Part shown: in pieces, positions 1 to 36,521 of the stretch | How positions within the stretch are numbered: the first letter of the stretch is position 1 | How the letters are laid out: each line of letters begins with the position of its first letter | Source: a virus | Lineage: Duplodnaviria; Heunggongvirae; Uroviricota; Caudoviricetes | Length of the DNA stretch: 36,521 nt | Direction: 5' to 3' (one strand) | Virus record (IMG/VR): IMGVR_UViG_2778261065_000031 | Coordinates: 1 to 36,521 of that record | The notes under the pieces: model-generated | Seen by the model: only the letters and a program-made list of their open reading frames with translations | Database searches by the model: none | What the model was told of the DNA's origin: nothing | Position numbers and translations under genes: made by a program

Positions 1-1920
1 TCACCCTGCCTTGGTGTATGTCCAGTTAAATGTTGTTGTTCCCTGGCTTGTGATGGTTACAATCCTTCCTGTCACTGTAAATGATATCAACCCTCCTGAC
101 TTAAGCGGAGTTAAAGTAAGTGTTGTTCCGTCCCACATGGCAAGCTGAAGCGAAGAGAAATTTGTTCCACTGCTTTCTGCCCAAACGCTTATCAGGTACA
201 TCCCTTGGCTATTTGGCAGTTCAAACAACGTAGTTGCTACGTTAGCTGCAACAGCCTGAGTTCCTTTCGCTGTGTACACTGCTGGCAACTGATTACCTGC
301 AGAGCTTCGTGATTCAACATATGAGCCTGAAGTTTGCGTCCCAGTTAATGAGCAGTCAGTAAATACTCCATTCCCTGTGCTGTAAGTTGATATTACAGGA
401 GTCCCACCAGTCGGAGCCTTAAACCGGCATCCCTCAGCAATTATTTTTGCTGTTGAGTCTGTCAGCAATGTGTTTGGGTATCCAGAGCCAGTGTAGGTTA
501 TTGATTCGCTATCAAGGAAGCTATCGGTACTTGATTTTATGTTAACAATGCTTGTGCCTGTTGCAAAGATAAATGCTGCTGCCCCACTCCCCGTTGTTTG
601 CATTGAGTTTCCATGCCCGGCCAATCCTGATATATGGGCAATAGTATCATTAAGTTTTATATACGACGCAGTAATTCCATTTGTATTTTTTATTATATTA
701 GACTCACCATCATACCCTGTAATAGTAAGACACTTACATCCAGAAAAATATAACCCTGAGGAATCAAATGTATATTGCGACCCGTCAACTGTGATCTGGT
801 CTCCTGCACAGTTTATTAGCTGAGGAGACAGGCAATTTACAACATACCATGCCTGTGCTGCATCCAGCACATAACATGTATCCCACTGTATTGTCGTTCC
901 GTTCGCCTTATAGAAACCATGCGCAACTCTCCTCGCCCATACCTGGGTATACTTTGTTAGGTAATTTCCAGAATCATCATATATGGCCCACCATGCACCA
1001 TCAACCTCAACATTTTTAATGTGCATAACGCCTGGTGAAGTAGTTCCTCCATCAATTAGAATGCCAATTTTACCATCATTGCCAGTAGGTGATGTAGGGC
1101 GTCCTCCATCGTAAAAAATATAGACATTTTCAATATTTATTGTATTAAACGCTGCGTGGTAATGGAAACAAGCTATATTTCCTATTACTGCTATGAAAGT
1201 TTCCGGCCTATTTATGTTGCTGTTTGTTTCGCCATTTATTGTGCAGTTTGAATTCATCTCTATCGTTGCATTTACGAAGTAAGTTCCAGATGTCAATAAT
1301 ACATTCCGCCCTGTATTAATTGCGGCCTGTATGCCTGCATAGTCAAGAGACTGAGTTAGTGATGTTACGAATGGATAAACAGCCTGCGCCGCTGATAGTG
1401 TGGAGAATTTCTCGCTGAGTGGATGCAGAGTTCCGTCAGCTGTTGCACCGAAATCCTTGGCTGAAATGAAGTTGGTATTTTTATCATGTTGAGTTAAAGC
1501 TATTGAGCCGATATATGGCTGCTTAACTGCAACTAGTGCGTCACCCATTCCATCTTCTGAGCTTGCTAGCTGCTGCTTGAATTGATCTGGATCGTACTTG
1601 AGTACATTTGGGTGGTAGAACTGTCGTGCATTAAATGCGTCATACACAGCCATCGAGTGACCTTGCACAGTGACGAACTTGGCAATTTGTCCGTTATATA
1701 CCGGATATCCAGCAGCGTTAATGATGATTGGCTGCGATACAGGAACGTGAGAGCCGTCTTCGTTCTCCACATAAACCTGAATCTGGTTTTCAGGATTTAC
1801 CGGGTCAGTGTCAATTTTACCGATATAAATTTTACCATTGGCTACGGCTTTAAAAGAACGCGCCATAGTGAAGAGTTGCGAAGGCATACTCACTACAACA
1901 TTGGCTGTAATGTCTGTCAT
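1..1920 (-). CDS. Tailspike protein (P22 gene 9 homolog): conserved N-terminal head-binding domain plus a distinct receptor-binding domain
   Basis: 639 aa; N-terminus [11 protein letters not shown]...[11 protein letters not shown]...LKYDPDQ matches P22/HK620 tailspike head-binding domain from memory; SD GGAG upstream of ATG at 1920. Confidence 0.9.
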
Positions 1921-2084
1921 TTAATTTGCTCCGGACGTAGCAATGCCGAACAAGATGCAACTTGCCCAGCATTGCACTAATGTCAGTTATGATTTGTTAA
2001 TTATGAGATGAGTCTATGCAAAGAGATCTGTTGAATATTGCGCTCTATATATTTGGTTTTTGCACGTTCCTGGTGTTTGCAAAG

Positions 2085-4082
2085 CTATTCTGACAACGCA
2101 TCAGACTTAGCCCCCTGCGTCATAGCGTTAATTACCTTTTGTGCCTGCTGCATGGCTTTCTCAAACGCTGTTGATCCGCGTGGGGTATTTGCCATTCGTA
2201 GCATTGCATTTCTGAATGGCTCGCTCTCATAGGCGCGAGTAAGAAGTCCGTAGCTTACTGCTGCGCCAGTTGTCGCCGGGTTCATTGCCGTCCCATACCC
2301 AATTATGAACGGGATAGTTTGCTGCCCTGTGGGTGTTGTTACTGCCGCTTTTGCAGCCTGCTGCGTGGATTGCAGGTAGTTTTTTAATCCTTTCAGATAA
2401 GCAGCGTCCTGCCCCTTAAATGTGATGCCAGTCTGGTTTTGCAGGATGTTAAGCTGCCGAAGGAACTGGTCAGGGGATCCGCCAGATTTCTCCATCGCCT
2501 TTCCAATGATGCCATTGCGCATTTGCGCCCTGCCAACACGACCAACTGAGTTATACAGCGTCTTAATTTCCGATTTGTTCTTGCTGAATAGCATGTTGTT
2601 GACAACTTCCGGTGTCAGGTCGCCTTTCATGAGAACATTCTTCAGCCTGGTATTCTTTAGTTTCGCCGCTTCGTCAGCGTAGACGGCATTGGCCTGCTGA
2701 TATTTACGGAGAGTATCATTGCCAAGATTCTGACCAATGGCACCATTGATATCGTCTGTCATCGCCTTGTAAACGCGCTGAATGGCAGCATCGGAACGGT
2801 TTGGTAACACTGGTCGTTCCCCCTTCACGTCCATTCTGAACTGGCTGCGCAGATCGCTTAATTGCTTCAAATCCAGATTTACCGGACCATCAGGACCAGC
2901 ATTGCGAATAAGCTCATCACGATAGGATTGAAGTTTTGAAATCGTCTCGTTATCAGCGACCTTACCAAGCTTCTGCAGGTTAGATATCTCAGTATCAATC
3001 TGCTGAATTGCTCGCACAGGCTGAATGTTTACTCCAGCCATAGCATTCTGAACCTGCTCCAGTCGATTACCGGCAGCACGACGAATTCCTGATGTTTTCG
3101 CTTTAAGGCTGTCAATAACAACCGCTGGATCATACTCACCGAATTTATCAGCAAATCTCTGCACCAACTGGCTTCTCGCTTCCTGTTGCGTTGCTCTCAT
3201 TCCGCTTGTGCCAGCCAGAGGGATATTTTCTGCTGTAGTCTGCGCCATTTTTCCGACGCGGGAAGTAGGTTGTAACAGGTCTGTGGTGTGCAGAGGCACT
3301 CCTTCACGCTCTGCAAACCTGATAGCCTGTTGCGCTTCTGGCGCTATCGCACCACGAACTCCACGATAAGCAGCACCTAATCCACGTCCGGCAGCGTTAA
3401 TAGCTCCGCCAGCCAGAACGCCAACGCCTAAGTCGGTGGCTAGTGCTTCCGCATCATCTTTCACACTGTTTGCAGCAAGTGATCCAACTGCGTTTTCAGC
3501 GAGAAGGCGAGTTGCACCCTGAGCAATTCGACCAGCAAGTGTTGGTGCCTGTGTTGCCGCTCTCTCAACGCCGGCAGGTGTGAGGTAAGGCAATGCTTCA
3601 GCAAATACCCTGCCCTCTGTCGTTTGTGGAGTCAGCGCACCTTGCTGAAGGCCAAAGTCCTGCTCTAATCCATGCGTTGTTACTCGTGGCGCGGGTTGAT
3701 ATGTTCCATCGCCAATGCCGAGTTTACCGCCAGCCCATGCAGCCGCGCTTGTTACAGCATCGGCAACTGATGCAGGTATGTTTGCCACGTTCACGCCAGC
3801 CTGCACCAGTCCGCGACCAGTCTCTTTCACTGCTTCACCAAGATCAGACATAAATCCACTTTGCTGTGGTTGTTGCTGTGCTACTGGTTGCTGTGTCTCC
3901 ACTGGCTGCACAGATGGCAATGGATAGGCTGCATAGAAAGCTTGCTTAGCCTGCTCTGCATTTTCTCCGGCTTGCGGGGCCACGACTTCATTGAAGTATT
4001 GCTCCTGAGCCTGCGCTTTTTGTTCTGGTGCTAACGCCTGATACTGTGGAGAGGCGATAACATCTTTCCATGCTTTAGCCAT
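2085..4082 (-). CDS. Ejection (injection) protein, P22 gp16-like
   Basis: 665 aa, Gln/Ala-rich, last gene of the ejection-protein trio by position; TAATG overlap with upstream gene. Confidence 0.7.
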   Translation of the reverse strand: MAKAWKDVIASPQYQALAPEQKAQAQEQYFNEVVAPQAGENAEQAKQAFYAAYPLPSVQPVETQQPVAQQQPQQSGFMSDLGEAVKETGRGLVQAGVNVANIPASVADAVTSAAAWAGGKLGIGDGTYQPAPRVTTHGLEQDFGLQQGALTPQTTEGRVFAEALPYLTPAGVERAATQAPTLAGRIAQGATRLLAENAVGSLAANSVKDDAEALATDLGVGVLAGGAINAAGRGLGAAYRGVRGAIAPEAQQAIRFAEREGVPLHTTDLLQPTSRVGKMAQTTAENIPLAGTSGMRATQQEARSQLVQRFADKFGEYDPAVVIDSLKAKTSGIRRAAGNRLEQVQNAMAGVNIQPVRAIQQIDTEISNLQKLGKVADNETISKLQSYRDELIRNAGPDGPVNLDLKQLSDLRSQFRMDVKGERPVLPNRSDAAIQRVYKAMTDDINGAIGQNLGNDTLRKYQQANAVYADEAAKLKNTRLKNVLMKGDLTPEVVNNMLFSKNKSEIKTLYNSVGRVGRAQMRNGIIGKAMEKSGGSPDQFLRQLNILQNQTGITFKGQDAAYLKGLKNYLQSTQQAAKAAVTTPTGQQTIPFIIGYGTAMNPATTGAAVSYGLLTRAYESEPFRNAMLRMANTPRGSTAFEKAMQQAQKVINAMTQGAKSDALSE

Positions 4083-5377
4083 TAATCACCCCATAGTGAA
4101 GAAAAGTTACTGCCAGTAGTAGATTGTTGCCTTGGAATATTCTGCACCGGCTCCTGATAATCAAACTGTTTTTTAACAGTGCTCAACTTGCTTTCAAGCT
4201 GATTTCTAATCTTTCCGATAGAGTCACGAAAAGCCTTTTCACTCATTTTGGGGCTTAGGGCACCAACCGCATCGGATAATTTTTTACCCTCAGCATCTGA
4301 AAGAGCGCCCATACCCTTCAGGGACTGCACCATAGGAAGGAATGTTTGAGCTTTAAAGGTGTCGAGCCTTGCTTCAAAGTTAGCCGCATCAGAGCCAGGA
4401 ACTGTCGGAAACGCTGAGCGAATTCCTACTGCTTTTGAAAGGCCGGGGCTTTGCTCTATCTCGTTGAGAGAATCAAGCGCGGTGCTGAACGTATCAACTG
4501 CACCCTGAGCAGCGGCCTGCCTGTCAGCGCGGGCTATGTCAGCCTTTTGCCGAACATCTGCCTGTTTCTGTTTTAGCTCTTCAAGCTTTAACTGATTGCT
4601 TTCTCTGGCTATTTGTCTGTCCAGAGCCTTTTCTTGTAATTCTGCTCTTTGTATTTCGCGGGAAAGAGCAGCATTCTGTGCGCTGATGTTCTGTCCACGT
4701 ATCTGGATGTCCTGACCTCGAGCTGTTAGTGCTTCTCCGGCCTGATTGCTGCGGATTGTCTCTGCCAGTCTGCCTCGGTCAATTTCACGACCAGCCATCT
4801 TGTCCTGAACATTGAAGTAATCAATCGGACCAAGCGCAGCCATCCCAAGGTGATCAACAAACTCACCAAATCCTGAAGGGTTCTGCTGATACATCTGAGC
4901 AACGCTGTTAGGGTCAACACCGACGCGAGTCAGTTCCTTGGCGTTGTTTTGCAGCCATGATTGCATTGCTTCTGGAGACGATGACGCAAGGCGTGCGCCA
5001 GCCGCTAAGGTGCCGATAGAATTACGCTGATCTTCATCAATGAATCCCATGCCTTTACGAACGGATTCAATCTGGTCTGGATATTGAGTAGCCAACTGAC
5101 GCAAAGCACCGCGATCACCAGACGCATAAGCATTAGCGTACGCCTGCTGAAATTCTTTCTGCCGCTGAGCCTGCTTTTCCTGCTGAAACACCCCTGCAAT
5201 ACCTGAAAGACCTTGCAAAGCAGTCAGCCCAACATTGTTAGCGCCTGAACGCTCAATATCATTGTTCTGCCTGATAAGCTGAAGCGTATTGCCGATGTCA
5301 TTTACGCTCGGAGCGTTTGAGTTGACGCCGCCGATACCAGCTAACAATCCGCCATTTGATCCTTGCCAAGTAGCCAT
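4082..5377 (-). CDS. Ejection protein, P22 gp20-like
   Basis: 431 aa; position between gp7-like and gp16-like genes. Confidence 0.7.
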   Translation of the reverse strand: MATWQGSNGGLLAGIGGVNSNAPSVNDIGNTLQLIRQNNDIERSGANNVGLTALQGLSGIAGVFQQEKQAQRQKEFQQAYANAYASGDRGALRQLATQYPDQIESVRKGMGFIDEDQRNSIGTLAAGARLASSSPEAMQSWLQNNAKELTRVGVDPNSVAQMYQQNPSGFGEFVDHLGMAALGPIDYFNVQDKMAGREIDRGRLAETIRSNQAGEALTARGQDIQIRGQNISAQNAALSREIQRAELQEKALDRQIARESNQLKLEELKQKQADVRQKADIARADRQAAAQGAVDTFSTALDSLNEIEQSPGLSKAVGIRSAFPTVPGSDAANFEARLDTFKAQTFLPMVQSLKGMGALSDAEGKKLSDAVGALSPKMSEKAFRDSIGKIRNQLESKLSTVKKQFDYQEPVQNIPRQQSTTGSNFSSLWGD

Positions 5378-5386
5378 GATTACTCC

Positions 5387-6079
5387 TTAAAACAACGAGC
5401 TAAGCAATCCAATACCAGCACCAATGCCAGCGCCCCAAGGTGTTGATGTTCCCAAAAGGCTGGCAAGACCTGCACCGGCAATCGCACCAGACGTGCCACC
5501 GCTAATTGCAGTCTGAAGACTTGATGGTTTATTGGCATTAGCAGCGGCAAGAGCTGCGCTTTGCTGTGCAATGCTGCTCATGTTGTTGGCGTACGTCTGC
5601 CCGGCGTTTGCCTGACCTTGCAGCGCACCAAGCCCAACGTTTGCCAGATTGTTGTAATTGCTCATCTGATTTGATAACCAAGACTGACCGAGTGTCGGCG
5701 CGATCGTAGCCAGTTGATTGCTTGTGGCTGTCGAACCAAGTCCACCCGTCGCCTCCGCAGCAGCAAGACTCTGGTAACGCGCCTGACCTGCAAGGTCTTT
5801 ATACTGCTGAGAGTTGTAATACTGATTAAGTGCCTGCCCCTGACCTTCTAAACTGGAAAGATTCTGCAACTGGTTAACATACTGCTCCGCAAGAGGCGTG
5901 AACGGAGCAAGATTTTTCATGATCGTCTGCCACTGCTGATTTTGCAGGTCTGCGGCATACTTCTGAGCTTCTGCTGCATACTTTGCGCTTTTATCAGAGC
6001 TGCCACCTTTCCCGCCTTTTTCAGGGCAATAAGGTTCCTCGCCGCGCAGTTTTCTGCCCAGCTTAAATGCATATAACAT
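5387..6079 (-). CDS. Ejection protein, P22 gp7-like
   Basis: 230 aa; N-terminus MLYAFKLGRKLRGEEP and Gly/Ala-rich tail resemble P22 gp7 (229 aa). Confidence 0.7.
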   Translation of the reverse strand: MLYAFKLGRKLRGEEPYCPEKGGKGGSSDKSAKYAAEAQKYAADLQNQQWQTIMKNLAPFTPLAEQYVNQLQNLSSLEGQGQALNQYYNSQQYKDLAGQARYQSLAAAEATGGLGSTATSNQLATIAPTLGQSWLSNQMSNYNNLANVGLGALQGQANAGQTYANNMSSIAQQSAALAAANANKPSSLQTAISGGTSGAIAGAGLASLLGTSTPWGAGIGAGIGLLSSLF

Positions 6080-6081
6080 GG

Positions 6082-6537
6082 CTATCTCCCGTGATTCAGG
6101 AAGTCGATTAGTTCTTCGCGTGTTGCGCTGTAAAAAGTCACGTCATCCACGCCTTTGAAGTATTTCTTGATGGTTCCTACACGCTTAAGGCCAATCATTG
6201 CGCAGTACATCTGCCCGTGGCGGAATTTGCGTGCAGCGAACGATGTGACGCACTGAACGGTGGTGTTAGTCAGAATGTATCGCCAGAACGCCAGACCGAT
6301 TTCCTTGCTGAATCCACGAACCTCTGGCAGGTACATGGCGTGGCAATCGAATGTCAGCGGCTGAATCTCCTGATAGTAAACAATGCCGCCGAACTGCCCG
6401 TGCACGCTCACCTCAAAGTAACGGCATTCAGGTTTGTAGTCGTATCCATCGCCGTTGTTGCTCCCGGCGATAATGTCAGGGTGATTTCCGACTGCTTCTA
6501 TCAGGTCGATGTTTCGCGTTGGTTTGAATGTAATCAT
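6082..6537 (-). CDS. P22 gp14-like protein (assigned by position)
   Basis: 151 aa ORF between tail needle and gp7-like gene, as in P22 order 26-14-7. Confidence 0.5.
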   Translation of the reverse strand: MITFKPTRNIDLIEAVGNHPDIIAGSNNGDGYDYKPECRYFEVSVHGQFGGIVYYQEIQPLTFDCHAMYLPEVRGFSKEIGLAFWRYILTNTTVQCVTSFAARKFRHGQMYCAMIGLKRVGTIKKYFKGVDDVTFYSATREELIDFLNHGR

Positions 6538-7238
6538 CAGTCAATCAGCCCATGTAATCTAAGTGCCGTTTCAAGCGCCAGAATACGCTGCCGCGCCTGC
6601 TGCAAACCTGTAGCGAGAGCTGCGACTTCGGATTGTGTGTACGTAGTGCCGACAGTGTATGACTGGTTAGCGTTGAATGAGCCAAGAAGTGGCGTACCTG
6701 TGGCTGCAGTCCATCCGGTATTTCTTGCTCCAACAACCTGAATTCCATCAACTGAATATGATGTTTTTACATCCAGCGGTGACGCAAGAGACTGCGATTT
6801 GGTTACAGTTTTCGATACGTAATCACTCTTAATGTCAGATACATCGCTTTCTACGCCATCCAGTCTTTTGTCAACAGTGACCAGATGCGCCTGAATATCG
6901 ATAACCTCATCCAGCAAGTAATCAACATCGCTGCGCAGTACGACTATCTTCCCTTCGGCGGTTGTTAACCTGACCTCAAGGAGATTTATCGCTTTTGTGT
7001 TTGCGGTGATTCTTGCATCGTGGTCAGCCAGTTCGACATCCTGTTCATCGTTTTTTACTTGGGCATCATAAGCGCCCTGACCAGCCTGATTTGCCTTCCC
7101 GGCAATTGCGCCGACATCAGCCCCCTGATTAATGACATACAGCAGGTAAGACTGGCTGAATATATTGCGTGGCAAAATTGAAGCATCAAGGCGCGTAGCC
7201 TGAACCGCGACAGGATTATTCAGTGATGAATCCGCCAT
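6537..7238 (-). CDS. Tail needle protein (P22 gp26 homolog)
   Basis: 233 aa; [25 protein letters not shown]... and C-terminus [13 protein letters not shown] match P22 gp26 from memory. Confidence 0.9.
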
Positions 7239-8656
7239 TACTCAATCCTTATCTGAGCGCCAGACAGAGTTACAGGTGACTTCGTGATAACGCGCAATTT
7301 GAAGCCGACATTTTTCCTGATGCGCCCTACTCGCTTCCACAAAACGCGTTTGTCGTAAACGAACGGTTCATTCTGCTCAATCATCTGCTCACGTCCGTAA
7401 TTGATGCCGTCAGTGGTTGCAGAGAGGAACAGGCGGTCAGCATACTGCGCAACGCCAGTTGAAGATTCAACTTCAAGGTCGAAAACTCTGGCGTTATCTG
7501 CTTTGAAGAGTGGAGTAAACAGCAGGTGTTCCTGTTGAAGACCATACTGGCTGCTGATGTCGAATTGCAATTTCCCGGTCACGGGTTCCAGTTTATCGCC
7601 GCACGTTATCTGATTGCCTTCGAAAATGAAGTCGATAGCGCGGTACACATCGTCATACAGGCCTGTTTTCAGCACACACCATTGCGGACCATTAGCGCTT
7701 GAAGATGCGTCGTACACAAGTACATGGCGCGGAAGATGGATAATCAGCAACTCATGCGCATCAAATCGCAGAGACTCCATCACGCCATCAGCCAGTTCAT
7801 CAGCAGTGTAGGAGCGGAGGATTTTCTCAATGCTCGCGCTGGCGATTGGTGATACCTGACCGGAGCCGATGATGTATACAGACGGCGCACCCGTTGCCGG
7901 ATTGCTGATGAACGCATAAGAATCAGCGAATGGCGTTTTGCAGTAAGTCCCGGCAATGCCTTTCTGCACCATAAGAGATGGCTGTGCGACATACAAAGCA
8001 GCACCAACGGTGGTTGCACCCGTCAGGGAGAAATATTCAATCGTTGATGAACCAAAGCATACGATGAAGTCTCGCCATGTTCCGATGCCGATGATGCCGT
8101 CAGGCTGCGATTCTGCGCGATATTGTGCGCTGTAGCGGTCAGGGTGCGATTCGTCTTCAGGGTCAGTGATAAACCATGAATCAGTTCCGTCTTTTGACCA
8201 CGCATAACGCCCGCGCAAGCGCGTAATGTCGCGAACCGAACCTAACTCATACTGCGTGAATCCGCTGTCTGTAGGCCAGTTTGAGACGGTTTTAACCGTG
8301 CCATCATATCGATACTCAACCAGTTGACCATTAACGCCTACCGCCTGTGATGTCCGACCATGCGCCATTGATACGCGACCACTTCCGGCAACATCACCGA
8401 CTTCGCTTTCGCCTTTGTAGAGCTTCCCACCACACACGCGATAAACAGCACTCTGCGCCATGTTGTATTCGACGCCGCGCGATATACCGTTCACATCAGA
8501 ACGTTTGGCAATGCCCGGGAATGAGCGAAGATATCCGCTGCTGTTGAGGATTTCTTTGGGTGTAGCCAACATATTCACTGGCAGATAGTCGATATAATCG
8601 GCGTTTCGAAAGTCTTTGCCGACACCTTTCATAAGCGGAAGTTGCTGAATCGGCAT
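7238..8656 (-). CDS. Tail accessory/plug protein (P22 gp10 homolog)
   Basis: 472 aa, same length as P22 gp10; position between gp4 and gp26. Confidence 0.8.
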
Positions 8657-9133
8657 TATTCGCTCCCGTTATCGCAAGGTTCCTTCCGGTGGAAGTAATT
8701 CCAACCGTTCCACTTCGCCAACTGGTTACCGCTACCAACAGGCATACGGTTTGGATAACCGGACTTACATTTAGCGGCCTTTGCCCTATCCATTGCAGAC
8801 AGTTTGACGAGTCGCTCTTTCCCGTATCTGGCAGTGGTTATAAGTTTTGCAGACGCTTCCAGCGCATAATCTGGAGCAATGCGGCAGGCAAGGTTGAAAA
8901 TGACGGCATTGATAGCGTTATTTGATAAACCGTGCTCATCGCCCGGATCCGGAGCAACATCTGCATCAGCAAAAATGTAGCCAACGTTGACACCAGGTGA
9001 CGCATCACCGCCAAGCCATTCAGCCATCATCATTTCAAGGTCGTTGACGCCGTCTTCCATAGACTGCGGTTCGACATCGGTTAACGTGGCATTTGATGCC
9101 ACACCGAGCTTACGTAATGCCGCAAGAACTAAA

Positions 9134-9156
<23 letters not shown>
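8656..9156 (-). CDS. Head-to-tail adaptor (P22 gp4 homolog); track ORF trimmed to internal ATG
   Basis: Track ORF 8656..9291 has a spurious (NQ)n N-terminal extension; from [21 protein letters not shown] it matches P22 gp4 (about 166 aa); ATG at 9156. Confidence 0.85.
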
Positions 9157-9430
<274 letters not shown>

Positions 9431-9442
9431 GCTTGTCTCCAT

Positions 9443-9466
9443 ATAAAAAAGGGAGCCGAAGCTCCC
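9443..9466 (-). terminator. Intrinsic terminator immediately downstream of the coat gene
   Basis: Minus-strand RNA GGGAGC-UUCG-GCUCCC followed by UUUUUU; 9 nt after coat stop. Confidence 0.6.
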
Positions 9467-9474
9467 TCTGGTTA

Positions 9475-10770
9475 TCACGCGGTCTGGTTAGGCAGACCAA
9501 TACCAATTGCCTCTGGTCGTACAGCACATGCTGAATACCACACAGCAATACGGCACTTACCAGACAGAGTGTTGATATCACCCTGCGTTGCGAAGATGCC
9601 GTTAACACCAATACCAGGAATGCTGAAGGAAGACGTTTTCATGCCAGCAAACAGTTCATGGGTTACCGGGATCGGCTGAGACAGCAGACGGATTGAGTCA
9701 TCAGCCCAGAACACGTTAGCGGTGGTTGTTGCCACGTTCAGAACGTTTACCGGAGTGGAATCAGCAAGAGAGGTGTTTACGTTAGCGTAAGCCTTCTCTT
9801 CTTTTGTCAGTGAAGAGTCATCAAGCGCAATCGGCTTCGGCGTGATTTCGATGTGAGTACCATCGATCACACGGGTGATTGAGAAAGTAGCATCATCAGT
9901 CAGCACGTTCTTCGCCATCTGAGACAGGAATTTCACACCAGTGAAGCTGATTTTGTCGCCGCGCTTAAACCCGGTGGTGGAGGATACGGTCACCGTTGCA
10001 ACACGGTTGTCGACGTTCTCTTTGTTACCATCGGTATCAAGAGTGTATGCCTGCGGCTTAAACTTCTGCGCACCAGAAACAGTTACACCAGTAGCGGTTG
10101 ACTTGGTAACTGCCGGAAGTTTCGGTGAGCGAAGAATTTCATCAAAGCCAGCAATCTGACGCTGAATAGTACCGTTGCGATACGCTTCTTCAGGAACGCG
10201 CCCGAAGATGTCACCATCTACCAGGTTGCGGCCTGCTTTGCGGTAATCGTCAGGGTTCAGGAAGTAACTGATGCCCATATCGCGGTTTAGCTCACGGGAG
10301 AACATCAGGCGCTCTGCATCAGACACAAAATCCCAGCCAGACAGGCCAGTAGATGGACCAATTGCTCGGGTATCGTGAACAACAAGTGAGCCCATTTCAG
10401 TTGCCTGTTTGGCAATTGCTGACTCAATGTTATTCGCCAGTTTTTTAGCGGATGCCTGGATGCGGCGACGGTAAGAACGCTCATCACGCAGGTCATCTGC
10501 ACGAAGCTCGAAGAAATCGTTATCCGGATCGCCCATGTTGCATTTCACGGAGAGTTCCAGAATCCCAGTTGCGTTGCCAGTTAAATCCCAGCCAGTCTGG
10601 GTTGGCGCTTCCTGCTCAACAGGCATCCACACGGTGTTGCTTGAACGCTGCATGGATTCTGCCGGAGGGGTGTATTTTGTCACTTTGGACGCCATTGGCG
10701 TCAGGTTCTGGACGGTTTCGATGATTTCATCCAGAGCATACGTGACCAGTTGACCTTCATTTAATGCCAT
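9475..10770 (-). CDS. Major capsid (coat) protein (P22 gp5 homolog)
   Basis: 431 aa; MALNEGQ...VVHDTRAIG...FATQGDI...TLSGKCRIA matches P22 coat protein from memory. Confidence 0.95.
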
Positions 10771-11681
10771 TATCGAATTCCTTTATTCAGTTGCGCCTTG
10801 AGCTTGCGGTATGTCTCTACATCCCCTTTGTTTGCTGCTGCTTCCATCTGCTTTTCAATCGCAGAGATATTTGCAGCAACAGCGTGTCCCTGAATGGGTT
10901 CATCAGGTAACGGGGCTTCTGAAACAGGCTTGGCTCGAGGCTTGAGAGTTAAACGTTCTGACAGTCGAGTGAGTTCAATCAGCGCGGATTGCCCGTCCAT
11001 CGCCAGCAACTGGCGTGTTTTTTCAGGATTAGCACCAAGGTGATACATGAGAGCAGCGGATTTCTCCGGGAAGAGGCGCATGATGTCGGCACCGACTGCT
11101 GGCGGCACCAGTTGCATGAATGCATCCTCTTTCTCCTGATAGTCAGGGATATTGAGCTTTTCCGCTGCGTCGTAGTGCTTACGGGCTGCCTCGACGTATT
11201 GAGCTGATTGCTGGGTGAACTCCTGAGTTTTGCGACCCTGCTCGGCGACAGCCTGGCTTCGTGCGTCCATAGCCTTGATCTGCCATTCACTGTTTGCCTG
11301 CTGGAAGGCAGCCAGTGCGCGGCTCTGATCATAGTCGTACTTAGCCAGTGCATCTTCGGAAAGATAATCGTTAGGGTCTGGTTGTTTTGGTAACTCAGGG
11401 TTCACCCGCAGGTGCTCCGGCAACTCTCCACGCTTAACCGCTTCCATCTGCTGCTCAAGCTCACGCTGGCGTTTGCGTTCGATGCGGCGACGGGCAAATT
11501 CAGCATTAGTTGCCGGGTCTTGTTTTGGTTTCTCATCGTCTTTCAGGACAATCTCGAAGCCTTCTTCCTGACCTGCGTTGTCGTTGGCATTATCGACAAC
11601 TAAGCCATCAGCAGATGCCGCTGCATGATTGCCGGGTAGGGTTAATTCTTCAGAAGCCTGAATGTCGGTGGTTTGTTCCAT
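10770..11681 (-). CDS. Scaffolding protein (P22 gp8 homolog)
   Basis: 303 aa; long stretches match P22 gp8 ([30 protein letters not shown]-terminal [11 protein letters not shown]). Confidence 0.95.
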
Positions 11682-11694
11682 GATTAACTCTCTC

Positions 11695-13860
11695 TTATTG
11701 AGGTGTCTCGGCTACTCCGCCGGAGGGGATTTGAACTTGACGCATAAGATTCGCGAAGTCCATGCGTTGTGAATGAGTCTGGTCTGCATCTTTAAGAAGC
11801 AGCTCAGCGTTAGCACGAGCATCTTTGCTGCGCTGTTGCTGGAATTGACCTACGAGCTTGAGGTACTCACGCAGTTCTGCCTGCTTGTCGAGGTCCATAT
11901 TGTTGAAGATTTCTGCAATCTTCGCGGCGTTGAGTTGGTTTTGGGCTTCAACCTTGGCGGCTTCAACCTGAATCTGCGCCTGTTGGTTCTCTGCCTTGAG
12001 CAATTCAGCCTGACCTTGCAGAAGAATGCCCTGCGCCTGAATTTGCTCTGCTGATGGCTGCTGCGGCTGCTGTTGAGCCTGCTGTACCATCTCCATCTCT
12101 TCAGGTGTTTCTGGTTTCTTCAGCCCCATCATCACCAGTTGCTTGTTCGCGTACTCTCGCATCATCTCGACGCCTTTACCGTCAAGCAGCGTGAAGTATT
12201 GCAGCATCAGCATCTGGAACTCTGGAGTACCTTGCGGAACCTTGGTGAGTAACTCCTGAATCTCTGCGCGGTTCTGTTCCTTCATGCTCTGGAAGGATGG
12301 CCCAACGTCCGTATAGCACTCATAGCGACCGCGAATGTCGTTGAGTGTGACCACATTGCCGGACTGATAATCGACAACTTGCGCATAGAGTTGAACGTCT
12401 TTCTCGCTTCCATCTTCAAGTGTCAGCGTTACATGACGAGGAACGTCATAAATATCGTTGACCATTGAGGCATAAATCTCGCCATCACGTCGCATTGCGG
12501 TAGCCAGGTTATCCTGAAACACGTATGTCTCAAGATCTGCCCGCATGTTCAGTTGATTGACGGTATCGAAAGCGACCTGAGAGTTTGCCGCCTGCGCATC
12601 CACGCCAAGACTAGCCACCTCTTTCACTGCGTTGGTGGCAGCCTCAAGCATGTAAGCGTTGGCTTGCGGCACTTCAGGGTTTTCCATGTAGGAGATTGGA
12701 CCAATCGGCAGGTCGTTACCGTTTTCATCGGTCCTGTTCTGCAGATAGTACGGATAGTCATCATTTCCACCGTACATGTATTCGTAGCCTTCGATTTGCT
12801 CAGGGAAGAAGGTAGGTTTCTTCTTCGGTGAACGAGCAACGATATCGGCGTTGAACGACATGATCATGTTACGAAGGCGTTGACCGTCTTTCGTCAGTCT
12901 TACCACGCCCTCGTAGCACTCCTTGTCACCAGCGAATGACCATTCACCATACACTGGAACGATTGGAATATGCTCTCCGGCTATCTTCTCGCGGTCTTTC
13001 AGTATCTGCGTGCAGGTGATGATCGACTTATACACACGCCGACGCTTCACCTTGCGCTCTGCTACCTTAATGAATCCACGATTAGCCAGGTCGTCGATGA
13101 CGTCTTTGATATCCTGCTGGTAATAGCTGACCGGCTCACCTGTCAGCGGGTCGCGGTAGATGAAGACTCTCTCCTTCTTCTCTTCTACCTCGTAATACTC
13201 AGCGACGTAGACGACATCATTCGACACCCACGGGAATAGCCATGTATCGTTAGGATTCTGGAAAGATGGCAAGGTGTCAGGATCAATACCGTAATCCTCT
13301 GCGAACTCTTTCCAGCCATTGCGTGACAAAGCGTTAATCACCGTGCAGTGCTTAGCGTCGCTCTTATCCATCTGCTTGCTGTTGGCGTCCCATATGACGT
13401 GTGAGCAGGCTTCATGGATTGGCAGGCGTCGGATTACCTGATTGTTGCTTGTTGGGTCGTTGTCTTCGTACTGTGTGACCAGACGCCATGCACCAACGCC
13501 GGACTCTATCTGCTCACGAACGCCAACGTTAACGGCAATTTTTGCCGTGTTATGGCGCATATCAGTACGATACATTCCCATCAACACATCGGCAGCATCA
13601 GGATTAGCGCCGTCTTTTGGTCTGAAGAGAACGTCGATAGGGTTACGGCGCATCTCTGCGACCAGTTTCCTGACAACCGGGCGGACAACATCGAATTGTC
13701 CGCGATATTGCAGGGTGGTGTAGTTTGATAGCCAGTCATCCCATTGCGACACTCGGCTAAAATACAGGTCATTTGTCGCCTCGGTTCTGGCTTCATCGCT
13801 CGCCATCCAGTCCGCGTCAAACTTACACAGAATGGAATTGAGTCTGTTTTCGTCGGCCAT
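11695..13860 (-). CDS. Portal protein (P22 gp1 homolog)
   Basis: 721 aa; extensive match to P22 portal including C-terminal Gln-rich barrel region. Confidence 0.95.
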
Positions 13861-15360
13861 TTAAGTTCTCCGTGCGATGGGCCTGATTGGGGCTGGTATC
13901 TTTTTCTCTTTTGGTTTTTTGATGTCGCGCATCATTTTGGCAAAGCGGCGCATCATGTATGCATAGCGAACGGCTGAGAGAACGTCGTCGTTAAGCTTGA
14001 CGATTTTCCCGTTTTCATCACGGTGATAGAGGCGGAACTCCTCAAAGAATGGCTCACAGGTGTTGAATACTTTGAAGCGACCATCGAGCATCATGTCGCG
14101 CAATTCAGTGATGCCAGGCTCAACAGCATTACCGCCATCAGGCCATGTCGCATGCTCCTGTAACATCATAAATCCAGCGTCTGCATACTGCCCTTTGAGC
14201 TGCTCACCGCCGCCCTTCTCATGCTGGTTTCCGTCATGAGGCCATGCGGTTGGCACTTTATGCGCCCATGATTTAACGGCTCCCCACGCCTGAACGGCTG
14301 TTTTTTCTTTCGCCTTCCACACGCGTGAAACGTAGATTGTGTCTGCGTCTTTATCCCACCAAAGCTGAACATGCGCCTGCGGGTGATCCCATCCGAAATC
14401 CATCCCGCCAATTACGTAGAAGTGATCAGGACACTCGAACGGCTGACACTTAATCGTCTCTTCCGGTATCTGGAATATTCGCCCGCTACCCATCGTAGGA
14501 ATACCGCGAGCACGCGCCTCTCTCTCATGCTCAGGATAGGATGCGATGATTTGCTCTTTCTGCTCGTCGGTGTAGTGCTCAGCGTCATAGATGGTCATGT
14601 TGACCACTTTCTGAGACTTGCTGGGATTCTTCAGGAACTTGGTAACAACGTCAGACATCCCCATCAGCGGGGTAAACGTCAGAATTGAGAATTGCCCGTA
14701 TTTGTTGGTACGGGTAAGCCCTTCGCCATAAATGCTGTATGGTGGCTCTTCGTCAAACCACACACCGTGGATTGTGTCACCCTGCCATCGAGCACGGCCT
14801 TGCGAGTATGGTTTGAAGTAACAGATTGAAATGCCATCTTCAACGCCATCAGCCGTGTGATGCTTAACCAGAAGGTGATCAACAAGGTTCGGAAAGAAAG
14901 GAGACTTCTTCCAGCTAATGATGTCTTCTTTCGGTATGGAACCGTAGCCAGGTTCACCATTCTCTTCGATACGACCGCACAGGATGCGTTGAGTCGTTTT
15001 GGTTACAGTCTCGTTTGTCTCGCCACCAATCCAGAAGACAACAGGCTCATAGAAACGCTTACCTTTCCACTCCCCGCCATATTTACCATCAGCCGGATAG
15101 CCTTTTGTTCCCGGATAACGCCCAGTAAGGTGAAACGCGACTTCAGCAGCACCAGTAAATGACTTACCAAGCTGGTTACCAGCCATAAAACATCGCTCTG
15201 GATAGTCATGTCCGGCGTCGATGAACTCACGCTGTTTGCTGTATGGCGTAAATTCATATAGCAGGTGTGTGTTCCGGTAGTTCTCTTCTTCTTCGAGTAG
15301 CTCGAGCAACTCGATTTGCTCTTCGTCGCTCAGGTTATCAAGAATCGCGTCCAGTTCCAC
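13861..15360 (-). CDS. Terminase large subunit (P22 gp2 homolog)
   Basis: 499 aa; near-identical to P22 gp2 ([37 protein letters not shown]). Confidence 0.97.
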
Positions 15361-15826
15361 GGTTGAATAGCTCCTTGATACGAGAGCGTCGCTTATCGCG
15401 ATCTCCCTTATCAGGTGTCACGTCTTCAACTTGCGACTGCTCTTTGAGGCCCAAATCACGGGCGATGATGTTAGCGTTGAGAAGGTCAGCGGCTGCGCCA
15501 GAGAATTTCTGATCGTAGATGACCTGCTCTGCTCGCGTAACGACTTCAGATAAATCTTCTCTCAGGCGATATGTGCGCCATGTTTCAAGCGTCACATCAA
15601 TGAACAGAGTGAGGCCGGTAATGGTCATCGCTCGCATCTTGGCGATAGGCTCTTGTATCACTTCACCCTGATACGAGAACGCCTTCATCTCCCATAGCGG
15701 GTTAGCTTCCACCCACTCGAAGTATTCACAACAAGCAGCCCACAGCGCCTCAGGCGATTCGAATTTAGGATTTCGCCCATGACTACTGCGGGCCTCCCAA
15801 AATCGGTTGCCCTTTGGTGCTGCCAT
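15338..15826 (-). CDS. Terminase small subunit (P22 gp3 homolog); start set at MAAPKGN
   Basis: Matches P22 gp3 from [23 protein letters not shown]; track ORF begins two codons upstream (MNM). Confidence 0.85.
15532..15559 (-). other. P22-type pac site inside terS (headful packaging initiation)
   Basis: Minus strand reads GAAGATTTATCTGAAGTCGTTACGCGAG, matching the P22 pac sequence as I recall it. Confidence 0.55.
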
Positions 15827-15861
15827 ATTCATCTCACTTAGTTGTTATTTCAGGTTGAGCA

Positions 15862-16104
15862 TCATGCTCCGGTAGTGAACAGGTCTAACGCTTCCTTCGA
15901 TTTACACACCGCTTCGATAGTTCTGGTCGTGATATCTGAATTAGCGCCACCTGACTGGAAGTGAATTTTGAATAGCTCAAGCTTCAGTTCGTCAGTGCCA
16001 ATGAACTGAAATGCTTCCTCTGCGGCTGCGTTCTGGTTCATGACCAGTTTGTAAATCTCTAACTGGAATTTCTGTTCTTCAGTCATGGGAATAATCTCTG
16101 CCAT
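15862..16104 (-). CDS. Hypothetical protein (80 aa) upstream of terS
   Basis: ORF with upstream purine-rich RBS; no recognisable family. Confidence 0.4.
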   Translation of the reverse strand: MAEIIPMTEEQKFQLEIYKLVMNQNAAAEEAFQFIGTDELKLELFKIHFQSGGANSDITTRTIEAVCKSKEALDLFTTGA

Positions 16105-16398
16105 TGTTGGCTCCGTTTATCCGTTAAAAGGGATATCAGTTAAGTTATCCCGTGTAGGGTATAAGCTATTGTCGAGACCACTCATTGAATGGTCTCTGCA
16201 ATAACCGATGTCTTTCCATCAGTCCGCCACCACAAAGAATCTTTTTTGCCATAAGGCAGGAGGTTCATCTTTCAGTGGCTGCCAGTGTTATTTCCCCACT
16301 TACTGGCTTGGGTTGTTTCTCTGTACTGCCGTAACTGGTTGCCCAGAATAAATTCCGGTTTCATTATCAAGCCCACCCGTAGATGAGCTTTGTAATGA

Positions 16399-16674
16399 CT
16401 ACAGTAACGGACTGCACAATGCGCCTGTATTTCGAGGATGACGTCCAAATACGTTAATCTTCTCGCGAACGCTCTCACTACACATTCGCTCTACAATTCG
16501 CCAAACAGCCTTTTCAGGTAAAAATTTCGGCGCTAGTGCTGAAATAGCACGCCACAGACCCCGACTAAGCGAGCACGCTGTGCTACCGAAACTAAAGATG
16601 GCGATCGAAATAGACGTGATAAACGCCCAGCAACCAGAGAGAAAAGTTGAGATGCGGTGATAAAGCTTAGTCAT
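16399..16674 (-). CDS. Hypothetical protein (91 aa) with one N-terminal hydrophobic segment, downstream of Rz
   Basis: AGGAG SD 5-6 nt upstream of ATG at 16674; hydrophobic stretch ISTFLSGCWAFITSISIAIFSF. Confidence 0.35.
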   Translation of the reverse strand: MTKLYHRISTFLSGCWAFITSISIAIFSFGSTACSLSRGLWRAISALAPKFLPEKAVWRIVERMCSESVREKINVFGRHPRNTGALCSPLL

Positions 16675-16709
16675 GTATTGCTCCTGTTTTTTTGTTTTTC
16701 ATCGCCCGA

Positions 16710-17147
16710 TCATTTCAGGCATTGCGTCCTGATGTACTCCTGCAGGTAGTTAACCTGCGCGGTTATCCTGTCGATTCCACTTCGGAGACGGTAATAATTG
16801 AGTTCAGCATCTGCTGTAAGTCTTGGGCTTTCTCCATCGCCCATGCTGCTGGCTCCGGTCGTTGACTTTGCACAGGTGGCGGCGACTTGCAGGCGCTTAC
16901 GACCAGCAGAAACATCAGCACGGAGACTTTCGATAGTCGCGTTAGCATCAGCAAGCTCCTTTGTGTATCTGGCGTCGAGTTCTGCTACATCACGTTGACG
17001 CTTCTGCATGTCAGCGATGATGTACGTGGCTTTATCGCGCTGCTCTTTGTAGGCGATTGCGTTATCACGGTAATGATTAACAGCCCATGACAGGCAGACG
17101 ATGATGCAGATAACCAGAGCGGAGATAATCGCGGTTACTCTGCTCAT
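16710..17147 (-). CDS. Rz: i-spanin Rz
   Basis: 145 aa; [31 protein letters not shown] matches lambda Rz. Confidence 0.9.
16763..16948 (-). CDS. Rz1: o-spanin Rz1 (lipoprotein embedded in the +1 frame of Rz)
   Basis: Embedded ORF with lipobox-like LVVSAC followed by Pro-rich segment; start set at first ATG (track start is TTG at 16954). Confidence 0.7.
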
Positions 17148-17620
17148 ACCTCAATCTCTCTGACCGTTCCGCCTGCTTCTTTGAATTTTGCAATCAGGCT
17201 GTCAGCCTTATGCTCGAACTGACCATAACCAGCGCCAGGCAGTGAAGCCCAGATATTACTGCAACGGTCGATTGCCTGACGAATATCACCGCGGTCAATC
17301 ATCGGTAAAGCGCCACGCTCTTTAATCTGTTGCAGTGCCACAGCGTCCTGGCTTTTCGGAGAGAAGTCTTTCAGGCCAAGCTGCTTGCGGTAGGCATCCC
17401 ACCAACGGGAAAGAAGCTGGTAACGTCCGGCGGCTGTTGATTTGAGTTTTGGGTTTAGCGTGACAAGTTTGCGAGGGTGATCTGAGTAATCAGTGAATAG
17501 CTCTCCGCCTACAATGACGTCATAACCATGATTTCTGGTTTTCTGTCGTCCGTTATCAGTTCCCTCTGACCACGCCAGCATATCGAGGAACGCCTTACGT
17601 TGATTATTGATTTCCACCAT
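17144..17620 (-). CDS. R: Endolysin (lambda R-type lytic transglycosylase)
   Basis: 158 aa; essentially identical to lambda R ([35 protein letters not shown]). Confidence 0.97.
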
Positions 17621-17927
17621 CTTCTACTCCGGCTTTTTTAGCAGCGAAGCGTTTGATAAGCGAACCAATCGAGTCAGTACCGATGTAGCCGATGAACACG
17701 CTCGTTATATAAGCGAGATTGCTACTTAGTCCGGCGAAGTCGAGAAGGTCACGAATGAACCAGGCGATAATGGCGCACATCGTTGCGTCGATTACTGTTT
17801 TTGTAAACGCACCGCCATTATATCTGCCGCGAAGGTACGCCATTGCAAACGCAAGGATTGCCCCGATGCCTTGTTCCTTTGCCGCGAGAATAGCGGCTAA
17901 CAGGTCATGTTTTTCTGGCATCTTCAT
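17604..17927 (-). CDS. S: Holin/antiholin (lambda S, dual-start MKM motif)
   Basis: 107 aa; essentially identical to lambda S107 ([35 protein letters not shown]). Confidence 0.97.
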
Positions 17928-18223
17928 GTCTTACCCCCAATAAGGGGATTTGCTCTATTTAATTAGGAATAAGGTCGATTACTGATAGAACAAATCCAGG
18001 CTACTGTGTTTAGTAATCAGATTTGTTCGTGACCGATATGCACGGGCAAAACGGCAGGAAGTTGTTAGCGCAACCTCATGCCACCCGCTTTCACGAAGCC
18101 AGCCATTGCGCTGGTTTTCTTTTATGCAAAGCACACCGCACCGTAGCCACAGCGGATAAGGTGATTATTTTGGTCTGTCTGGTATTTGGTTTGATGCGCT
18201 TTCAGAAAGGTCGTGCTTAAAAC

Positions 18224-18254
18224 GCAAAAAGCCCCGAGCTATTAACTCAGGGCT
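18224..18254 (-). terminator. Intrinsic terminator about 30-60 nt downstream of pR' (tR'-like)
   Basis: Minus-strand RNA AGCCCUGAG-UUAAUA-GCUCGGGGCU followed by UUUUUGCGUUUU. Confidence 0.6.
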
Positions 18255-18289
18255 TTATTTAACGAGTGCATTTATCCATCGTTGAGTCA

Positions 18290-18318
18290 AATTTACCCAA
18301 CTTTATTCAAAAAGTCAA
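18290..18318 (-). promoter_or_regulatory. Late promoter pR' (-35 TTGACT, 17-bp spacer, -10 TAAATT) with adjacent qut region
   Basis: Minus strand TTGACTTTTTGAATAAAGTTGGGTAAATTTGACTCAACGATGG matches lambda pR' from memory. Confidence 0.65.
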
Positions 18319-18360
18319 TATTATGCCGTTAATTTGTTGCCATCCGTGGCAATCATGCTG

Positions 18361-18984
18361 CTAACGTGTGACCGCATTCAAAATGTTGTCTGCGATTGAC
18401 TCTTCTTTGTGGCATTGCACCACCAGAGCGTCATACAGCGGCTTAACAGTGCGTGACCAGGTGGGTTGGGTAAGATTTGGGATTAGCATCGTCACAGCGC
18501 GATATGCGGCGCTTGCTGGCATCCTTGAATAGCCGACACCTTTGCATCTTCCGCATTCTTTCTCAACAACTCTCCCCCACTGCTCTGTTTTTGCTATATC
18601 AACCGCACGGCCTGTACCGTGACAATCTCTGCATCTTGCGCCCGGCGTCGCGGCACTACGGCAATAATCCGCATAAGCGAATGTTGCGAGCACTTGCAGT
18701 ACCTTTGCCTTAGTATTTCCTTCAAGCTTTGCCACACCACGGTATTTCCCCGATACCTTGTGTGCAAATTGCATCAGATAGTTGATAGCCTTTTGTTTGT
18801 CGTTCTGGCTGAGTTCATGCTTACCGCAGAATGCAGCCATTCCGAATCCGGCTTGTGATTGCGCCATCCCCATAGCAGCCATCACATCAGTACCGGAAAG
18901 AGAGTCAGAAGCCGTGGCCCGTGGTGAGTCGCTCATCATCGGGCTTTTTGGCGAATGAAATTTAGCTACGCTTTCGAGTCTCAT
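18361..18984 (-). CDS. Q: Late-gene antiterminator Q
   Basis: 207 aa; essentially identical to lambda Q (MRLESVAKFHSPKSPMMSDSPRATASDSLSGTDVMAAMG). Confidence 0.97.
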   Translation of the reverse strand: MRLESVAKFHSPKSPMMSDSPRATASDSLSGTDVMAAMGMAQSQAGFGMAAFCGKHELSQNDKQKAINYLMQFAHKVSGKYRGVAKLEGNTKAKVLQVLATFAYADYCRSAATPGARCRDCHGTGRAVDIAKTEQWGRVVEKECGRCKGVGYSRMPASAAYRAVTMLIPNLTQPTWSRTVKPLYDALVVQCHKEESIADNILNAVTR

Positions 18985-19169
18985 CGTCTTCCCCTCTTGC
19001 CCTGTTTGACCATCAGGACGCCGTTAACTATTACATGACGCTCGCCTTTGCTGTCTCGGTTGTACTTGAGCACTGTTCCTCTTGCGCAGGAAAGCATCCT
19101 TGCCACTTCAGTCTGATTGCCTCGTGTCTGGATAAGAAGCTCTGGTATCGTTTGAATTGTGGCGTTCAT
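18981..19169 (-). CDS. ninH: NinH-like small DNA-binding protein
   Basis: 62 aa; GNQTEVARMLSCARGTVLKY resembles lambda NinH; 4-nt overlap with Q. Confidence 0.6.
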   Translation of the reverse strand: MNATIQTIPELLIQTRGNQTEVARMLSCARGTVLKYNRDSKGERHVIVNGVLMVKQGKRGRR

Positions 19170-19528
19170 GCGTTCTCCAGTTCGGTGATTTTTATTCCAA
19201 GCCTTCCGCCTGGTACTTTCACGCCACGAATTACGCGAATGTCATCGAATTGCTCGTCGTCTTCCGCAAATCCGGCGTGGATAAGGGAGTCGAGTAAACC
19301 TTTCAGGATGTTGTCGAGGTCGCGGCGGCGGGAGTCTGGAACGTCTGCGATGACTTTGATGCGGAGTCGTGATTTGGTGAAAATGTCTAACTTAAGTTGG
19401 CGGATGATTTGCTGAACGTCTTTTCGGTATTTCTGGCCTTTATCGCTGATGTAGTATTGGCTTCCCCGTCTTCGCCAGTAGGTGTTCACCGACGGCGGGT
19501 ATGGAAGCACAAACTGATATTCGCTCAT
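19166..19528 (-). CDS. rusA: Holliday junction resolvase RusA
   Basis: 120 aa; PPSVNTYW...PDSRRRDLDNILKGLLDSL matches RusA family. Confidence 0.85.
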   Translation of the reverse strand: MSEYQFVLPYPPSVNTYWRRRGSQYYISDKGQKYRKDVQQIIRQLKLDIFTKSRLRIKVIADVPDSRRRDLDNILKGLLDSLIHAGFAEDDEQFDDIRVIRGVKVPGGRLGIKITELENA

Positions 19529-19815
19529 GACTTAATCTTCCCCTCCTTCAGCAGTATCGCCTGCGTCCTGATCACGCCTTCGAGGTGGTAAAGTCTGGCG
19601 TCTTTGTTGTCGAGATTATGGGTGCGTCGGTCGATCTCCGCGTGGCAGTCACTACAAGCCCATGCACCGATCAGGTCGTCAGGCTTCATTCCCGTTCCGC
19701 AAATTCCAGCCATCCGGTAATGTGCCAGAACTGTAGTTTCAGGATTACCATTGCATACGCCGTAAATACGTACCTGGCATTCTCTGTTGCGCGCTTCTTT
19801 GCGTAGGTTAGCCAT
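19525..19815 (-). CDS. YbcO-like (DUF1364) putative nuclease
   Basis: 96 aa, Cys/His-rich; resembles DLP12 YbcO by recall; nin-region position next to rusA. Confidence 0.55.
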   Translation of the reverse strand: MANLRKEARNRECQVRIYGVCNGNPETTVLAHYRMAGICGTGMKPDDLIGAWACSDCHAEIDRRTHNLDNKDARLYHLEGVIRTQAILLKEGKIKS

Positions 19816-20537
19816 TAAGCAGCCTCCCCGGTTACTTTCAGCATTCCGTTATCGAGCAGCTTTCTGGTCAGCCACTGTTGACCACGCCCGGTGATTTTTG
19901 TGGTGAACGATATCTGTATTCCGTGATTTGTGTTGACCGCTGTTTCTTTCACTGCGAAATAGCCGCGATCCATATATTCCTGCATTGGCACATTGCGCCG
20001 GGAACCTGAAGCAATAAGGATTTTGTGATCGCGCATCCACGCAAACAGTTTGTTTGGACCAATTCCAACAACCTTTGCAAAGTTTCCAATCAAAATTCCG
20101 CTGGCCTCGCCAACGCGATCGGCAAACTCAACTTTAGGTGCGGCAATTGCGAGCTGGTTTTCCAGTTGCATTTTCTGCTCAGCAAGGTCAGCAGCAAGGC
20201 GCAACGCTTCCGGTAGCGTTTTGGGGATATTAACCGCAGCTTCTTCAAGCTCTCGCCAACGGTCAACAAGGCGAGCGGTGAACTCTGGCGACAACTGGGC
20301 AACAACGACAATACTGTCTCGCTTACCTTGTTCGCCCTCGAAGACGTAATGCTCGTACTGAACATTGAACCCTAAGTTATTGATTCTTTCGGAAACCTCA
20401 ATTTGAGGAAGCCGGATAACACCATTTTTAGCCAGCGTTTCGATGGTACGTTTCACATTGTCATGACGCTTACCCACCAACTCAGCGATTTCAATGCTTG
20501 TCATTTTGATGGCATTGCCATTTATTAACTCATTCAT
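19815..20537 (-). CDS. Rha/Roi-family phage regulatory protein
   Basis: 240 aa; N-terminal Rha-like domain and C-terminal KilA-C-like region by recall; resembles HK022 Roi. Confidence 0.6.
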   Translation of the reverse strand: MNELINGNAIKMTSIEIAELVGKRHDNVKRTIETLAKNGVIRLPQIEVSERINNLGFNVQYEHYVFEGEQGKRDSIVVVAQLSPEFTARLVDRWRELEEAAVNIPKTLPEALRLAADLAEQKMQLENQLAIAAPKVEFADRVGEASGILIGNFAKVVGIGPNKLFAWMRDHKILIASGSRRNVPMQEYMDRGYFAVKETAVNTNHGIQISFTTKITGRGQQWLTRKLLDNGMLKVTGEAA

Positions 20538-20742
20538 CGTCTTCTTCCTCGTACATTGAGCTATTCGGATCGCTCATCAGTTCTGCGCAGCAGTGCTCAC
20601 ACACGTGAACTTCCAGCACATGCAGCTTCTGACCGCAGTTAGCGCACGTTAAAGCCCGCTCGACGCTTTGTTGTTCGTAACTTCGATTTGGGTCAATCAC
20701 CTTGTTTTCCTCGCACGATGTCTTAGCCACCGGATATCCCAC
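20530..20742 (-). CDS. ninF: NinF-like zinc-binding protein (5' end uncertain)
   Basis: [39 protein letters not shown] matches lambda NinF; track ORF overlaps NinE 3' end by 46 nt. Confidence 0.75.
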
Positions 20743-20879
20743 AGGTGAGCCGTGTAATTGAAGGTTTTTACGTCAGATTCTTTTGGTATTGGCTTGCGTT
20801 TATTTCTGGAGCGTTTCGTTGGAAGGTATTTGCAGTTTTCGCAGATGATGTCGGTGATGCTTCGTCGCTGTCGTCTCAT
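20697..20879 (-). CDS. ninE: NinE
   Basis: From internal [26 protein letters not shown]...HLWDIRWL matches lambda NinE (60 aa); ATGA overlap with upstream methyltransferase stop. Confidence 0.8.
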
Positions 20880-21403
20880 TCTGCCCTCCTGACGCCCTGC
20901 CCGATCGCCATCAATGCCGCTTTGGATACGGTAGTAAACATCCGTCGAGGACTGATGAACGGTCGCCAAATCAGCAGCATGGAGCCTTTGCTGTTTCCCT
21001 TCTTCTCCAGCCCTGTCGATGGTTCGATAAAATTAATCCGTCCATCAGTGATAATGCGAACTTCGTCGACACTCTCCAGAGCCTTGCTGAACCATCCGAC
21101 TGACATATCCTCTGGCACAAGCATCACTACCGTCTGTCGCTGTTGTATGCACTGCTCAGCGGCTTTTTCCACCCACGGCCTGATATTGCTGTACGGTGGG
21201 TTATTCCAGATTGCACCGTGGCTTACCCACTCAGAATTGAGCGCGTCGTCGGCCTCAGTTAACCAGTGAGCGCACAGAGCATTTTTGTCGCTCGCTGCCG
21301 AATCCAGCCAGAATCCAAACTCAATATCCAGTGCATCAAAAAGCCAAAGCGGCGTTTGCCAGCAGTCCTTGTCGTGTGCTGGCGTATTTGATTTGATAGT
21401 CAT
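20876..21403 (-). CDS. Orphan DNA N6-adenine methyltransferase (phage Dam-like)
   Basis: NPPY catalytic motif ([17 protein letters not shown]); start set at ATG overlapping ninB stop (ATGA); track start is 21430. Confidence 0.75.
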
Positions 21404-21846
21404 GCAGCCTTCCCTTTTCGTTGTGACCATTCATACTCTCGCCGGGAGTCATCACTCCACCGCACGTTGCGCTCTGATCCGAACCAGAACATGATTTCGA
21501 TAAGCTCAGTCATGCTGGCCTTTCGCATTTTGCTGGTACGCACGCCAAGCATGACAACGCCACCGTCGATACCAGGCACACTTCGTTGCTCCAGTTTTTT
21601 GGTCTTAAGCCACAGGGCAGTGAACAGGTCTTTCCAGTCTTCCGGCGCCAGCCGTTGACCATGCCATAGCACCTGACGCGAAACATCGTTCAGCATCGGC
21701 CACATACGGTCATTCTGCGCTTTGCTGCGTTTGGGTTCTCTAACGTGGACTTCGTGAGGTGACTTGTCGTCGATGGGGAGTGAGAGAATGGCGTCTATGG
21801 CGTTATTTCTGATTGCTTCGTTGCGAAGTATGTATATTTGCTTCAT
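21400..21846 (-). CDS. ninB: NinB (Orf-family recombination mediator)
   Basis: 148 aa; SKAQNDRMWPMLNDVSRQVLWHGQRL...RNVRWSDDSRREYEW resembles lambda NinB. Confidence 0.85.
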   Translation of the reverse strand: MKQIYILRNEAIRNNAIDAILSLPIDDKSPHEVHVREPKRSKAQNDRMWPMLNDVSRQVLWHGQRLAPEDWKDLFTALWLKTKKLEQRSVPGIDGGVVMLGVRTSKMRKASMTELIEIMFWFGSERNVRWSDDSRREYEWSQRKGKAA

Positions 21847-22180
21847 CGAAATTCTTCTCTTTAATTCCAGCGGCTCTGATAGCTTTCATCACTGCAATTA
21901 CCGTTTTGTCCTTCCCATCCTCATGCCCCATCGCATAAGCACCTTCTTCACCATCTTTCCAAAAGTCGTCATTCGATTCGGGCCAGTCGATATCCAGTTC
22001 AATAGCTGATCGCGATGCCTGCCACGTTTGCCAGTGGCCTTGAACATCGTCCATCACGTATTGACCACCAATATCACCACTGCCAATTTCATGGTGATTT
22101 TCAGGGTAACGGATAAGGTCTGAAGATTCGCCCCCACGTCGCAACCAACTTTCTTCAAACTGCTTTCTTGATTCGTCCAT
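21803..22180 (-). CDS. Hypothetical acidic protein (125 aa)
   Basis: ORF upstream of ninB, 44-nt overlap; no recognised family. Confidence 0.45.
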   Translation of the reverse strand: MDESRKQFEESWLRRGGESSDLIRYPENHHEIGSGDIGGQYVMDDVQGHWQTWQASRSAIELDIDWPESNDDFWKDGEEGAYAMGHEDGKDKTVIAVMKAIRAAGIKEKNFDEANIHTSQRSNQK

Positions 22181-22197
22181 CGATACTTATCCTCAGT

Positions 22198-29668: not shown

Positions 29669-30134
29669 AATAGCCAATGAATACGCAAAGCTGATGGATT
29701 CAGATTTAGAGCCAGAGATGATTGCTGACACAATAGAAGGAATGGAAGGAGAATTTACCGATAAAATAGAGCAACTTCTTGCCATTATTAAAAATGAATC
29801 TGGTTATGCTGAACGCCTCAAGGACGAGGCAAAGTCACTAAATGAGAGAGCCGCAGTAATTCAAAATAAGATTGACAGCATTATGGCGTATATAGCGTCA
29901 TCGCTTGAAATGGTTGGCAAGAAAAAGATTCGAGCAGGTATTCACCAGGTAACAATTCGCAAACCGTCAGAAATTGTAGAAATAATCGACTCAAGCGCCC
30001 TTCCTCCTGAATACGTTGAGTTTGAAACGACAATTAAAGCCGACAAACTGGCAATCAAACACCAGCTAAAAGCAGGAATAAATATCCCCGGCGCTCAACT
30101 CAAAGTTGGGAAACCTTCACTTCTTATCAAATAA
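29652..30134 (+). CDS. Gp157-family protein (RecT-associated); GTG start
   Basis: GGAGG SD 6 nt upstream of GTG at 29652; family assignment by recall. Confidence 0.55.
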   Translation: MSKLYEIANEYAKLMDSDLEPEMIADTIEGMEGEFTDKIEQLLAIIKNESGYAERLKDEAKSLNERAAVIQNKIDSIMAYIASSLEMVGKKKIRAGIHQVTIRKPSEIVEIIDSSALPPEYVEFETTIKADKLAIKHQLKAGINIPGAQLKVGKPSLLIK

Positions 30135-30145
30135 CGGTATCGCCT

Positions 30146-30460
30146 ATGAAAAAGACTCCATGGGAGAAATGGGAAGTCGATTTCTTGCGCGAAGTGGCGG
30201 CGACAATGCCAGTTGAAGTTATCGCTGAAAAACTGGAAAGGACTGAAAAAGCAGTTATGGCGAAAGCAACAAGGATTGGCGCTGACATTGTTAGCCGACT
30301 TCGTGGAAGACGCTGGACAAGAGCCGAAGTATCACTTTTCGGTAAGTTCTCCGCAGAAGAAATAGCAATTGCAACCTGCCGCTCAATTTATTCAGTAAGA
30401 GCTATGCGATACAAGCTAAAAAAACTCAATGAAGAAAGAGCAGGCATACGAATAAATTAA
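30146..30460 (+). CDS. Hypothetical basic protein (104 aa)
   Basis: ORF in co-directional early-left array; no family recognised. Confidence 0.5.
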   Translation: MKKTPWEKWEVDFLREVAATMPVEVIAEKLERTEKAVMAKATRIGADIVSRLRGRRWTRAEVSLFGKFSAEEIAIATCRSIYSVRAMRYKLKKLNEERAGIRIN

Positions 30461-30476
30461 CATGGAGTAATTAACA

Positions 30477-30758
30477 ATGAAGCTAAACATCGACCTTGGA
30501 AAATACGTTATTACCGGAACCAAACACGACCTGATTCTTAGCGAAAGAGGAATTATCAAAGAAGGTGAGAATGCAGGGAAAGAAACACTAAGCCGTATCG
30601 GTTATTACAGCAAGTTTGAGCATCTGGTTAAAGAGTTATGCAACCGTGAAATTCTGTTATCTCAAGCGCGGACGCTACAGGATATTCAGCAGCATATCGA
30701 GACTTTAGGTGTGTCACTTAGCATGGCCGTTGACCAGTTCGTGGAGAGTAAATCATGA
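30477..30758 (+). CDS. Hypothetical protein (93 aa)
   Basis: ORF; ATGA overlap with the next small ORF. Confidence 0.5.
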
Positions 30759-30922
30759 GAGGACTTGCATACAATCCCGGCATTCTTCCGGCAGAAATGA
30801 TTATTAGCCAACGCGTAAAGCCAATGCCATCGAGAGAGGAATTGCTTAAGAGAAATTCTTTTCCATCAGTGAATCAAAACAAATATCTGAATGCGATGTG
30901 GCGCAAAGGAGGCAACCAGTGA
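30755..30922 (+). CDS. Small hypothetical protein (55 aa) ending RKGGNQ
   Basis: Below track cutoff; translationally coupled at both ends; C-terminus shared with the 31560 gene. Confidence 0.35.
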
Positions 30923-31563
30923 GTAACCGTTTTTACATGATGTGCTTGCGTGAAACTGTGGGTAATAACGCCTCATTCCATTGCCATAACGGCAATGGTT
31001 ACAGTTCTGATATCGATCGAGCACATGTTTACACGCAGGAAGAAGCCCAAAAAGCCTGGAATTGTGGTCGAGATATCGATCAGCCTGTTTGCGCTGATAG
31101 CGTGGATGCAATGGCTGTGTGGCACGTTGATTGCCAGTACATCCCTACAGAAAGCCTGATTGAGTCAGATTGCACTGCGTATGTGGCCTACAAAAAAGGT
31201 TGCTGGAATGGCAACGATGTTTACTGGCTTCAACACGGTGGATTGCCAACCGATGACTTCAGTAAAGCAACCATCTTTAGCGTCGCCAACAAAAACGAAC
31301 CAGGAATAGTTTGGTTGCCATTTTCCATTGCCGGTGCAGCAAAGCGGCGGACGTTCAATATCAATAATTTTAACCGCAGAACAATGGTTCAGGGCGCAGG
31401 TTTGATCATGCCTGACTGGTTGAAAAAGCAAAACAGAAGAAAGAAGTCACGAAGCGGGAAGGTGCGCTGGAATTGTCCGCATTGCGGAAAAATCACCTGG
31501 CAGTACAGCCCATATGATTTTGAAGGCTGTAGTGATTACAACTGTGAAGGATGGCGAGAATGA
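30919..31563 (+). CDS. Cysteine-rich protein with C-terminal zinc-ribbon-like motif (GTG start)
   Basis: AAGGAGG SD then GTG at 30919; [11 protein letters not shown]...CSDYNCEGW. Confidence 0.5.
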
Positions 31564-32252
31564 CAATTGACTATCAGGTACTGCGTGAGGCGGCAGAAAA
31601 GGCAACACCAGACGAATGGGTCGCATTTATTTCGACGGATACTGGTACTTATGCGGTGCACACGCCCGGTGATGAACGATGTGAAGACGTTATCAAATGG
31701 ACAGGCTTTGATGGACAGAAAAATGCAGAGAACAACGCTCGTCATGTTGCCGCGTTCAACCCAAAGGTTGCACTGGAGCTGCTTGGTGAAATTAAGTGCT
31801 TGGAGGACACAAATATTGATGCCACGTGCCGAATTTCAGAGCTTGAGACTAATCTCGCTGCGCTGGTGGCAGAGAACGCTGGGCTGAAACACGCAATGGC
31901 CGTAACTCTTGAGCATGTGTCGGTCACGGATGCAGGGCAGGCCGGAGTTGCTGCAATGATTATCAACGATGCCCTGCACCACAGCGAAACTCCAGCTACC
32001 GATGCTTTTCTAGCTGAAGTGAAGACTGAAGCACGCAAGGAAGGCGCTTATTTTGTGGCGAACAGAATGCTGGCTGCCTGGGAAGCTGGTTTTATTGATG
32101 ATACTGCGAAGAACGCCGCGGATATTGCCCGGATGATTCTTACCTCTACTGAGTTTATGGCTAATGCGCCGGAAGGCGATTTTGACCGCTCATTCTCTGA
32201 TGGCGTTCTCGAAGATATCGCCGCCCAGCTTCGCAAAGGAGGCAACCAGTGA
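31560..32252 (+). CDS. Ea22-like family protein (paralog 1), tentative
   Basis: N-terminal [17 protein letters not shown] and FNPKVALELLGEIK shared with the next gene; ATGA overlap upstream. Confidence 0.45.
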   Translation: MTIDYQVLREAAEKATPDEWVAFISTDTGTYAVHTPGDERCEDVIKWTGFDGQKNAENNARHVAAFNPKVALELLGEIKCLEDTNIDATCRISELETNLAALVAENAGLKHAMAVTLEHVSVTDAGQAGVAAMIINDALHHSETPATDAFLAEVKTEARKEGAYFVANRMLAAWEAGFIDDTAKNAADIARMILTSTEFMANAPEGDFDRSFSDGVLEDIAAQLRKGGNQ

Positions 32253-32956
32253 GCAAGATTGATTATCAAAAGCTTCGTAAAATCGCTGAAAAAACAAAAA
32301 TTGCTGGTGAAGCACCTGTAATGCCTTTCGATCAGCGAATTAATGCGCTTAACGATTTTATGAAGCACTTTTCGCCAGATATCGCGCTGGCATTGTTGGA
32401 TGAACGGGAAAGAAACCAGCAATACATCAAATCACGCGACCAGGAGAACGAGGATATTGCGCTAACGGTAGGGAAGCTGAGAGTTGAGCTTGAGGAAGTA
32501 AAACAACACGCTGAAGAATTATCCGAAACCAAGGCTGTTCGTAACCAATGGCGGCCAGATATTTGCCCAATAACCGGACGTGCATTTTTCATGTGGATTG
32601 AGCATCCAACATTGGGAAATGTGCCGACATATGGTGGCCCATTAGATAGTTACACCATTCCAACAAAGGACGGTGACGGTGAGTTTTCATGTGAGCGTTA
32701 CGATCATGATTTTGGCGGTTGGGTAGAAAGCGAATGTCTTGGGTTATATCTGATTGATGATAGAGAACAATGCAGGGTCTACGAACTGGAGGAACGCGTT
32801 AAGGAACTGGATGCTCGGGAAATATCGCTCCCGGAACGTAGCAGCATGCTTCATCGAACAGATTTTAACGAGGATTACCACACGGTAATGGCATACAAAG
32901 TTTCTGAAGTCATCGCTGCAATCCGCGCTGCTGGTATTCGCATCAAAGGAGATTGA
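32249..32956 (+). CDS. Ea22-like family protein (paralog 2), tentative; GTG start
   Basis: N-terminal MSKIDYQKLRKIAEK and FSPDIALALLDERE; preceded by the same 22-bp junction as the 30919 gene. Confidence 0.45.
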   Translation: MSKIDYQKLRKIAEKTKIAGEAPVMPFDQRINALNDFMKHFSPDIALALLDERERNQQYIKSRDQENEDIALTVGKLRVELEEVKQHAEELSETKAVRNQWRPDICPITGRAFFMWIEHPTLGNVPTYGGPLDSYTIPTKDGDGEFSCERYDHDFGGWVESECLGLYLIDDREQCRVYELEERVKELDAREISLPERSSMLHRTDFNEDYHTVMAYKVSEVIAAIRAAGIRIKGD

Positions 32957-32957
32957 G

Positions 32958-33473
32958 ATGGCGTTAACACACCGCGAACTCTGTCAGATTGCGTACAAGT
33001 TCCTTAAGCGCAACGGGTTCAAGGTTTGCTTTCATGACCGCTTTATAGCTGTAACCAGTACCGGAGAACAGCCAGATGCTATGGGATTCAGAAATTCAGC
33101 ATCATGCCTGATAGAGGCGAAGTGTTCTCGTGCTGACTTGTTGGCAGATAGAAAAAAGCGTTTTCGTAAAAATCCGTCTCTTGGAATGGGCGACTGGCGA
33201 TTCTTTATTAGTGAGCCGGGAATTATTTCAATTGAGGATTTACCACCTGGCTGGGGATTACTTCACGTTGTTAACGGAAGAGTACGGAAAGTACATGGGT
33301 GGCCCAGGGGTAATTGCTGTTGGGGTAATCCTGACGATAAGCCATTTACTGGAAATAAGCAGGTTGAATGCGATTACATGTTATCTGCATTAAGGCGCAT
33401 GGAGTTGAGAGGGCACCTTAATGAAATATATGACGGTGTAATTGTTAATAAGAAAGAAGGAAACGCGGCATGA
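32958..33473 (+). CDS. Putative PD-(D/E)xK-fold nuclease (171 aa)
   Basis: Candidate motif GEQPDAMGF...CLIEAKCS (PD ... EAK); 4-nt overlap with the DUF551 gene. Confidence 0.45.
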   Translation: MALTHRELCQIAYKFLKRNGFKVCFHDRFIAVTSTGEQPDAMGFRNSASCLIEAKCSRADLLADRKKRFRKNPSLGMGDWRFFISEPGIISIEDLPPGWGLLHVVNGRVRKVHGWPRGNCCWGNPDDKPFTGNKQVECDYMLSALRRMELRGHLNEIYDGVIVNKKEGNAA

Positions 33474-34189
33474 TCACTATTACCAAAGAGCGACTACTGA
33501 CAATCAAGCAGTGGCGCGAAACATACGGACCTGGTAGCAACGTTGTACTGCCAGCAGAAGAAGCGGAAGAACTGGCACGAATTGCTCTGGCATCACTGGA
33601 AGCAGAACCAGTTGCTTATATTTTCAAACATCCGGCCGGGAAATTATTCTGGGCTTTAACGGATGAAAGCAATAAAGAGCAAGCGGACGTTATTCCTGTT
33701 TATGCTGCCGCGCCTGCGTCGGTTGTGCCGGATGATGCATCAGGGTCGCTTGCTTATGCTTACAAAGAGCTTACGCCTGAGATTATGCGCGGTCATATCG
33801 CTGTATTCGAGCGATATGGAATAGCCCCAAACGATAGCATTACCACAATTCAGGCACTGCGAATCGCGCTGGATGGCATAGAGCGGAGCGACGCCATGCT
33901 TCATGGTGCCGAACCCGTAAGCCAAACTTACAAGTTGAACGAGCTATCTGGCAACTATCCGGCAACTCCGGATAGTTGGATAAGCTGTAGTGAGCGAATG
34001 CCGGAAAAGAACAAGAACGTGCTTATTTCGGTGAATTTCGACAGCTCTCTGGTTGAACCGCTAATATGCTCCGCACGCTATACCGGAAGCACATTCCGGC
34101 GAGGAGAAGCAACGATTAAGCCGGGTAATGGTATTGAGCAGGCAACTCACTGGATGCCGCTACCGGAACCGCCGCAGGAGGCGAAATGA
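33470..34189 (+). CDS. DUF551 domain protein
   Basis: C-terminal WISCSERMPEKNKNVLIS...THWMPLPEPP typical of DUF551 by recall. Confidence 0.6.
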   Translation: MITITKERLLTIKQWRETYGPGSNVVLPAEEAEELARIALASLEAEPVAYIFKHPAGKLFWALTDESNKEQADVIPVYAAAPASVVPDDASGSLAYAYKELTPEIMRGHIAVFERYGIAPNDSITTIQALRIALDGIERSDAMLHGAEPVSQTYKLNELSGNYPATPDSWISCSERMPEKNKNVLISVNFDSSLVEPLICSARYTGSTFRRGEATIKPGNGIEQATHWMPLPEPPQEAK

Positions 34190-34446
34190 TGGATGTTCAA
34201 GAGAAGGTTTTGCAGGTGATGCGTTCCCGTGCAGCCCTGCAAGAGAAAGTTCTCGGCGGGGAATATCCATTCAGGATGGCAACCTGGAGTCTGCGGTTGG
34301 CAATGGAGAAGGAATTTCCTGATGAAGAATGGCGTTCGGCAGATTTGCGCAAAACTCTTATGGAGATGGCTAAAGACGGAACAGTATCCAAAGATACCTA
34401 TGCCAGCCGGATTGGTCAGGCGGTATGGAGACTGGAGGTGAGGTAA
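34186..34446 (+). CDS. Hypothetical protein (86 aa)
   Basis: ORF; TAATG overlap with the downstream gene. Confidence 0.45.
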   Translation: MMDVQEKVLQVMRSRAALQEKVLGGEYPFRMATWSLRLAMEKEFPDEEWRSADLRKTLMEMAKDGTVSKDTYASRIGQAVWRLEVR

Positions 34447-34730
34447 TGGCTAACCTGCAACTTGCCGTAAAAGGTGAATACTTCGATGCCATGATTCGTG
34501 GAGAGAAAACGGAAGAGTATCGCTTGTGTAATGACTACTGGAATAAGCGAATTATGTTCAGGGAGTATGACCGCCTGATTATCACAAAGGGATATCCGAA
34601 GCGCGACGATTCCAGCCGTAGAATTGATGTTCCGTATGACGGATATGAAATCAAGACAATCACACATCCACACTTCGGTGATAAACCGGTAAAGGTGTTC
34701 GCGATAAAGGTGAATATCGGCAATGAATAA
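34446..34730 (+). CDS. ASCH-like (DUF3850-type) small protein
   Basis: From MANLQLAVKGEYFDAMIRGEKTEEYR; pattern fits ASCH/PUA-like phage proteins by recall; GGAGGTGAGG SD. Confidence 0.5.
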   Translation: MANLQLAVKGEYFDAMIRGEKTEEYRLCNDYWNKRIMFREYDRLIITKGYPKRDDSSRRIDVPYDGYEIKTITHPHFGDKPVKVFAIKVNIGNE

Positions 34731-34802
34731 CAATCCTCGAACTCGCGGGGATTTCTTTTATCTGAACTCACTACGGCGGGTTTTGTTTTATGGAGACAAG
34801 AA

Positions 34803-35147
34803 ATGTCAGATTTGGCTATGAAGGTTTTGAAATGGCAATCGACTGGCGATGTTGGCATCAGTAGCGCAACTCTTGCCTCAATCGCATGTGGACTGAAAAA
34901 GAATATCTATGGTCATCACTTCGGCGCTCCCCATGACGCAGCCGATTTCAGACGATGCGTTGCACTTGTTGAGCAGATTCCAGAAATCAGAGATTCATTC
35001 AACAAGGTTGCAAAGCGCGTTCCGGCATTCAAAGGAATCCTCAACGAATGGGATTCCCTCGTTGCTCTGTTGAAGTCTGAAATGAAGATACACGGAAACA
35101 AAGCACCAGAGACTTACAGAAGAATCAGCGAGCTACGCAAGGACTAA
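34803..35147 (+). CDS. Hypothetical protein (114 aa)
   Basis: ORF upstream of xis; no family recognised. Confidence 0.45.
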   Translation: MSDLAMKVLKWQSTGDVGISSATLASIACGLKKNIYGHHFGAPHDAADFRRCVALVEQIPEIRDSFNKVAKRVPAFKGILNEWDSLVALLKSEMKIHGNKAPETYRRISELRKD

Positions 35148-35251
35148 CCATGAAATAACACCGCCGGCCTGTTCATTGCTCAATGATATCCAGACCTACC
35201 ATCGCCGCATCAATGCGGCTTTTTCTTGCGTGTAATTGCGGAGACTTTGCG

Positions 35252-35470
35252 ATGTACTTAACACTTCAGGAGTGGAACGCACGCCAGCGACGTCCAAGAA
35301 GTCTTGAAACAGTTCGTCGATGGGTGCGCGAATGCAGGATATTCCCTCCTCCGGTTAAGGATGGAAGAGAGTATCTGTTCCACGAATCAGCGGTAAAGGT
35401 TGACTTAAATCGACCAGTAACAGGTAGCCTTTTGAAGAGGATCAGAAATGGGAAGAAGGCGAAGTCATGA
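35252..35470 (+). CDS. xis: Excisionase Xis; track ORF trimmed to internal ATG
   Basis: From MYLTLQEWNARQRRPRSLETVRRWVRECRIFPPPVKDGREYLF essentially identical to lambda Xis (72 aa). Confidence 0.92.
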   Translation: MYLTLQEWNARQRRPRSLETVRRWVRECRIFPPPVKDGREYLFHESAVKVDLNRPVTGSLLKRIRNGKKAKS

Positions 35471-36521
35471 GCGCCGGGATTTACCCCCTAACCTTTATAT
35501 AAGAAACAATGGATATTACTGCTACAGGGACCCAAGGACGGGTAAAGAGTTCGGATTAGGCAGAGACAGAAGGATAGCAGTTTCAGAGGCTATTCAGGCC
35601 AATATTGAGTTGCTATCCGAGAACAGGCGTGAGTCACTGATAGACAGAATTAAAGGCGCTGACGTAATCACTCTTCATGTGTGGCTTGACCGATATGAAA
35701 CAATCCTCAGCGAGAGGGGTGTCAGGCCGAAAACTCTACTCGACTACGCCAGCAAAATCAGGGCAATCCGAAGAAAATTGCCGGACAAACCGCTCGCTGA
35801 CATATCAACGAAAGAGGTGGCAACAATGCTAAACACCTACGTAGCAGAAGGTAAAGCGGCCTCCGCAAAATTAATCAGATCAACCCTTGTTGACGTTTTT
35901 CGTGAAGCAATAGCCGAGGGGCATGTGGCAACGAATCCGGTAACAGCAACCCGTACAGCAAAGTCAGAAGTAAGGCGCTCAAGGCTGACAGCTAATGAGT
36001 ATGTCGAGATTTACCATGCAGCCGAACCTCTCCCTATCTGGCTAAGGCTGGCGATGGATTTGGCCGTCGTTACAGGGCAGAGAGTCGGCGATTTGTGCAG
36101 AATGAAATGGTCAGACATAAACGACAACCATCTTCACATTGAACAGAGTAAAACAGGGGCTAAACTCGCCATTCCGCTAACGCTAACGATTGACGCGCTC
36201 AATATCTCATTGGCTGATACACTACAGAAATGCAGGGAGGCCAGCAGCAGTGAAACAATAATCGCATCAAAGCATCACGATCCGCTTTCCCCGAAAACAG
36301 TATCGAAGTATTTTACAAAGGCGAGAAATGCATCAGGACTCTCATTTGATGGAGACCCGCCAACATTCCATGAACTGCGTAGCCTGTCGGCGAGGCTATA
36401 CCGGAACCAGATTGGCGATAAGTTTGCTCAACGTCTTCTCGGGCATAAATCAGATTCAATGGCGGCGCGGTATAGGGACAGCCGTGGACGGGAATGGGAC
36501 AAAATTGAAATCGACAAATGA
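35448..36521 (+). CDS. int: Tyrosine integrase (lambda Int family)
   Basis: 357 aa; MGRRRSHERRDLPPNLYIRNNGYYCYRDPRTGKEFGLGRDRRIA and C-terminal HELRSLSARLY...LLGHKSD match lambda Int; 23-nt overlap with xis. Confidence 0.97.
   Translation: MGRRRSHERRDLPPNLYIRNNGYYCYRDPRTGKEFGLGRDRRIAVSEAIQANIELLSENRRESLIDRIKGADVITLHVWLDRYETILSERGVRPKTLLDYASKIRAIRRKLPDKPLADISTKEVATMLNTYVAEGKAASAKLIRSTLVDVFREAIAEGHVATNPVTATRTAKSEVRRSRLTANEYVEIYHAAEPLPIWLRLAMDLAVVTGQRVGDLCRMKWSDINDNHLHIEQSKTGAKLAIPLTLTIDALNISLADTLQKCREASSSETIIASKHHDPLSPKTVSKYFTKARNASGLSFDGDPPTFHELRSLSARLYRNQIGDKFAQRLLGHKSDSMAARYRDSRGREWDKIEIDK

Follow-up and report, generated by a model that had tools for sequence, protein, structure and literature searches.

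What kind of element is the 36,521-nt stretch of DNA held as IMG/VR record IMGVR_UViG_2778261065_000031 (this whole stretch being 'the window' in what follows), and from which relatives do its parts come? An earlier note had read it as a mosaic prophage combining P22-type virion and replication genes with lambda-identical Q, lysis, ral, xis and int genes and a lambda cI C-terminal domain, with the tailspike stop at one end and the int stop at the other. Both ends are as that note described: the minus-strand tailspike ORF includes its stop codon at positions 1–3, and the stop codon of a plus-strand lambda-family integrase ORF takes the last base of the window. We conclude with high confidence that the window contains the body of a single P22-like (Lederbergvirus-type) lambdoid temperate phage, apparently intact and integrated in an Escherichia chromosome, the species probably being E. 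coli to judge from gene context and database matches. What the analysis shows directly is how similar the sequences are, which domains and motifs occur, how the genes are ordered and where in the chromosome the element sits; from this the activities of the phage's modules are predicted (Table 1). The nearest relatives, IME10 and vB_EcoP-611R6, are filed under Lederbergvirus; an ICTV-style genus criterion is ~70% nucleotide similarity over the whole genome, and the BLAST alignment to P22, made for bases 1–25000 only, takes in 48% of those bases at about 83% identity.

With its outside flanks added the full prophage measures ~38.0 kb. The genes stand in lambdoid order, int-xis-(ea/recombination)-N-cI-cro-cII-O-P-nin-Q-lysis-virion, with N/nut and Q/qut antitermination, every function is represented once and only once, and the proteins for virion, replication, integration and regulation fall without exception in the expected Pfam and PHROG families. 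The matches by which the earlier note was checked have E-values at or near 0, so that chance can be set aside. A defective (cryptic) prophage that yields no phage and is kept for genes expressed in the lysogen is unlikely, for although a related prophage of E. coli MFDS1019527 has several frameshifted virion genes, the virion, lysis, replication and integration ORFs here all have the full length of functional homologues, and neither an IS element nor a frameshift was seen across the prophage genes.

Table 1. Features of the window, with strand and basis of assignment (positions are those of the window).
Feature	Position	Strand	Basis
Tailspike, P22 gp9 homologue, 639 aa	1–1920	-	PF09008 1.5e-64; phrog_8649 1042 bits
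Ejection protein gp16, Sf6 type	2085–4082	-	aa identity to Sf6
Ejection protein gp20, Sf6 type	4082–5377	-	aa identity to Sf6
Ejection protein gp7, Sf6 type	5387–6079	-	aa identity to Sf6
Head completion/tail gp14	6082–6537	-	aa identity to IME10
Head completion/tail gp26 (needle)	6537–7238	-	aa identity to IME10
Head completion/tail gp10	7238–8656	-	aa identity to IME10
Head completion/tail gp4	8656–9156	-	aa identity to IME10
Coat gp5	9475–10770	-	PF11651 5.6e-166
Scaffold gp8	10770–11681	-	
Portal gp1	11695–13860	-	PF16510 5.8e-162
TerL gp2	13861–15360	-	Terminase_6N/6C
TerS gp3	15338–15832	-	GP3_package 3.6e-33
P22 pac 22-mer, exact copy inside TerS gene	15538–15559	-	0 mismatches
Rz	16710–17147	-	aa identity
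Rz1	16763–16948	-	aa identity
R endolysin	17144–17620	-	aa identity
S holin	17604–17927	-	aa identity
Lambda-type pR' promoter + qut site	about 18261–18360	-	-35 TTGACT, -10, AACGAT pause element conserved (by eye)
Late antiterminator Q	18361–18984	-	PF03589 1.3e-57
nin region (NinH, RusA, YbcO/DUF1364, Roi-like antirepressor, NinF, NinE, Dam, NinB, two small ORFs)	18981–22404	-	
Roi-like antirepressor	19815–20537	-	
Dam methyltransferase	20876–21403	-	PF05869 7.6e-65
NinB	21400–21846	-	PF05772 1.3e-48
DnaB-family helicase P	22480–23916/23931	-	DnaB 3.5e-31; DnaB_C 3e-60
Initiator O	23906–24805	-	near-identity to annotated HK022/HK620 O
Putative origin iterons, 35-nt direct repeat inside O	24318–24352, 24384–24418	-	position of HK620's annotated rep_origin
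cII	24977–25273	-	95% aa identity to HK022
nutR, between cII and cro	boxB 25360–25371	-	boxA/boxB motif
cro	25415–25630	-	reading frame; HTH_3 call for same gene on identical contig L018
Hybrid cI repressor (start 25706 or 25742)	25706–26401	+	HTH_3 8.1e-11; Peptidase_S24 1e-28
pL/OL region, candidate operator GTACACATCGTAC	26520 on; operator 26541–26553	+	pattern match
nutL	boxA 26603–26611, boxB 26636–26647	+	motif
N antiterminator	26747–27019	+	PF25694 N_peptide 4.7e-31
ral	27148–27348	+	65/66 aa identity to lambda
149-aa gene (function-unknown family)	27407–27856	+	phrog_3054
cIII	28096–28230	+	Lambda_CIII on identical contig L018
kil	28215–28367	+	Lambda_Kil on identical contig L018
Recombination module (102-aa ORF, RecT, Gp157/Mu-Gam-like protein)	28452–30134	+	
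RecT	28757–29668	+	PF03837 4.9e-32
Gp157/Mu-Gam-like protein	29652–30134	+	PF05565 3.2e-36
Accessory 'ea' region (DUF5405, DUF2737, small ORFs and the next three rows)	30146–35147	+	Pfam, PHROG
Ead/Ea22-like genes	31560–32252, 32249–32956	+	Pfam/PHROG
ea-region ORF	32958–33473	+	Pfam/PHROG
DUF551 gene	33470–34189	+	Pfam/PHROG
Xis	35252–35470	+	Exc domain; 72/72 aa HK022, 71/72 lambda
Int	35448–36521	+	Arm-DNA-bind_1, Phage_integrase; 346/357 aa HK022, 263/356 lambda

The integration site, which lies beyond the window, was reached by extension on matching contigs, a check that the earlier note had proposed, and both attL and attR were found, at the HK022 attB between torS and torT. Contig L018 (GCA_024169175.1) is 100% identical to window positions 18757–36521 and continues through attL into torS, whilst contigs L007 and L031 (GCA_032515225.1) carry positions 1–25360 with one mismatch (99.995%), followed by an acyltransferase gene, attR and torT. 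Beyond int there are 73 bp of the attP P' arm and the 7-bp core TTCACCT, which ends 80 bp past the int stop, and then torS; beyond the tailspike come the acyltransferase gene (Acyl_transf_3, O-acetylase-type), the attP P arm, the core and torT. One junction carries the P' arm of the HK022 attP (95.7% identical) and the other its P arm (88.7%), the break between them falling at the core, and the torS and torT flanks represent one attB cut in two. This placement agrees with a published account in which HK022 attB falls within the torS–torT intergenic region, the distance from int stop to junction is 73 bp and lambdoid prophages occupy the site in about 5% of complete E. coli genomes (PMC6814406). 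Xis proved as lambda-like as had been claimed, but Int did not, its identity being 73.9% to lambda versus 96.9% to HK022; lambda att specificity was ruled out on this figure and on the core at torS/torT, which is not lambda's site.

The two flanks were read from two different assemblies, with an essentially identical overlap of 6.6 kb (18757–25360). An assembly chimera, in which P22-like and HK022-like prophages of one genome were joined through shared nin, Q or lysis sequence, is nevertheless very improbable: lambdoid prophages do have long near-identical stretches in common, the number of sites per E. coli genome that match the window has a median of 2 and reaches 13, and one related contig ends at about window position 33,938 (calculated), yet two independent assemblies tile the window with their overlap running across the cro–cI-distal region, each reaches its proper host junction at one half of the same attB, and the gene set is complete and non-redundant.

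All 13 virion homologues are encoded on the minus strand between 15832 and 1, in the P22 order 3-2-1-8-5-4-10-26-14-7-20-16-9, as had been noted; the further statement that they follow P22 in sequence is true only in a loose sense, nucleotide identity to P22 being about 79% over 9437–15859. Most virion genes are nearest to those of the E. coli phage IME10 and the Shigella phage Sf6 (about 95% nucleotide identity, versus about 79% for P22), TerS and the start of TerL, with 92–100% nucleotide identity to P22, forming the exception. TerS and TerL are 100% and 93% identical to their P22 counterparts in amino acid sequence, with a recombination junction in TerL at about 14,400: in 200-nt windows identity to P22 is 68–78% before this point and 92–100% over 14,400–15,860. 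The 22-mer in the TerS gene, which we take to be the P22 pac site reported by Wu et al. 2002, matches once in the window and never in 100 shuffles, and is located in P22 gene 3 at 23479. Coat, scaffold and portal are 98–100% identical to IME10 and 73%, 86% and 77% to P22, whilst against HK620/Sf6 the scaffold reaches 28%, the portal 33%, and the coat gave no TBLASTN match; on these identities the procapsid is of the P22 subtype and not of the Sf6/HK620 subtype.

Gp14, gp26, gp10 and gp4 are 96–99% identical to IME10 (the first three also 93–99% to HK620) versus 91%, 62%, 92% and 58% to P22, the Pfam families found for this group on the identical contig being P22_Tail-4, Phage_stabilise and DUF2824. 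The ejection proteins gp16, gp20 and gp7 are 98%, 98% and 100% identical to Sf6 gp13, gp12 and gp11 (the gp7 figure being over 73% of its length), versus only 35%, 47% and 76% to P22, and nucleotide identity to Sf6 over 1579–6537 is 95.4%. The tailspike consists of a head-binding domain (aa 1–113; this part 89% identical to HK620 and 75% to P22) and a divergent receptor-binding domain (aa ~160–639) that is 99.8% identical to that of vB_EcoP-611R6, with next best matches at ~40%; in nucleotides the tailspike is 97.1% identical to that of 611R6. Matches to PDB sequences stop near residue 254, leaving the bulk of the receptor-binding domain uncovered.

In the lysis and late-control genes, near-identity to lambda was confirmed for Q (206/207 residues, 99.5%), S (106/107, 99.1%) and R (156/158, 98.7%) and also for Ral, so that together with Xis the range is 98.5–99.5%; the Q region is 96.7% identical in nucleotides to lambda 43875–44609, and Q is 96% identical to that of P22. 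The same expectation failed for Rz, which is 61.8% identical to lambda overall with the match limited to its first 31 residues, and 90% identical to P22 and 97–98% to HK022/Sf6. Rz1, embedded in Rz, is one residue off Sf6 Rz1 and unlike lambda Rz1; the S holin has a dual start. Bases 18226–20894, from qut through Q to NinE, are 97.5% identical to HK620 in nucleotides. The nin gene calls and their Pfam families were read from the identical contig L018.

A replication module of P22 type had been proposed, of which the use of a DnaB-family helicase in place of a lambda P-type loader stands, whereas the sequences are not those of P22: O is 23.7% identical to gp18 and P 32.7% to gp12, and P22 has no nucleotide match within 20,891–24,797 (P and nearly all of O). 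P is 100% identical to HK620, O is 98–99% identical to HK620/HK022, and nucleotide identity to HK620 over P, O and the start of cII (22198–24969) is 96.1%. O gave no Pfam match at E <= 1e-5, and its role is assigned from its near-identity to the annotated HK022 and HK620 O genes together with the iterons. By homology the module is of HK022/HK620 type, like P22 only in its DnaB-family helicase.

The C-terminal part of cI is lambda-like as first noticed, about 132 of the last 135 residues being identical, QAG cleavage-site context included. The hinge and Peptidase_S24 domain are near-identical to lambda's and bases 25991–26395 are 93.6% identical to lambda 37233–37637, whereas the N-terminal ~85 residues are unrelated and BLASTN found no lambda match to 25302–25990. 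Membership of imm-lambda was rejected, since the cI N-terminal domain, Cro and the OR/OL operators are not lambda's and only the cI C-terminal domain is lambda-type. Across the whole immunity region, identity is 98.5% with phages vB_EcoP-683R2 and Dewey and 93.5% with Nil2 and with Stx phages. A candidate OR at 25660–25672 has the same half-site pattern as the candidate OL operator, and both sites may act as operators.

The recombination module gave no BLASTN or TBLASTN match to any of the six reference phages (lambda, P22, HK620, HK022, IME10 and Sf6); it is 96.9% identical in nucleotides to vB_EcoP-611R6 and is annotated also in Stx phages. Stx2c phages cover 85% of 31500–34500, in the ea region, at 97.3% nucleotide identity, and PADLOC matched no defence system among 10 ea-region ORFs.

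The proposed check of module junctions, run with BLASTN and TBLASTN against the six reference phages, gave a module map in which the best donor switches dozens of times along the window. The mosaic reading is thereby borne out, but lambda int, lambda Rz, P22 replication and a virion of P22 sequence throughout have to be struck from the original list of donors. Between them the six phages account for 72.7% of the window when a local identity of at least 88% is required, and the gaps they leave are filled by 683R2/Dewey (immunity region), Stx2c phages (ea) and 611R6 (RecT module and tailspike). Most of the window, including most of the re-searched gaps, has a match of at least 90%, which makes it a new combination of known parts; junctions are visible within TerL, Rz and the cI hinge.

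That the element is instead a slightly diverged copy of one described phage (IME10, HK620, Sf6, P22 or lambda) can be given hardly any weight. The best single phage for bases 1–25000 is IME10 (74% covered at 95.9% identity), and the P22-like prophage in E. coli W accounts for 84% of that stretch at 96.3%; for bases 18000–36521 the best is HK022, with 49%. Yet no record in the phage collection covers >=80% of either searched part, none of 5,426 complete E. coli genomes has >=80% of the early-left arm (25000–36521) in one place, and no single entry in either set matched the entire window collinearly at >95% identity. Uniform identity to one known phage, which the earlier note had named as the result that would overturn it, was not seen, the maximum being 74% coverage of either part.

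Taken singly, each relative shares some modules and departs in others. IME10 (NC_019501) has in common TerL, portal, scaffold, coat, gp4, gp10, gp26 and gp14 (96–100% protein identity; 95.6% in nucleotides over 4841–16205) and S, R, Rz, Q and the Dam/NinE region, but has its own IntS/CPS-53-type integrase, Erf and SSB recombination genes and P22 c2-like repressor, an O only 66% and a TerS 82% identical, and another tailspike receptor-binding domain. Sf6 (NC_005344) matches in gp7, gp20 and gp16 (98–100%), Rz, Rz1, ral and the DnaB-type helicase, and both phages lack an ant/immI moron in the interval from gene 16 to the tailspike; unlike the present phage it has its own procapsid subtype and Sf6-type terminase, phage 21-type Q, 434-like immunity region, argW integrase and other tailspike specificity. 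HK022 (NC_002166), which uses Nun rather than N, is alike in Int, Xis (100%), attP arms, torS-torT attB, O and P (99%), cII (95%) and Q through nin (95.8% in nucleotides), but is a long-tailed HK97-like siphovirus with unrelated head/tail genes and other repressor and recombination genes. HK620 (AF335538) shares qut–NinE, P–O–cII start, gp10, gp14, gp26 and the tailspike head-binding domain, whereas its procapsid and terminase are of its own Sf6 type and its immunity region and integrase (at argW) are different; its tailspike specificity is O18A1.

The Salmonella phage P22 (AF217253) agrees in virion order, TerS, exact pac 22-mer, TerL start (92–100% in nucleotides) and procapsid subtype, but not in coat, portal or ejection proteins (35–76%), and its sieA, immI (mnt-arc-ant), gtrABC, thrW integrase, c2 immunity, Erf/Abc and gp18/gp12 have no part in the likeness. 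With lambda (NC_001416) are shared the regulatory architecture, pR'/qut with Q, S, R, Ral, Xis and the cI C-terminal domain; lambda's head/tail genes, Exo/Bet/Gam and Rex are absent here, and O/P type, Cro, cI N-terminal domain, operators, Int (74%) and att site differ. vB_EcoP-611R6 (ON470589) has the same tailspike, with a similar O-acetylase gene after it, and the RecT/Gp157 module, but its own Sf6/HK620-type procapsid and terminase, an ant moron, phage 21-type Q and an argW-type integrase.

Hybrids of lambda and P22 are known from laboratories, and several proteins here are 98.5–99.5% identical to lambda, but such a hybrid or a contaminating cloning vector as the source of the lambda-like Q, S, R, ral, xis and cI C-terminus can be dismissed almost entirely, since these segments are 93–97% and not 100% identical to lambda in nucleotides and equally close or closer to HK022, IME10 and Sf6, Int is HK022-type, and several draft assemblies and sequencing runs, independent of one another, have the identical sequence embedded in the chromosome. 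As they are equally or more similar to HK022, IME10 and Sf6, the 'lambda' segments are best regarded as modules of the shared lambdoid pool and not as evidence of descent from lambda.

Read from its modules, this mosaic phage would work as follows. HK022-type Int and Xis would carry out integration and excision at HK022 attB, and the hybrid cI would keep the prophage silent through an operator-binding domain of Stx/Nil2 type, its cleavage and oligomerisation domain being lambda-type with an Ala-Gly autocleavage site. After SOS induction N would act on nutL and nutR, the HK022/HK620-type O would bind the iterons within its own gene and partner the phage's DnaB-family helicase, and lambda-type Q at the lambda-type pR'/qut would switch on the late operon. 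The P22-identical TerS may recognise the P22 pac site and lead to headful packaging into a P22-subtype capsid, cells would be lysed by S and R of lambda type together with Rz and Rz1 of Sf6 type, and host entry would be determined by the ejection proteins, which are of Sf6 type, and by a tailspike whose receptor-binding domain is rare.

In P22-like phages the early regions are strongly mosaic, and lambda-like Q genes are common there (PMC2629481). The present element is textbook phage mosaicism, built of modules common to lambda, HK022, HK620, Sf6, IME10 and P22, and represents no new kind of element; its patchwork would have arisen by ordinary homologous and illegitimate recombination inside the shared lambdoid gene pool.

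By ORF layout the window comprises two divergent gene blocks, and their gene order is that of the standard lambdoid prophage map, reverse-complemented. Its ends are as the earlier note placed them, an ORF at 1-1920 containing its own stop at bases 1-3 and the int ORF finishing at 36521, and since the reading frame of every essential gene is full-length the prophage looks intact. We aligned phages lambda, P22, HK620, HK022, IME10 and Sf6 to the window at both DNA and protein level; by 101-nt local identity the six references jointly cover 72.7% of it at ≥88% identity, with the best donor switching dozens of times. Three short stretches (16398-16708, 21410-21998 and 27531-27790) aside, the gaps left by the references were searched again at the nucleotide level, and most of them match something at ≥90%. 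No record in the phage collection covers at least 80% of either searched part of the window, the best being IME10 (74% of 1-25000) and HK022 (49% of 18000-36521), and for 25000-36521 no single place reaches at least 80% in any of 5,426 complete E. coli genomes. A single collinear match to at least 80% of both parts was not found in the phage collection or these genomes, and the explanation that the element is a variant of one known phage was rejected. With changing best donors and no uniform identity to one phage along the window, the reading of the element as a mosaic stands, although the account of the earlier note was confirmed in its observations, and supported in its interpretation, only in part. 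The mosaicism is exactly of the textbook sort for P22-like and lambdoid phages, which combine conserved virion clusters with highly mosaic early regions, a lambda-like Q and a variable ant-moron region (e.g. PMC2629481).

Features of the prophage, in window coordinates unless a contig is named
Feature	Coordinates	Strand	Content or remark
Minus-strand block, in order	1-25630	-	tailspike, ejection proteins, head-completion genes, coat, scaffold, portal, terminase, lysis, Q, nin, P, O, cII, cro
Plus-strand block	25706-36521	+	cI, N, ral, cIII, kil, recombination genes, 'ea' accessory genes, xis, int
Tailspike receptor-binding domain	1-1443
Gene 16-tailspike gap	1921-2084		164 bp
22-bp sequence	15538-15559
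91-aa ORF	16399-16674		between Rz and the DUF2560 gene
Rz	16710-17147
Rz1	16763-16948		embedded in Rz
Dam-type N6-adenine methyltransferase	20876-21403		nin region
35-nt direct repeat	24318-24352, 24384-24418		within O
nutR boxB	25360-25371		matches nutL boxB
cI C-terminal part	25991-26395		lambda 37233-37637
nutL boxA	26603-26611
nutL boxB	26636-26647
Ead/Ea22-like genes	31560-32956		two in tandem, then a DUF551 gene
171-aa ORF	32958-33473
O-acetylase-type gene (Acyl_transf_3)	L007 11920-13044		just beyond the window
int-torS junction (attL)	L018 17766-17860		outside the window

The virion genes had been described as following P22 in order and sequence. Their order matches P22 exactly, with the Pfam families P22_portal, P22_CoatProtein, GP3_package and Head_binding, but the sequence is not, since 9437-15859 has only ~79% nucleotide identity to P22 and protein identities are 86% for scaffold, 77% for portal, 73% for coat, 62% for gp26, 58% for gp4, 47% for gp20 and 35% for gp16. 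The nearest virion relatives are instead the E. coli phage IME10 (95.6% nucleotide identity over 4841-16205, 96-100% at the amino acid level) and an E. coli W prophage (84% of 1-25000 at 96.3%), whilst gp7, gp20 and gp16, the ejection proteins, are nearest to those of Sf6 (95.4% nucleotide, 98-100% amino acid identity). The procapsid is of the P22 subtype, unlike that of Sf6 and HK620, to which the portal is 33% identical and the coat has no match. In 200-nt windows, identity to P22 rises from 68-78% upstream to 92-100% across ~14,400-15,860, the first third of TerL and the whole of TerS, and this jump at ~14,400 therefore marks a recombination junction within the TerL gene. The TerS protein is 100% identical to P22 gp3, and its gene contains an exact copy of a 22-bp sequence that P22 has at the equivalent position and that occurs in none of 100 shuffles; we take it to be the P22 pac site (Wu et al. 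2002). The TerS/pac unit is nearly unchanged between this prophage and Salmonella P22, implying that P22-like phages of E. coli and of Salmonella recently exchanged this recognition unit. The gap between gene 16 and the tailspike holds neither sieA nor mnt/arc/ant (immI, the 'ant moron'), as in Sf6 and in contrast to P22, HK620 and 611R6.

Near-identity to lambda held for Q (206/207 aa), S (106/107), R (156/158), Ral (65/66) and Xis (71/72), and also for the C-terminal part of cI, where ~132 of the final 135 residues are identical and nucleotide identity is 93.6%. In cI the switch to lambda sequence occurs near residue 102 of lambda cI, a short way before the Ala-Gly cleavage site, and the N-terminal HTH domain bears no relation to that of lambda. 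A lambda-type pR'/qut accompanies Q, with the -35, -10 and pause elements conserved. Rz, which had also been taken as lambda-identical, is so only in residues 1-31 (61.8% overall); beyond residue 31 it is Sf6/P22-type (90% to P22, 97-98% to HK022/Sf6), and Rz1 is a single residue away from Sf6 Rz1 and does not resemble that of lambda. On these alignments a module junction lies within Rz and, since the embedded Rz1 is Sf6-type, the interacting C-terminal parts of Rz and Rz1 come from one source. The 91-aa ORF next to Rz, at the usual site of late-operon morons, matches phrog_34701 (function unknown), and none of the six reference phages has an equivalent of it.

The claim of P22-type replication holds in that the element encodes its own DnaB-family helicase and no lambda-P loader, but fails in sequence: P, with DnaB and DnaB_C domains, is 100% identical to HK620 P and 33% to P22 gp12, whilst for O the figures are 98-99% to HK620/HK022 O and 24% to P22 gp18. 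The direct repeat within O lies at the annotated origin of HK620. The nin region (NinH, RusA, YbcO, Roi-like, NinF, NinE) shows 97.5% nucleotide identity to HK620 and is followed by the Dam methyltransferase (PF05869, 7.6e-65), common to IME10 and Sf6, and then by a NinB variant. N is a member of Pfam N_peptide, and both nutL and nutR were located. None of the six references matches the immunity region (cro, operators, cI N-terminus, OL and N), which shares 98.5% identity with vB_EcoP-683R2 and Dewey and 93.5% with Nil2 and several Stx phages; judged by these matches it is a known immunity type that is heteroimmune to lambda. RecT and a Gp157/Mu-Gam-like protein make up the recombination module, which differs from both that of lambda (Exo/Bet/Gam) and that of P22 (Erf/Abc), has 96.9% nucleotide identity to vB_EcoP-611R6 and is annotated in Stx phages. 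In the 'ea' region, Stx2c phages cover 85% of the searched stretch 31500-34500 at 97.3% identity.

Within these accessory genes, the two Ead/Ea22-like genes match PF13935 (2.6e-24 and 1e-17), and the 171-aa ORF very strongly matches phrog_9263 (8e-123; function unknown); no gene is called over this ORF in L018, an identical contig of assembly GCA_024169175.1, and only an 87-aa gene in L020, another contig. Contig ABNOJF010000025.1 is calculated, by its length and locus range, to stop near window position 33,938, within the repeated accessory region. PADLOC gave no defence-model match among 10 unassigned accessory ORFs, and neither tRNAs (ARAGORN) nor Rfam families (gathering thresholds) were found in the window, in contrast to Sf6, which has a tRNA cluster downstream of Q.

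Int, likewise claimed as lambda-identical, is identical to lambda Int at 263/356 residues (73.9%) versus 346/357 (96.9%) for HK022, and Xis is identical to that of HK022 at 72/72. Flanking contigs were obtained by exact-protein look-ups, and the junctions beyond the window were found on contigs identical or near-identical to it. L018 has 100% identity to window 18757-36521, after which come 73 bp, the heptamer TTCACCT and torS; L007 and L031 (GCA_032515225.1), which over 21.5 kb show a single mismatch to window 1-25360, beyond the tailspike carry a 374-aa Acyl_transf_3 gene, then AGGTGAA, the same heptamer as at the torS side, followed by torT, torR and torCAD. As two assemblies tile the window in this way, the mosaic cannot be the product of chimeric assembly. 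On its phage side the int junction matches the P' arm of HK022 attP at 95.7% identity, the other junction matches the P arm at 88.7%, and the prophage measures ~37,988 bp core to core. The integration site is HK022 attB, which lies in the torS-torT intergenic region with 73 bp between int stop and junction (Carey et al., PMC6814406); lambdoid prophages with HK022-like integrases occupy torS-torT in ~5% of complete E. coli genomes (PMC6814406). Prophage junctions there alter torS transcription and torCAD regulation, and prophages at this attB are reported to change torS expression and do away with bet-hedging in aerobic torCAD (PMC6814406). Here int and torS are joined in the way that, as reported, provides torS with a promoter from the prophage and eliminates aerobic expression of torCAD (PMC6814406). 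By analogy, this P22-like prophage may alter host TMAO respiration as HK022 does.

The tailspike receptor-binding domain has no solved relative by PDB sequence search, matches being confined to the head-binding and neck parts; its best match is 611R6 (99.8%), followed at ~40% by tailspikes and lateral tail fibres of E. coli phages, e.g. JeanPiccard and SU57. Among GTDB species-representative genomes, a 42-mer taken from this domain had no exact match. The adjacent O-acetylase-type gene overlaps the tailspike stop by one base and probably modifies the O-antigen. The pair is present in three different P22-like backbones: this prophage at torS-torT, the Sf6-type prophage 611R6 at tRNA-argW and a prophage adjoining ybhB/bioA in E. 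coli strain MFDS1019527, a neighbourhood which we take to be the lambda attB position. We regard it as possible, if somewhat doubtful, that the pair travels as a host-range and serotype-conversion cassette; on this reading, gaining the prophage would alter the O-antigen of the host and also, via the HK022-type attL junction, rewire its control of torS and TMAO respiration.

The element shows the features that define P22-like phages and the lambdoid architecture, and has an HK022-type integration module; its immunity, Int and Rz/Rz1 are not those of lambda, and its replication genes are not closely related to those of P22. A lambda-P22 laboratory hybrid was rejected. What is new in the element is the way known modules are combined and not its kind; several public draft assemblies contain it, and nothing in these findings would surprise a phage specialist. 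It is best annotated as a P22-like (Lederbergvirus-type) prophage inserted at torS-torT by an integrase of HK022 type, not as a lambda/P22 hybrid, and adds a further example of free recombination of lambdoid modules, with junctions within the TerL, Rz and cI genes. Given the reported effect of prophages at this attB on tor expression and the probable O-antigen modification, the phenotype of the lysogen may differ from that of prophage-free relatives.

Follow-up and report, generated by a model that had tools for sequence, protein, structure and literature searches.

A conserved terminator-like hairpin directly behind the coat gene in the late operon of a P22-like Escherichia coli prophage

Directly downstream of the major coat protein gene of a P22-like E. 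coli prophage lies a G-C-rich hairpin with a UUCG loop and a U6 tract, which has the form of an intrinsic terminator and is conserved at this position in distant relatives. The best explanation for the element, to which we assign a probability of roughly 0.55, is that it would act both as a leaky terminator and as a barrier to 3´ exonucleases, favoring the coat mRNA. From a single antiterminated transcript, tailed phages must obtain coat subunits by the hundred but only about a dozen copies each of most remaining virion proteins, and a hairpin following the coat gene is an obvious candidate for a cis-element exerting RNA-level control of the coat ratio. We note that the hairpin is a rediscovery of an annotated feature of P22-like phages: a putative intra-operon terminator after gene 5 has been described for phages L, ST64T and P22, with the suggestion that it lowers downstream mRNA by partial termination or blocks spurious, non-antiterminated transcription (Zaworski et al., G3, PMC8022706). 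The same attenuation hypothesis has thus been published previously, and this occurrence is nothing new in kind; what this analysis adds is how broadly the hairpin is conserved, its covariation and its parallels in phages lambda and HK97.

The prophage occupies the window, by which we mean the entire 36,521 nt stretch of viral DNA analyzed (IMG/VR record IMGVR_UViG_2778261065_000031). An earlier note on this DNA had reported a GC-rich hairpin with a UUCG loop and a U6 tract after the coat gene, inside the late operon, and we recovered each of these elements at the same positions, on the minus strand (Table 1). Reading along this strand, the order is TGA (9477-9475) TAA CC AGA-GGGAGC-UUCG-GCUCCC-UUU-UUU AUAU GGAG ACAAGC AUG (9430). 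The coat gene thus ends in tandem in-frame stop codons, TGA at 9477-9475 and TAA at 9474-9472. The stem comprises nine pairs (9469..9448), with five G-C pairs and one A-U pair in the 6 bp core and A-U, G.U and A-U pairs in the extension; a pattern scan likewise returned nine pairs, five of them G-C, a loop of 4 nt and then TTTATATGGA. Seven of the first 8 nt after the core are U, and the opposite strand has no T-tract. The hairpin occupies a 44 nt gap, the largest in the densely packed stretch of genes between 15832 and 2085. It therefore combines the hallmarks of an intrinsic terminator, namely a G-C-rich stem, a loop of few nucleotides, a sense-strand U-tract and an intergenic position after a stop codon. 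The distance of 9 nt from the stop codon given in the earlier note needs a minor correction: the G-C core begins at the ninth nucleotide, and the gap itself is 8 nt to the core and 5 nt to the extended stem. The GGAG and the ATG of the EP-repeat gene do follow the hairpin as described, but to call them a re-initiation signal is an overstatement, as the Shine-Dalgarno sequence and start codon make up a normal, independent ribosome binding site.

Table 1. Positions in the window of the post-coat hairpin and of the late-operon features discussed.
Feature	Position	Strand	Basis
Lambda-type Q antiterminator gene, 207 aa	18361..18984	-	Pfam PF03589 E=1.3e-57
PR´-like late promoter TTGACT-17-TAAATT and strong tR´-like terminator	18228..18318	-	scan
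Major coat protein gene, P22 gp5 homolog, 431 aa	9475..10770	-	ORF list; Pfam PF11651 P22_CoatProtein E=5.6e-166
Hairpin 5´ arm: core GGGAGC 9466-9461, extension AGA 9469-9467	9461..9469	-	sequence, scan, folds
UUCG tetraloop, closing pair C-G	9457..9460	-	sequence
Hairpin 3´ arm: core GCUCCC 9456-9451; UUU 9450-9448 pairs with the extension	9448..9456	-	sequence, scan, fold, two covarying stem pairs in a 22-lineage alignment
U6 tract abutting the 3´ side of the G-C core, followed by AUAU	9445..9450	-	sequence
Shine-Dalgarno GGAG of the EP-repeat gene, 6 nt spacer to ATG	9437..9440	-	sequence
EP-repeat gene, 98 aa, ATG 9430-9428	9134..9430	-	phrog_1175 E=5e-32; phrog_3769 for the N-terminus
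gp4 homolog (head-completion or "plug" protein)	8656..9156	-	Pfam PF11650 E=1.3e-58

The predicted structure is far more stable than expected by chance. Upon folding, the 26 nt element reached -14.9 kcal/mol (z = -4.46), a value equaled by none of 200 shuffled sequences, and the hairpin was retained in both the MFE and the centroid structures of 61 nt and 161 nt contexts. Since a loose terminator scan of the whole window was at chance level, with 22 matches observed and 20.5 expected and hence no overall enrichment, we ran a re-scoring scan of our own. On the sense strand of the late operon (18,227 nt), the post-coat element was the sole hairpin with a T-tail at or below -8 kcal/mol; dinucleotide shuffles of the operon body (n = 300) gave on average 0.41 matches at this threshold and 0.02 at or below -14 kcal/mol. 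The 16-mer hairpin core occurs once within the window and, even with two mismatches allowed, gave only a single match there, which does not fit a REP-like repeat. Searches against Rfam 15 returned no family at the gathering score anywhere in the window; at E ≤ 10 over 9350-9560, there were only sub-threshold matches, several of which involved the 3´ ends of sRNA models, as one would expect of generic terminator-like stems. An antisense or bidirectional terminator at the coat junction was rejected, given that the plus strand lacks a T-tract after the stem. Elsewhere in the window, at 26432-26453, we observed a palindromic hairpin (AACCCGAC...GTCGGGTT) with T-rich tails and a terminator score on each strand, probably a bidirectional terminator of the early/immunity region.

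The late operon is formed by the minus-strand genes from about 18.3 kb down to position 1, and the nearest phages, E. coli Dewey, APC_JM3.2 and IME10, share 96-97% nucleotide identity with the window. At the head of the operon are the Q gene and a PR´-like promoter with its tR´-like terminator, which spans 18256-18228, placing the post-coat hairpin 9 kb into the transcript. The small and large terminase genes come next after the late promoter region, and a portal-sized ORF of 721 aa and a scaffold-sized ORF of 303 aa between terminase and coat were given these putative assignments by synteny with P22 and L. Beyond the hairpin, gp4 is the first low-copy gene that relies on readthrough, and the ORFs that follow are, again judging from synteny, candidates for gp10, the needle and the ejection-protein genes. 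Promoter-like matches in the window were fewer than expected from shuffles, and none from 9430 to 2085 was credible. Because essential head-completion, ejection and tail genes thus lie downstream without a credible promoter, most polymerases must pass the hairpin, and an element with essential genes behind it in the same operon cannot end transcription completely. RNA polymerase modified by Q resists hairpin-dependent terminators, and we expect that it would mostly ignore the post-coat hairpin as well.

To assess conservation, we collected 13 GTDB species-genome loci, 80 IMG/VR contigs and 9 phage records, all of which encode a P22-type coat protein, and found a G-C hairpin followed by a T-rich tract just past the coat stop codon in nearly every locus. 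Among 21 diverse loci, the hairpin and T-tract were present 3´ of the coat gene in 19, covering about 12 genera and coat proteins down to about 25% identity. The placement is specific: 19 of the 24 terminator-like matches on the 131 kb of sense strand from these 21 loci fall at the coat 3´ junction, and no other gene junction in the temperate loci carries one. Carriers include Escherichia, Shigella, Salmonella (P22 and L), Citrobacter, Buttiauxella, Tatumella, Providencia, Proteus and Kluyvera and, at 25-31% coat identity, Sf101, Pseudomonas AH02, Sortsne, Kc166B and ST231. The first of the two exceptions, Pantoea L011, has kept the hairpin with a poor T-tract; in the second, Ralstonia RSK1, coat and the gene after it overlap, and a terminator capped by UUCG is found one gene later. 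This strong RSK1 terminator, GGGCCGCCC-TTCG-GGGCGGC-T6, lies after ORF5, at about 4431-4460 of our RSK1 locus (L098). With such reach and with the junction region found in 217 of 5,426 complete E. coli genomes, the hairpin of this prophage type is both ancient and common.

The sequence of the hairpin varies among lineages in a manner that preserves its structure. The stem is GGGAGC/GCUCCC in the clade of this prophage, Providencia and the Proteus phage Brookers, GGGGC/GCCCC in P22, L, Citrobacter, Buttiauxella, Tatumella, Pantoea, Kluyvera and Sf101, and GGGGCC/GGCCCC in Pseudomonas AH02 and Kosakonia Kc166B, with longer variants in Sortsne and ST231. In an alignment of 22 lineages, 93% of the cells are paired and two of the six pairs show changes on both sides (13 cells), giving a covariation score that none of 500 shuffles reached. 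Most relatives have a UUCG loop, with UGCG, UUUG, UUAG, GAAA and others in the rest; AH02 carries GAAA in place of UUCG, and both are unusually stable tetraloops. The T-rich tail has 4-8 T among the first 8 nt, typically 6-7, and is degraded in Pantoea (ATTCTCAC), Tatumella (TTTTCGTG) and three E. coli/Shigella loci (CCCGTTTTT). Between stop codon and stem, the spacer differs in length (2-20 nt) and defies alignment; the stem nonetheless persists. Across about 84 close relatives, the 12 core stem positions are invariant and the loop, tail and spacer positions vary, a rough hand count with too few changes for significance within the clade. The G.U pairs and the one-sided T-tract fit an RNA made from the sense strand rather than a DNA palindrome. 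Collectively, the strong conservation, the covariation and the position specificity bear out the identification in the earlier note of an intrinsic-terminator-type structure.

In temperate relatives, the hairpin is followed at the same place by a Shine-Dalgarno sequence (GGAG, GAGG or a near variant, GGTG at one locus), and 16-24 nt separate the hairpin core from the start codon of the following gene, which leaves no room for a restart promoter. Lytic relatives, in which no Q context is obvious, also retain a strong hairpin, followed by U7-U8, and in these the start codon is 47-55 nt away. Two of them, Sortsne (L100, about 3812-3825) and ST231 (L102, about 3775-3790), share a GCTTATACT motif and have the 47-55 nt leader after the terminator; the arrangement in these two phages may be a terminator-promoter pair.

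The gene behind the hairpin belongs to a family that includes epsilon34 gene 6, P22 orf69 and phage L orf186, with homologs at this place in nearly all temperate relatives. Members are non-essential in P22 and have no known function (PMC2629481). A conserved N-terminal domain of about 45 aa (M..M[LI][YF][KR].G...W....[DN]GW..HP), whose range extends from E. coli and Salmonella as far as Pseudomonas AH02 and the lytic phages Sortsne, Kc166B and ST231, is followed by a variable acidic or EP linker and then by a basic tail that overlaps the gp4 start; in the window, the ORF extends 23 nt past that start (9156). Long alleles (186-206 aa) include a WDGH domain (PF25311). The family is diverse, with 79 distinct proteins among the 105 sequences examined, and comparison with PDB sequences returned only low-complexity noise and no relative. 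Prophages with 98%-identical coat regions can carry different gene-6 alleles; their homology spans the hairpin and T-tract, ends at the Shine-Dalgarno sequence and resumes about 57 nt ahead of the gp4 start.

We also noted several features of the EP-repeat gene itself. The EP repeat is encoded by a (GAACCA)n hexanucleotide array of 12.7 copies at 9210-9285 (minus strand). Among prophages with about 99% identical coat genes, the array encodes anywhere between about 1 and about 16 EP units, interspersed with an occasional DP, ES or EQ variant, and behaves like a slippage-prone in-frame microsatellite, as judged from these alleles. It is open in all three frames, giving rise to a spurious 211-aa extension of the gp4 ORF (MLQNQNQ..., 8656-9291). 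At 9440-9442 (minus strand), an A/C polymorphism (ATATGGAG in the window versus ATCTGGAG in most relatives) gives rise to an ATG in frame with the conserved start, four codons ahead of it and overlapping the Shine-Dalgarno sequence. This ATG at 9442 (METS...) was rejected as the true start on account of the overlap and of its presence in only 4 of about 85 close relatives, and it is probably not used. Occlusion of the Shine-Dalgarno sequence was likewise rejected: the 61 nt MFE structure pairs CCA (9472-9470) with UGG (9441-9439), but this pairing is absent from the centroid and unconserved. A different repeat, of three tandem 11 nt units (ATCTGCTGGTA), is found at 24314-24345 inside a 299-aa ORF (23906-24805, minus strand); by likeness to the 11 bp repeats described in gene 18 of phage L (PMC8022706), these units may be origin iterons.

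How might the hairpin act? The two roles offered in the earlier note, attenuation favoring coat over plug proteins or a boundary of RNA stability or processing, are both plausible, and our preferred reading, a leaky terminator that is also a 3´ exonuclease barrier, draws on each. Termination itself, its efficiency with and without Q, any mRNA stabilization and any effect on protein ratios are inferred. Polymerase lacking the Q modification would stop at the hairpin, while Q-modified polymerase, which makes essentially all late mRNA, would mostly read through. The hairpin would form on the readthrough RNA too, once transcribed, and after termination, or after endonucleolytic cleavage in the U/A-rich tract, it would block 3´ exonucleases. 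The net effect would be scaffold/coat mRNA that is more abundant and longer-lived than the mRNA for the low-copy head-completion, ejection and tail proteins. A role in coat mRNA abundance is favored because, whether the phage is temperate or lytic, the gene directly ahead of the element is the one for its most abundant structural protein. Terminators have been reported to increase upstream expression via mRNA stabilization (PMC10204088; PMC11696848). In the literature, we found no 3´-end or coverage data for any P22-like late operon.

The P22 virion contains roughly 415 copies of coat protein versus 12 of gp4. Since lambda-type Q should suppress termination, any attenuation at the hairpin is possibly small, and far too small alone to account for 415:12. 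Translation must account for most of the stoichiometry, given that the low-copy terminase and portal genes lie upstream of the coat gene on the same transcript. In addition, a ribosome terminating at the TGA, 8 nt upstream of the core, may hinder the hairpin on coupled transcripts, and the degraded T-tract of some lineages likewise counts against the preferred reading.

These considerations weigh on a stronger version of attenuation, according to which a substantial share of Q-modified transcription ends at the hairpin and the resulting drop is the main reason that coat outnumbers the downstream proteins. The U-tract in the window is the best of the set examined and surpasses that of the prophage's own tR´-like terminator by a T-score that is indicative, the T-tract is conserved in most lineages, the hairpin of lytic relatives stays strong (U7-U8) where no Q context is obvious, and T7-like phages have a strong terminator right behind the capsid gene (PMC10134795). 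However, the lambda-type Q gene together with the PR´/tR´ arrangement implies a terminator-resistant polymerase, the essential downstream genes have no credible promoter of their own, and in temperate phages the 16-24 nt between hairpin and ATG are too few for a restart promoter. We therefore consider efficient attenuation unlikely, though it deserves to be kept in mind.

Resistance of the Q-modified polymerase is compatible with a second possibility, put forward by Zaworski et al. (PMC8022706), in which the hairpin is only a safety terminator that stops spurious transcription begun elsewhere than at the late promoter and hence Q-less, for example in a lysogen, and has no part in lytic gene dosage. 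This would leave unexplained why the element is placed exactly after the coat gene in 19 of 21 loci when other temperate junctions are bare, why lytic relatives retain it and why HK97 has hairpins behind exactly its two most abundant structural genes, and we regard it as improbable.

The tight distance between hairpin and start codon (16-24 nt), alongside an upstream spacer that varies, could instead indicate service to gene 6, as a protective or translation-enhancing 5´ stem-loop with a U-rich leader, or a recombination linker for swapping gene-6 cassettes, and the homology between swapped alleles does end exactly at the Shine-Dalgarno sequence, past the hairpin and T-tract. Yet the fixed distance amounts to the minimal packing of U-tract, Shine-Dalgarno sequence and spacer. 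In lytic relatives the hairpin stays beside the coat gene with the next start 47-55 nt off, in swaps it moves with coat and not with gene 6, and a shared stretch of 16-26 nt is little for homologous recombination to work with. We accordingly give this explanation little credence. A chance palindrome, or a protein-binding site in DNA without RNA function, is effectively refuted by the shuffles (expectation 0.02), the covariation and the position specificity with conservation over about 12 genera, for although the generic scan of the window was at chance level overall and palindrome covariation alone cannot tell DNA from RNA, G.U wobbles occur in the sense orientation only and the T-tract is one-sided.

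Two further candidates were considered and rejected. RNase III sites, such as those between T7 genes, need about two helical turns, or about 20 bp, of double-stranded RNA; the stem here has 6-9 bp and was not extended in larger-context folds. A 3´-UTR or prophage sRNA is not suggested either, because the spacer of 5 nt past the stop codon leaves no non-coding body for an sRNA, and the sole lead, the 66 nt sRNA HnrS (PMC13502914), comes from other prophages and a different context.

The closest counterpart of the element is in phage L, where a terminator is annotated at the orthologous position (GenBank record MW013503, features 6356-6392), with the sequence TAA CTAACA GGGGC TTCG GCCCC TTTCTTATTT GAGG. 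A minus-strand "terminator" feature in the same record we set aside as probably a prediction artefact of the palindrome. In phage L and P22, as here, the site lies within the late operon between a P22-type coat gene and a gene of the gene-6/orf69/orf186 family, upstream of gp4, and is made up of a spacer of few nucleotides, a G-C stem of 5-6 bp, a T-rich tract, a Shine-Dalgarno sequence and an ATG about 18-20 nt later. The loop is UUCG here and in phage L but UGCG in P22; the stem differs in a compensatory manner (GGGAGC/GCUCCC versus GGGGC/GCCCC in L and P22), and the U-tract is an uninterrupted U6 rather than the UUUCUU of the L-type element. The downstream gene here is a short EP-repeat allele, unlike that of phage L, and Q is of the lambda type in this prophage but of the phage 21 type in phage L (PMC8022706).

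Similar hairpins occur in other lambdoid late operons. In lambda (NC_001416, 7158-7204; positions 1559-1605 of locus L103), we observed an unannotated hairpin between E and FI, UGGCCC-UUCG-GGGCCA-UUGUUUCU, followed by a Shine-Dalgarno sequence and ATG. The HK97 record (NC_002167) lists a "terminator, putative" after major head gene 5 and another after the major tail gene; the head-gene hairpin is GGGCGGG-GAAA-CCCGCCC-UUUUAA, and the tail-gene hairpin has no U-tract. Late transcription of both phages is Q-dependent. Shared with the prophage are the lambdoid late operon, a G-C tetraloop hairpin after the most abundant structural gene and a ribosome binding site close behind. The flanking genes, in contrast, are non-orthologous, the HK97 head-gene loop is GAAA rather than UUCG, and the U-tract is missing from the HK97 tail hairpin and weaker in the other two (lambda, UUGUUUCU; HK97 head, UUUUAA). 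That the HK97 tail hairpin lacks a U-tract and that the one of lambda is weak argues for the hairpin itself, and with it RNA stability, as the common denominator. Tentatively, as an idea with somewhat less than an even chance of being correct, we suggest that stable tetraloop hairpins right behind the most abundant structural genes (P22-type coat, lambda E, HK97 head and tail) act mainly post-transcriptionally, despite Q. If so, they would be 3´-stabilizing or processing boundaries that cut one late mRNA into segments of differing lifetimes, and could constitute a general "punctuation" of Q-antiterminated late operons.

A more distant parallel is found in T7, where the terminator T-phi lies directly behind the capsid gene. 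LUZ100 and other T7-like phages similarly have a strong terminator immediately downstream of the capsid gene (PMC10134795). Common to these phages and the prophage is a terminator past the capsid gene in a continuous structural block, thought to raise capsid mRNA over that of downstream genes; the T7-type system, however, uses the phage single-subunit RNA polymerase and a paired local promoter without Q, and is thus analogous, not homologous. With canonical E. coli intrinsic terminators and the window's own tR´, finally, the post-coat hairpin shares a G-C stem, a short loop and a sense-strand U-tract past a stop codon, but whereas tR´ is a regulated switch for Q, the post-coat hairpin is located deep within the Q-modified transcript.

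Follow-up and report, generated by a model that had tools for sequence, protein, structure and literature searches.

A solitary phage Dam methyltransferase gene, an apparent M.EcoVT2Dam allele with probable GATC specificity, in the nin region of a lambdoid prophage

The window analysed here, the whole 36,521-nucleotide stretch of IMG/VR virus record IMGVR_UViG_2778261065_000031, is a complete lambdoid prophage in reverse orientation. Within its right-hand 25 kb, about 45% matches phage IME10, including the portal and terminase genes, and about 43% matches phage HK022, both at about 96% identity. The late and nin genes are ordered as lysis genes, Q, NinH, RusA, YbcO, a Rha/KilAC Roi-like gene, NinF, NinE, Dam and NinB. 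Beyond the nin region lie genes for a DnaB-like helicase, an O-like initiator, CII, a CI-type repressor, an N-like antiterminator, RecT, Ea22-like proteins and an integrase. The interval between the helicase gene and ninB codes for two small conserved proteins without known function. Coordinates of the features discussed below are collected in Table 1.

Table 1. Features of the dam locus and placement of dam homologues in other genera. Positions are those of the window unless a retrieved locus is named.
Feature	Position	Strand	Remarks
dam, phage N6-adenine DNA methyltransferase	20876..21403	-	175 aa; M.EcoVT2Dam allele
NPPY, catalytic motif IV, residues 68-71	21191..21202	-	AAC CCA CCG TAC, read from sequence
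LDSAAS, residues 33-38	21290..21307	-	probable AdoMet-binding motif I strand and loop
WQTP, residues 15-18	21350..21361	-	motif-X-like, ahead of the N-terminal helix
ATGA, ninB stop (TGA) on dam start (ATG)	21400..21403	-	same 4-base overlap annotated in VT2-Sakai and RefSeq E. coli
ATGA, dam stop (TGA) on ninE start (ATG)	20876..20879	-	preceded by a strong AGGAGGG
GGGAAGG, purine-rich, putative Shine-Dalgarno-like element	21408..21414	-	inside ninB, 4 nt upstream of the dam ATG
ninB, Orf-family recombination mediator	21400..21846	-	upstream neighbour; 148 codons; PF05772, E = 1e-48; phrog_72
ninE	20697..20879	-	downstream neighbour; PF05322, E = 8e-44
phrog_343 protein	21803-22180	-	125 aa; overlaps the ninB start by 44 bases
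phrog_1165 protein	22198-22404	-	68 aa
YbcO-family protein	19525-19815	-	PF07102 'putative nuclease', phrog_131 'HNH endonuclease'; between the Roi-like gene and rusA, as in DLP12
Intrinsic-terminator-like hairpin with T-run	22428..22451	-	8 bp stem, 6 GC pairs; tR2-like position; found by consensus scan only
N-like antiterminator gene	26675-27016	+	
Pectobacterium dam homologue			after a DUF1367 gene, before ninF
Edwardsiella dam homologue			after an 80-aa ORF, before rusA; 4-base overlap with the unrelated upstream ORF
Yersinia dam homologue			end of the early-left operon, adjoining host ABC-transporter genes; 4-base overlap with an unrelated upstream ORF
dam homologue, retrieved loci L003 and L005	3001-3528		
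dam homologue, retrieved loci L006 and L007	3001-3543		

The dam gene is an uninterrupted reading frame of 528 nt, running from an ATG at 21403-21401 to a TGA stop at 20878-20876 on the minus strand. Its product matches the Pfam family PF05869 (Dam) with E = 6e-65 and 218.4 bits (cut-off 28.1) over profile positions 1-167 of 169. The NCBIfam equivalog TIGR01712 is matched with 265.9 bits (cut-off 97.05) over positions 1-165 of 165. Judged by these profile scores, the match to the PF05869/TIGR01712 family is far beyond chance. The protein also matches phrog_111, a DNA methyltransferase family, and no Pfam family other than PF05869. The first-pass annotation had proposed an NPPY-motif N6-adenine methyltransferase and had suggested a profile search as a check. 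That search finds a methyltransferase family, matched by both profiles over full length, and the NPPY motif proves invariant among homologues.

An in-frame ATG at 21430, nine codons upstream and inside ninB, was considered as an alternative start. It was rejected because the alignments to the Pfam and NCBIfam profiles start at residues 2-4 of the 175-residue form, homologues align from the methionine of that form, and both GenBank and RefSeq annotate the 528-nt gene. In the dam frame, codon position 3 takes 98 of the 150 substitutions separating the gene from its Pectobacterium homologue and 96 of the 163 separating it from the Edwardsiella one. This excess at the third position shows purifying selection on the dam reading frame.

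Conservation was followed in an alignment of 24 homologues at 60-100% identity, in which every sequence retains NPPY. Within WQTP, all sequences share T17 and P18, at least 90% keep W15 and Q16, and the structure model places a helix directly behind the motif at residues 19-29. Within LDSAAS, L33, D34 and A36 are invariant, and the model has short strands at residues 32-36. We infer that WQTP corresponds to motif X and LDSAAS to motif I, which would make the protein a compact enzyme with gamma-class motif order. The protein belongs to the class I AdoMet-dependent methyltransferase fold, in a family without a solved structure. All Foldseek matches against the PDB were weak (best E = 0.019), and PDB sequence searches with the dam protein and with a 24-sequence profile returned nothing meaningful. 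No discrete target-recognition domain is seen in the model of the 175-residue enzyme. By sequence, the protein falls outside the alpha-class Dam family that comprises E. coli Dam, T4 Dam and DpnM.

Both borders of dam are ATGA junctions, the second of which, shared with ninE, is absent from the first-pass annotation. The GGGAAGG ahead of dam is weaker than the AGGAGGG ahead of ninE, and going by its sequence it could permit dam initiation independent of ninB. Such packing extends throughout the region. Five ATGA junctions occur between ninB and Q (ninB/dam, dam/ninE, ybcO/rusA, rusA/ninH and ninH/Q), together with one 1-base and one 8-base overlap, and the phage L genome paper, citing Kroger and Hobom 1982, describes stop/start overlaps as shared by the nin regions of all lambdoid phages. 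The earlier description of an ATGA overlap with ninB in the nin region thus holds for the overlap itself (21403-21400). It does not hold for a special link to ninB, because five such junctions are present here and, in other genera, dam homologues are preceded by unrelated genes. An overlap of this kind stems from the way operons of this type take up genes; it is no sign of functional partnership with NinB. With ATGA on both sides, dam may form part of one densely packed translational unit in which neighbouring genes are coupled.

Pfam, PHROG and PADLOC matches revealed no restriction endonuclease among the scanned genes of the window, and none of dam's neighbours matched a PADLOC defence model. 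The best PADLOC matches of dam itself are orphan-methyltransferase ('oMTase') models. Flanking genes are either standard lambdoid genes or genes without a nuclease or defence match, in agreement with the earlier observation that no restriction endonuclease is adjacent. Nucleases nearby are limited to two standard nin-region gene products, the junction resolvase RusA and the YbcO-like protein. The dam gene therefore encodes a solitary (orphan) methyltransferase.

Comparison with deposited genomes places the gene among common prophage genes. It is present in 1566 of 5426 complete E. coli genomes (about 29%), where RefSeq names it 'phage N-6-adenine-methyltransferase' and its flanks 'recombination protein NinB' and 'NinE family protein'. 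The ninB-dam-ninE block as a whole is likewise found in these 1566 genomes, and hundreds of phage records contain it too; 420 phage records contain a match to dam, and near-identical members number in the thousands in the protein database. Prophages of Pectobacterium, Edwardsiella and Yersinia carry homologues at 68-80% identity in other early-region slots (Table 1). In its distribution, dam behaves like a mobile cargo cassette. Public databases also contain fused gene calls in which the methylase is joined to NinE, NinB, RusA or CII domains (P0002, P0022, P0013, P0120, P0011 and P0005). Their probable origins are read-through or frameshifted gene calls at ATGA junctions, or recombinant assembly junctions. 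The gene is an ordinary, already characterised phage Dam of many lambda-like E. coli prophages and presents nothing new. As a discovery it carries little weight, given that standard annotation pipelines already name it correctly.

The closest characterised relative is the Dam of phage VT2-Sakai (BAA94133.1, M.EcoVT2Dam). Of 175 residues, 174 are shared; the last one differs (E here, A in VT2-Sakai). The genes have 97.8% nucleotide identity. The VT2-Sakai record describes its dam as 'DNA N-6-adenine-methyltransferase; similar to 933W L0094, HP1 Orf13 and T1 M.T1'. In a methylome study of STEC O111 (PMC6602927), M.EcoVT2Dam is listed as an orphan methyltransferase of prophage VT2-Sa that targets GATC, with Radlinska and Bujnicki 2001 as the source. 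Cloning and characterisation of this near-identical enzyme date from 2001. VT-2 is also named among phages with Dam-like genes (PMC7556043). By near-identity to M.EcoVT2Dam, the target of the enzyme studied here would be GATC, a specificity taken from the literature through secondary citations. The first-pass annotation held that target specificity could not be read from sequence; identity at 174 of 175 residues to an enzyme reported as GATC-specific (PMC6602927, as cited there) argues otherwise.

The position of dam suggests when the enzyme is made. The strong terminator-like hairpin separates the DnaB-like helicase gene from the first small nin-side reading frame, upstream of dam, and its tR2-like position implies that dam expression would need antitermination. 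No sigma-70-like promoter was found within 18300-25500, where shuffled sequences gave an expectation of 7.2. The gene would belong to the delayed-early rightward operon, with the tR2-like terminator before it and Q after it. Considered together, the terminator, the N-like antiterminator, the position before Q and the lack of a promoter in that interval suggest lytic-only expression. The enzyme would then be made only after infection or induction, under N-type antitermination, and would be silent in a quiescent lysogen.

A role during lytic growth is consistent with what is known of related phages. Virion DNA of lambda and of P22-like phages is only partly Dam-methylated, as replication outruns the host enzyme (PMC3299994; phage L genome paper). 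A phage-encoded Dam may therefore top up the host activity during lytic growth, yielding progeny genomes fully methylated at GATC. Fully methylated genomes would resist both nicking by MutH and nucleases whose target is unmethylated GATC. Methylation of GATC in replicating phage DNA during lytic growth is the most likely function of the gene. With a host that is itself Dam+, whatever advantage the gene brings would be quantitative and not all-or-none. To the account as a whole, namely a solitary GATC-specific m6A phage Dam, an allele of M.EcoVT2Dam, that acts in the lytic phase to top up host Dam, we assign a probability of about 0.85.

The GATC content of the window bears on this account. Positions 1-36521 contain 77 GATC sites, where composition and Markov models predict 142-179, a depletion of about 2-fold. 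The count lies below all 100 dinucleotide shuffles, and a separate expectation of 154 agrees with the Markov range. The depletion is real. It fits poorly with complete self-protection by a resident GATC methyltransferase, although mosaic exchange of dam could explain it. GATC avoidance is a known phenomenon in enterobacterial phages. The tetranucleotide CTAG is also strongly depleted in the window, with 9 sites against 34 expected.

The alternative that survives best is a relaxed or non-specific adenine methyltransferase comparable to Hia5, M.EcoGII or p25 of the Serratia prophage OS31, which would lay down blanket m6A and provide broad anti-restriction. The very small size of the enzyme (175 aa) and a model without a discrete target-recognition domain are compatible with this idea, and other prophage orphan methyltransferases are indeed non-specific (PMC3299994; PMC6602927, Table 3; PMC7556043). 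Yet the Hia5-type enzymes belong to other families, Hia5 itself being Dam/DpnM-like with DPPY and FxGxG motifs, and the 174/175-identical M.EcoVT2Dam is reported as GATC-specific in the citing account (PMC6602927). In STEC 95NR1, moreover, which has two dam copies, all motifs were assigned to other enzymes, although dam is probably silent in lysogens. We consider non-specific methylation unlikely.

A related proposal keeps the enzyme as a Dam and changes its purpose. At lytic expression levels it might act on relaxed or additional targets, or saturating GATC methylation might blind MutH-dependent mismatch repair and thereby favour homeologous recombination. This analysis found no direct support for either version. 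Both draw their standing from the in-phage role of phage Dam enzymes, which is described as poorly understood (PMC7556043), and from the approximately 2-fold GATC depletion. If true, the MutH-blinding version would give sense to the location of dam among recombination genes (ninB/orf and rusA), in the service of lambdoid mosaic shuffling. We regard the proposal as quite unlikely.

Very improbable is an RNA (rRNA) methyltransferase in need of a partner subunit, as in the M.EcoPA8orf6770P-PNB-2 holoenzyme of Stx phages. M.EcoPA8orf6770P is an MT-A70-family protein encoded by a different gene near the left prophage end, and the same PA phages carry the nin-region dam separately (~16-17 kb). The dam protein has no MT-A70 Pfam match, PF05869 alone being matched, and its upstream gene is NinB, not PNB-2. 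Its similarity to PCIF1 is at the level of fold only, with 13% identity.

The chance that dam supplies the modification activity of a restriction-modification system whose nuclease is the YbcO-like/HNH-like protein or RusA is negligible. YbcO (PF07102, phrog_131) is indeed encoded in the same operon, about 1 kb downstream of dam. However, the genes occur independently. DLP12 of E. coli K-12 has YbcO and RusA but lacks dam, and the reverse, dam with no YbcO, is seen in VT2-Sakai, E. coli NS-NP030 and the Pectobacterium, Edwardsiella and Yersinia prophages. This pattern of co-occurrence excludes a YbcO pairing, and the PADLOC results, in which no neighbour matched and dam fell to the orphan models, point the same way. 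Equally negligible is the idea that the locus instead codes for a 174-aa plus-strand product (20745-21269), from an ORF antisense to dam and ninE: this ORF matches phrog_37455 ('unknown function') over its full length with E = 2e-117, but 3-4 stops break its frame in the Pectobacterium and Yersinia homologues, substitutions track codon position 3 of the dam frame, and it is the dam frame that has the curated family matches and the conserved catalytic motif. We reject it as a shadow ORF on the grounds of its broken frame in diverged homologues and the dam-frame substitution pattern. The family phrog_37455 is itself most likely a collection of shadow ORFs mis-called in deposited phage genomes.

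Among known systems, the Dam proteins of phage T1 and Haemophilus phage HP1 belong to the same PF05869/TIGR01712 family as the enzyme described here. They differ in sequence (about 30-40% identity) and in context, which is that of a virulent siphovirus or a P2-like phage without linkage to ninB or ninE. Many further matches at 30-40% identity, annotated as Dam, come from virulent phages of E. coli, Klebsiella and Shigella and from phages of Pasteurellaceae. The host enzyme (M.EcoKDam), in contrast, is of the alpha class, to which the phage protein does not belong. M.EcoGV and M.EcoPA8orf6770P are likewise annotated as 'Dam-like' and likewise reside in Stx-type lambdoid prophages. They differ as MT-A70-family enzymes at another locus that require the partner PNB-2 and prefer 16S rRNA.

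At the level of gene position, lambda NinC occupies the same slot directly after ninB, with its start also overlapping the ninB stop by 4 bases. NinC is unrelated to Dam and is annotated as a PAPS reductase, whereas in DLP12 the slot is empty and ybcN (ninB-like) is followed by ninE. Occupied by NinC in lambda and vacant in DLP12, this site behind ninB is a mosaic position for cargo genes. The closest system remains M.EcoVT2Dam of VT2-Sakai, with L0094 of 933W, which shares the ninB-dam-ninE order and both 4-base overlaps. Its carrier is an Stx2 phage, whereas the gene described here resides in a non-Stx lambdoid prophage that combines IME10-like morphogenesis genes with an HK022-like early region.

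Follow-up and report, generated by a model that had tools for sequence, protein, structure and literature searches.

What is encoded by the run of small genes that separates the recombination genes from xis and int in the window (the whole stretch of phage DNA analysed, 36,521 nucleotides)? The original prediction described an accessory array lacking core phage functions at an early-left site between the recombination module and xis. Both parts of this description hold: RecT and Gp157 lie upstream, xis and int lie downstream, and the site matches that of the ea genes in P22 and of exo-xis in lambda. Most probably (about 80%), the block comes from a P22-like temperate phage and forms the 'ea' segment, distal and non-essential, of its early-left (pL/N) operon; it would be a pL-transcribed array of genes for small accessory proteins that has been recombined at its junctions. 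The features are as follows.

26528-26556, pL-like promoter, upstream of the block
28757-29668, RecT, upstream flank
29646-30134, Gp157, upstream flank
30146..30460, + strand, g1, putative DNA-binding (HTH-like) protein, 104 aa
30477..30758, + strand, g2, DUF5405 family, 93 aa
30755..30922, + strand, g3, DUF2737 family, homologue of P22 orf56 and HK446 gp28, 55 aa
30902..30926, + strand, junction linker copy 1, direct repeat D1 (CGCAAAGGAGGCAACCAGTGAGTAA), g3/g4 boundary
30919..31563, + strand, g4, predicted zinc-ribbon protein, 214 aa
31560..32252, + strand, g5, Ead/Ea22 N-terminus joined to a P22 EaE-type C-terminus, 230 aa
32232..32256, + strand, junction linker copy 2, identical to copy 1 at 24 of 25 nt, g5/g6 boundary
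32249..32956, + strand, g6, Ead/Ea22 family, 235 aa
32958..33473, + strand, g7, PD-(D/E)xK nuclease-fold protein, 171 aa
33470..34189, + strand, g8, EaA-like protein with a C-terminal DUF551 domain, 239 aa
34186..34446, + strand, g9, conserved small protein, 86 aa
34446..34730, + strand, g10, ASCH-like protein, 94 aa
34731..34802, + strand, conserved 72-nt spacer with a terminator-like hairpin (34732-34753) plus T run, from a terminator scan
34803..35147, + strand, g12, conserved protein adjoining xis, 114 aa
35252-35470, lambda-type xis, downstream flank, product 98.6% identical to lambda Xis
35448-36521, lambda-type int, downstream flank

An ORF scan found an unbroken series of + strand ORFs over 30146-35147. 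GC and AT skew were positive over 27-36 kb, which fits coding on the + strand, and negative over the minus-strand late genes. The co-directional array was thereby confirmed, but the predicted number of about 12 genes was not: 11 are supported. The candidate dropped, a 32-aa ORF at 34723-34821, matched no PHROG or Pfam family and overlies the conserved spacer holding the terminator-like hairpin; its ATG is missing in lambda, a 4-nt indel breaks it in strain TUM12368, and RefSeq does not annotate it in one relative. Three starts were also replaced, that of g4 at 30898 by GTG 30919, that of g5 at 31551 by ATG 31560 and that of g10 at 34425 by ATG 34446.

The genes are tightly packed. Gp157 and g1 are separated by 11 nt, and g1 and g2 by 16 nt; g2/g3 (ATGA), g3/g4 (GTGA), g4/g5 (ATGA), g5/g6 (GTGA), g7/g8 and g8/g9 overlap by 4 nt, g6/g7 has a 1-nt gap, and g9/g10 overlap by 1 nt (TAATG, stop/start). 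Wider gaps follow g10 (72 nt to g12) and g12 (104 nt to xis). Eight of the ten internal junctions are thus overlaps of 1-4 nt or a 1-nt gap, and a Shine-Dalgarno-like GGAG/GGAGG precedes each of these eight. The claim that the genes are mostly translationally coupled stands as far as the tight junctions go; coupling itself is read from the sequence, and most of the genes are probably coupled by stop/start.

To call the genes ones of unknown function was an overstatement, as 7 of the 11 fall into named families or folds (DUF5405, DUF2737, two Ead/Ea22, DUF551, the PD-(D/E)xK fold and a PHROG transcriptional-regulator family) and g10 has a sub-threshold ASCH match only. g1 matched phrog_11492 (E 4e-23) and phrog_323, 'transcriptional regulator' (E 4e-20), with Pfam HTH_12 below threshold; it is 99% identical to WP_000753555 of the TUM12368 prophage, where it likewise lies directly after Gp157. 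g2 was assigned by PF17399 (25.1 bits, cut-off 21.6) and phrog_154 (E 7e-31), and g3 by PF10930 (E 1.4e-30). The structure model of g4 is confident and shows two repeated beta-hairpin/alpha units, a basic helix and a C-terminal zinc ribbon; structure comparison returned no structural neighbour, and g4 is, as modelled, a zinc-ribbon protein with a fold without known relatives. In g8, PF04448 covers residues 169-236 (E 1.1e-21), and identity to P22 EaA is 41% in the N-terminal part and 35% in the C-terminal part. g9 belongs to phrog_2814 (E 1e-49) and in relatives invariably has the DUF551 gene on one side and the ASCH-like gene on the other. g10 matched phrog_625 (E 2e-51, with the alignment starting at residue 8 of the longer ORF) and Pfam ASCH below threshold (14.3 bits, cut-off 21.2); RefSeq names a 98%-identical relative 'ASCH domain-containing protein'. 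By tblastn, g12 (phrog_1229, E 1e-51) occurs in 276 phage records, those of Stx, Salmonella, Yersinia, Vibrio and Arthrobacter phages among them, and is annotated as 'hypothetical' each time.

g7, previously unannotated, carries an intact PD-(D/E)xK catalytic motif, reached no Pfam family in a profile search and gave weak Hjc-like and AHJR-like matches. Its motif region aligns as G..D..G...IE.K.SR.DF.AD with SPO1766 (PDB 3dnx), which probably belongs to the MmcB-like/DUF1052 family, and with Hjc and restriction-endonuclease-like PD-(D/E)xK nucleases, although the sequence likeness is non-significant (profile E 0.11). Compared with the SPO1766/Hjc-type nucleases, a conserved C-terminal segment (W122, P129, F130, K134, E137, R146, R147) is additional in g7.

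g5 and g6 both matched PF13935 (E 2.6e-24 and 1e-17). g5 consists of the Ead/Ea22 N-terminus, a coiled coil, the ETPATDAFLAEV motif, an EaE-type C-terminal cassette and a QLRKGGNQ tail; residues 94-227 are 67% identical to P22 EaE. g6 is the closest counterpart of lambda Ea22 within the block (36% identity over about 175 aa, E 1e-20), and its residues 46-97 are 65% identical to P22 EaD. The solved C-terminal domain of lambda Ea22 had no sequence match in g5 or g6. Ea22 favours lysogeny, and its C-terminal domains are variable and include DUF551 (PMC7093339, PMC10834534).

The junctions themselves bear marks of exchange. The 25-nt direct repeat D1 occurs twice, against 0 copies expected by chance; copy 1 spans the end of g3 (tail ...RKGGNQ*), a Shine-Dalgarno sequence and the GTG at which g4 starts, and a mosaic breakpoint with the RM12581 prophage falls inside it, at 30903. 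The g6/g7 boundary has another linker of this type. A 19-mer of the linker is likewise present at the Ea22/Ea22 junction of L001 and L002. In IMG/VR it was found at 127 junctions, which bring together 22 combinations of at least 6 upstream and at least 13 downstream gene families, and sequence conservation falls about 15 nt upstream of it. Breakpoints against three relatives lie mostly at gene boundaries; the C-terminal 77 aa of g5 and the N-terminal 45 aa of g6 are unlike the RM12581 homologues, which marks intragenic swaps. Partial matches to the block, mostly of 90-99% identity, were found in 4197 E. coli records and 587 phage records, and no record among them covers 80% or more of the block in one place. 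Near-identical copies of each gene are present in many E. coli prophages and in P1-like phage-plasmids, but the exact arrangement is absent from all records searched. The array is probably assembled and reassembled by recombination at short conserved junction sequences, each comprising the tail of one gene, a ribosome-binding site and the start codon of the next.

Upstream of the block, following the pL-like promoter, are N, identified by Pfam N_peptide (E 5e-31), ral, with 98.5% identity to lambda, cIII, kil and Gp157 (Mu-Gam-like), and RecT, so named by RefSeq in a relative. Promoter-like sites over 26-36.5 kb are fewer than expected (7 versus 17.2) and so give no hint of internal promoters. 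After infection or induction, the block would be read from pL as one N-antiterminated transcript in the order N, ral, cIII, kil, RecT, Gp157, the 11 block genes, xis and int; read-through is assumed past two hairpins, at 34732 and at 35204, and for the former the fold energy is -17.7 kcal/mol with a z of only -1.7. Instead of building or replicating the phage, the products probably adjust the host and the choice between lysis and lysogeny. g5 and g6 would be Ead/Ea22-type coiled-coil scaffolds with exchangeable C-terminal heads, that of g5 being of the EaE/Oad2 kind and thus a candidate binder and inhibitor of a host defence protein; the others would be a PD-(D/E)xK nuclease (g7), the new-fold zinc-ribbon protein (g4), DUF551, ASCH-like and HTH-like proteins and several small DUF proteins. 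All these biochemical activities are inferred. Phages can do without regions of the exo-xis/ea type, which modulate lysogenisation and induction (PMC3824215, PMC10789677).

Could most or all of the 11 genes instead inhibit host immunity, with Ea22/EaE-type proteins as swappable heads and g7 or g10 acting to destroy or mask immune signals or nucleic acids? HK446 gp27 (Oad2), which is related to EaE, directly inhibits the P2 OLD nuclease, and recombination-linked loci have been proposed as anti-defence hotspots (bioRxiv 10.64898/2026.07.10.737580). The HK446 order DUF5405-DUF2737-Oad2 recurs as g2-g3-(g4)-g5; extreme diversity (3087 Ea22-like clusters have the g6 N-terminus in common), cassette exchange and promiscuous junctions fit arms-race genes, and accessory regions of this sort are rich in counter-defence genes according to Silas et al. 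However, experiments on Ea22 itself have addressed the lysis-lysogeny balance only, and the head of g5 differs from that of Oad2. g5 is only distantly related to Oad2 (32% identity, 28% gaps, E 5e-10), and by this sequence kinship alone among the 11 genes is the block linked experimentally to anti-defence. Anti-OLD activity is reportedly highly specific, and even an Oad2 homologue with 54% identity is reported not to inhibit OLD (bioRxiv 10.64898/2026.07.10.737580). We regard a dedicated counter-defence island as possible but rather unlikely. The expectation of counter-defence genes in such a region finds one concrete support, in g5; the best-characterised host-takeover and anti-restriction genes here (ral, cIII, kil, Gp157) are upstream, outside the block.

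It is more doubtful still that the block serves DNA transactions of the adjacent RecT, with g7 as a branched-DNA or end-processing nuclease and g4, g1 and g10 as nucleic-acid-binding helpers. The block lies directly 3' of RecT and Gp157, an exonuclease partner of RecT is not evident, g7 has an intact active site with weak Hjc-like/AHJR-like matches, and g4 combines a basic helix with a zinc ribbon. Yet g7 and the g4-g10 cassette also occur beside Erf/Abc2-type modules and in P1-like phage-plasmids and are therefore not tied to RecT, and two of three inspected g7-bearing relatives do not have g4 or the g8-g10 set in this form. Least probable is a prophage-borne defence or superinfection-exclusion locus shielding the lysogen from other phages. 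Defence genes near int are common in prophages and g7, as a standalone nuclease, is a conceivable effector, but the genes, probably mutually coupled, lie within the repressor-controlled pL operon, the promoter scan over 26-36.5 kb gave no internal promoter signal, and the P22-type exclusion genes sieA, sieB and gene 17 are located elsewhere. PADLOC gave no defence-family match at a meaningful E-value (best E = 0.012), in agreement with the original statement that no complete known defence system could be identified.

An accessory early-left segment, the reading we prefer, is best seen beside known phages. P22 is of the same phage type, with late genes on the other strand, and its ea region (orf56, eaE, orf45, eaF, eaD, eaI, eaA, eaG, eaC, between abc2 and xis) shares with the block its place from the recombination genes to xis/int, its orientation and its tight packing. 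Homologous pairs are g3/orf56 (75%), the g5 C-terminus/EaE (67%), part of g6/EaD (65%) and the ends of g8/EaA (35-41%), whereas g1, g2, g4, g7, g9, g10 and g12 have no P22 counterpart and no homologues of eaC, eaG, eaI, eaF or orf45 were found in the block. The recombination module also differs (RecT/Gp157 here, Erf/Arf/Abc1/Abc2 in P22), and Int and Xis are lambda-type, unlike those of P22.

The lambda/Stx exo-xis region (orf60a, orf63, orf61, orf73, ea22, ea8.5, orf55) likewise lies between recombination genes and xis, and pL expression is expected in both. Both contain Ead/Ea22 genes with a conserved N-terminus, a coiled coil and variable C-terminal domains, one variant having DUF551 (PMC10834534). 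The 72-nt spacer is 92% identical to the lambda ea8.5/orf55 spacer with different flanking genes, and Stx2c phages carry 79% of the block at 96.6% identity. The lambda genes orf60a-orf63-orf61, ea8.5 and orf55 are absent from the block, so phenotypes of the lambda/Phi24B region may not transfer.

In HK446, where gp29-gp28-gp27 are DUF5405, DUF2737 and Oad2 (OLD anti-defence 2), gp29 is 98% identical to g2 and gp28 92% identical to g3; in the block, g4 is inserted between g3 and g5. Oad2 and g5 have in common a coiled-coil segment (LExxxxxLxxENAGxK), the ETPATDAFLAEV motif and the QLRKGGNQ tail, but Oad2 lacks the Ea22 N-terminus of g5, and its 40-aa cassette is unrelated to the 71-aa EaE-type cassette of g5. 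The variable region of P1/P7 phage-plasmids (upf87.4-upf89.5, 'EaA') carries the run g4, two Ea22 genes, (g7), DUF551, g9 and ASCH-like at 96-98% identity, on another replicon and between other flanking genes, with g1-g3 and g12 missing and extra small genes between the second Ea22 gene and g7. The counterpart of the block is orf56-eaE-...-eaC in P22 and the exo-xis region in lambda and Stx phages; the block is real but ordinary, a new mosaic of an already known kind of region.

Based on an ORF scan, open reading frames follow one another without a break on the + strand from 30146 to 35147, which bore out the original prediction of a co-directional accessory array (the block, with genes g1 to g12 numbered in order). 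Strand composition changes sign at ~25-27 kb, and both GC skew and AT skew are positive over 27-36 kb; this fits rightward coding in 27-36 kb and leftward coding of the late genes. ORFs on the minus strand within the block (up to 124 aa) were rejected, because they lie across + strand genes that have strong family support and because the strand composition opposes them. We corrected the starts of g4 (GTG 30919, preceded by the ribosome-binding sequence AAAGGAGG), g5 (ATG 31560, the same as in its RefSeq homologue) and g10 (ATG 34446, in a TAATG stop/start overlap). Homologues of g4 are mostly ~210-220 aa long, in agreement with the 214-aa reading, and the PHROG profile aligned from the same residue. 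The corrected starts give internal spacings, in order from g1 to g12, of +16, -4, -4, -4, -4, +1, -4, -4, -1 and +72 nt; 8 of the 10 junctions are therefore compatible with translational coupling, as predicted from the sequence for most of the array.

The predicted count of about 12 genes was lowered to 11. The twelfth, a 32-aa ORF (34723-34821), had no family match and is unannotated in a relative; it lies within a spacer conserved as DNA, its ATG is missing in lambda, and its frame is broken by a 4-nt indel in strain TUM12368. The remaining genes (all on the + strand) and the spacer were assigned as follows.

g1, HTH-like, in a PHROG transcriptional-regulator family
g2, DUF5405 (PF17399), 25.1 bits against a Pfam cut-off of 21.6; 98% identical to HK446 gp29
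g3, DUF2737 (PF10930), 105.3 bits against a cut-off of 25; matches P22 orf56 and HK446 gp28
g4, outside the Pfam families; a confident model that lacks structural neighbours
g5 and g6, Ead/Ea22 (PF13935), 86.8 and 65.5 bits against a cut-off of 27
g7, no Pfam or NCBIfam family; PD-(D/E)xK nuclease fold
g8, DUF551 (PF04448), 77.9 bits against a cut-off of 22; both ends resemble P22 EaA
g9, a PHROG of unknown function
g10, ASCH-like after the RefSeq name of a 98%-identical relative; Pfam cut-off missed
34731-34802, + strand, spacer of 72 nt ahead of g12, carrying a terminator-like hairpin and a T run
g12, PHROG match; present but unnamed in 276 phage records, those of Vibrio and Arthrobacter phages among them

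For g10, ASCH (PF04266) scored 14.3 bits, below the cut-off of 21.2, and the alignment covered just the first 23 profile positions; the RefSeq name is the sole other support for the label. NCBIfam gave no match for any of 10 block proteins, PDB sequence searches with g4, g5, g6, g7, g8, g10 and g12 gave no significant match, and Rfam (E up to 0.1) found no RNA family in 26-36.5 kb. A literature search on DUF2737 and DUF5405 returned nothing relevant.

The window is a P22-like prophage, with a series of large minus-strand ORFs up to 25 kb, the first of them a 639-aa gene (1-1920), and an early-left operon on the + strand behind a pL-like promoter at 26528-26556. Ahead of the block come N, ral, a 149-aa gene, cIII, kil, a small Arf/gp33-like ORF, a 103-aa gene of unknown function, RecT and Gp157, in this order. 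The following features frame the block.

27148-27348, + strand, anti-restriction gene ral, far upstream of the block and 98.5% identical to its lambda counterpart
27407-27856, + strand, 149-aa gene of unknown function directly after ral (phrog_3054)
28349-28471, + strand, 40-aa Arf/gp33-like ORF upstream of RecT, matching phrog_2123 'recombinase' and phrog_17766
28757-30134, + strand, RecT followed by Gp157, which in PHROGs denotes Mu-Gam-like end protection
downstream of the block, + strand, lambda-type xis (98.6% identical to lambda) and then int

The 149-aa gene is a candidate for another accessory gene. The first 21 residues of the 40-aa ORF are 76% identical to HK446 gp33, reported in a 2026 preprint to be a trigger of the OLD defence nuclease. 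RecT stands without a recognisable exonuclease partner, and the RecT/Gp157 arrangement resembles the P22 strategy of using host nucleases, unlike the Exo/Bet pair of lambda. A GC-rich hairpin with a T run (35204-35219) precedes the xis start codon by 33 nt, where a segment 75% identical to lambda xis-int has its left edge; the hairpin is possibly a terminator within the pL operon.

As predicted, the block is flanked by the recombination genes on one side and by xis/int on the other, and it shares its strand with N and the pL operon. Comparison with the P22 and lambda records placed it where P22 carries its ea genes and lambda its exo-xis genes, and it contains homologues of P22 orf56, EaE, EaD and EaA as well as one of lambda Ea22. 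No homologue of lambda orf60a, orf61, orf63, ea8.5 or orf55 was found in the block. The known takeover and anti-restriction genes (ral, cIII, kil, Gp157) all lie upstream of it. In lambda and Phi24B, the two phages for which this was reported, the exo-xis region is dispensable for lytic growth and modulates lysogenisation and induction (PMC3824215, PMC10789677); the equivalent regions affect lysogenisation, induction and host gene expression, and Ea22 favours lysogeny (PMC3824215, PMC7093339, PMC10789677, PMC10834534). The block would be transcribed from pL, with antitermination by N, early after infection or induction; translation of its genes would be coupled, and its products would act as dispensable modulators. 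Most likely, the Ea22-type proteins modulate the lysis-lysogeny balance, their variable heads neutralise host factors and g7 processes nucleic acids.

Both g5 and g6 have the Ead/Ea22 architecture, in which a constant N-terminus and a coiled coil precede a variable C-terminal domain. The parts common to the two proteins are confined to the N-terminal IDYQxLRxxAEK segment and the coiled-coil segment, and in comparison with 97%-identical relatives either their C-terminal or their N-terminal parts are exchanged. The closer relative of lambda Ea2​2 is g6 (36% identity, E 1e-20); g5 combines an Ea22 N-terminus with a C-terminal part 67% identical to P22 EaE. A protein search with the g6 N-terminus returned a very large family (3087 clusters); since the best 120 matches consisted entirely of short Ea22 proteins, this search gave no view of how widely fused domains range.

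A further relative of g5 is Oad2 (HK446 gp27), which binds to the OLD nuclease of P2 and keeps it from being activated; the protein is a relative of P22 EaE and at times occurs fused to EaD/Ea22 proteins, and a homologue with 54% identity was inactive against OLD (bioRxiv 10.64898/2026.07.10.737580). The HK446 ea region reads abc2, gp29 (DUF5405), gp28 (DUF2737), gp27 (Oad2) and xis, so that the local order gp29-gp28-gp27 is that of g2, g3, (g4), g5 in the window. The coiled-coil segment, the motif ETPATDAFLAEV and the tail QLRKGGNQ are common to g5 and Oad2, whereas the segments between ETPATDAFLAEV and the tail are unrelated (71 aa of EaE type in g5, 40 aa in Oad2). Full-length homology that includes this C-terminal cassette was not found between g5 and gp27 (32% identity, 28% gaps), and the similarity is confined to the common linker motifs. 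We therefore rejected g5 as an Oad2 orthologue. Because the cassettes differ and a 54%-identical homologue is itself inactive, g5 is not a predicted OLD inhibitor; from its sequence, it is a candidate inhibitor of some host protein.

An alignment of 33 g7 homologues (58-88% identity) revealed the conserved catalytic motif (E)...PD...(D/E)xK of the PD-(D/E)xK superfamily, with the pattern GEQPD...LIExK; D27 is invariant, and E37, P39-D40 and E53-x-K55 are invariant or nearly so. The protein also has a restriction-endonuclease-like alpha/beta core fold. With a clear site and fold of this kind, g7 is a putative PD-(D/E)xK nuclease. Weak Hjc matches came from 15 of the 33 family members, and in some homologues an Ead/Ea22 N-terminus stands ahead of the nuclease domain. 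In a PDB search with the family profile, 3dnx came up at an E-value of only 0.11, and a literature search on MmcB/DUF1052/SPO1766 returned unrelated papers only.

The gene g7 is present in 931 of 5426 complete E. coli genomes, including 250 places on plasmids, and is annotated there as 'hypothetical' or as a frameshifted fragment. Using tblastn, we found g7 intact over all 171 aa (98-99% identity) in three RefSeq records, L001 (7501-8013), L002 (5924-6436) and L003 (9605-10117), where PGAP annotated just a 179-nt 'frameshifted' pseudogene at its start. The putative nuclease is thus under-annotated in E. coli genomes. The 34-sequence alignment of g4 showed an invariant C-x2-C...C zinc ribbon and a basic segment. 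Its model was very confident (pLDDT 92.6), and a structure search against BFVD returned only short uncharacterised phage proteins, nothing informative; such a confident model without a structural relative makes g4 a cheap target for work on structure and function.

The junction linkers of the block are AAAGGAGGCAACCAGTGAG and GCGCAYYAAAGGAGAKTGA. At the g3/g4 boundary (30902-30926) and the g5/g6 boundary (32232-32256) a 25-nt direct repeat encodes the tail ...RKGGNQ with its stop codon, a Shine-Dalgarno sequence and a GTG start in a GTGA overlap; CGCAAAGGAGGCAACCAGTGAG occurs at both, with 0 occurrences expected by chance. We surveyed the 19-nt core in the first 120 IMG/VR contigs that hold it (L006-L125) and in the loci fetched before. 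At least 127 junctions carried the core, joining at least 6 unrelated upstream with at least 13 downstream gene families in at least 22 combinations, and in at least 13 of the 127 DUF2737 was directly joined to an Ea22 gene. Conservation drops ~15 nt upstream of the core. Within the tail, the unrelated gene pairs that flank the linker agree in all five codons, which argues for shared DNA and against convergence on a good ribosome-binding site.

These results suggest that the 25-nt repeat is a recombination linker for module exchange, and homologous recombination at linkers would be the simplest explanation of the exchange. Linker recombination was reportedly proposed earlier for lambdoid phages, by Clark et al. 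in 2001 for phage HK620. A second linker, GCGCA..AAAGGAGA.TGA.ATG, is found at the g6/g7 boundary and also precedes g7 in three relatives with a different upstream gene. The spacer ahead of g12 shares 92% identity with the lambda ea8.5/orf55 spacer (L005 1784-1862), while the neighbouring genes on either side differ; possibly it serves as a conserved terminator or as one more exchange linker. The conserved junctions offer a concrete, testable mechanism for the shuffling of accessory arrays and point to sites for mining new EaE/Oad2-type inhibitor heads.

The original prediction had recognised no known defence system in the block, and PADLOC-DB 2.0 agreed: among 10 proteins there was no component match, the best E-values (0.012-0.032) falling on coiled-coil segments only. 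This result contradicts a locus that protects the lysogen, for which promoter signals are lacking and which would lie inside a repressed operon; we regard it as very improbable. A block that is purely a counter-defence island would accord with the activity of Oad2; the case is based on one distant homologue, and we consider it doubtful. That the block adjoins RecT might indicate a helper module for RecT recombination. This reading loses weight, since g7 and its neighbours also accompany Erf/Abc2 modules and phage-plasmids, and it is unlikely; on the same occurrences, g7 is unlikely to be the exonuclease partner of RecT.

More speculatively, with a probability of about 0.15, counter-defence may work by cassette exchange among the Ea22/EaE/Oad2-type genes (in the block, g5 and g6, with g7 supplying a head). 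In such a system, the N-terminal scaffold would be constant and oligomerising and would carry interchangeable target-binding or enzymatic heads, among them g7, which is fused to an Ea22 N-terminus in other phages. In the DNA, the heads would be bounded by conserved linkers, ETPATDAFLAEV on one side and the QLRKGGNQ tail, stop codon, Shine-Dalgarno sequence and GTG on the other. Homologous recombination among co-resident prophages and phage-plasmids would then permit a fast swap of inhibitor heads, each disarming a separate host nuclease; OLD is the first known target.

The block itself is ordinary, being a known non-essential early-left region with gene families of thousands of E. coli prophages. 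Its value lies in g7 as an unannotated putative nuclease, in g4 as an orphan fold, and in junction linkers that may drive Ea22/EaE/Oad2 head-swapping. Partial matches to the block were found in 4197 E. coli records (3743 of 5426 genomes) and in 587 phage records, for the most part with 90-99% identity, and none of the searched E. coli or phage records spans 80% or more of the block at a single place. The best matches, Stx2c phages and the O145:H28 RM12581 prophage, reach 79% coverage at 96.6% identity. In a breakpoint map with three relatives, the breaks fall mostly on gene boundaries, and a few lie within g5, g6 and g8. The run g4-g10 is found also in P1/P7-type phage-plasmids, in which g4, the two Ea22 genes, (g7), DUF551, g9 and the ASCH-like gene are 96-98% identical.

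3512-8503 of L002 (plasmid pPEC403_2), phage-plasmid copy of the accessory run
87685-89793 of the P7 record AF503408, phage-plasmid copy of the accessory run

Since the run is common to P1/P7 phage-plasmids, the accessory cassette moves between integrated lambdoid and plasmid prophages. This kind of region is well known, and every gene has near-identical annotated copies; the particular combination of genes appears to be new, as judged from the collections searched. With the combination alone unmatched, the block is a fresh mosaic of a known region type.

Follow-up and report, generated by a model that had tools for sequence, protein, structure and literature searches.

Why should two gene boundaries of one prophage operon carry the same 22 bp, letter for letter, when the sequences around them are unrelated? 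The question is raised by a 36,521-nucleotide stretch of DNA (IMG/VR record IMGVR_UViG_2778261065_000031, here called the window), for which an initial annotation noticed the repeat and took it for a shared boundary sequence of the kind at which lambdoid phages exchange modules by homologous recombination. We consider it probable that the element is a translational-coupling junction that also serves as a short homology island for module exchange.

The repeated junction and its operon

The window holds a P22-like prophage, recognizable by a P22-type portal, a P22-type coat protein and a head-binding tailspike N-terminus. The repeated element, CGCAAAGGAGGCAACCAGTGAG, sits on the + strand of the early-left (PL) operon, between RecT and Xis/Int. 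Genes there run from a cI-like repressor through RecT, Sipho_Gp157, two small genes (the second encoding a DUF5405 protein) and a DUF2737 gene to a gene that we call gene X, followed by two Ea22-like genes (A and B), a 171-aa gene, a gene for a DUF551 protein, three small genes, Xis and Int (Table 1). ATGA or GTGA overlaps form nearly all gene boundaries of this stretch of the operon.

The window contains exactly two copies of the 22-mer, both on the + strand and 1330 bp apart from start to start, and they lie where the initial annotation had placed them; no third copy was found in the window with up to 3 mismatches. A chance repeat is ruled out, since 100 dinucleotide-preserving shuffles gave 0 matches and 0 are expected. 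Apart from two of the three bases directly 3′ of the 22-mer, the sequences on either side of copy 1 show no relation to those around copy 2. The repeat is therefore a discrete block of 22-25 bp, which does not continue into a longer duplication. At the 3′ end of RecT lies a third, degenerate copy of the junction core, where the start of Sipho_Gp157 is placed at the same GTG by Pfam and by a gene caller.

Table 1. Coordinates of the junction copies and of the genes around them in the window
Feature	Position	Strand	Remarks
cI-like repressor	25700-26401		
RecT	28757-29668		1.2 kb upstream of the element
Degenerate third copy of junction core, GGAGGTTGCCAGTGAGCAA	29641-29659	+	RecT 3′ end / GTG start (29652) of Sipho_Gp157 gene; 79-84% identical to copies 1 and 2
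DUF2737 gene, 55 aa	30755-30922	+	Pfam PF10930, E=1.4e-30, model over residues 1-51; last 6 codons and stop supplied by junction
Junction copy 1	30902-30923	+	SD AAGGAGG 30906-30912; GTG 30919-30921; TGA 30920-30922; ends DUF2737 gene (...MWRKGGNQ-stop), starts gene X
Gene X, 214 aa	30919-31563	+	phrog_2457, = P7 upf87.6; first gene of the cassette between the copies
Ea22-like A, 230 aa	31560-32252	+	Pfam PF13935; Ead/Ea22 head and coiled coil; P22-Eae-like C-terminus ending in junction; second cassette gene
Junction copy 2	32232-32253	+	SD AAGGAGG 32236-32242; GTG 32249-32251; TGA 32250-32252; ends Ea22-like A (...AAQLRKGGNQ-stop), starts Ea22-like B; native eae-ead type
Ea22-like B, 235 aa	32249-32956	+	Pfam PF13935; starts at GTG of copy 2
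Second linker, ATTCGCATCAAAGGAGATTGAGATG	32936-32960	+	Ead-type tail IRIKGD-stop; SD within tail; next ATG 1 nt past stop
Xis	35183-35470		
Int	35448-36521		Lambda-type with arm-binding domain; at operon end; sole integrase present

Each copy encodes R-K-G-G-N-Q followed by TGA. A consensus Shine-Dalgarno sequence (SD), AAGGAGG, precedes a GTG by 6 nt, and stop and start overlap as GTGA, so that the common layout is AAGGAGG-CAACCA-GTGA. The earlier description of an upstream RKGGNQ-stop, an SD and the GTG of the next gene can thus be read directly in the sequence at both places, and the same GTG starts were picked when a public contig of identical sequence was run through an independent gene caller, and again in the PGAP/GenBank annotation of relatives. 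Translational-coupling junctions have an SD within the upstream ORF, 5-9 nt from the start, and a stop that overlaps the start, and this anatomy is present at both copies. By anatomy the junction is of the termination-reinitiation type, and coupling itself is predicted from it.

Between the copies lie gene X and Ea22-like A, whose common boundary is an ATGA overlap of another type than the 22-mer junction. Searches with gene X gave no match in Pfam and no PDB sequence match, the only assignment being to phrog_2457 (unknown function). The C-terminus of Ea22-like A, APEGDFDRSF.DGV.EDIAAQLRKG, matches P22 Eae. PADLOC gave no matches to defense-system genes in the cassette. An RNA element was ruled out, since Rfam gave no match at E≤1 across 30000-33500 and the RNA fold around each copy was no better than that of shuffled sequences (z = +1.33 and +0.06). 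A moron-like promoter or terminator at the element was likewise rejected: no promoter-like site was found in 30300-33200, and terminator-like sites were at background level, with none at the element.

The two Ea22-like genes are tandem paralogues whose heads are related (31566-31606 against 32255-32295; 77-92% in relatives), and the two copies could therefore be what remains after an Ea22-family gene was duplicated in tandem within this prophage. We regard this origin as disfavored and very improbable. Homology between the copies does not continue beyond the core, and the spacing of 1330 bp does not match the register of roughly 690 bp between Ea22-like A and B. The junction before Ea22-like A is of a different type, ATGA. 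Moreover, 24 other contigs carry the junction on DUF2737, as in copy 1, with no second copy nearby, and the bracketed cassette is found intact in P1-like plasmids.

Sequence constraint, spread and neighbors of the junction

To what extent the sequence of the junction is fixed can be seen from a degenerate scan with MGNAARGGNGGNAAYCARTGAG, which admits every synonymous spelling of RKGGNQ-stop plus G, together with a few SKGGNQ-stop variants. Among the 120 sequences recovered, 84 (70%) were the exact 22-mer. The other 36 carried single-base changes, except for one with two, and only at positions 1 (changing the residue to Ser), 3, 12, 15 or 18; the change at position 18, CAG to CAA, turns the GTG start into ATG. 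The core AAAGGAGG was unchanged in 120/120, while other synonymous sites drift. The spelling AAA-GGA-GG was kept in all 120 although AAG, GGT, GGC and GGG were permitted by the pattern, which indicates that the SD is constrained at the nucleotide level, beyond coding. At a background divergence of about 4%, however, 70% exactness of the whole 22-mer is only modestly above expectation, and hence gives no sign of selection for recombination beyond that on the SD and on coding. Since the RBS lies inside the upstream frame, any gene placed upstream gains a ...GG(N/S/I)Q-stop tail, and the RKGGNQ-type protein tail therefore looks like a translated RBS and not a selected peptide.

The initial annotation's expectation that related prophages would carry the 22-mer at gene boundaries was borne out. 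An exact-match scan found it in at least 120 viral contigs, and among the matches listed the frame was constant in 123/123 instances, with an upstream ORF ending in ...RKGGNQ-stop and a downstream ORF beginning V-S-... (V-R in one case). These viral loci were picked by exact match to the 22-mer, and some of the counts made on them are biased accordingly. Of 5426 complete E. coli genomes, 2403 (44%) carry a 50-nt junction consensus, which was located at 4704 places in all, 686 of them on plasmids. The same consensus matched 403 phage records, including 61 from Arthrobacter phages that we ignored as spurious (E about 1, in dUTPase genes). Carriers of the junction include HK620, CUS-3, HK446, mEp043, phages of the HK- and mEp-series, Stx phages, Salmonella P22-like phages and P1/P7. 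In a collection with one genome per species, which is sparse, the exact 22-mer was present in a single genome, of Escherichia sp., and it thus seems to be essentially an E. coli-group sequence.

Its native setting is seen in HK620, where hkaI (DUF2737, with the tail RSGKK-stop and an ATGA overlap) is followed by hkaH (Eae-like, with the tail ...ADQLRKGGSQ-stop) and hkaG (Ead-like, beginning VSKIDYQALREKAEK...). The hkaH/hkaG junction is one base off the 22-mer, and P22 Eae ends in ...APEGDFDRSFADGVIEDIAAQLRKGVQS-stop. Because HK620 hkaH/hkaG and P22 eae carry this tail, the 22-mer can be identified, by sequence comparison, as the shared core of a longer junction, the native boundary between eae and ead in P22/HK620-type phages.

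The junction is neither absent from relatives nor confined to one gene family as part of a longer duplication, the two findings that would have spoken against its significance; it has many unrelated neighbors on both sides. When flanks were typed by the sequence 31-90 nt from the element, 19 upstream and 23 downstream types formed 67 combinations in 122 instances. The upstream partner is DUF2737 in about a fifth of instances and otherwise one of many Eae/Ea22-type C-termini; the C-terminal regions other than DUF2737 have only ...(A)AQ(L/I)RKGGNQ-stop in common. Downstream, the partner is mostly an Ea22/Ead head, VS[K/E]I[D/N]YQALREAAEKA..., with at least 7 unrelated genes in the remaining cases (VSGKRMTN, VSNSARLQ, VSVTVEKID, VSESKCQ, VSIVQRCR, VSVYLIDK and gene X). 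Five of these, VSGKRMTN, VSNSARLQ, VSVTVEKID, VSVYLIDK and VSESKCQ, are each joined to 2-4 unrelated upstream genes. Gene X elsewhere follows varied upstream genes with the junction family constant, GGAGGCA[A/T/G]CCAGTGA[G/A]TAA, as in P7 upf87.4/upf87.6, and junction variants behind other upstream genes give tails such as LLGGIQ-stop, HQGGIQ-stop and LLGGNQ-stop.

The homology available at such joints varies with the partners. At eae-ead type junctions it reaches about 35-80 nt, by way of the AAQL codons and the Ea22 head, whereas joints with unrelated genes offer only 16-25 nt. Where two contexts resemble each other on neither side, the island of exact identity between them is typically 27 nt long (median; IQR 23-32, n=4239 pairs).

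A second linker of the same design ends Ea22-like B. Its Ead-type tail, ATTCGCATCAAAGGAGAGTGA[T/G]ATG (IRIKGE-stop), occurs in 103 instances in the fetched loci and is followed there by 37 distinct 15-aa N-termini, at least 12 of them unrelated.

Mosaic breakpoints and the origin of the copies

Similarity between the window and other genomes breaks off at the junction. When 28000-35500 was compared with all loci by blastn, two concentrations of HSP ends were seen, 33 at 30903 and 23 at 30923-30926, and HSP starts and ends also accumulated at 32930-32960, around the second linker. Megablast against phage and E. coli collections likewise showed similarity ending at the edges of the 22-mer. The junction thus resembles a linker in three respects: it is conserved at a stop/start boundary, it has alternative, non-homologous flanks, and mosaic breakpoints coincide with it.

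The DUF2737 genes mark the left edge. Among 58 tails that follow ...NAMW in the fetched loci, 33 read CGGAGTGGGAAGAAATGA (RSGKK-stop, leading into eae/hkaH), 24 are the exact 22-mer and 1 is a variant, and the two forms part precisely at the point where the 22-mer begins. Copy 1 would have originated by an in-frame fusion of the DUF2737 gene to the last 22 nt of eae. Where the DUF2737 body meets the 22-mer, only the dinucleotide CG is in common with the eae tail, which points to an illegitimate deletion and not to a homologous crossover. The left edge of copy 1 is therefore best read as an old in-frame eae deletion, or as some comparable illegitimate event, whose product has since spread. With this joint as its left limit and the beginning of gene X as its right limit, the 22-bp length would be a historical accident in this window.

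Larger blocks are shared with P1-like elements. The P1-like plasmid p19AR1321C (L159) matches 30902-32268 at 97.9%, beginning at copy 1 and running slightly beyond copy 2, behind a different upstream gene; this block is exactly the repeat-bracketed cassette. A P1-like contig, L162 (GCA_009767015.1), matches 30908-33606 at 99.89%, with 3 mismatches in 2699 bp, and encodes an identical Ea22-like A protein; here too the gene upstream of the block is unrelated to that in the window. At its left joint L162 reads ...ATTTGCTG and then GGAGGCAACCAGTGAG, where the window reads ...TGGCGCAAA and then the same GGAGGCAACCAGTGAG. Because the two are unrelated up to 30908, the left end of the L162 exchange falls inside copy 1. 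Judged from the sequences, the block common to the window and L162 is a very recent exchange.

Gene X and Ea22-like A form a two-gene cassette enclosed by the direct copies; it is present in P1-like plasmids and absent from contig L047. There DUF2737, the junction and Ea22-like B follow one another with a single junction copy, at 98% and 96% identity, and without the 1.3 kb that separates the copies in the window. Such an arrangement would be expected after collapse of the two copies, or it may represent the state before insertion of the cassette. SNP-phase mapping, for which data are sparse, has the CGT, GGT and CAA variants going mostly with the upstream module.

Larger conserved blocks lie nearby, namely the DUF2737 gene of roughly 170 bp, the Ea22 heads (about 45 nt) and a coiled-coil segment at 32375-32505. 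The pattern of breakpoints also fits crossovers in these longer homologies.

The proposal that the shared boundary is a module-exchange site of lambdoid phages is upheld by these observations insofar as breakpoints do fall at the element. It needs amending, since the 22-mer is the core of the eae-ead junction, since this junction is not confined to lambdoid phages but is used by P1-like phage-plasmids too, and since the left edge of copy 1 looks illegitimate; the homologous step is deduced from comparison. We infer the following mechanism. An identical junction between otherwise unrelated neighbors would constitute a small homology island, of 22 nt at minimum and with the median given above, and would so provide the minimal homology for recombination. 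Homologous crossovers at the junction would swap, insert or delete whole genes while leaving reading frames and translation signals intact; their most plausible agents are phage recombinases of the single-strand-annealing type, such as the RecT of this prophage. Rad52-like phage recombinases (Red-beta, RecT, Erf) drive mosaicism on short or diverged homologies, and Red-beta has a minimal efficient pairing segment of 23-27 bp, compared with 31-34 bp for RecA (PMC3945230). The median island sits at the minimal segment of Red-beta. Exchange at the bare core should be inefficient, because 22 nt is at or below the minimal pairing length.

Alternatively, the element may be a translation signal only, which travels passively as a 5′ leader or a 3′ tail, with the mosaic produced by illegitimate recombination and selection for intact boundaries (Hendrix/Juhala) or by crossovers in the larger homologies nearby. 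We hold this to be unlikely. Consistent with it are the invariance of the SD core amid drifting synonymous sites, the 2 nt of microhomology at the DUF2737/22-mer joint, a core length below the minimal segment for RecA and at the lower limit for Red-beta, and the proximity of bigger conserved blocks. Illegitimate joints should nevertheless be unique, yet the very same 15-22 nt recur throughout the 67 neighbor combinations, down to the spacer CAACCA, which is functionally free. Unrelated downstream genes are each found with several unrelated upstream genes with which they share nothing else, and the exchange at 99.89% identity ends within the element itself.

A dedicated recombination site, whether attC-like or acted on by a site-specific recombinase or a homing endonuclease, might also be suspected from the cassette-like combinatorics and from the direct repeats around a two-gene unit. 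This reading is disfavored, and we give it almost no credence. The 22-mer has no dyad symmetry, inverted repeat or stable structure, and no recombinase or HNH gene is consistently adjacent to it, the only integrase being the lambda-type Int at the end of the operon. In addition, the breakpoints are scattered (30903, 30908, 30923-30926, 32268) where such an enzyme would place them at one phosphodiester bond.

Relation to known systems

Modular exchange at short conserved boundary sequences of lambdoid phages goes back to Susskind and Botstein (1978) and to Clark et al. (2001) on HK620, both as cited in PMC3029335. The junction resembles these boundary or linker sequences in being a short conserved gene boundary between alternative non-homologous modules, with coinciding breakpoints. 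It differs in that it is also found in P1-like phage-plasmids, in that it has been counted over thousands of genomes, and in that one of its edges is better read as an illegitimate deletion. The concept is already known, and the junction is a well-documented further example and not a new kind of system. Our literature search, whose scope did not extend to Clark et al. (2001) on the junction carrier HK620, did not find the 22-mer, its sub-strings or RKGGNQ, and papers on epsilon34 and phage L do not discuss the junction.

Coupled ATGA/GTGA junctions, which are common in phage operons, likewise have an SD inside the upstream ORF and an overlap of stop and start. Ordinary coupling junctions, however, are gene-specific, whereas the 22-mer junction is identical, spacer included, across many unrelated gene pairs, on which it forces a GGNQ-stop tail. 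Ea22/Ead proteins of lambda and Stx phages (PF13935) are described as sharing their N-terminal head and a coiled coil, while their C-terminal domains are unrelated (PMC10834534, which cites Dydecka 2020). That mosaicism is treated at the protein level, and the portions of text searched (PMC10834534) make no mention of a conserved 3′ tail or junction, or of its reuse with non-Ea22 genes.

Other mobile boundaries invite comparison because of their cassette-like behavior. T4-type phages reportedly possess promoter-early stem-loops (PeSLs), an observation attributed to Arbiol et al. in 2010. Cluster I mycobacteriophages (Island3/Brujita) have repeated boundary sequences of about 50 bp (PMC3029335). 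Both are short boundary repeats thought to move small gene cassettes by general recombination, and in this they are like the junction. They are intergenic, however, consisting of a repeat or of a promoter and hairpin, whereas the 22-mer junction is coding sequence plus RBS, is shorter, and is without structure or promoter. Arrays of exchangeable single-gene cassettes split by a recurring junction are also a feature of integrons with their attC sites. In the present case an integron integrase, an imperfect palindrome of the attC kind and a single point of cleavage are all missing, and exchange would be homology-based.

A more far-reaching interpretation is that the junction and the Ead-tail linker together form a maintained, recombinase-independent cassette system of standardized plugs, each composed of tail, SD and start. 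We consider this speculative and rather improbable. If it were true, early-left accessory genes would be exchanged in frame and ready for expression by phage annealing recombinases, across unrelated families of temperate phages (P22-like, lambda/Stx-like and P1-like). Such a system would be the counterpart of integron cassettes, though working by homology, and would have been selected for faster diversification of accessory genes, possibly host-modulating or anti-defense in function.

Independently of that interpretation, a junction of 22-35 nt recurs in nearly half of the complete E. coli genomes, joining genes in dozens of combinations. It offers a handy natural substrate for gauging the shortest homology that phage recombinases can use. 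It also explains the GGNQ-stop tail common to otherwise unrelated proteins of the region, and because both these C-terminal tails and the GTG starts are dictated by the junction, they call for caution in annotation and in the building of protein families.

A block common to the prophage and a P1-like plasmid

A 2.7-kb block, made up of gene X, both Ea22-like genes, the 171-aa gene that adjoins them and the opening 137 nt of the DUF551 gene, matches a P1-like plasmid contig (L162, from GCA_009767015.1) at 99.89% identity. This near-identity indicates that a P22-like prophage and a P1-like phage-plasmid exchanged the block very recently. Its right end, where 30 of the blastn match segments (HSPs) between window 28000-35500 and the relatives' loci also terminate, falls within the DUF551 gene, not at a gene boundary. 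The gene combination in window 30400-33000 is rare, several draft assemblies that are 100% identical to the window over 8.7 kb notwithstanding, because this 2.6-kb interval is covered to at least 80% in none of 5426 complete E. coli genomes and none of 50,697 phage records.

The 214-aa product of gene X has no match in Pfam, PADLOC or PDB. Its sole match is phrog_2457, and it corresponds to upf87.6 of phage P7, which carries a GenBank note as a putative tyrosine phosphatase. The paired Cys motifs at its C-terminus (NCPHCGK...CSDYNCEGW) suggest a zinc ribbon.

Features of the region
Feature	Window position	Details
Third junction-core copy (degenerate)	29641-29659	GGAGGTTGCCAGTGAGCAA; at RecT 3' end
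Gene X	30919-31563	214 aa
Block matching the P1-like contig	30908-33606	L162 3349-6047
Most widely shared piece	32375-32505	about 130 bp, inside Ea22-like B
Second reusable linker, Ead-type tail	32936-32960	IRIKGD* (ATTCGCATCAAAGGAGATTGAGATG); SD within tail

Possible recombination within genes

Only one Ea22-like gene, upf88.3, is found in P7 (L158 3144-3830), and in it the head of Ea22-like A (window 31560-31596) is fused to the body of Ea22-like B (32384-32956). The two tandem paralogues appear to have recombined unequally to give this arrangement. The segment of the region that is most widely shared, in which 49 HSPs start and 47 end, encodes the coiled-coil part of Ea22-like B (...ERERNQQYIKSRDQENEDIALTVGKLRVELE...) and is likely to serve as a second crossover site, at which C-terminal domains would be swapped.

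Many of the Eae-like proteins encoded upstream of the junction (loci L003-L120; types U02, U03, U06, U07, U14 and U15) share both ...RAQGVEM(F) and the tail ...FAA(Q/E)LRKGGNQ*, and the roughly 15-25 residues between these two stretches are wholly different. These proteins thus have a very short hypervariable segment with conserved sequence on both sides.

Linkers and variants of the junction

The Ead-type tail linker occurs 103 times in the relatives, and the proteins encoded after it begin with 37 distinct N-termini, of which 12 or more are unrelated. The junction itself has a variant, CGCAAAGGAGGCAACCAATGAG, in three viral contigs (L123, L142 and L143), which carries a synonymous Gln codon change and gives the Ea22-like gene downstream an ATG start in place of GTG.

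A junction at 91.5% identity, adjoining an Ead/Ea22-like gene, is present in phage record PP818812.1 (H119) of Actinobacillus pleuropneumoniae. The host family, Pasteurellaceae, would be unexpected for an element otherwise found in E. coli and Salmonella, and the occurrence could reflect either genuine transfer or a faulty record, through mislabelling or contamination.

At the boundary between RecT and Sipho_Gp157, the GTG at 29652 (VSK...) is the most probable start of the Sipho_Gp157 gene, not the TTG at 29646 given by the ORF finder.

Follow-up and report, generated by a model that had tools for sequence, protein, structure and literature searches.

A predicted MmcB-like PD-(D/E)xK nuclease gene and a modular DUF551 gene joined by mosaic recombination in the early-left operon of a temperate coliphage

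In the b/ea early-left accessory region, the lambdoid phage lambda encodes a non-essential endonuclease activity, that of Ea31/Ea59. The Caulobacter protein MmcB has been described as an endonuclease of the PD-(D/E)xK type that is required for tolerance of mitomycin C and cisplatin, and it has been proposed as a partner of translesion polymerases (PMC9578287). This role in the tolerance of interstrand crosslinks is known only for the Caulobacter protein. MmcB stands for the MmcB-like family (Pfam PF06319, formerly DUF1052), to which the protein of structure 3DNX (SPO1766) also belongs; the 3DNX fragment scores 112 bits on the Pfam model and is a clear member. The archaeal Holliday junction resolvase Hjc (Pfam PF01870) and the AHJR-like nucleases are built on a minimal PD-(D/E)xK core. 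DUF551 has been treated as a portable domain, which occurs in YfdS, in some Stx-phage Ea22 variants and in MazZ-type proteins (PMC10834534, PMC4776307). Phenotypes of yfdS mutants, such as sensitivity to H2O2, have also been reported (PMC4776307, PMC10834534). In the literature on DUF551, MmcB, the exo-xis region and accessory-gene screens, no study of the nuclease family described below was found.

In this study, we analysed a window of 36,521 nt, which is the whole stretch of the viral record, and the source phage is a temperate coliphage of the P22-like (Lederbergvirus-type) or lambdoid kind. The initial annotation had described a 171-aa protein with a PD...EAK signature (here ORF A), overlapping a DUF551 protein (here ORF B), and had proposed that the two are a coupled nuclease-partner unit. 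We found that both genes are present as described, and that their pairing is the product of mosaic recombination and not a dedicated two-gene system. The features on which this rests are as follows.

Minus strand: structural, lysis and nin-region genes, with Q at 18361-18984, RusA at 19166-19528, Dam at 20876-21430 and NinB at 21400-21846
Plus strand: early-left operon, in which RecT (28757-29668) and a Gp157-like gene (29646-30134) are followed in order by two Ea22-like genes, ORF A, ORF B, three small ORFs, xis and int
32249-32956, plus strand: upstream Ead/Ea22-like gene, 235 aa (Pfam Ead_Ea22, E 1e-17)
About 32921-33615, plus strand: mosaic cassette of ORF A and its junctions, often with the ORF B leader, from blastn breakpoints in 80 viral loci
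32945-32951, plus strand: Shine-Dalgarno-like AAAGGAG, 6 nt 5' of the ORF A ATG, read from the sequence
32958-33473, plus strand: ORF A, 171 aa, predicted divergent MmcB-like PD-(D/E)xK nuclease
33066-33122, plus strand: catalytic core codons of ORF A (E37 at 33066-33068, P39-D40 at 33072-33077, E53-A54-K55 at 33114-33122)
33470-34189, plus strand: ORF B, 239 aa, mosaic EaA-type protein of leader, middle module and DUF551
33470-33610, plus strand: N-terminal leader of ORF B (aa 1-47, MITITKERLL...ARIALASLEAEP), common to most downstream variants
33584-33609, plus strand: DNA encoding the ALASLEAEP junction, the commonest breakpoint, with a single match in the window
33974-34177, plus strand: DUF551 domain (aa 169-236), a small all-beta SH3/Tudor-like barrel ending in HWMPLPEPP

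The claimed 4-nt overlap is real. The ATG of ORF B (33470-33472) and the TGA stop of ORF A (33471-33473) form ATGA, and the ORF B start is preceded by AAGGA at 33457-33461. As a sign of special pairing, however, the overlap fails, since 4-nt overlaps recur along the operon. ATGA or GTGA overlaps are found at 28757-28760, 32249-32252 and 34186-34189, and there are further tight junctions: a single nucleotide (32957) separates ORF A from the gene before it, and overlaps of greater length lie at 31551-31563 and 34425-34446. We attribute the ATGA overlap to this tight operon packing; it is also part of the 3' boundary of the cassette that carries ORF A. No promoter-like site was found 5' of ORF A, so transcription of the A/B pair is expected to come from pL, either in the early lytic phase or following induction.

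Several other features of the operon and of the window were observed. Two Ead/Ea22-like paralogues (233 and 235 aa; 31551-32252 and 32249-32956) stand in tandem with a GTGA overlap, immediately 5' of ORF A. The 221-aa ORF at 30898-31563 matches phrog_2457 and no Pfam family, and its Cys-rich C-terminus (CPHCGKITW...CSDYNCEGW) has the look of a zinc ribbon. Three small conserved ORFs fill the stretch between ORF B and xis (34186-35147), with 86 aa (phrog_2814), 101 aa (phrog_625) and 114 aa (phrog_1229), respectively; the 101-aa ORF has a weak ASCH-like match (E 0.08), and a terminator-like hairpin (34732-34753) comes after it. The true start of the listed xis ORF (35183-35470, 95 aa) probably lies further downstream: Pfam Exc matches only residues 24-95, the excisionase annotated in the related phage Gally has 72 aa, and a terminator-like hairpin at 35204-35219 falls within the 5' extension. 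Both ends of the window (1-3 and 36519-36521) are stop codons, those of a 639-aa ORF (1-1920, minus strand) and of the integrase (35448-36521), so the window was apparently cut at gene boundaries.

The RecT gene (28757-29668) has a Gp157-like protein and small ORFs as neighbours in 28449-30460, and among the ORFs scanned no RecE or lambda-Exo-type exonuclease partner of RecT was recognised. ORF A was considered as the missing exonuclease partner and rejected, because phage Gally has RecT without ORF A. The same idea is contradicted by the ORF A cassette, which moves apart from recombination genes and occurs in P1-like phages. ORF A as the only junction resolvase of the phage was rejected as well, because RusA is present.

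The 171-aa protein with its PD...EAK signature was found as the initial annotation had stated, with P39-D40 (the D40 codon is 33075-33077) and E53-A54-K55. Downstream of this core lies an S57-R58-x-D60...D64 motif that is common to MmcB, and the motif of ORF A aligns with ECKSSRADFQAD of 3DNX. The nuclease fold had been left to structure prediction and profile comparison, and both spoke for it. In the AF2 model of ORF A, the secondary structure elements follow the alpha-beta-beta-beta-alpha-beta order of the PD-(D/E)xK core fold. D40 stands just before the strand 41-45, and E53 and K55 stand at the close of the strand 48-54. This is the arrangement that marks the PD-(D/E)xK superfamily, in which strand 2 opens with the catalytic D and strand 3 holds the (D/E)-x-K residues. 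The catalytic motif is thus intact, and it is conserved in the family. The confidence of the model is moderate, with a pLDDT of 70.7 and with residues 27-37 and 145-171 below 50.

Searches with ORF A alone against Pfam, NCBIfam, PADLOC and the PDB gave nothing significant, and its strong matches among the PHROGs included no family with an assigned function. The relationship of ORF A was revealed only by family profiles and the structure model. A profile of 70 ORF A family sequences hit 3DNX in hmmsearch with an E of 9.3e-5, and hhalign of the family with the 3DNX segment gave 97.9% probability (E 3.8e-13, 35% identity over 84 columns). The closest structural neighbour of ORF A was a member of the MmcB-like family, and among predicted viral structures (BFVD), some of the phage proteins that the model matched bear the annotation 'MmcB family DNA repair protein'. 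ORF A itself did not reach the gathering cut-off of PF06319 (22 bits) and had no match to it even at E 0.1. Sub-threshold MmcB-like matches were obtained for 16 of the 70 family members, and one relative, P0262, passes the cut-off with 23.1 bits.

A weaker resemblance leads to Hjc. The minimal PD-(D/E)xK core is common to Hjc and the ORF A family, and 45 of the 70 members have sub-threshold matches to PF01870 (best E 1.3e-4). However, the family profile reached Hjc chains with E values of 0.16-0.51 only, and the matches at 0.16-0.24 run from helix 1 to strand 3. The similarity is below significance and is limited to the first ~60 residues, and ORF A has no match to PF01870 (cut-off 21.1 bits). 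From the profiles and the model, we consider ORF A a divergent PD-(D/E)xK relative of the MmcB-like nucleases that lies outside the current Pfam model, and it is best described as a predicted phage-borne sister branch of the MmcB-like family. Two parts set it apart from 3DNX, since the insertion FRxxPxxGMGDWRF and the conserved C-terminal helix region NKQxE...SALRR are both missing from the 3DNX alignment. The settings also differ: ORF A is phage-borne and lies in the pL early operon, whereas MmcB is encoded by a chromosomal, SOS-regulated gene (PMC9578287). The likeness of ORF A to Ea31 and Ea59 of lambda is an analogy of genomic position only, and a sequence relationship is not expected.

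ORF A belongs to a large family. A profile search (E at most 1e-3) collected 3291 clusters at 50% identity, and the family was found in 641 phage records. At an identity of at least 95%, ORF A is present in 910 of 5426 complete E. coli genomes (~17%), its carriers include Stx-converting prophages and P1/P7-like phage-plasmids, and a single genome can hold up to 6 copies. The pN/pS of 45 alleles was 0.08, which indicates purifying selection. The relatives in 3291 clusters, this low ratio and the prevalence in E. coli show that ORF A is a real, constrained gene rather than a chance ORF. In the alignment of 70 homologues, which reaches down to 33% identity, D40, D60, G78 and R81 are invariant. 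At least 90% conservation was found for H5, E37, P39, E53, K55, S57, R58, D64, K67 and R70, and also for W99-G100-L101, E137 and R146-R147. Every public homologue of ORF A that we saw is named 'hypothetical protein'.

ORF B is an ordinary DUF551/EaA protein. It matches Pfam DUF551 (PF04448) over the full length of the profile (positions 1-68 of 68) with an E of 1.1e-21 and 77.9 bits, against a cut-off of 22, which bears out the description of the partner gene as a DUF551 protein. Its full-length DUF551 domain is also that of P22 EaA, E. coli YfdS and other DUF551 proteins, and P22 eaA lies in the same ea region beside xis-int. In ORF B, however, the leader is joined to its middle module in a combination that is one among many. 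Its PHROG matches include phrog_60 and phrog_6847, the latter covering the middle module, and none of them has an assigned function. ORF B has no match to the Ead/Ea22-like family PF13935, and the PHROG supercluster phrog_60 is its sole tie to the upstream Ea22-like gene. In public records, its close relatives are called 'EaA protein' or 'DUF551 domain-containing protein'. The C-terminal DUF551 barrel, the modelled part of ORF B, probably serves in binding or as an adaptor.

The breakpoints around ORF A were read from 80 viral loci, which are contigs with an ORF A copy of 98-100% identity and are thus informative for breakpoints and not for distant context. The left edge of the shared block fell at 32915-32940, within 43 nt of the ORF A ATG, in 71 of the 80 loci, and the final ~20-35 nt of the upstream Ea22-like gene are part of the conserved block that travels with ORF A. 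The right edge fell either at 33484-33495, 11-22 nt past the ORF A stop (19 loci), or at 33600-33620, approximately 140 nt into the next gene (40 loci). The latter position is that of the ALASLEAEP-encoding DNA, which is overlapped by a small hairpin (inverted repeat) at 33595-33612. Alternative, unrelated leaders in other phages likewise end in ALASLEAEP, so this peptide has the look of a conserved linker at which EaA/Ea22-type genes exchange modules. The next gene begins with MITITKERLLTI in 43 of the 80 loci, and the gene after these near-identical copies of ORF A had 67 different sequences. Among 62 distinct complete downstream variants, that of the window included, DUF551 was found in 36 and a domain of the dATP/dGTP pyrophosphohydrolase type in 1; the other 25 matched no Pfam family. 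Each of the 80 close E. coli phage copies retains the ATGA overlap with its EaA-type neighbour, because the first codons of the next gene belong to the edge of the cassette. ORF A itself keeps an identity of 97-100% among phages with unrelated flanks, be they lambdoid, Stx, P22-like or P1/P7-like.

Outside Escherichia, the next gene is usually a different one. We compared 33 genome loci of other species with ORF A homologues at 42-91% identity; they were found from a narrower alignment and are therefore biased to Gammaproteobacteria. DUF551 was directly downstream in 2 of 27 loci, was the second gene downstream in 1 more and lay upstream in 1. Among the other next genes are those for NinG, RusA, two DNA methylases, TraC and an FtsK-gamma protein. 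The wider neighbourhoods are prophage early regions and some conjugative elements, with genes for integrases, Ea22, lambda O and P, IstB/DnaB loaders, NinG, Q, RusA and methylases. At 30-60% identity, the family also occupies fixed positions in the replication modules of virulent phages. For example, gp76 of Salmonella phage Det7 (4980-5597 of locus L116) stands directly before a gp61-like primase, and SSP002_061 of Vibrio phage SSP002 (4863-5480 of locus L117) stands after two helicases and Pol I. These two homologues have ~205 aa and overlap or abut the next gene, and in the annotation deposited for each phage, neither of the flanking genes has a DUF551 name. In complete E. coli genomes, the 1232-nt pair region matched 2630 genomes, whereas ORF A alone matched 931 (910 at a coverage of at least 80%). 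In these loci, we found no conserved co-occurrence of ORF A and DUF551 across lineages, and this result, together with the 67 next-gene sequences in 80 copies, speaks against the proposed coupled unit.

Some natural fusions point the other way. P0221, a distant relative, joins an ORF A-type domain to a DUF551-like tail (E 8e-4, 20.6 bits, just below the cut-off), and P0020, from an E. coli contig, has an ORF A-type domain in frame with DUF551. In the Salmonella proteins P0093 and P0109, the ORF A domain stands behind an Ead/Ea22 leader. P0219 combines it with a MazZ-type dATP/dGTP pyrophosphohydrolase (PF04447), P0136 places it behind a TniB-like AAA+ ATPase, and proteins with PF04447 plus DUF551 also occur. 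Together, the fusions mark the ORF A domain as a module that can be shuffled within this pool of proteins. P0219 and P0136 suggest links of this domain to nucleotide-pool or transposition-type machinery, and P0221 and P0020 make a loose functional link between ORF A and DUF551 possible.

We believe that ORF A and ORF B are two separable accessory genes of the pL 'ea' operon, one for an MmcB-like DNA endonuclease and the other for a modular EaA-type adaptor protein, and we give this reading a probability of approximately 55%. ORF A is most likely a metal-dependent, structure- or damage-specific DNA endonuclease that serves phage replication and recombination. We infer this role from the homology to MmcB, the weaker resemblance to Hjc and the replication and recombination genes that surround the family in temperate and virulent phages. 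In the proposed mechanism, D40 and E53, and possibly also E37, would bind Mg2+, K55 would take part in catalysis, and the conserved basic residues R58, K67, R70, R81, R146 and R147 would contact DNA. ORF A would cut DNA by structure or damage and not by specific sequence, and its likely substrates are the forks, branches or lesions that arise from phage replication and recombination. ORF B would be modular, its variable middle part flanked by a short helical leader and by the DUF551 beta-barrel, a probable binding or adaptor domain. Against the need for a further junction-processing nuclease, the same phage encodes RusA (19166-19528, minus strand) and NinB.

The initial annotation had taken the pairing as a pointer to anti-defence or host-DNA targeting. 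In a partnership to this end, ORF A would be the nuclease and ORF B a targeting or regulatory subunit, with DUF551 directing or restraining the nuclease. A partnership of this kind would agree with the ATGA overlap in 80 of 80 copies, with DUF551 as the commonest C-terminal module (36 of 62), with the fusions P0221 and P0020 and with the place of the genes in a fast-turnover accessory block. It is nevertheless doubtful. The DUF551 neighbour is found in 2 of 27 loci of other species, 26 of the 62 distinct downstream proteins in E. coli phages are without it, and the cassette breakpoint precedes the DUF551 module in most copies. The unequal counts of the pair region and of ORF A alone (2630 and 931 genomes), and the virulent phages that keep the nuclease in replication modules, also argue against it, as do the PADLOC models, which gave no family for either protein at E 0.1. 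In a broader version, DUF551 would be an SH3/Tudor-like adaptor with which phages equip one or another DNA- or nucleotide-metabolising effector, either within a single protein or through an adjacent coupled gene. The effectors seen are Ea22 coiled coils, the MmcB-like nuclease and a dATP/dGTP pyrophosphohydrolase of the MazZ type. A target common to them, in the host or in the phage, would then be the place to which ORF B recruits the ORF A nuclease or at which it gates it. This idea is drawn from P0221, P0020, P0219, the PF04447-plus-DUF551 proteins and the ATGA coupling in 80 of 80 copies, and we regard it as unlikely.

The mobility of ORF A could also be its own doing, if it were a selfish homing-type endonuclease cassette that spreads by cutting alleles without ORF A. 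The sharp edges of the cassette, the near identity across phages with unrelated flanks and the presence of up to 6 copies per genome would suit such an element. However, the mosaic pattern is typical of all genes here and is explained by recombination at junctions such as ALASLEAEP, ORF A has no recognisable sequence-specific DNA-binding domain, and the fixed positions of its relatives in the replication modules of virulent phages resemble a housekeeping role, which makes homing very unlikely. PD-(D/E)xK nucleases are frequent defence effectors, and the prophages and phage-plasmids of E. coli very often carry ORF A, so that a nuclease for prophage defence or superinfection exclusion, expressed in the lysogen, can be imagined. 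Yet a gene within the pL operon without a promoter-like site of its own should be repressed in the lysogen, PADLOC has no match for ORF A, and the family is present in strictly virulent phages; we hold this role to be highly improbable. These virulent carriers also speak against a lysogeny-specific role, which would be expected if ORF A were a non-cutting DNA-binding or regulatory protein of the lysis-lysogeny decision, like lambda Ea22. Ea22 has been reported to favour lysogeny (PMC10834534), the neighbours of ORF A are Ea22-like genes, and P0093 and P0109 carry the ORF A domain behind an Ead/Ea22 leader. Distant relatives, however, keep the full catalytic set, which is unusual for inactivated PD-(D/E)xK domains, and an inactive regulator is scarcely probable. 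We therefore keep to the reading of two separable accessory genes, and the A/B locus is not a new kind of system.

The useful outcomes of this study are the annotation of a very common prophage gene and the tracing of an apparent A/B pair to mosaic recombination. ORF A stands for a large phage family without annotation, and family profiles and a predicted structure now connect this family with the MmcB-like repair nucleases. This link gives a concrete biochemical hypothesis for a gene that is called 'hypothetical protein' in all public records seen, and with it the MmcB-like repair family gains a predicted phage branch.
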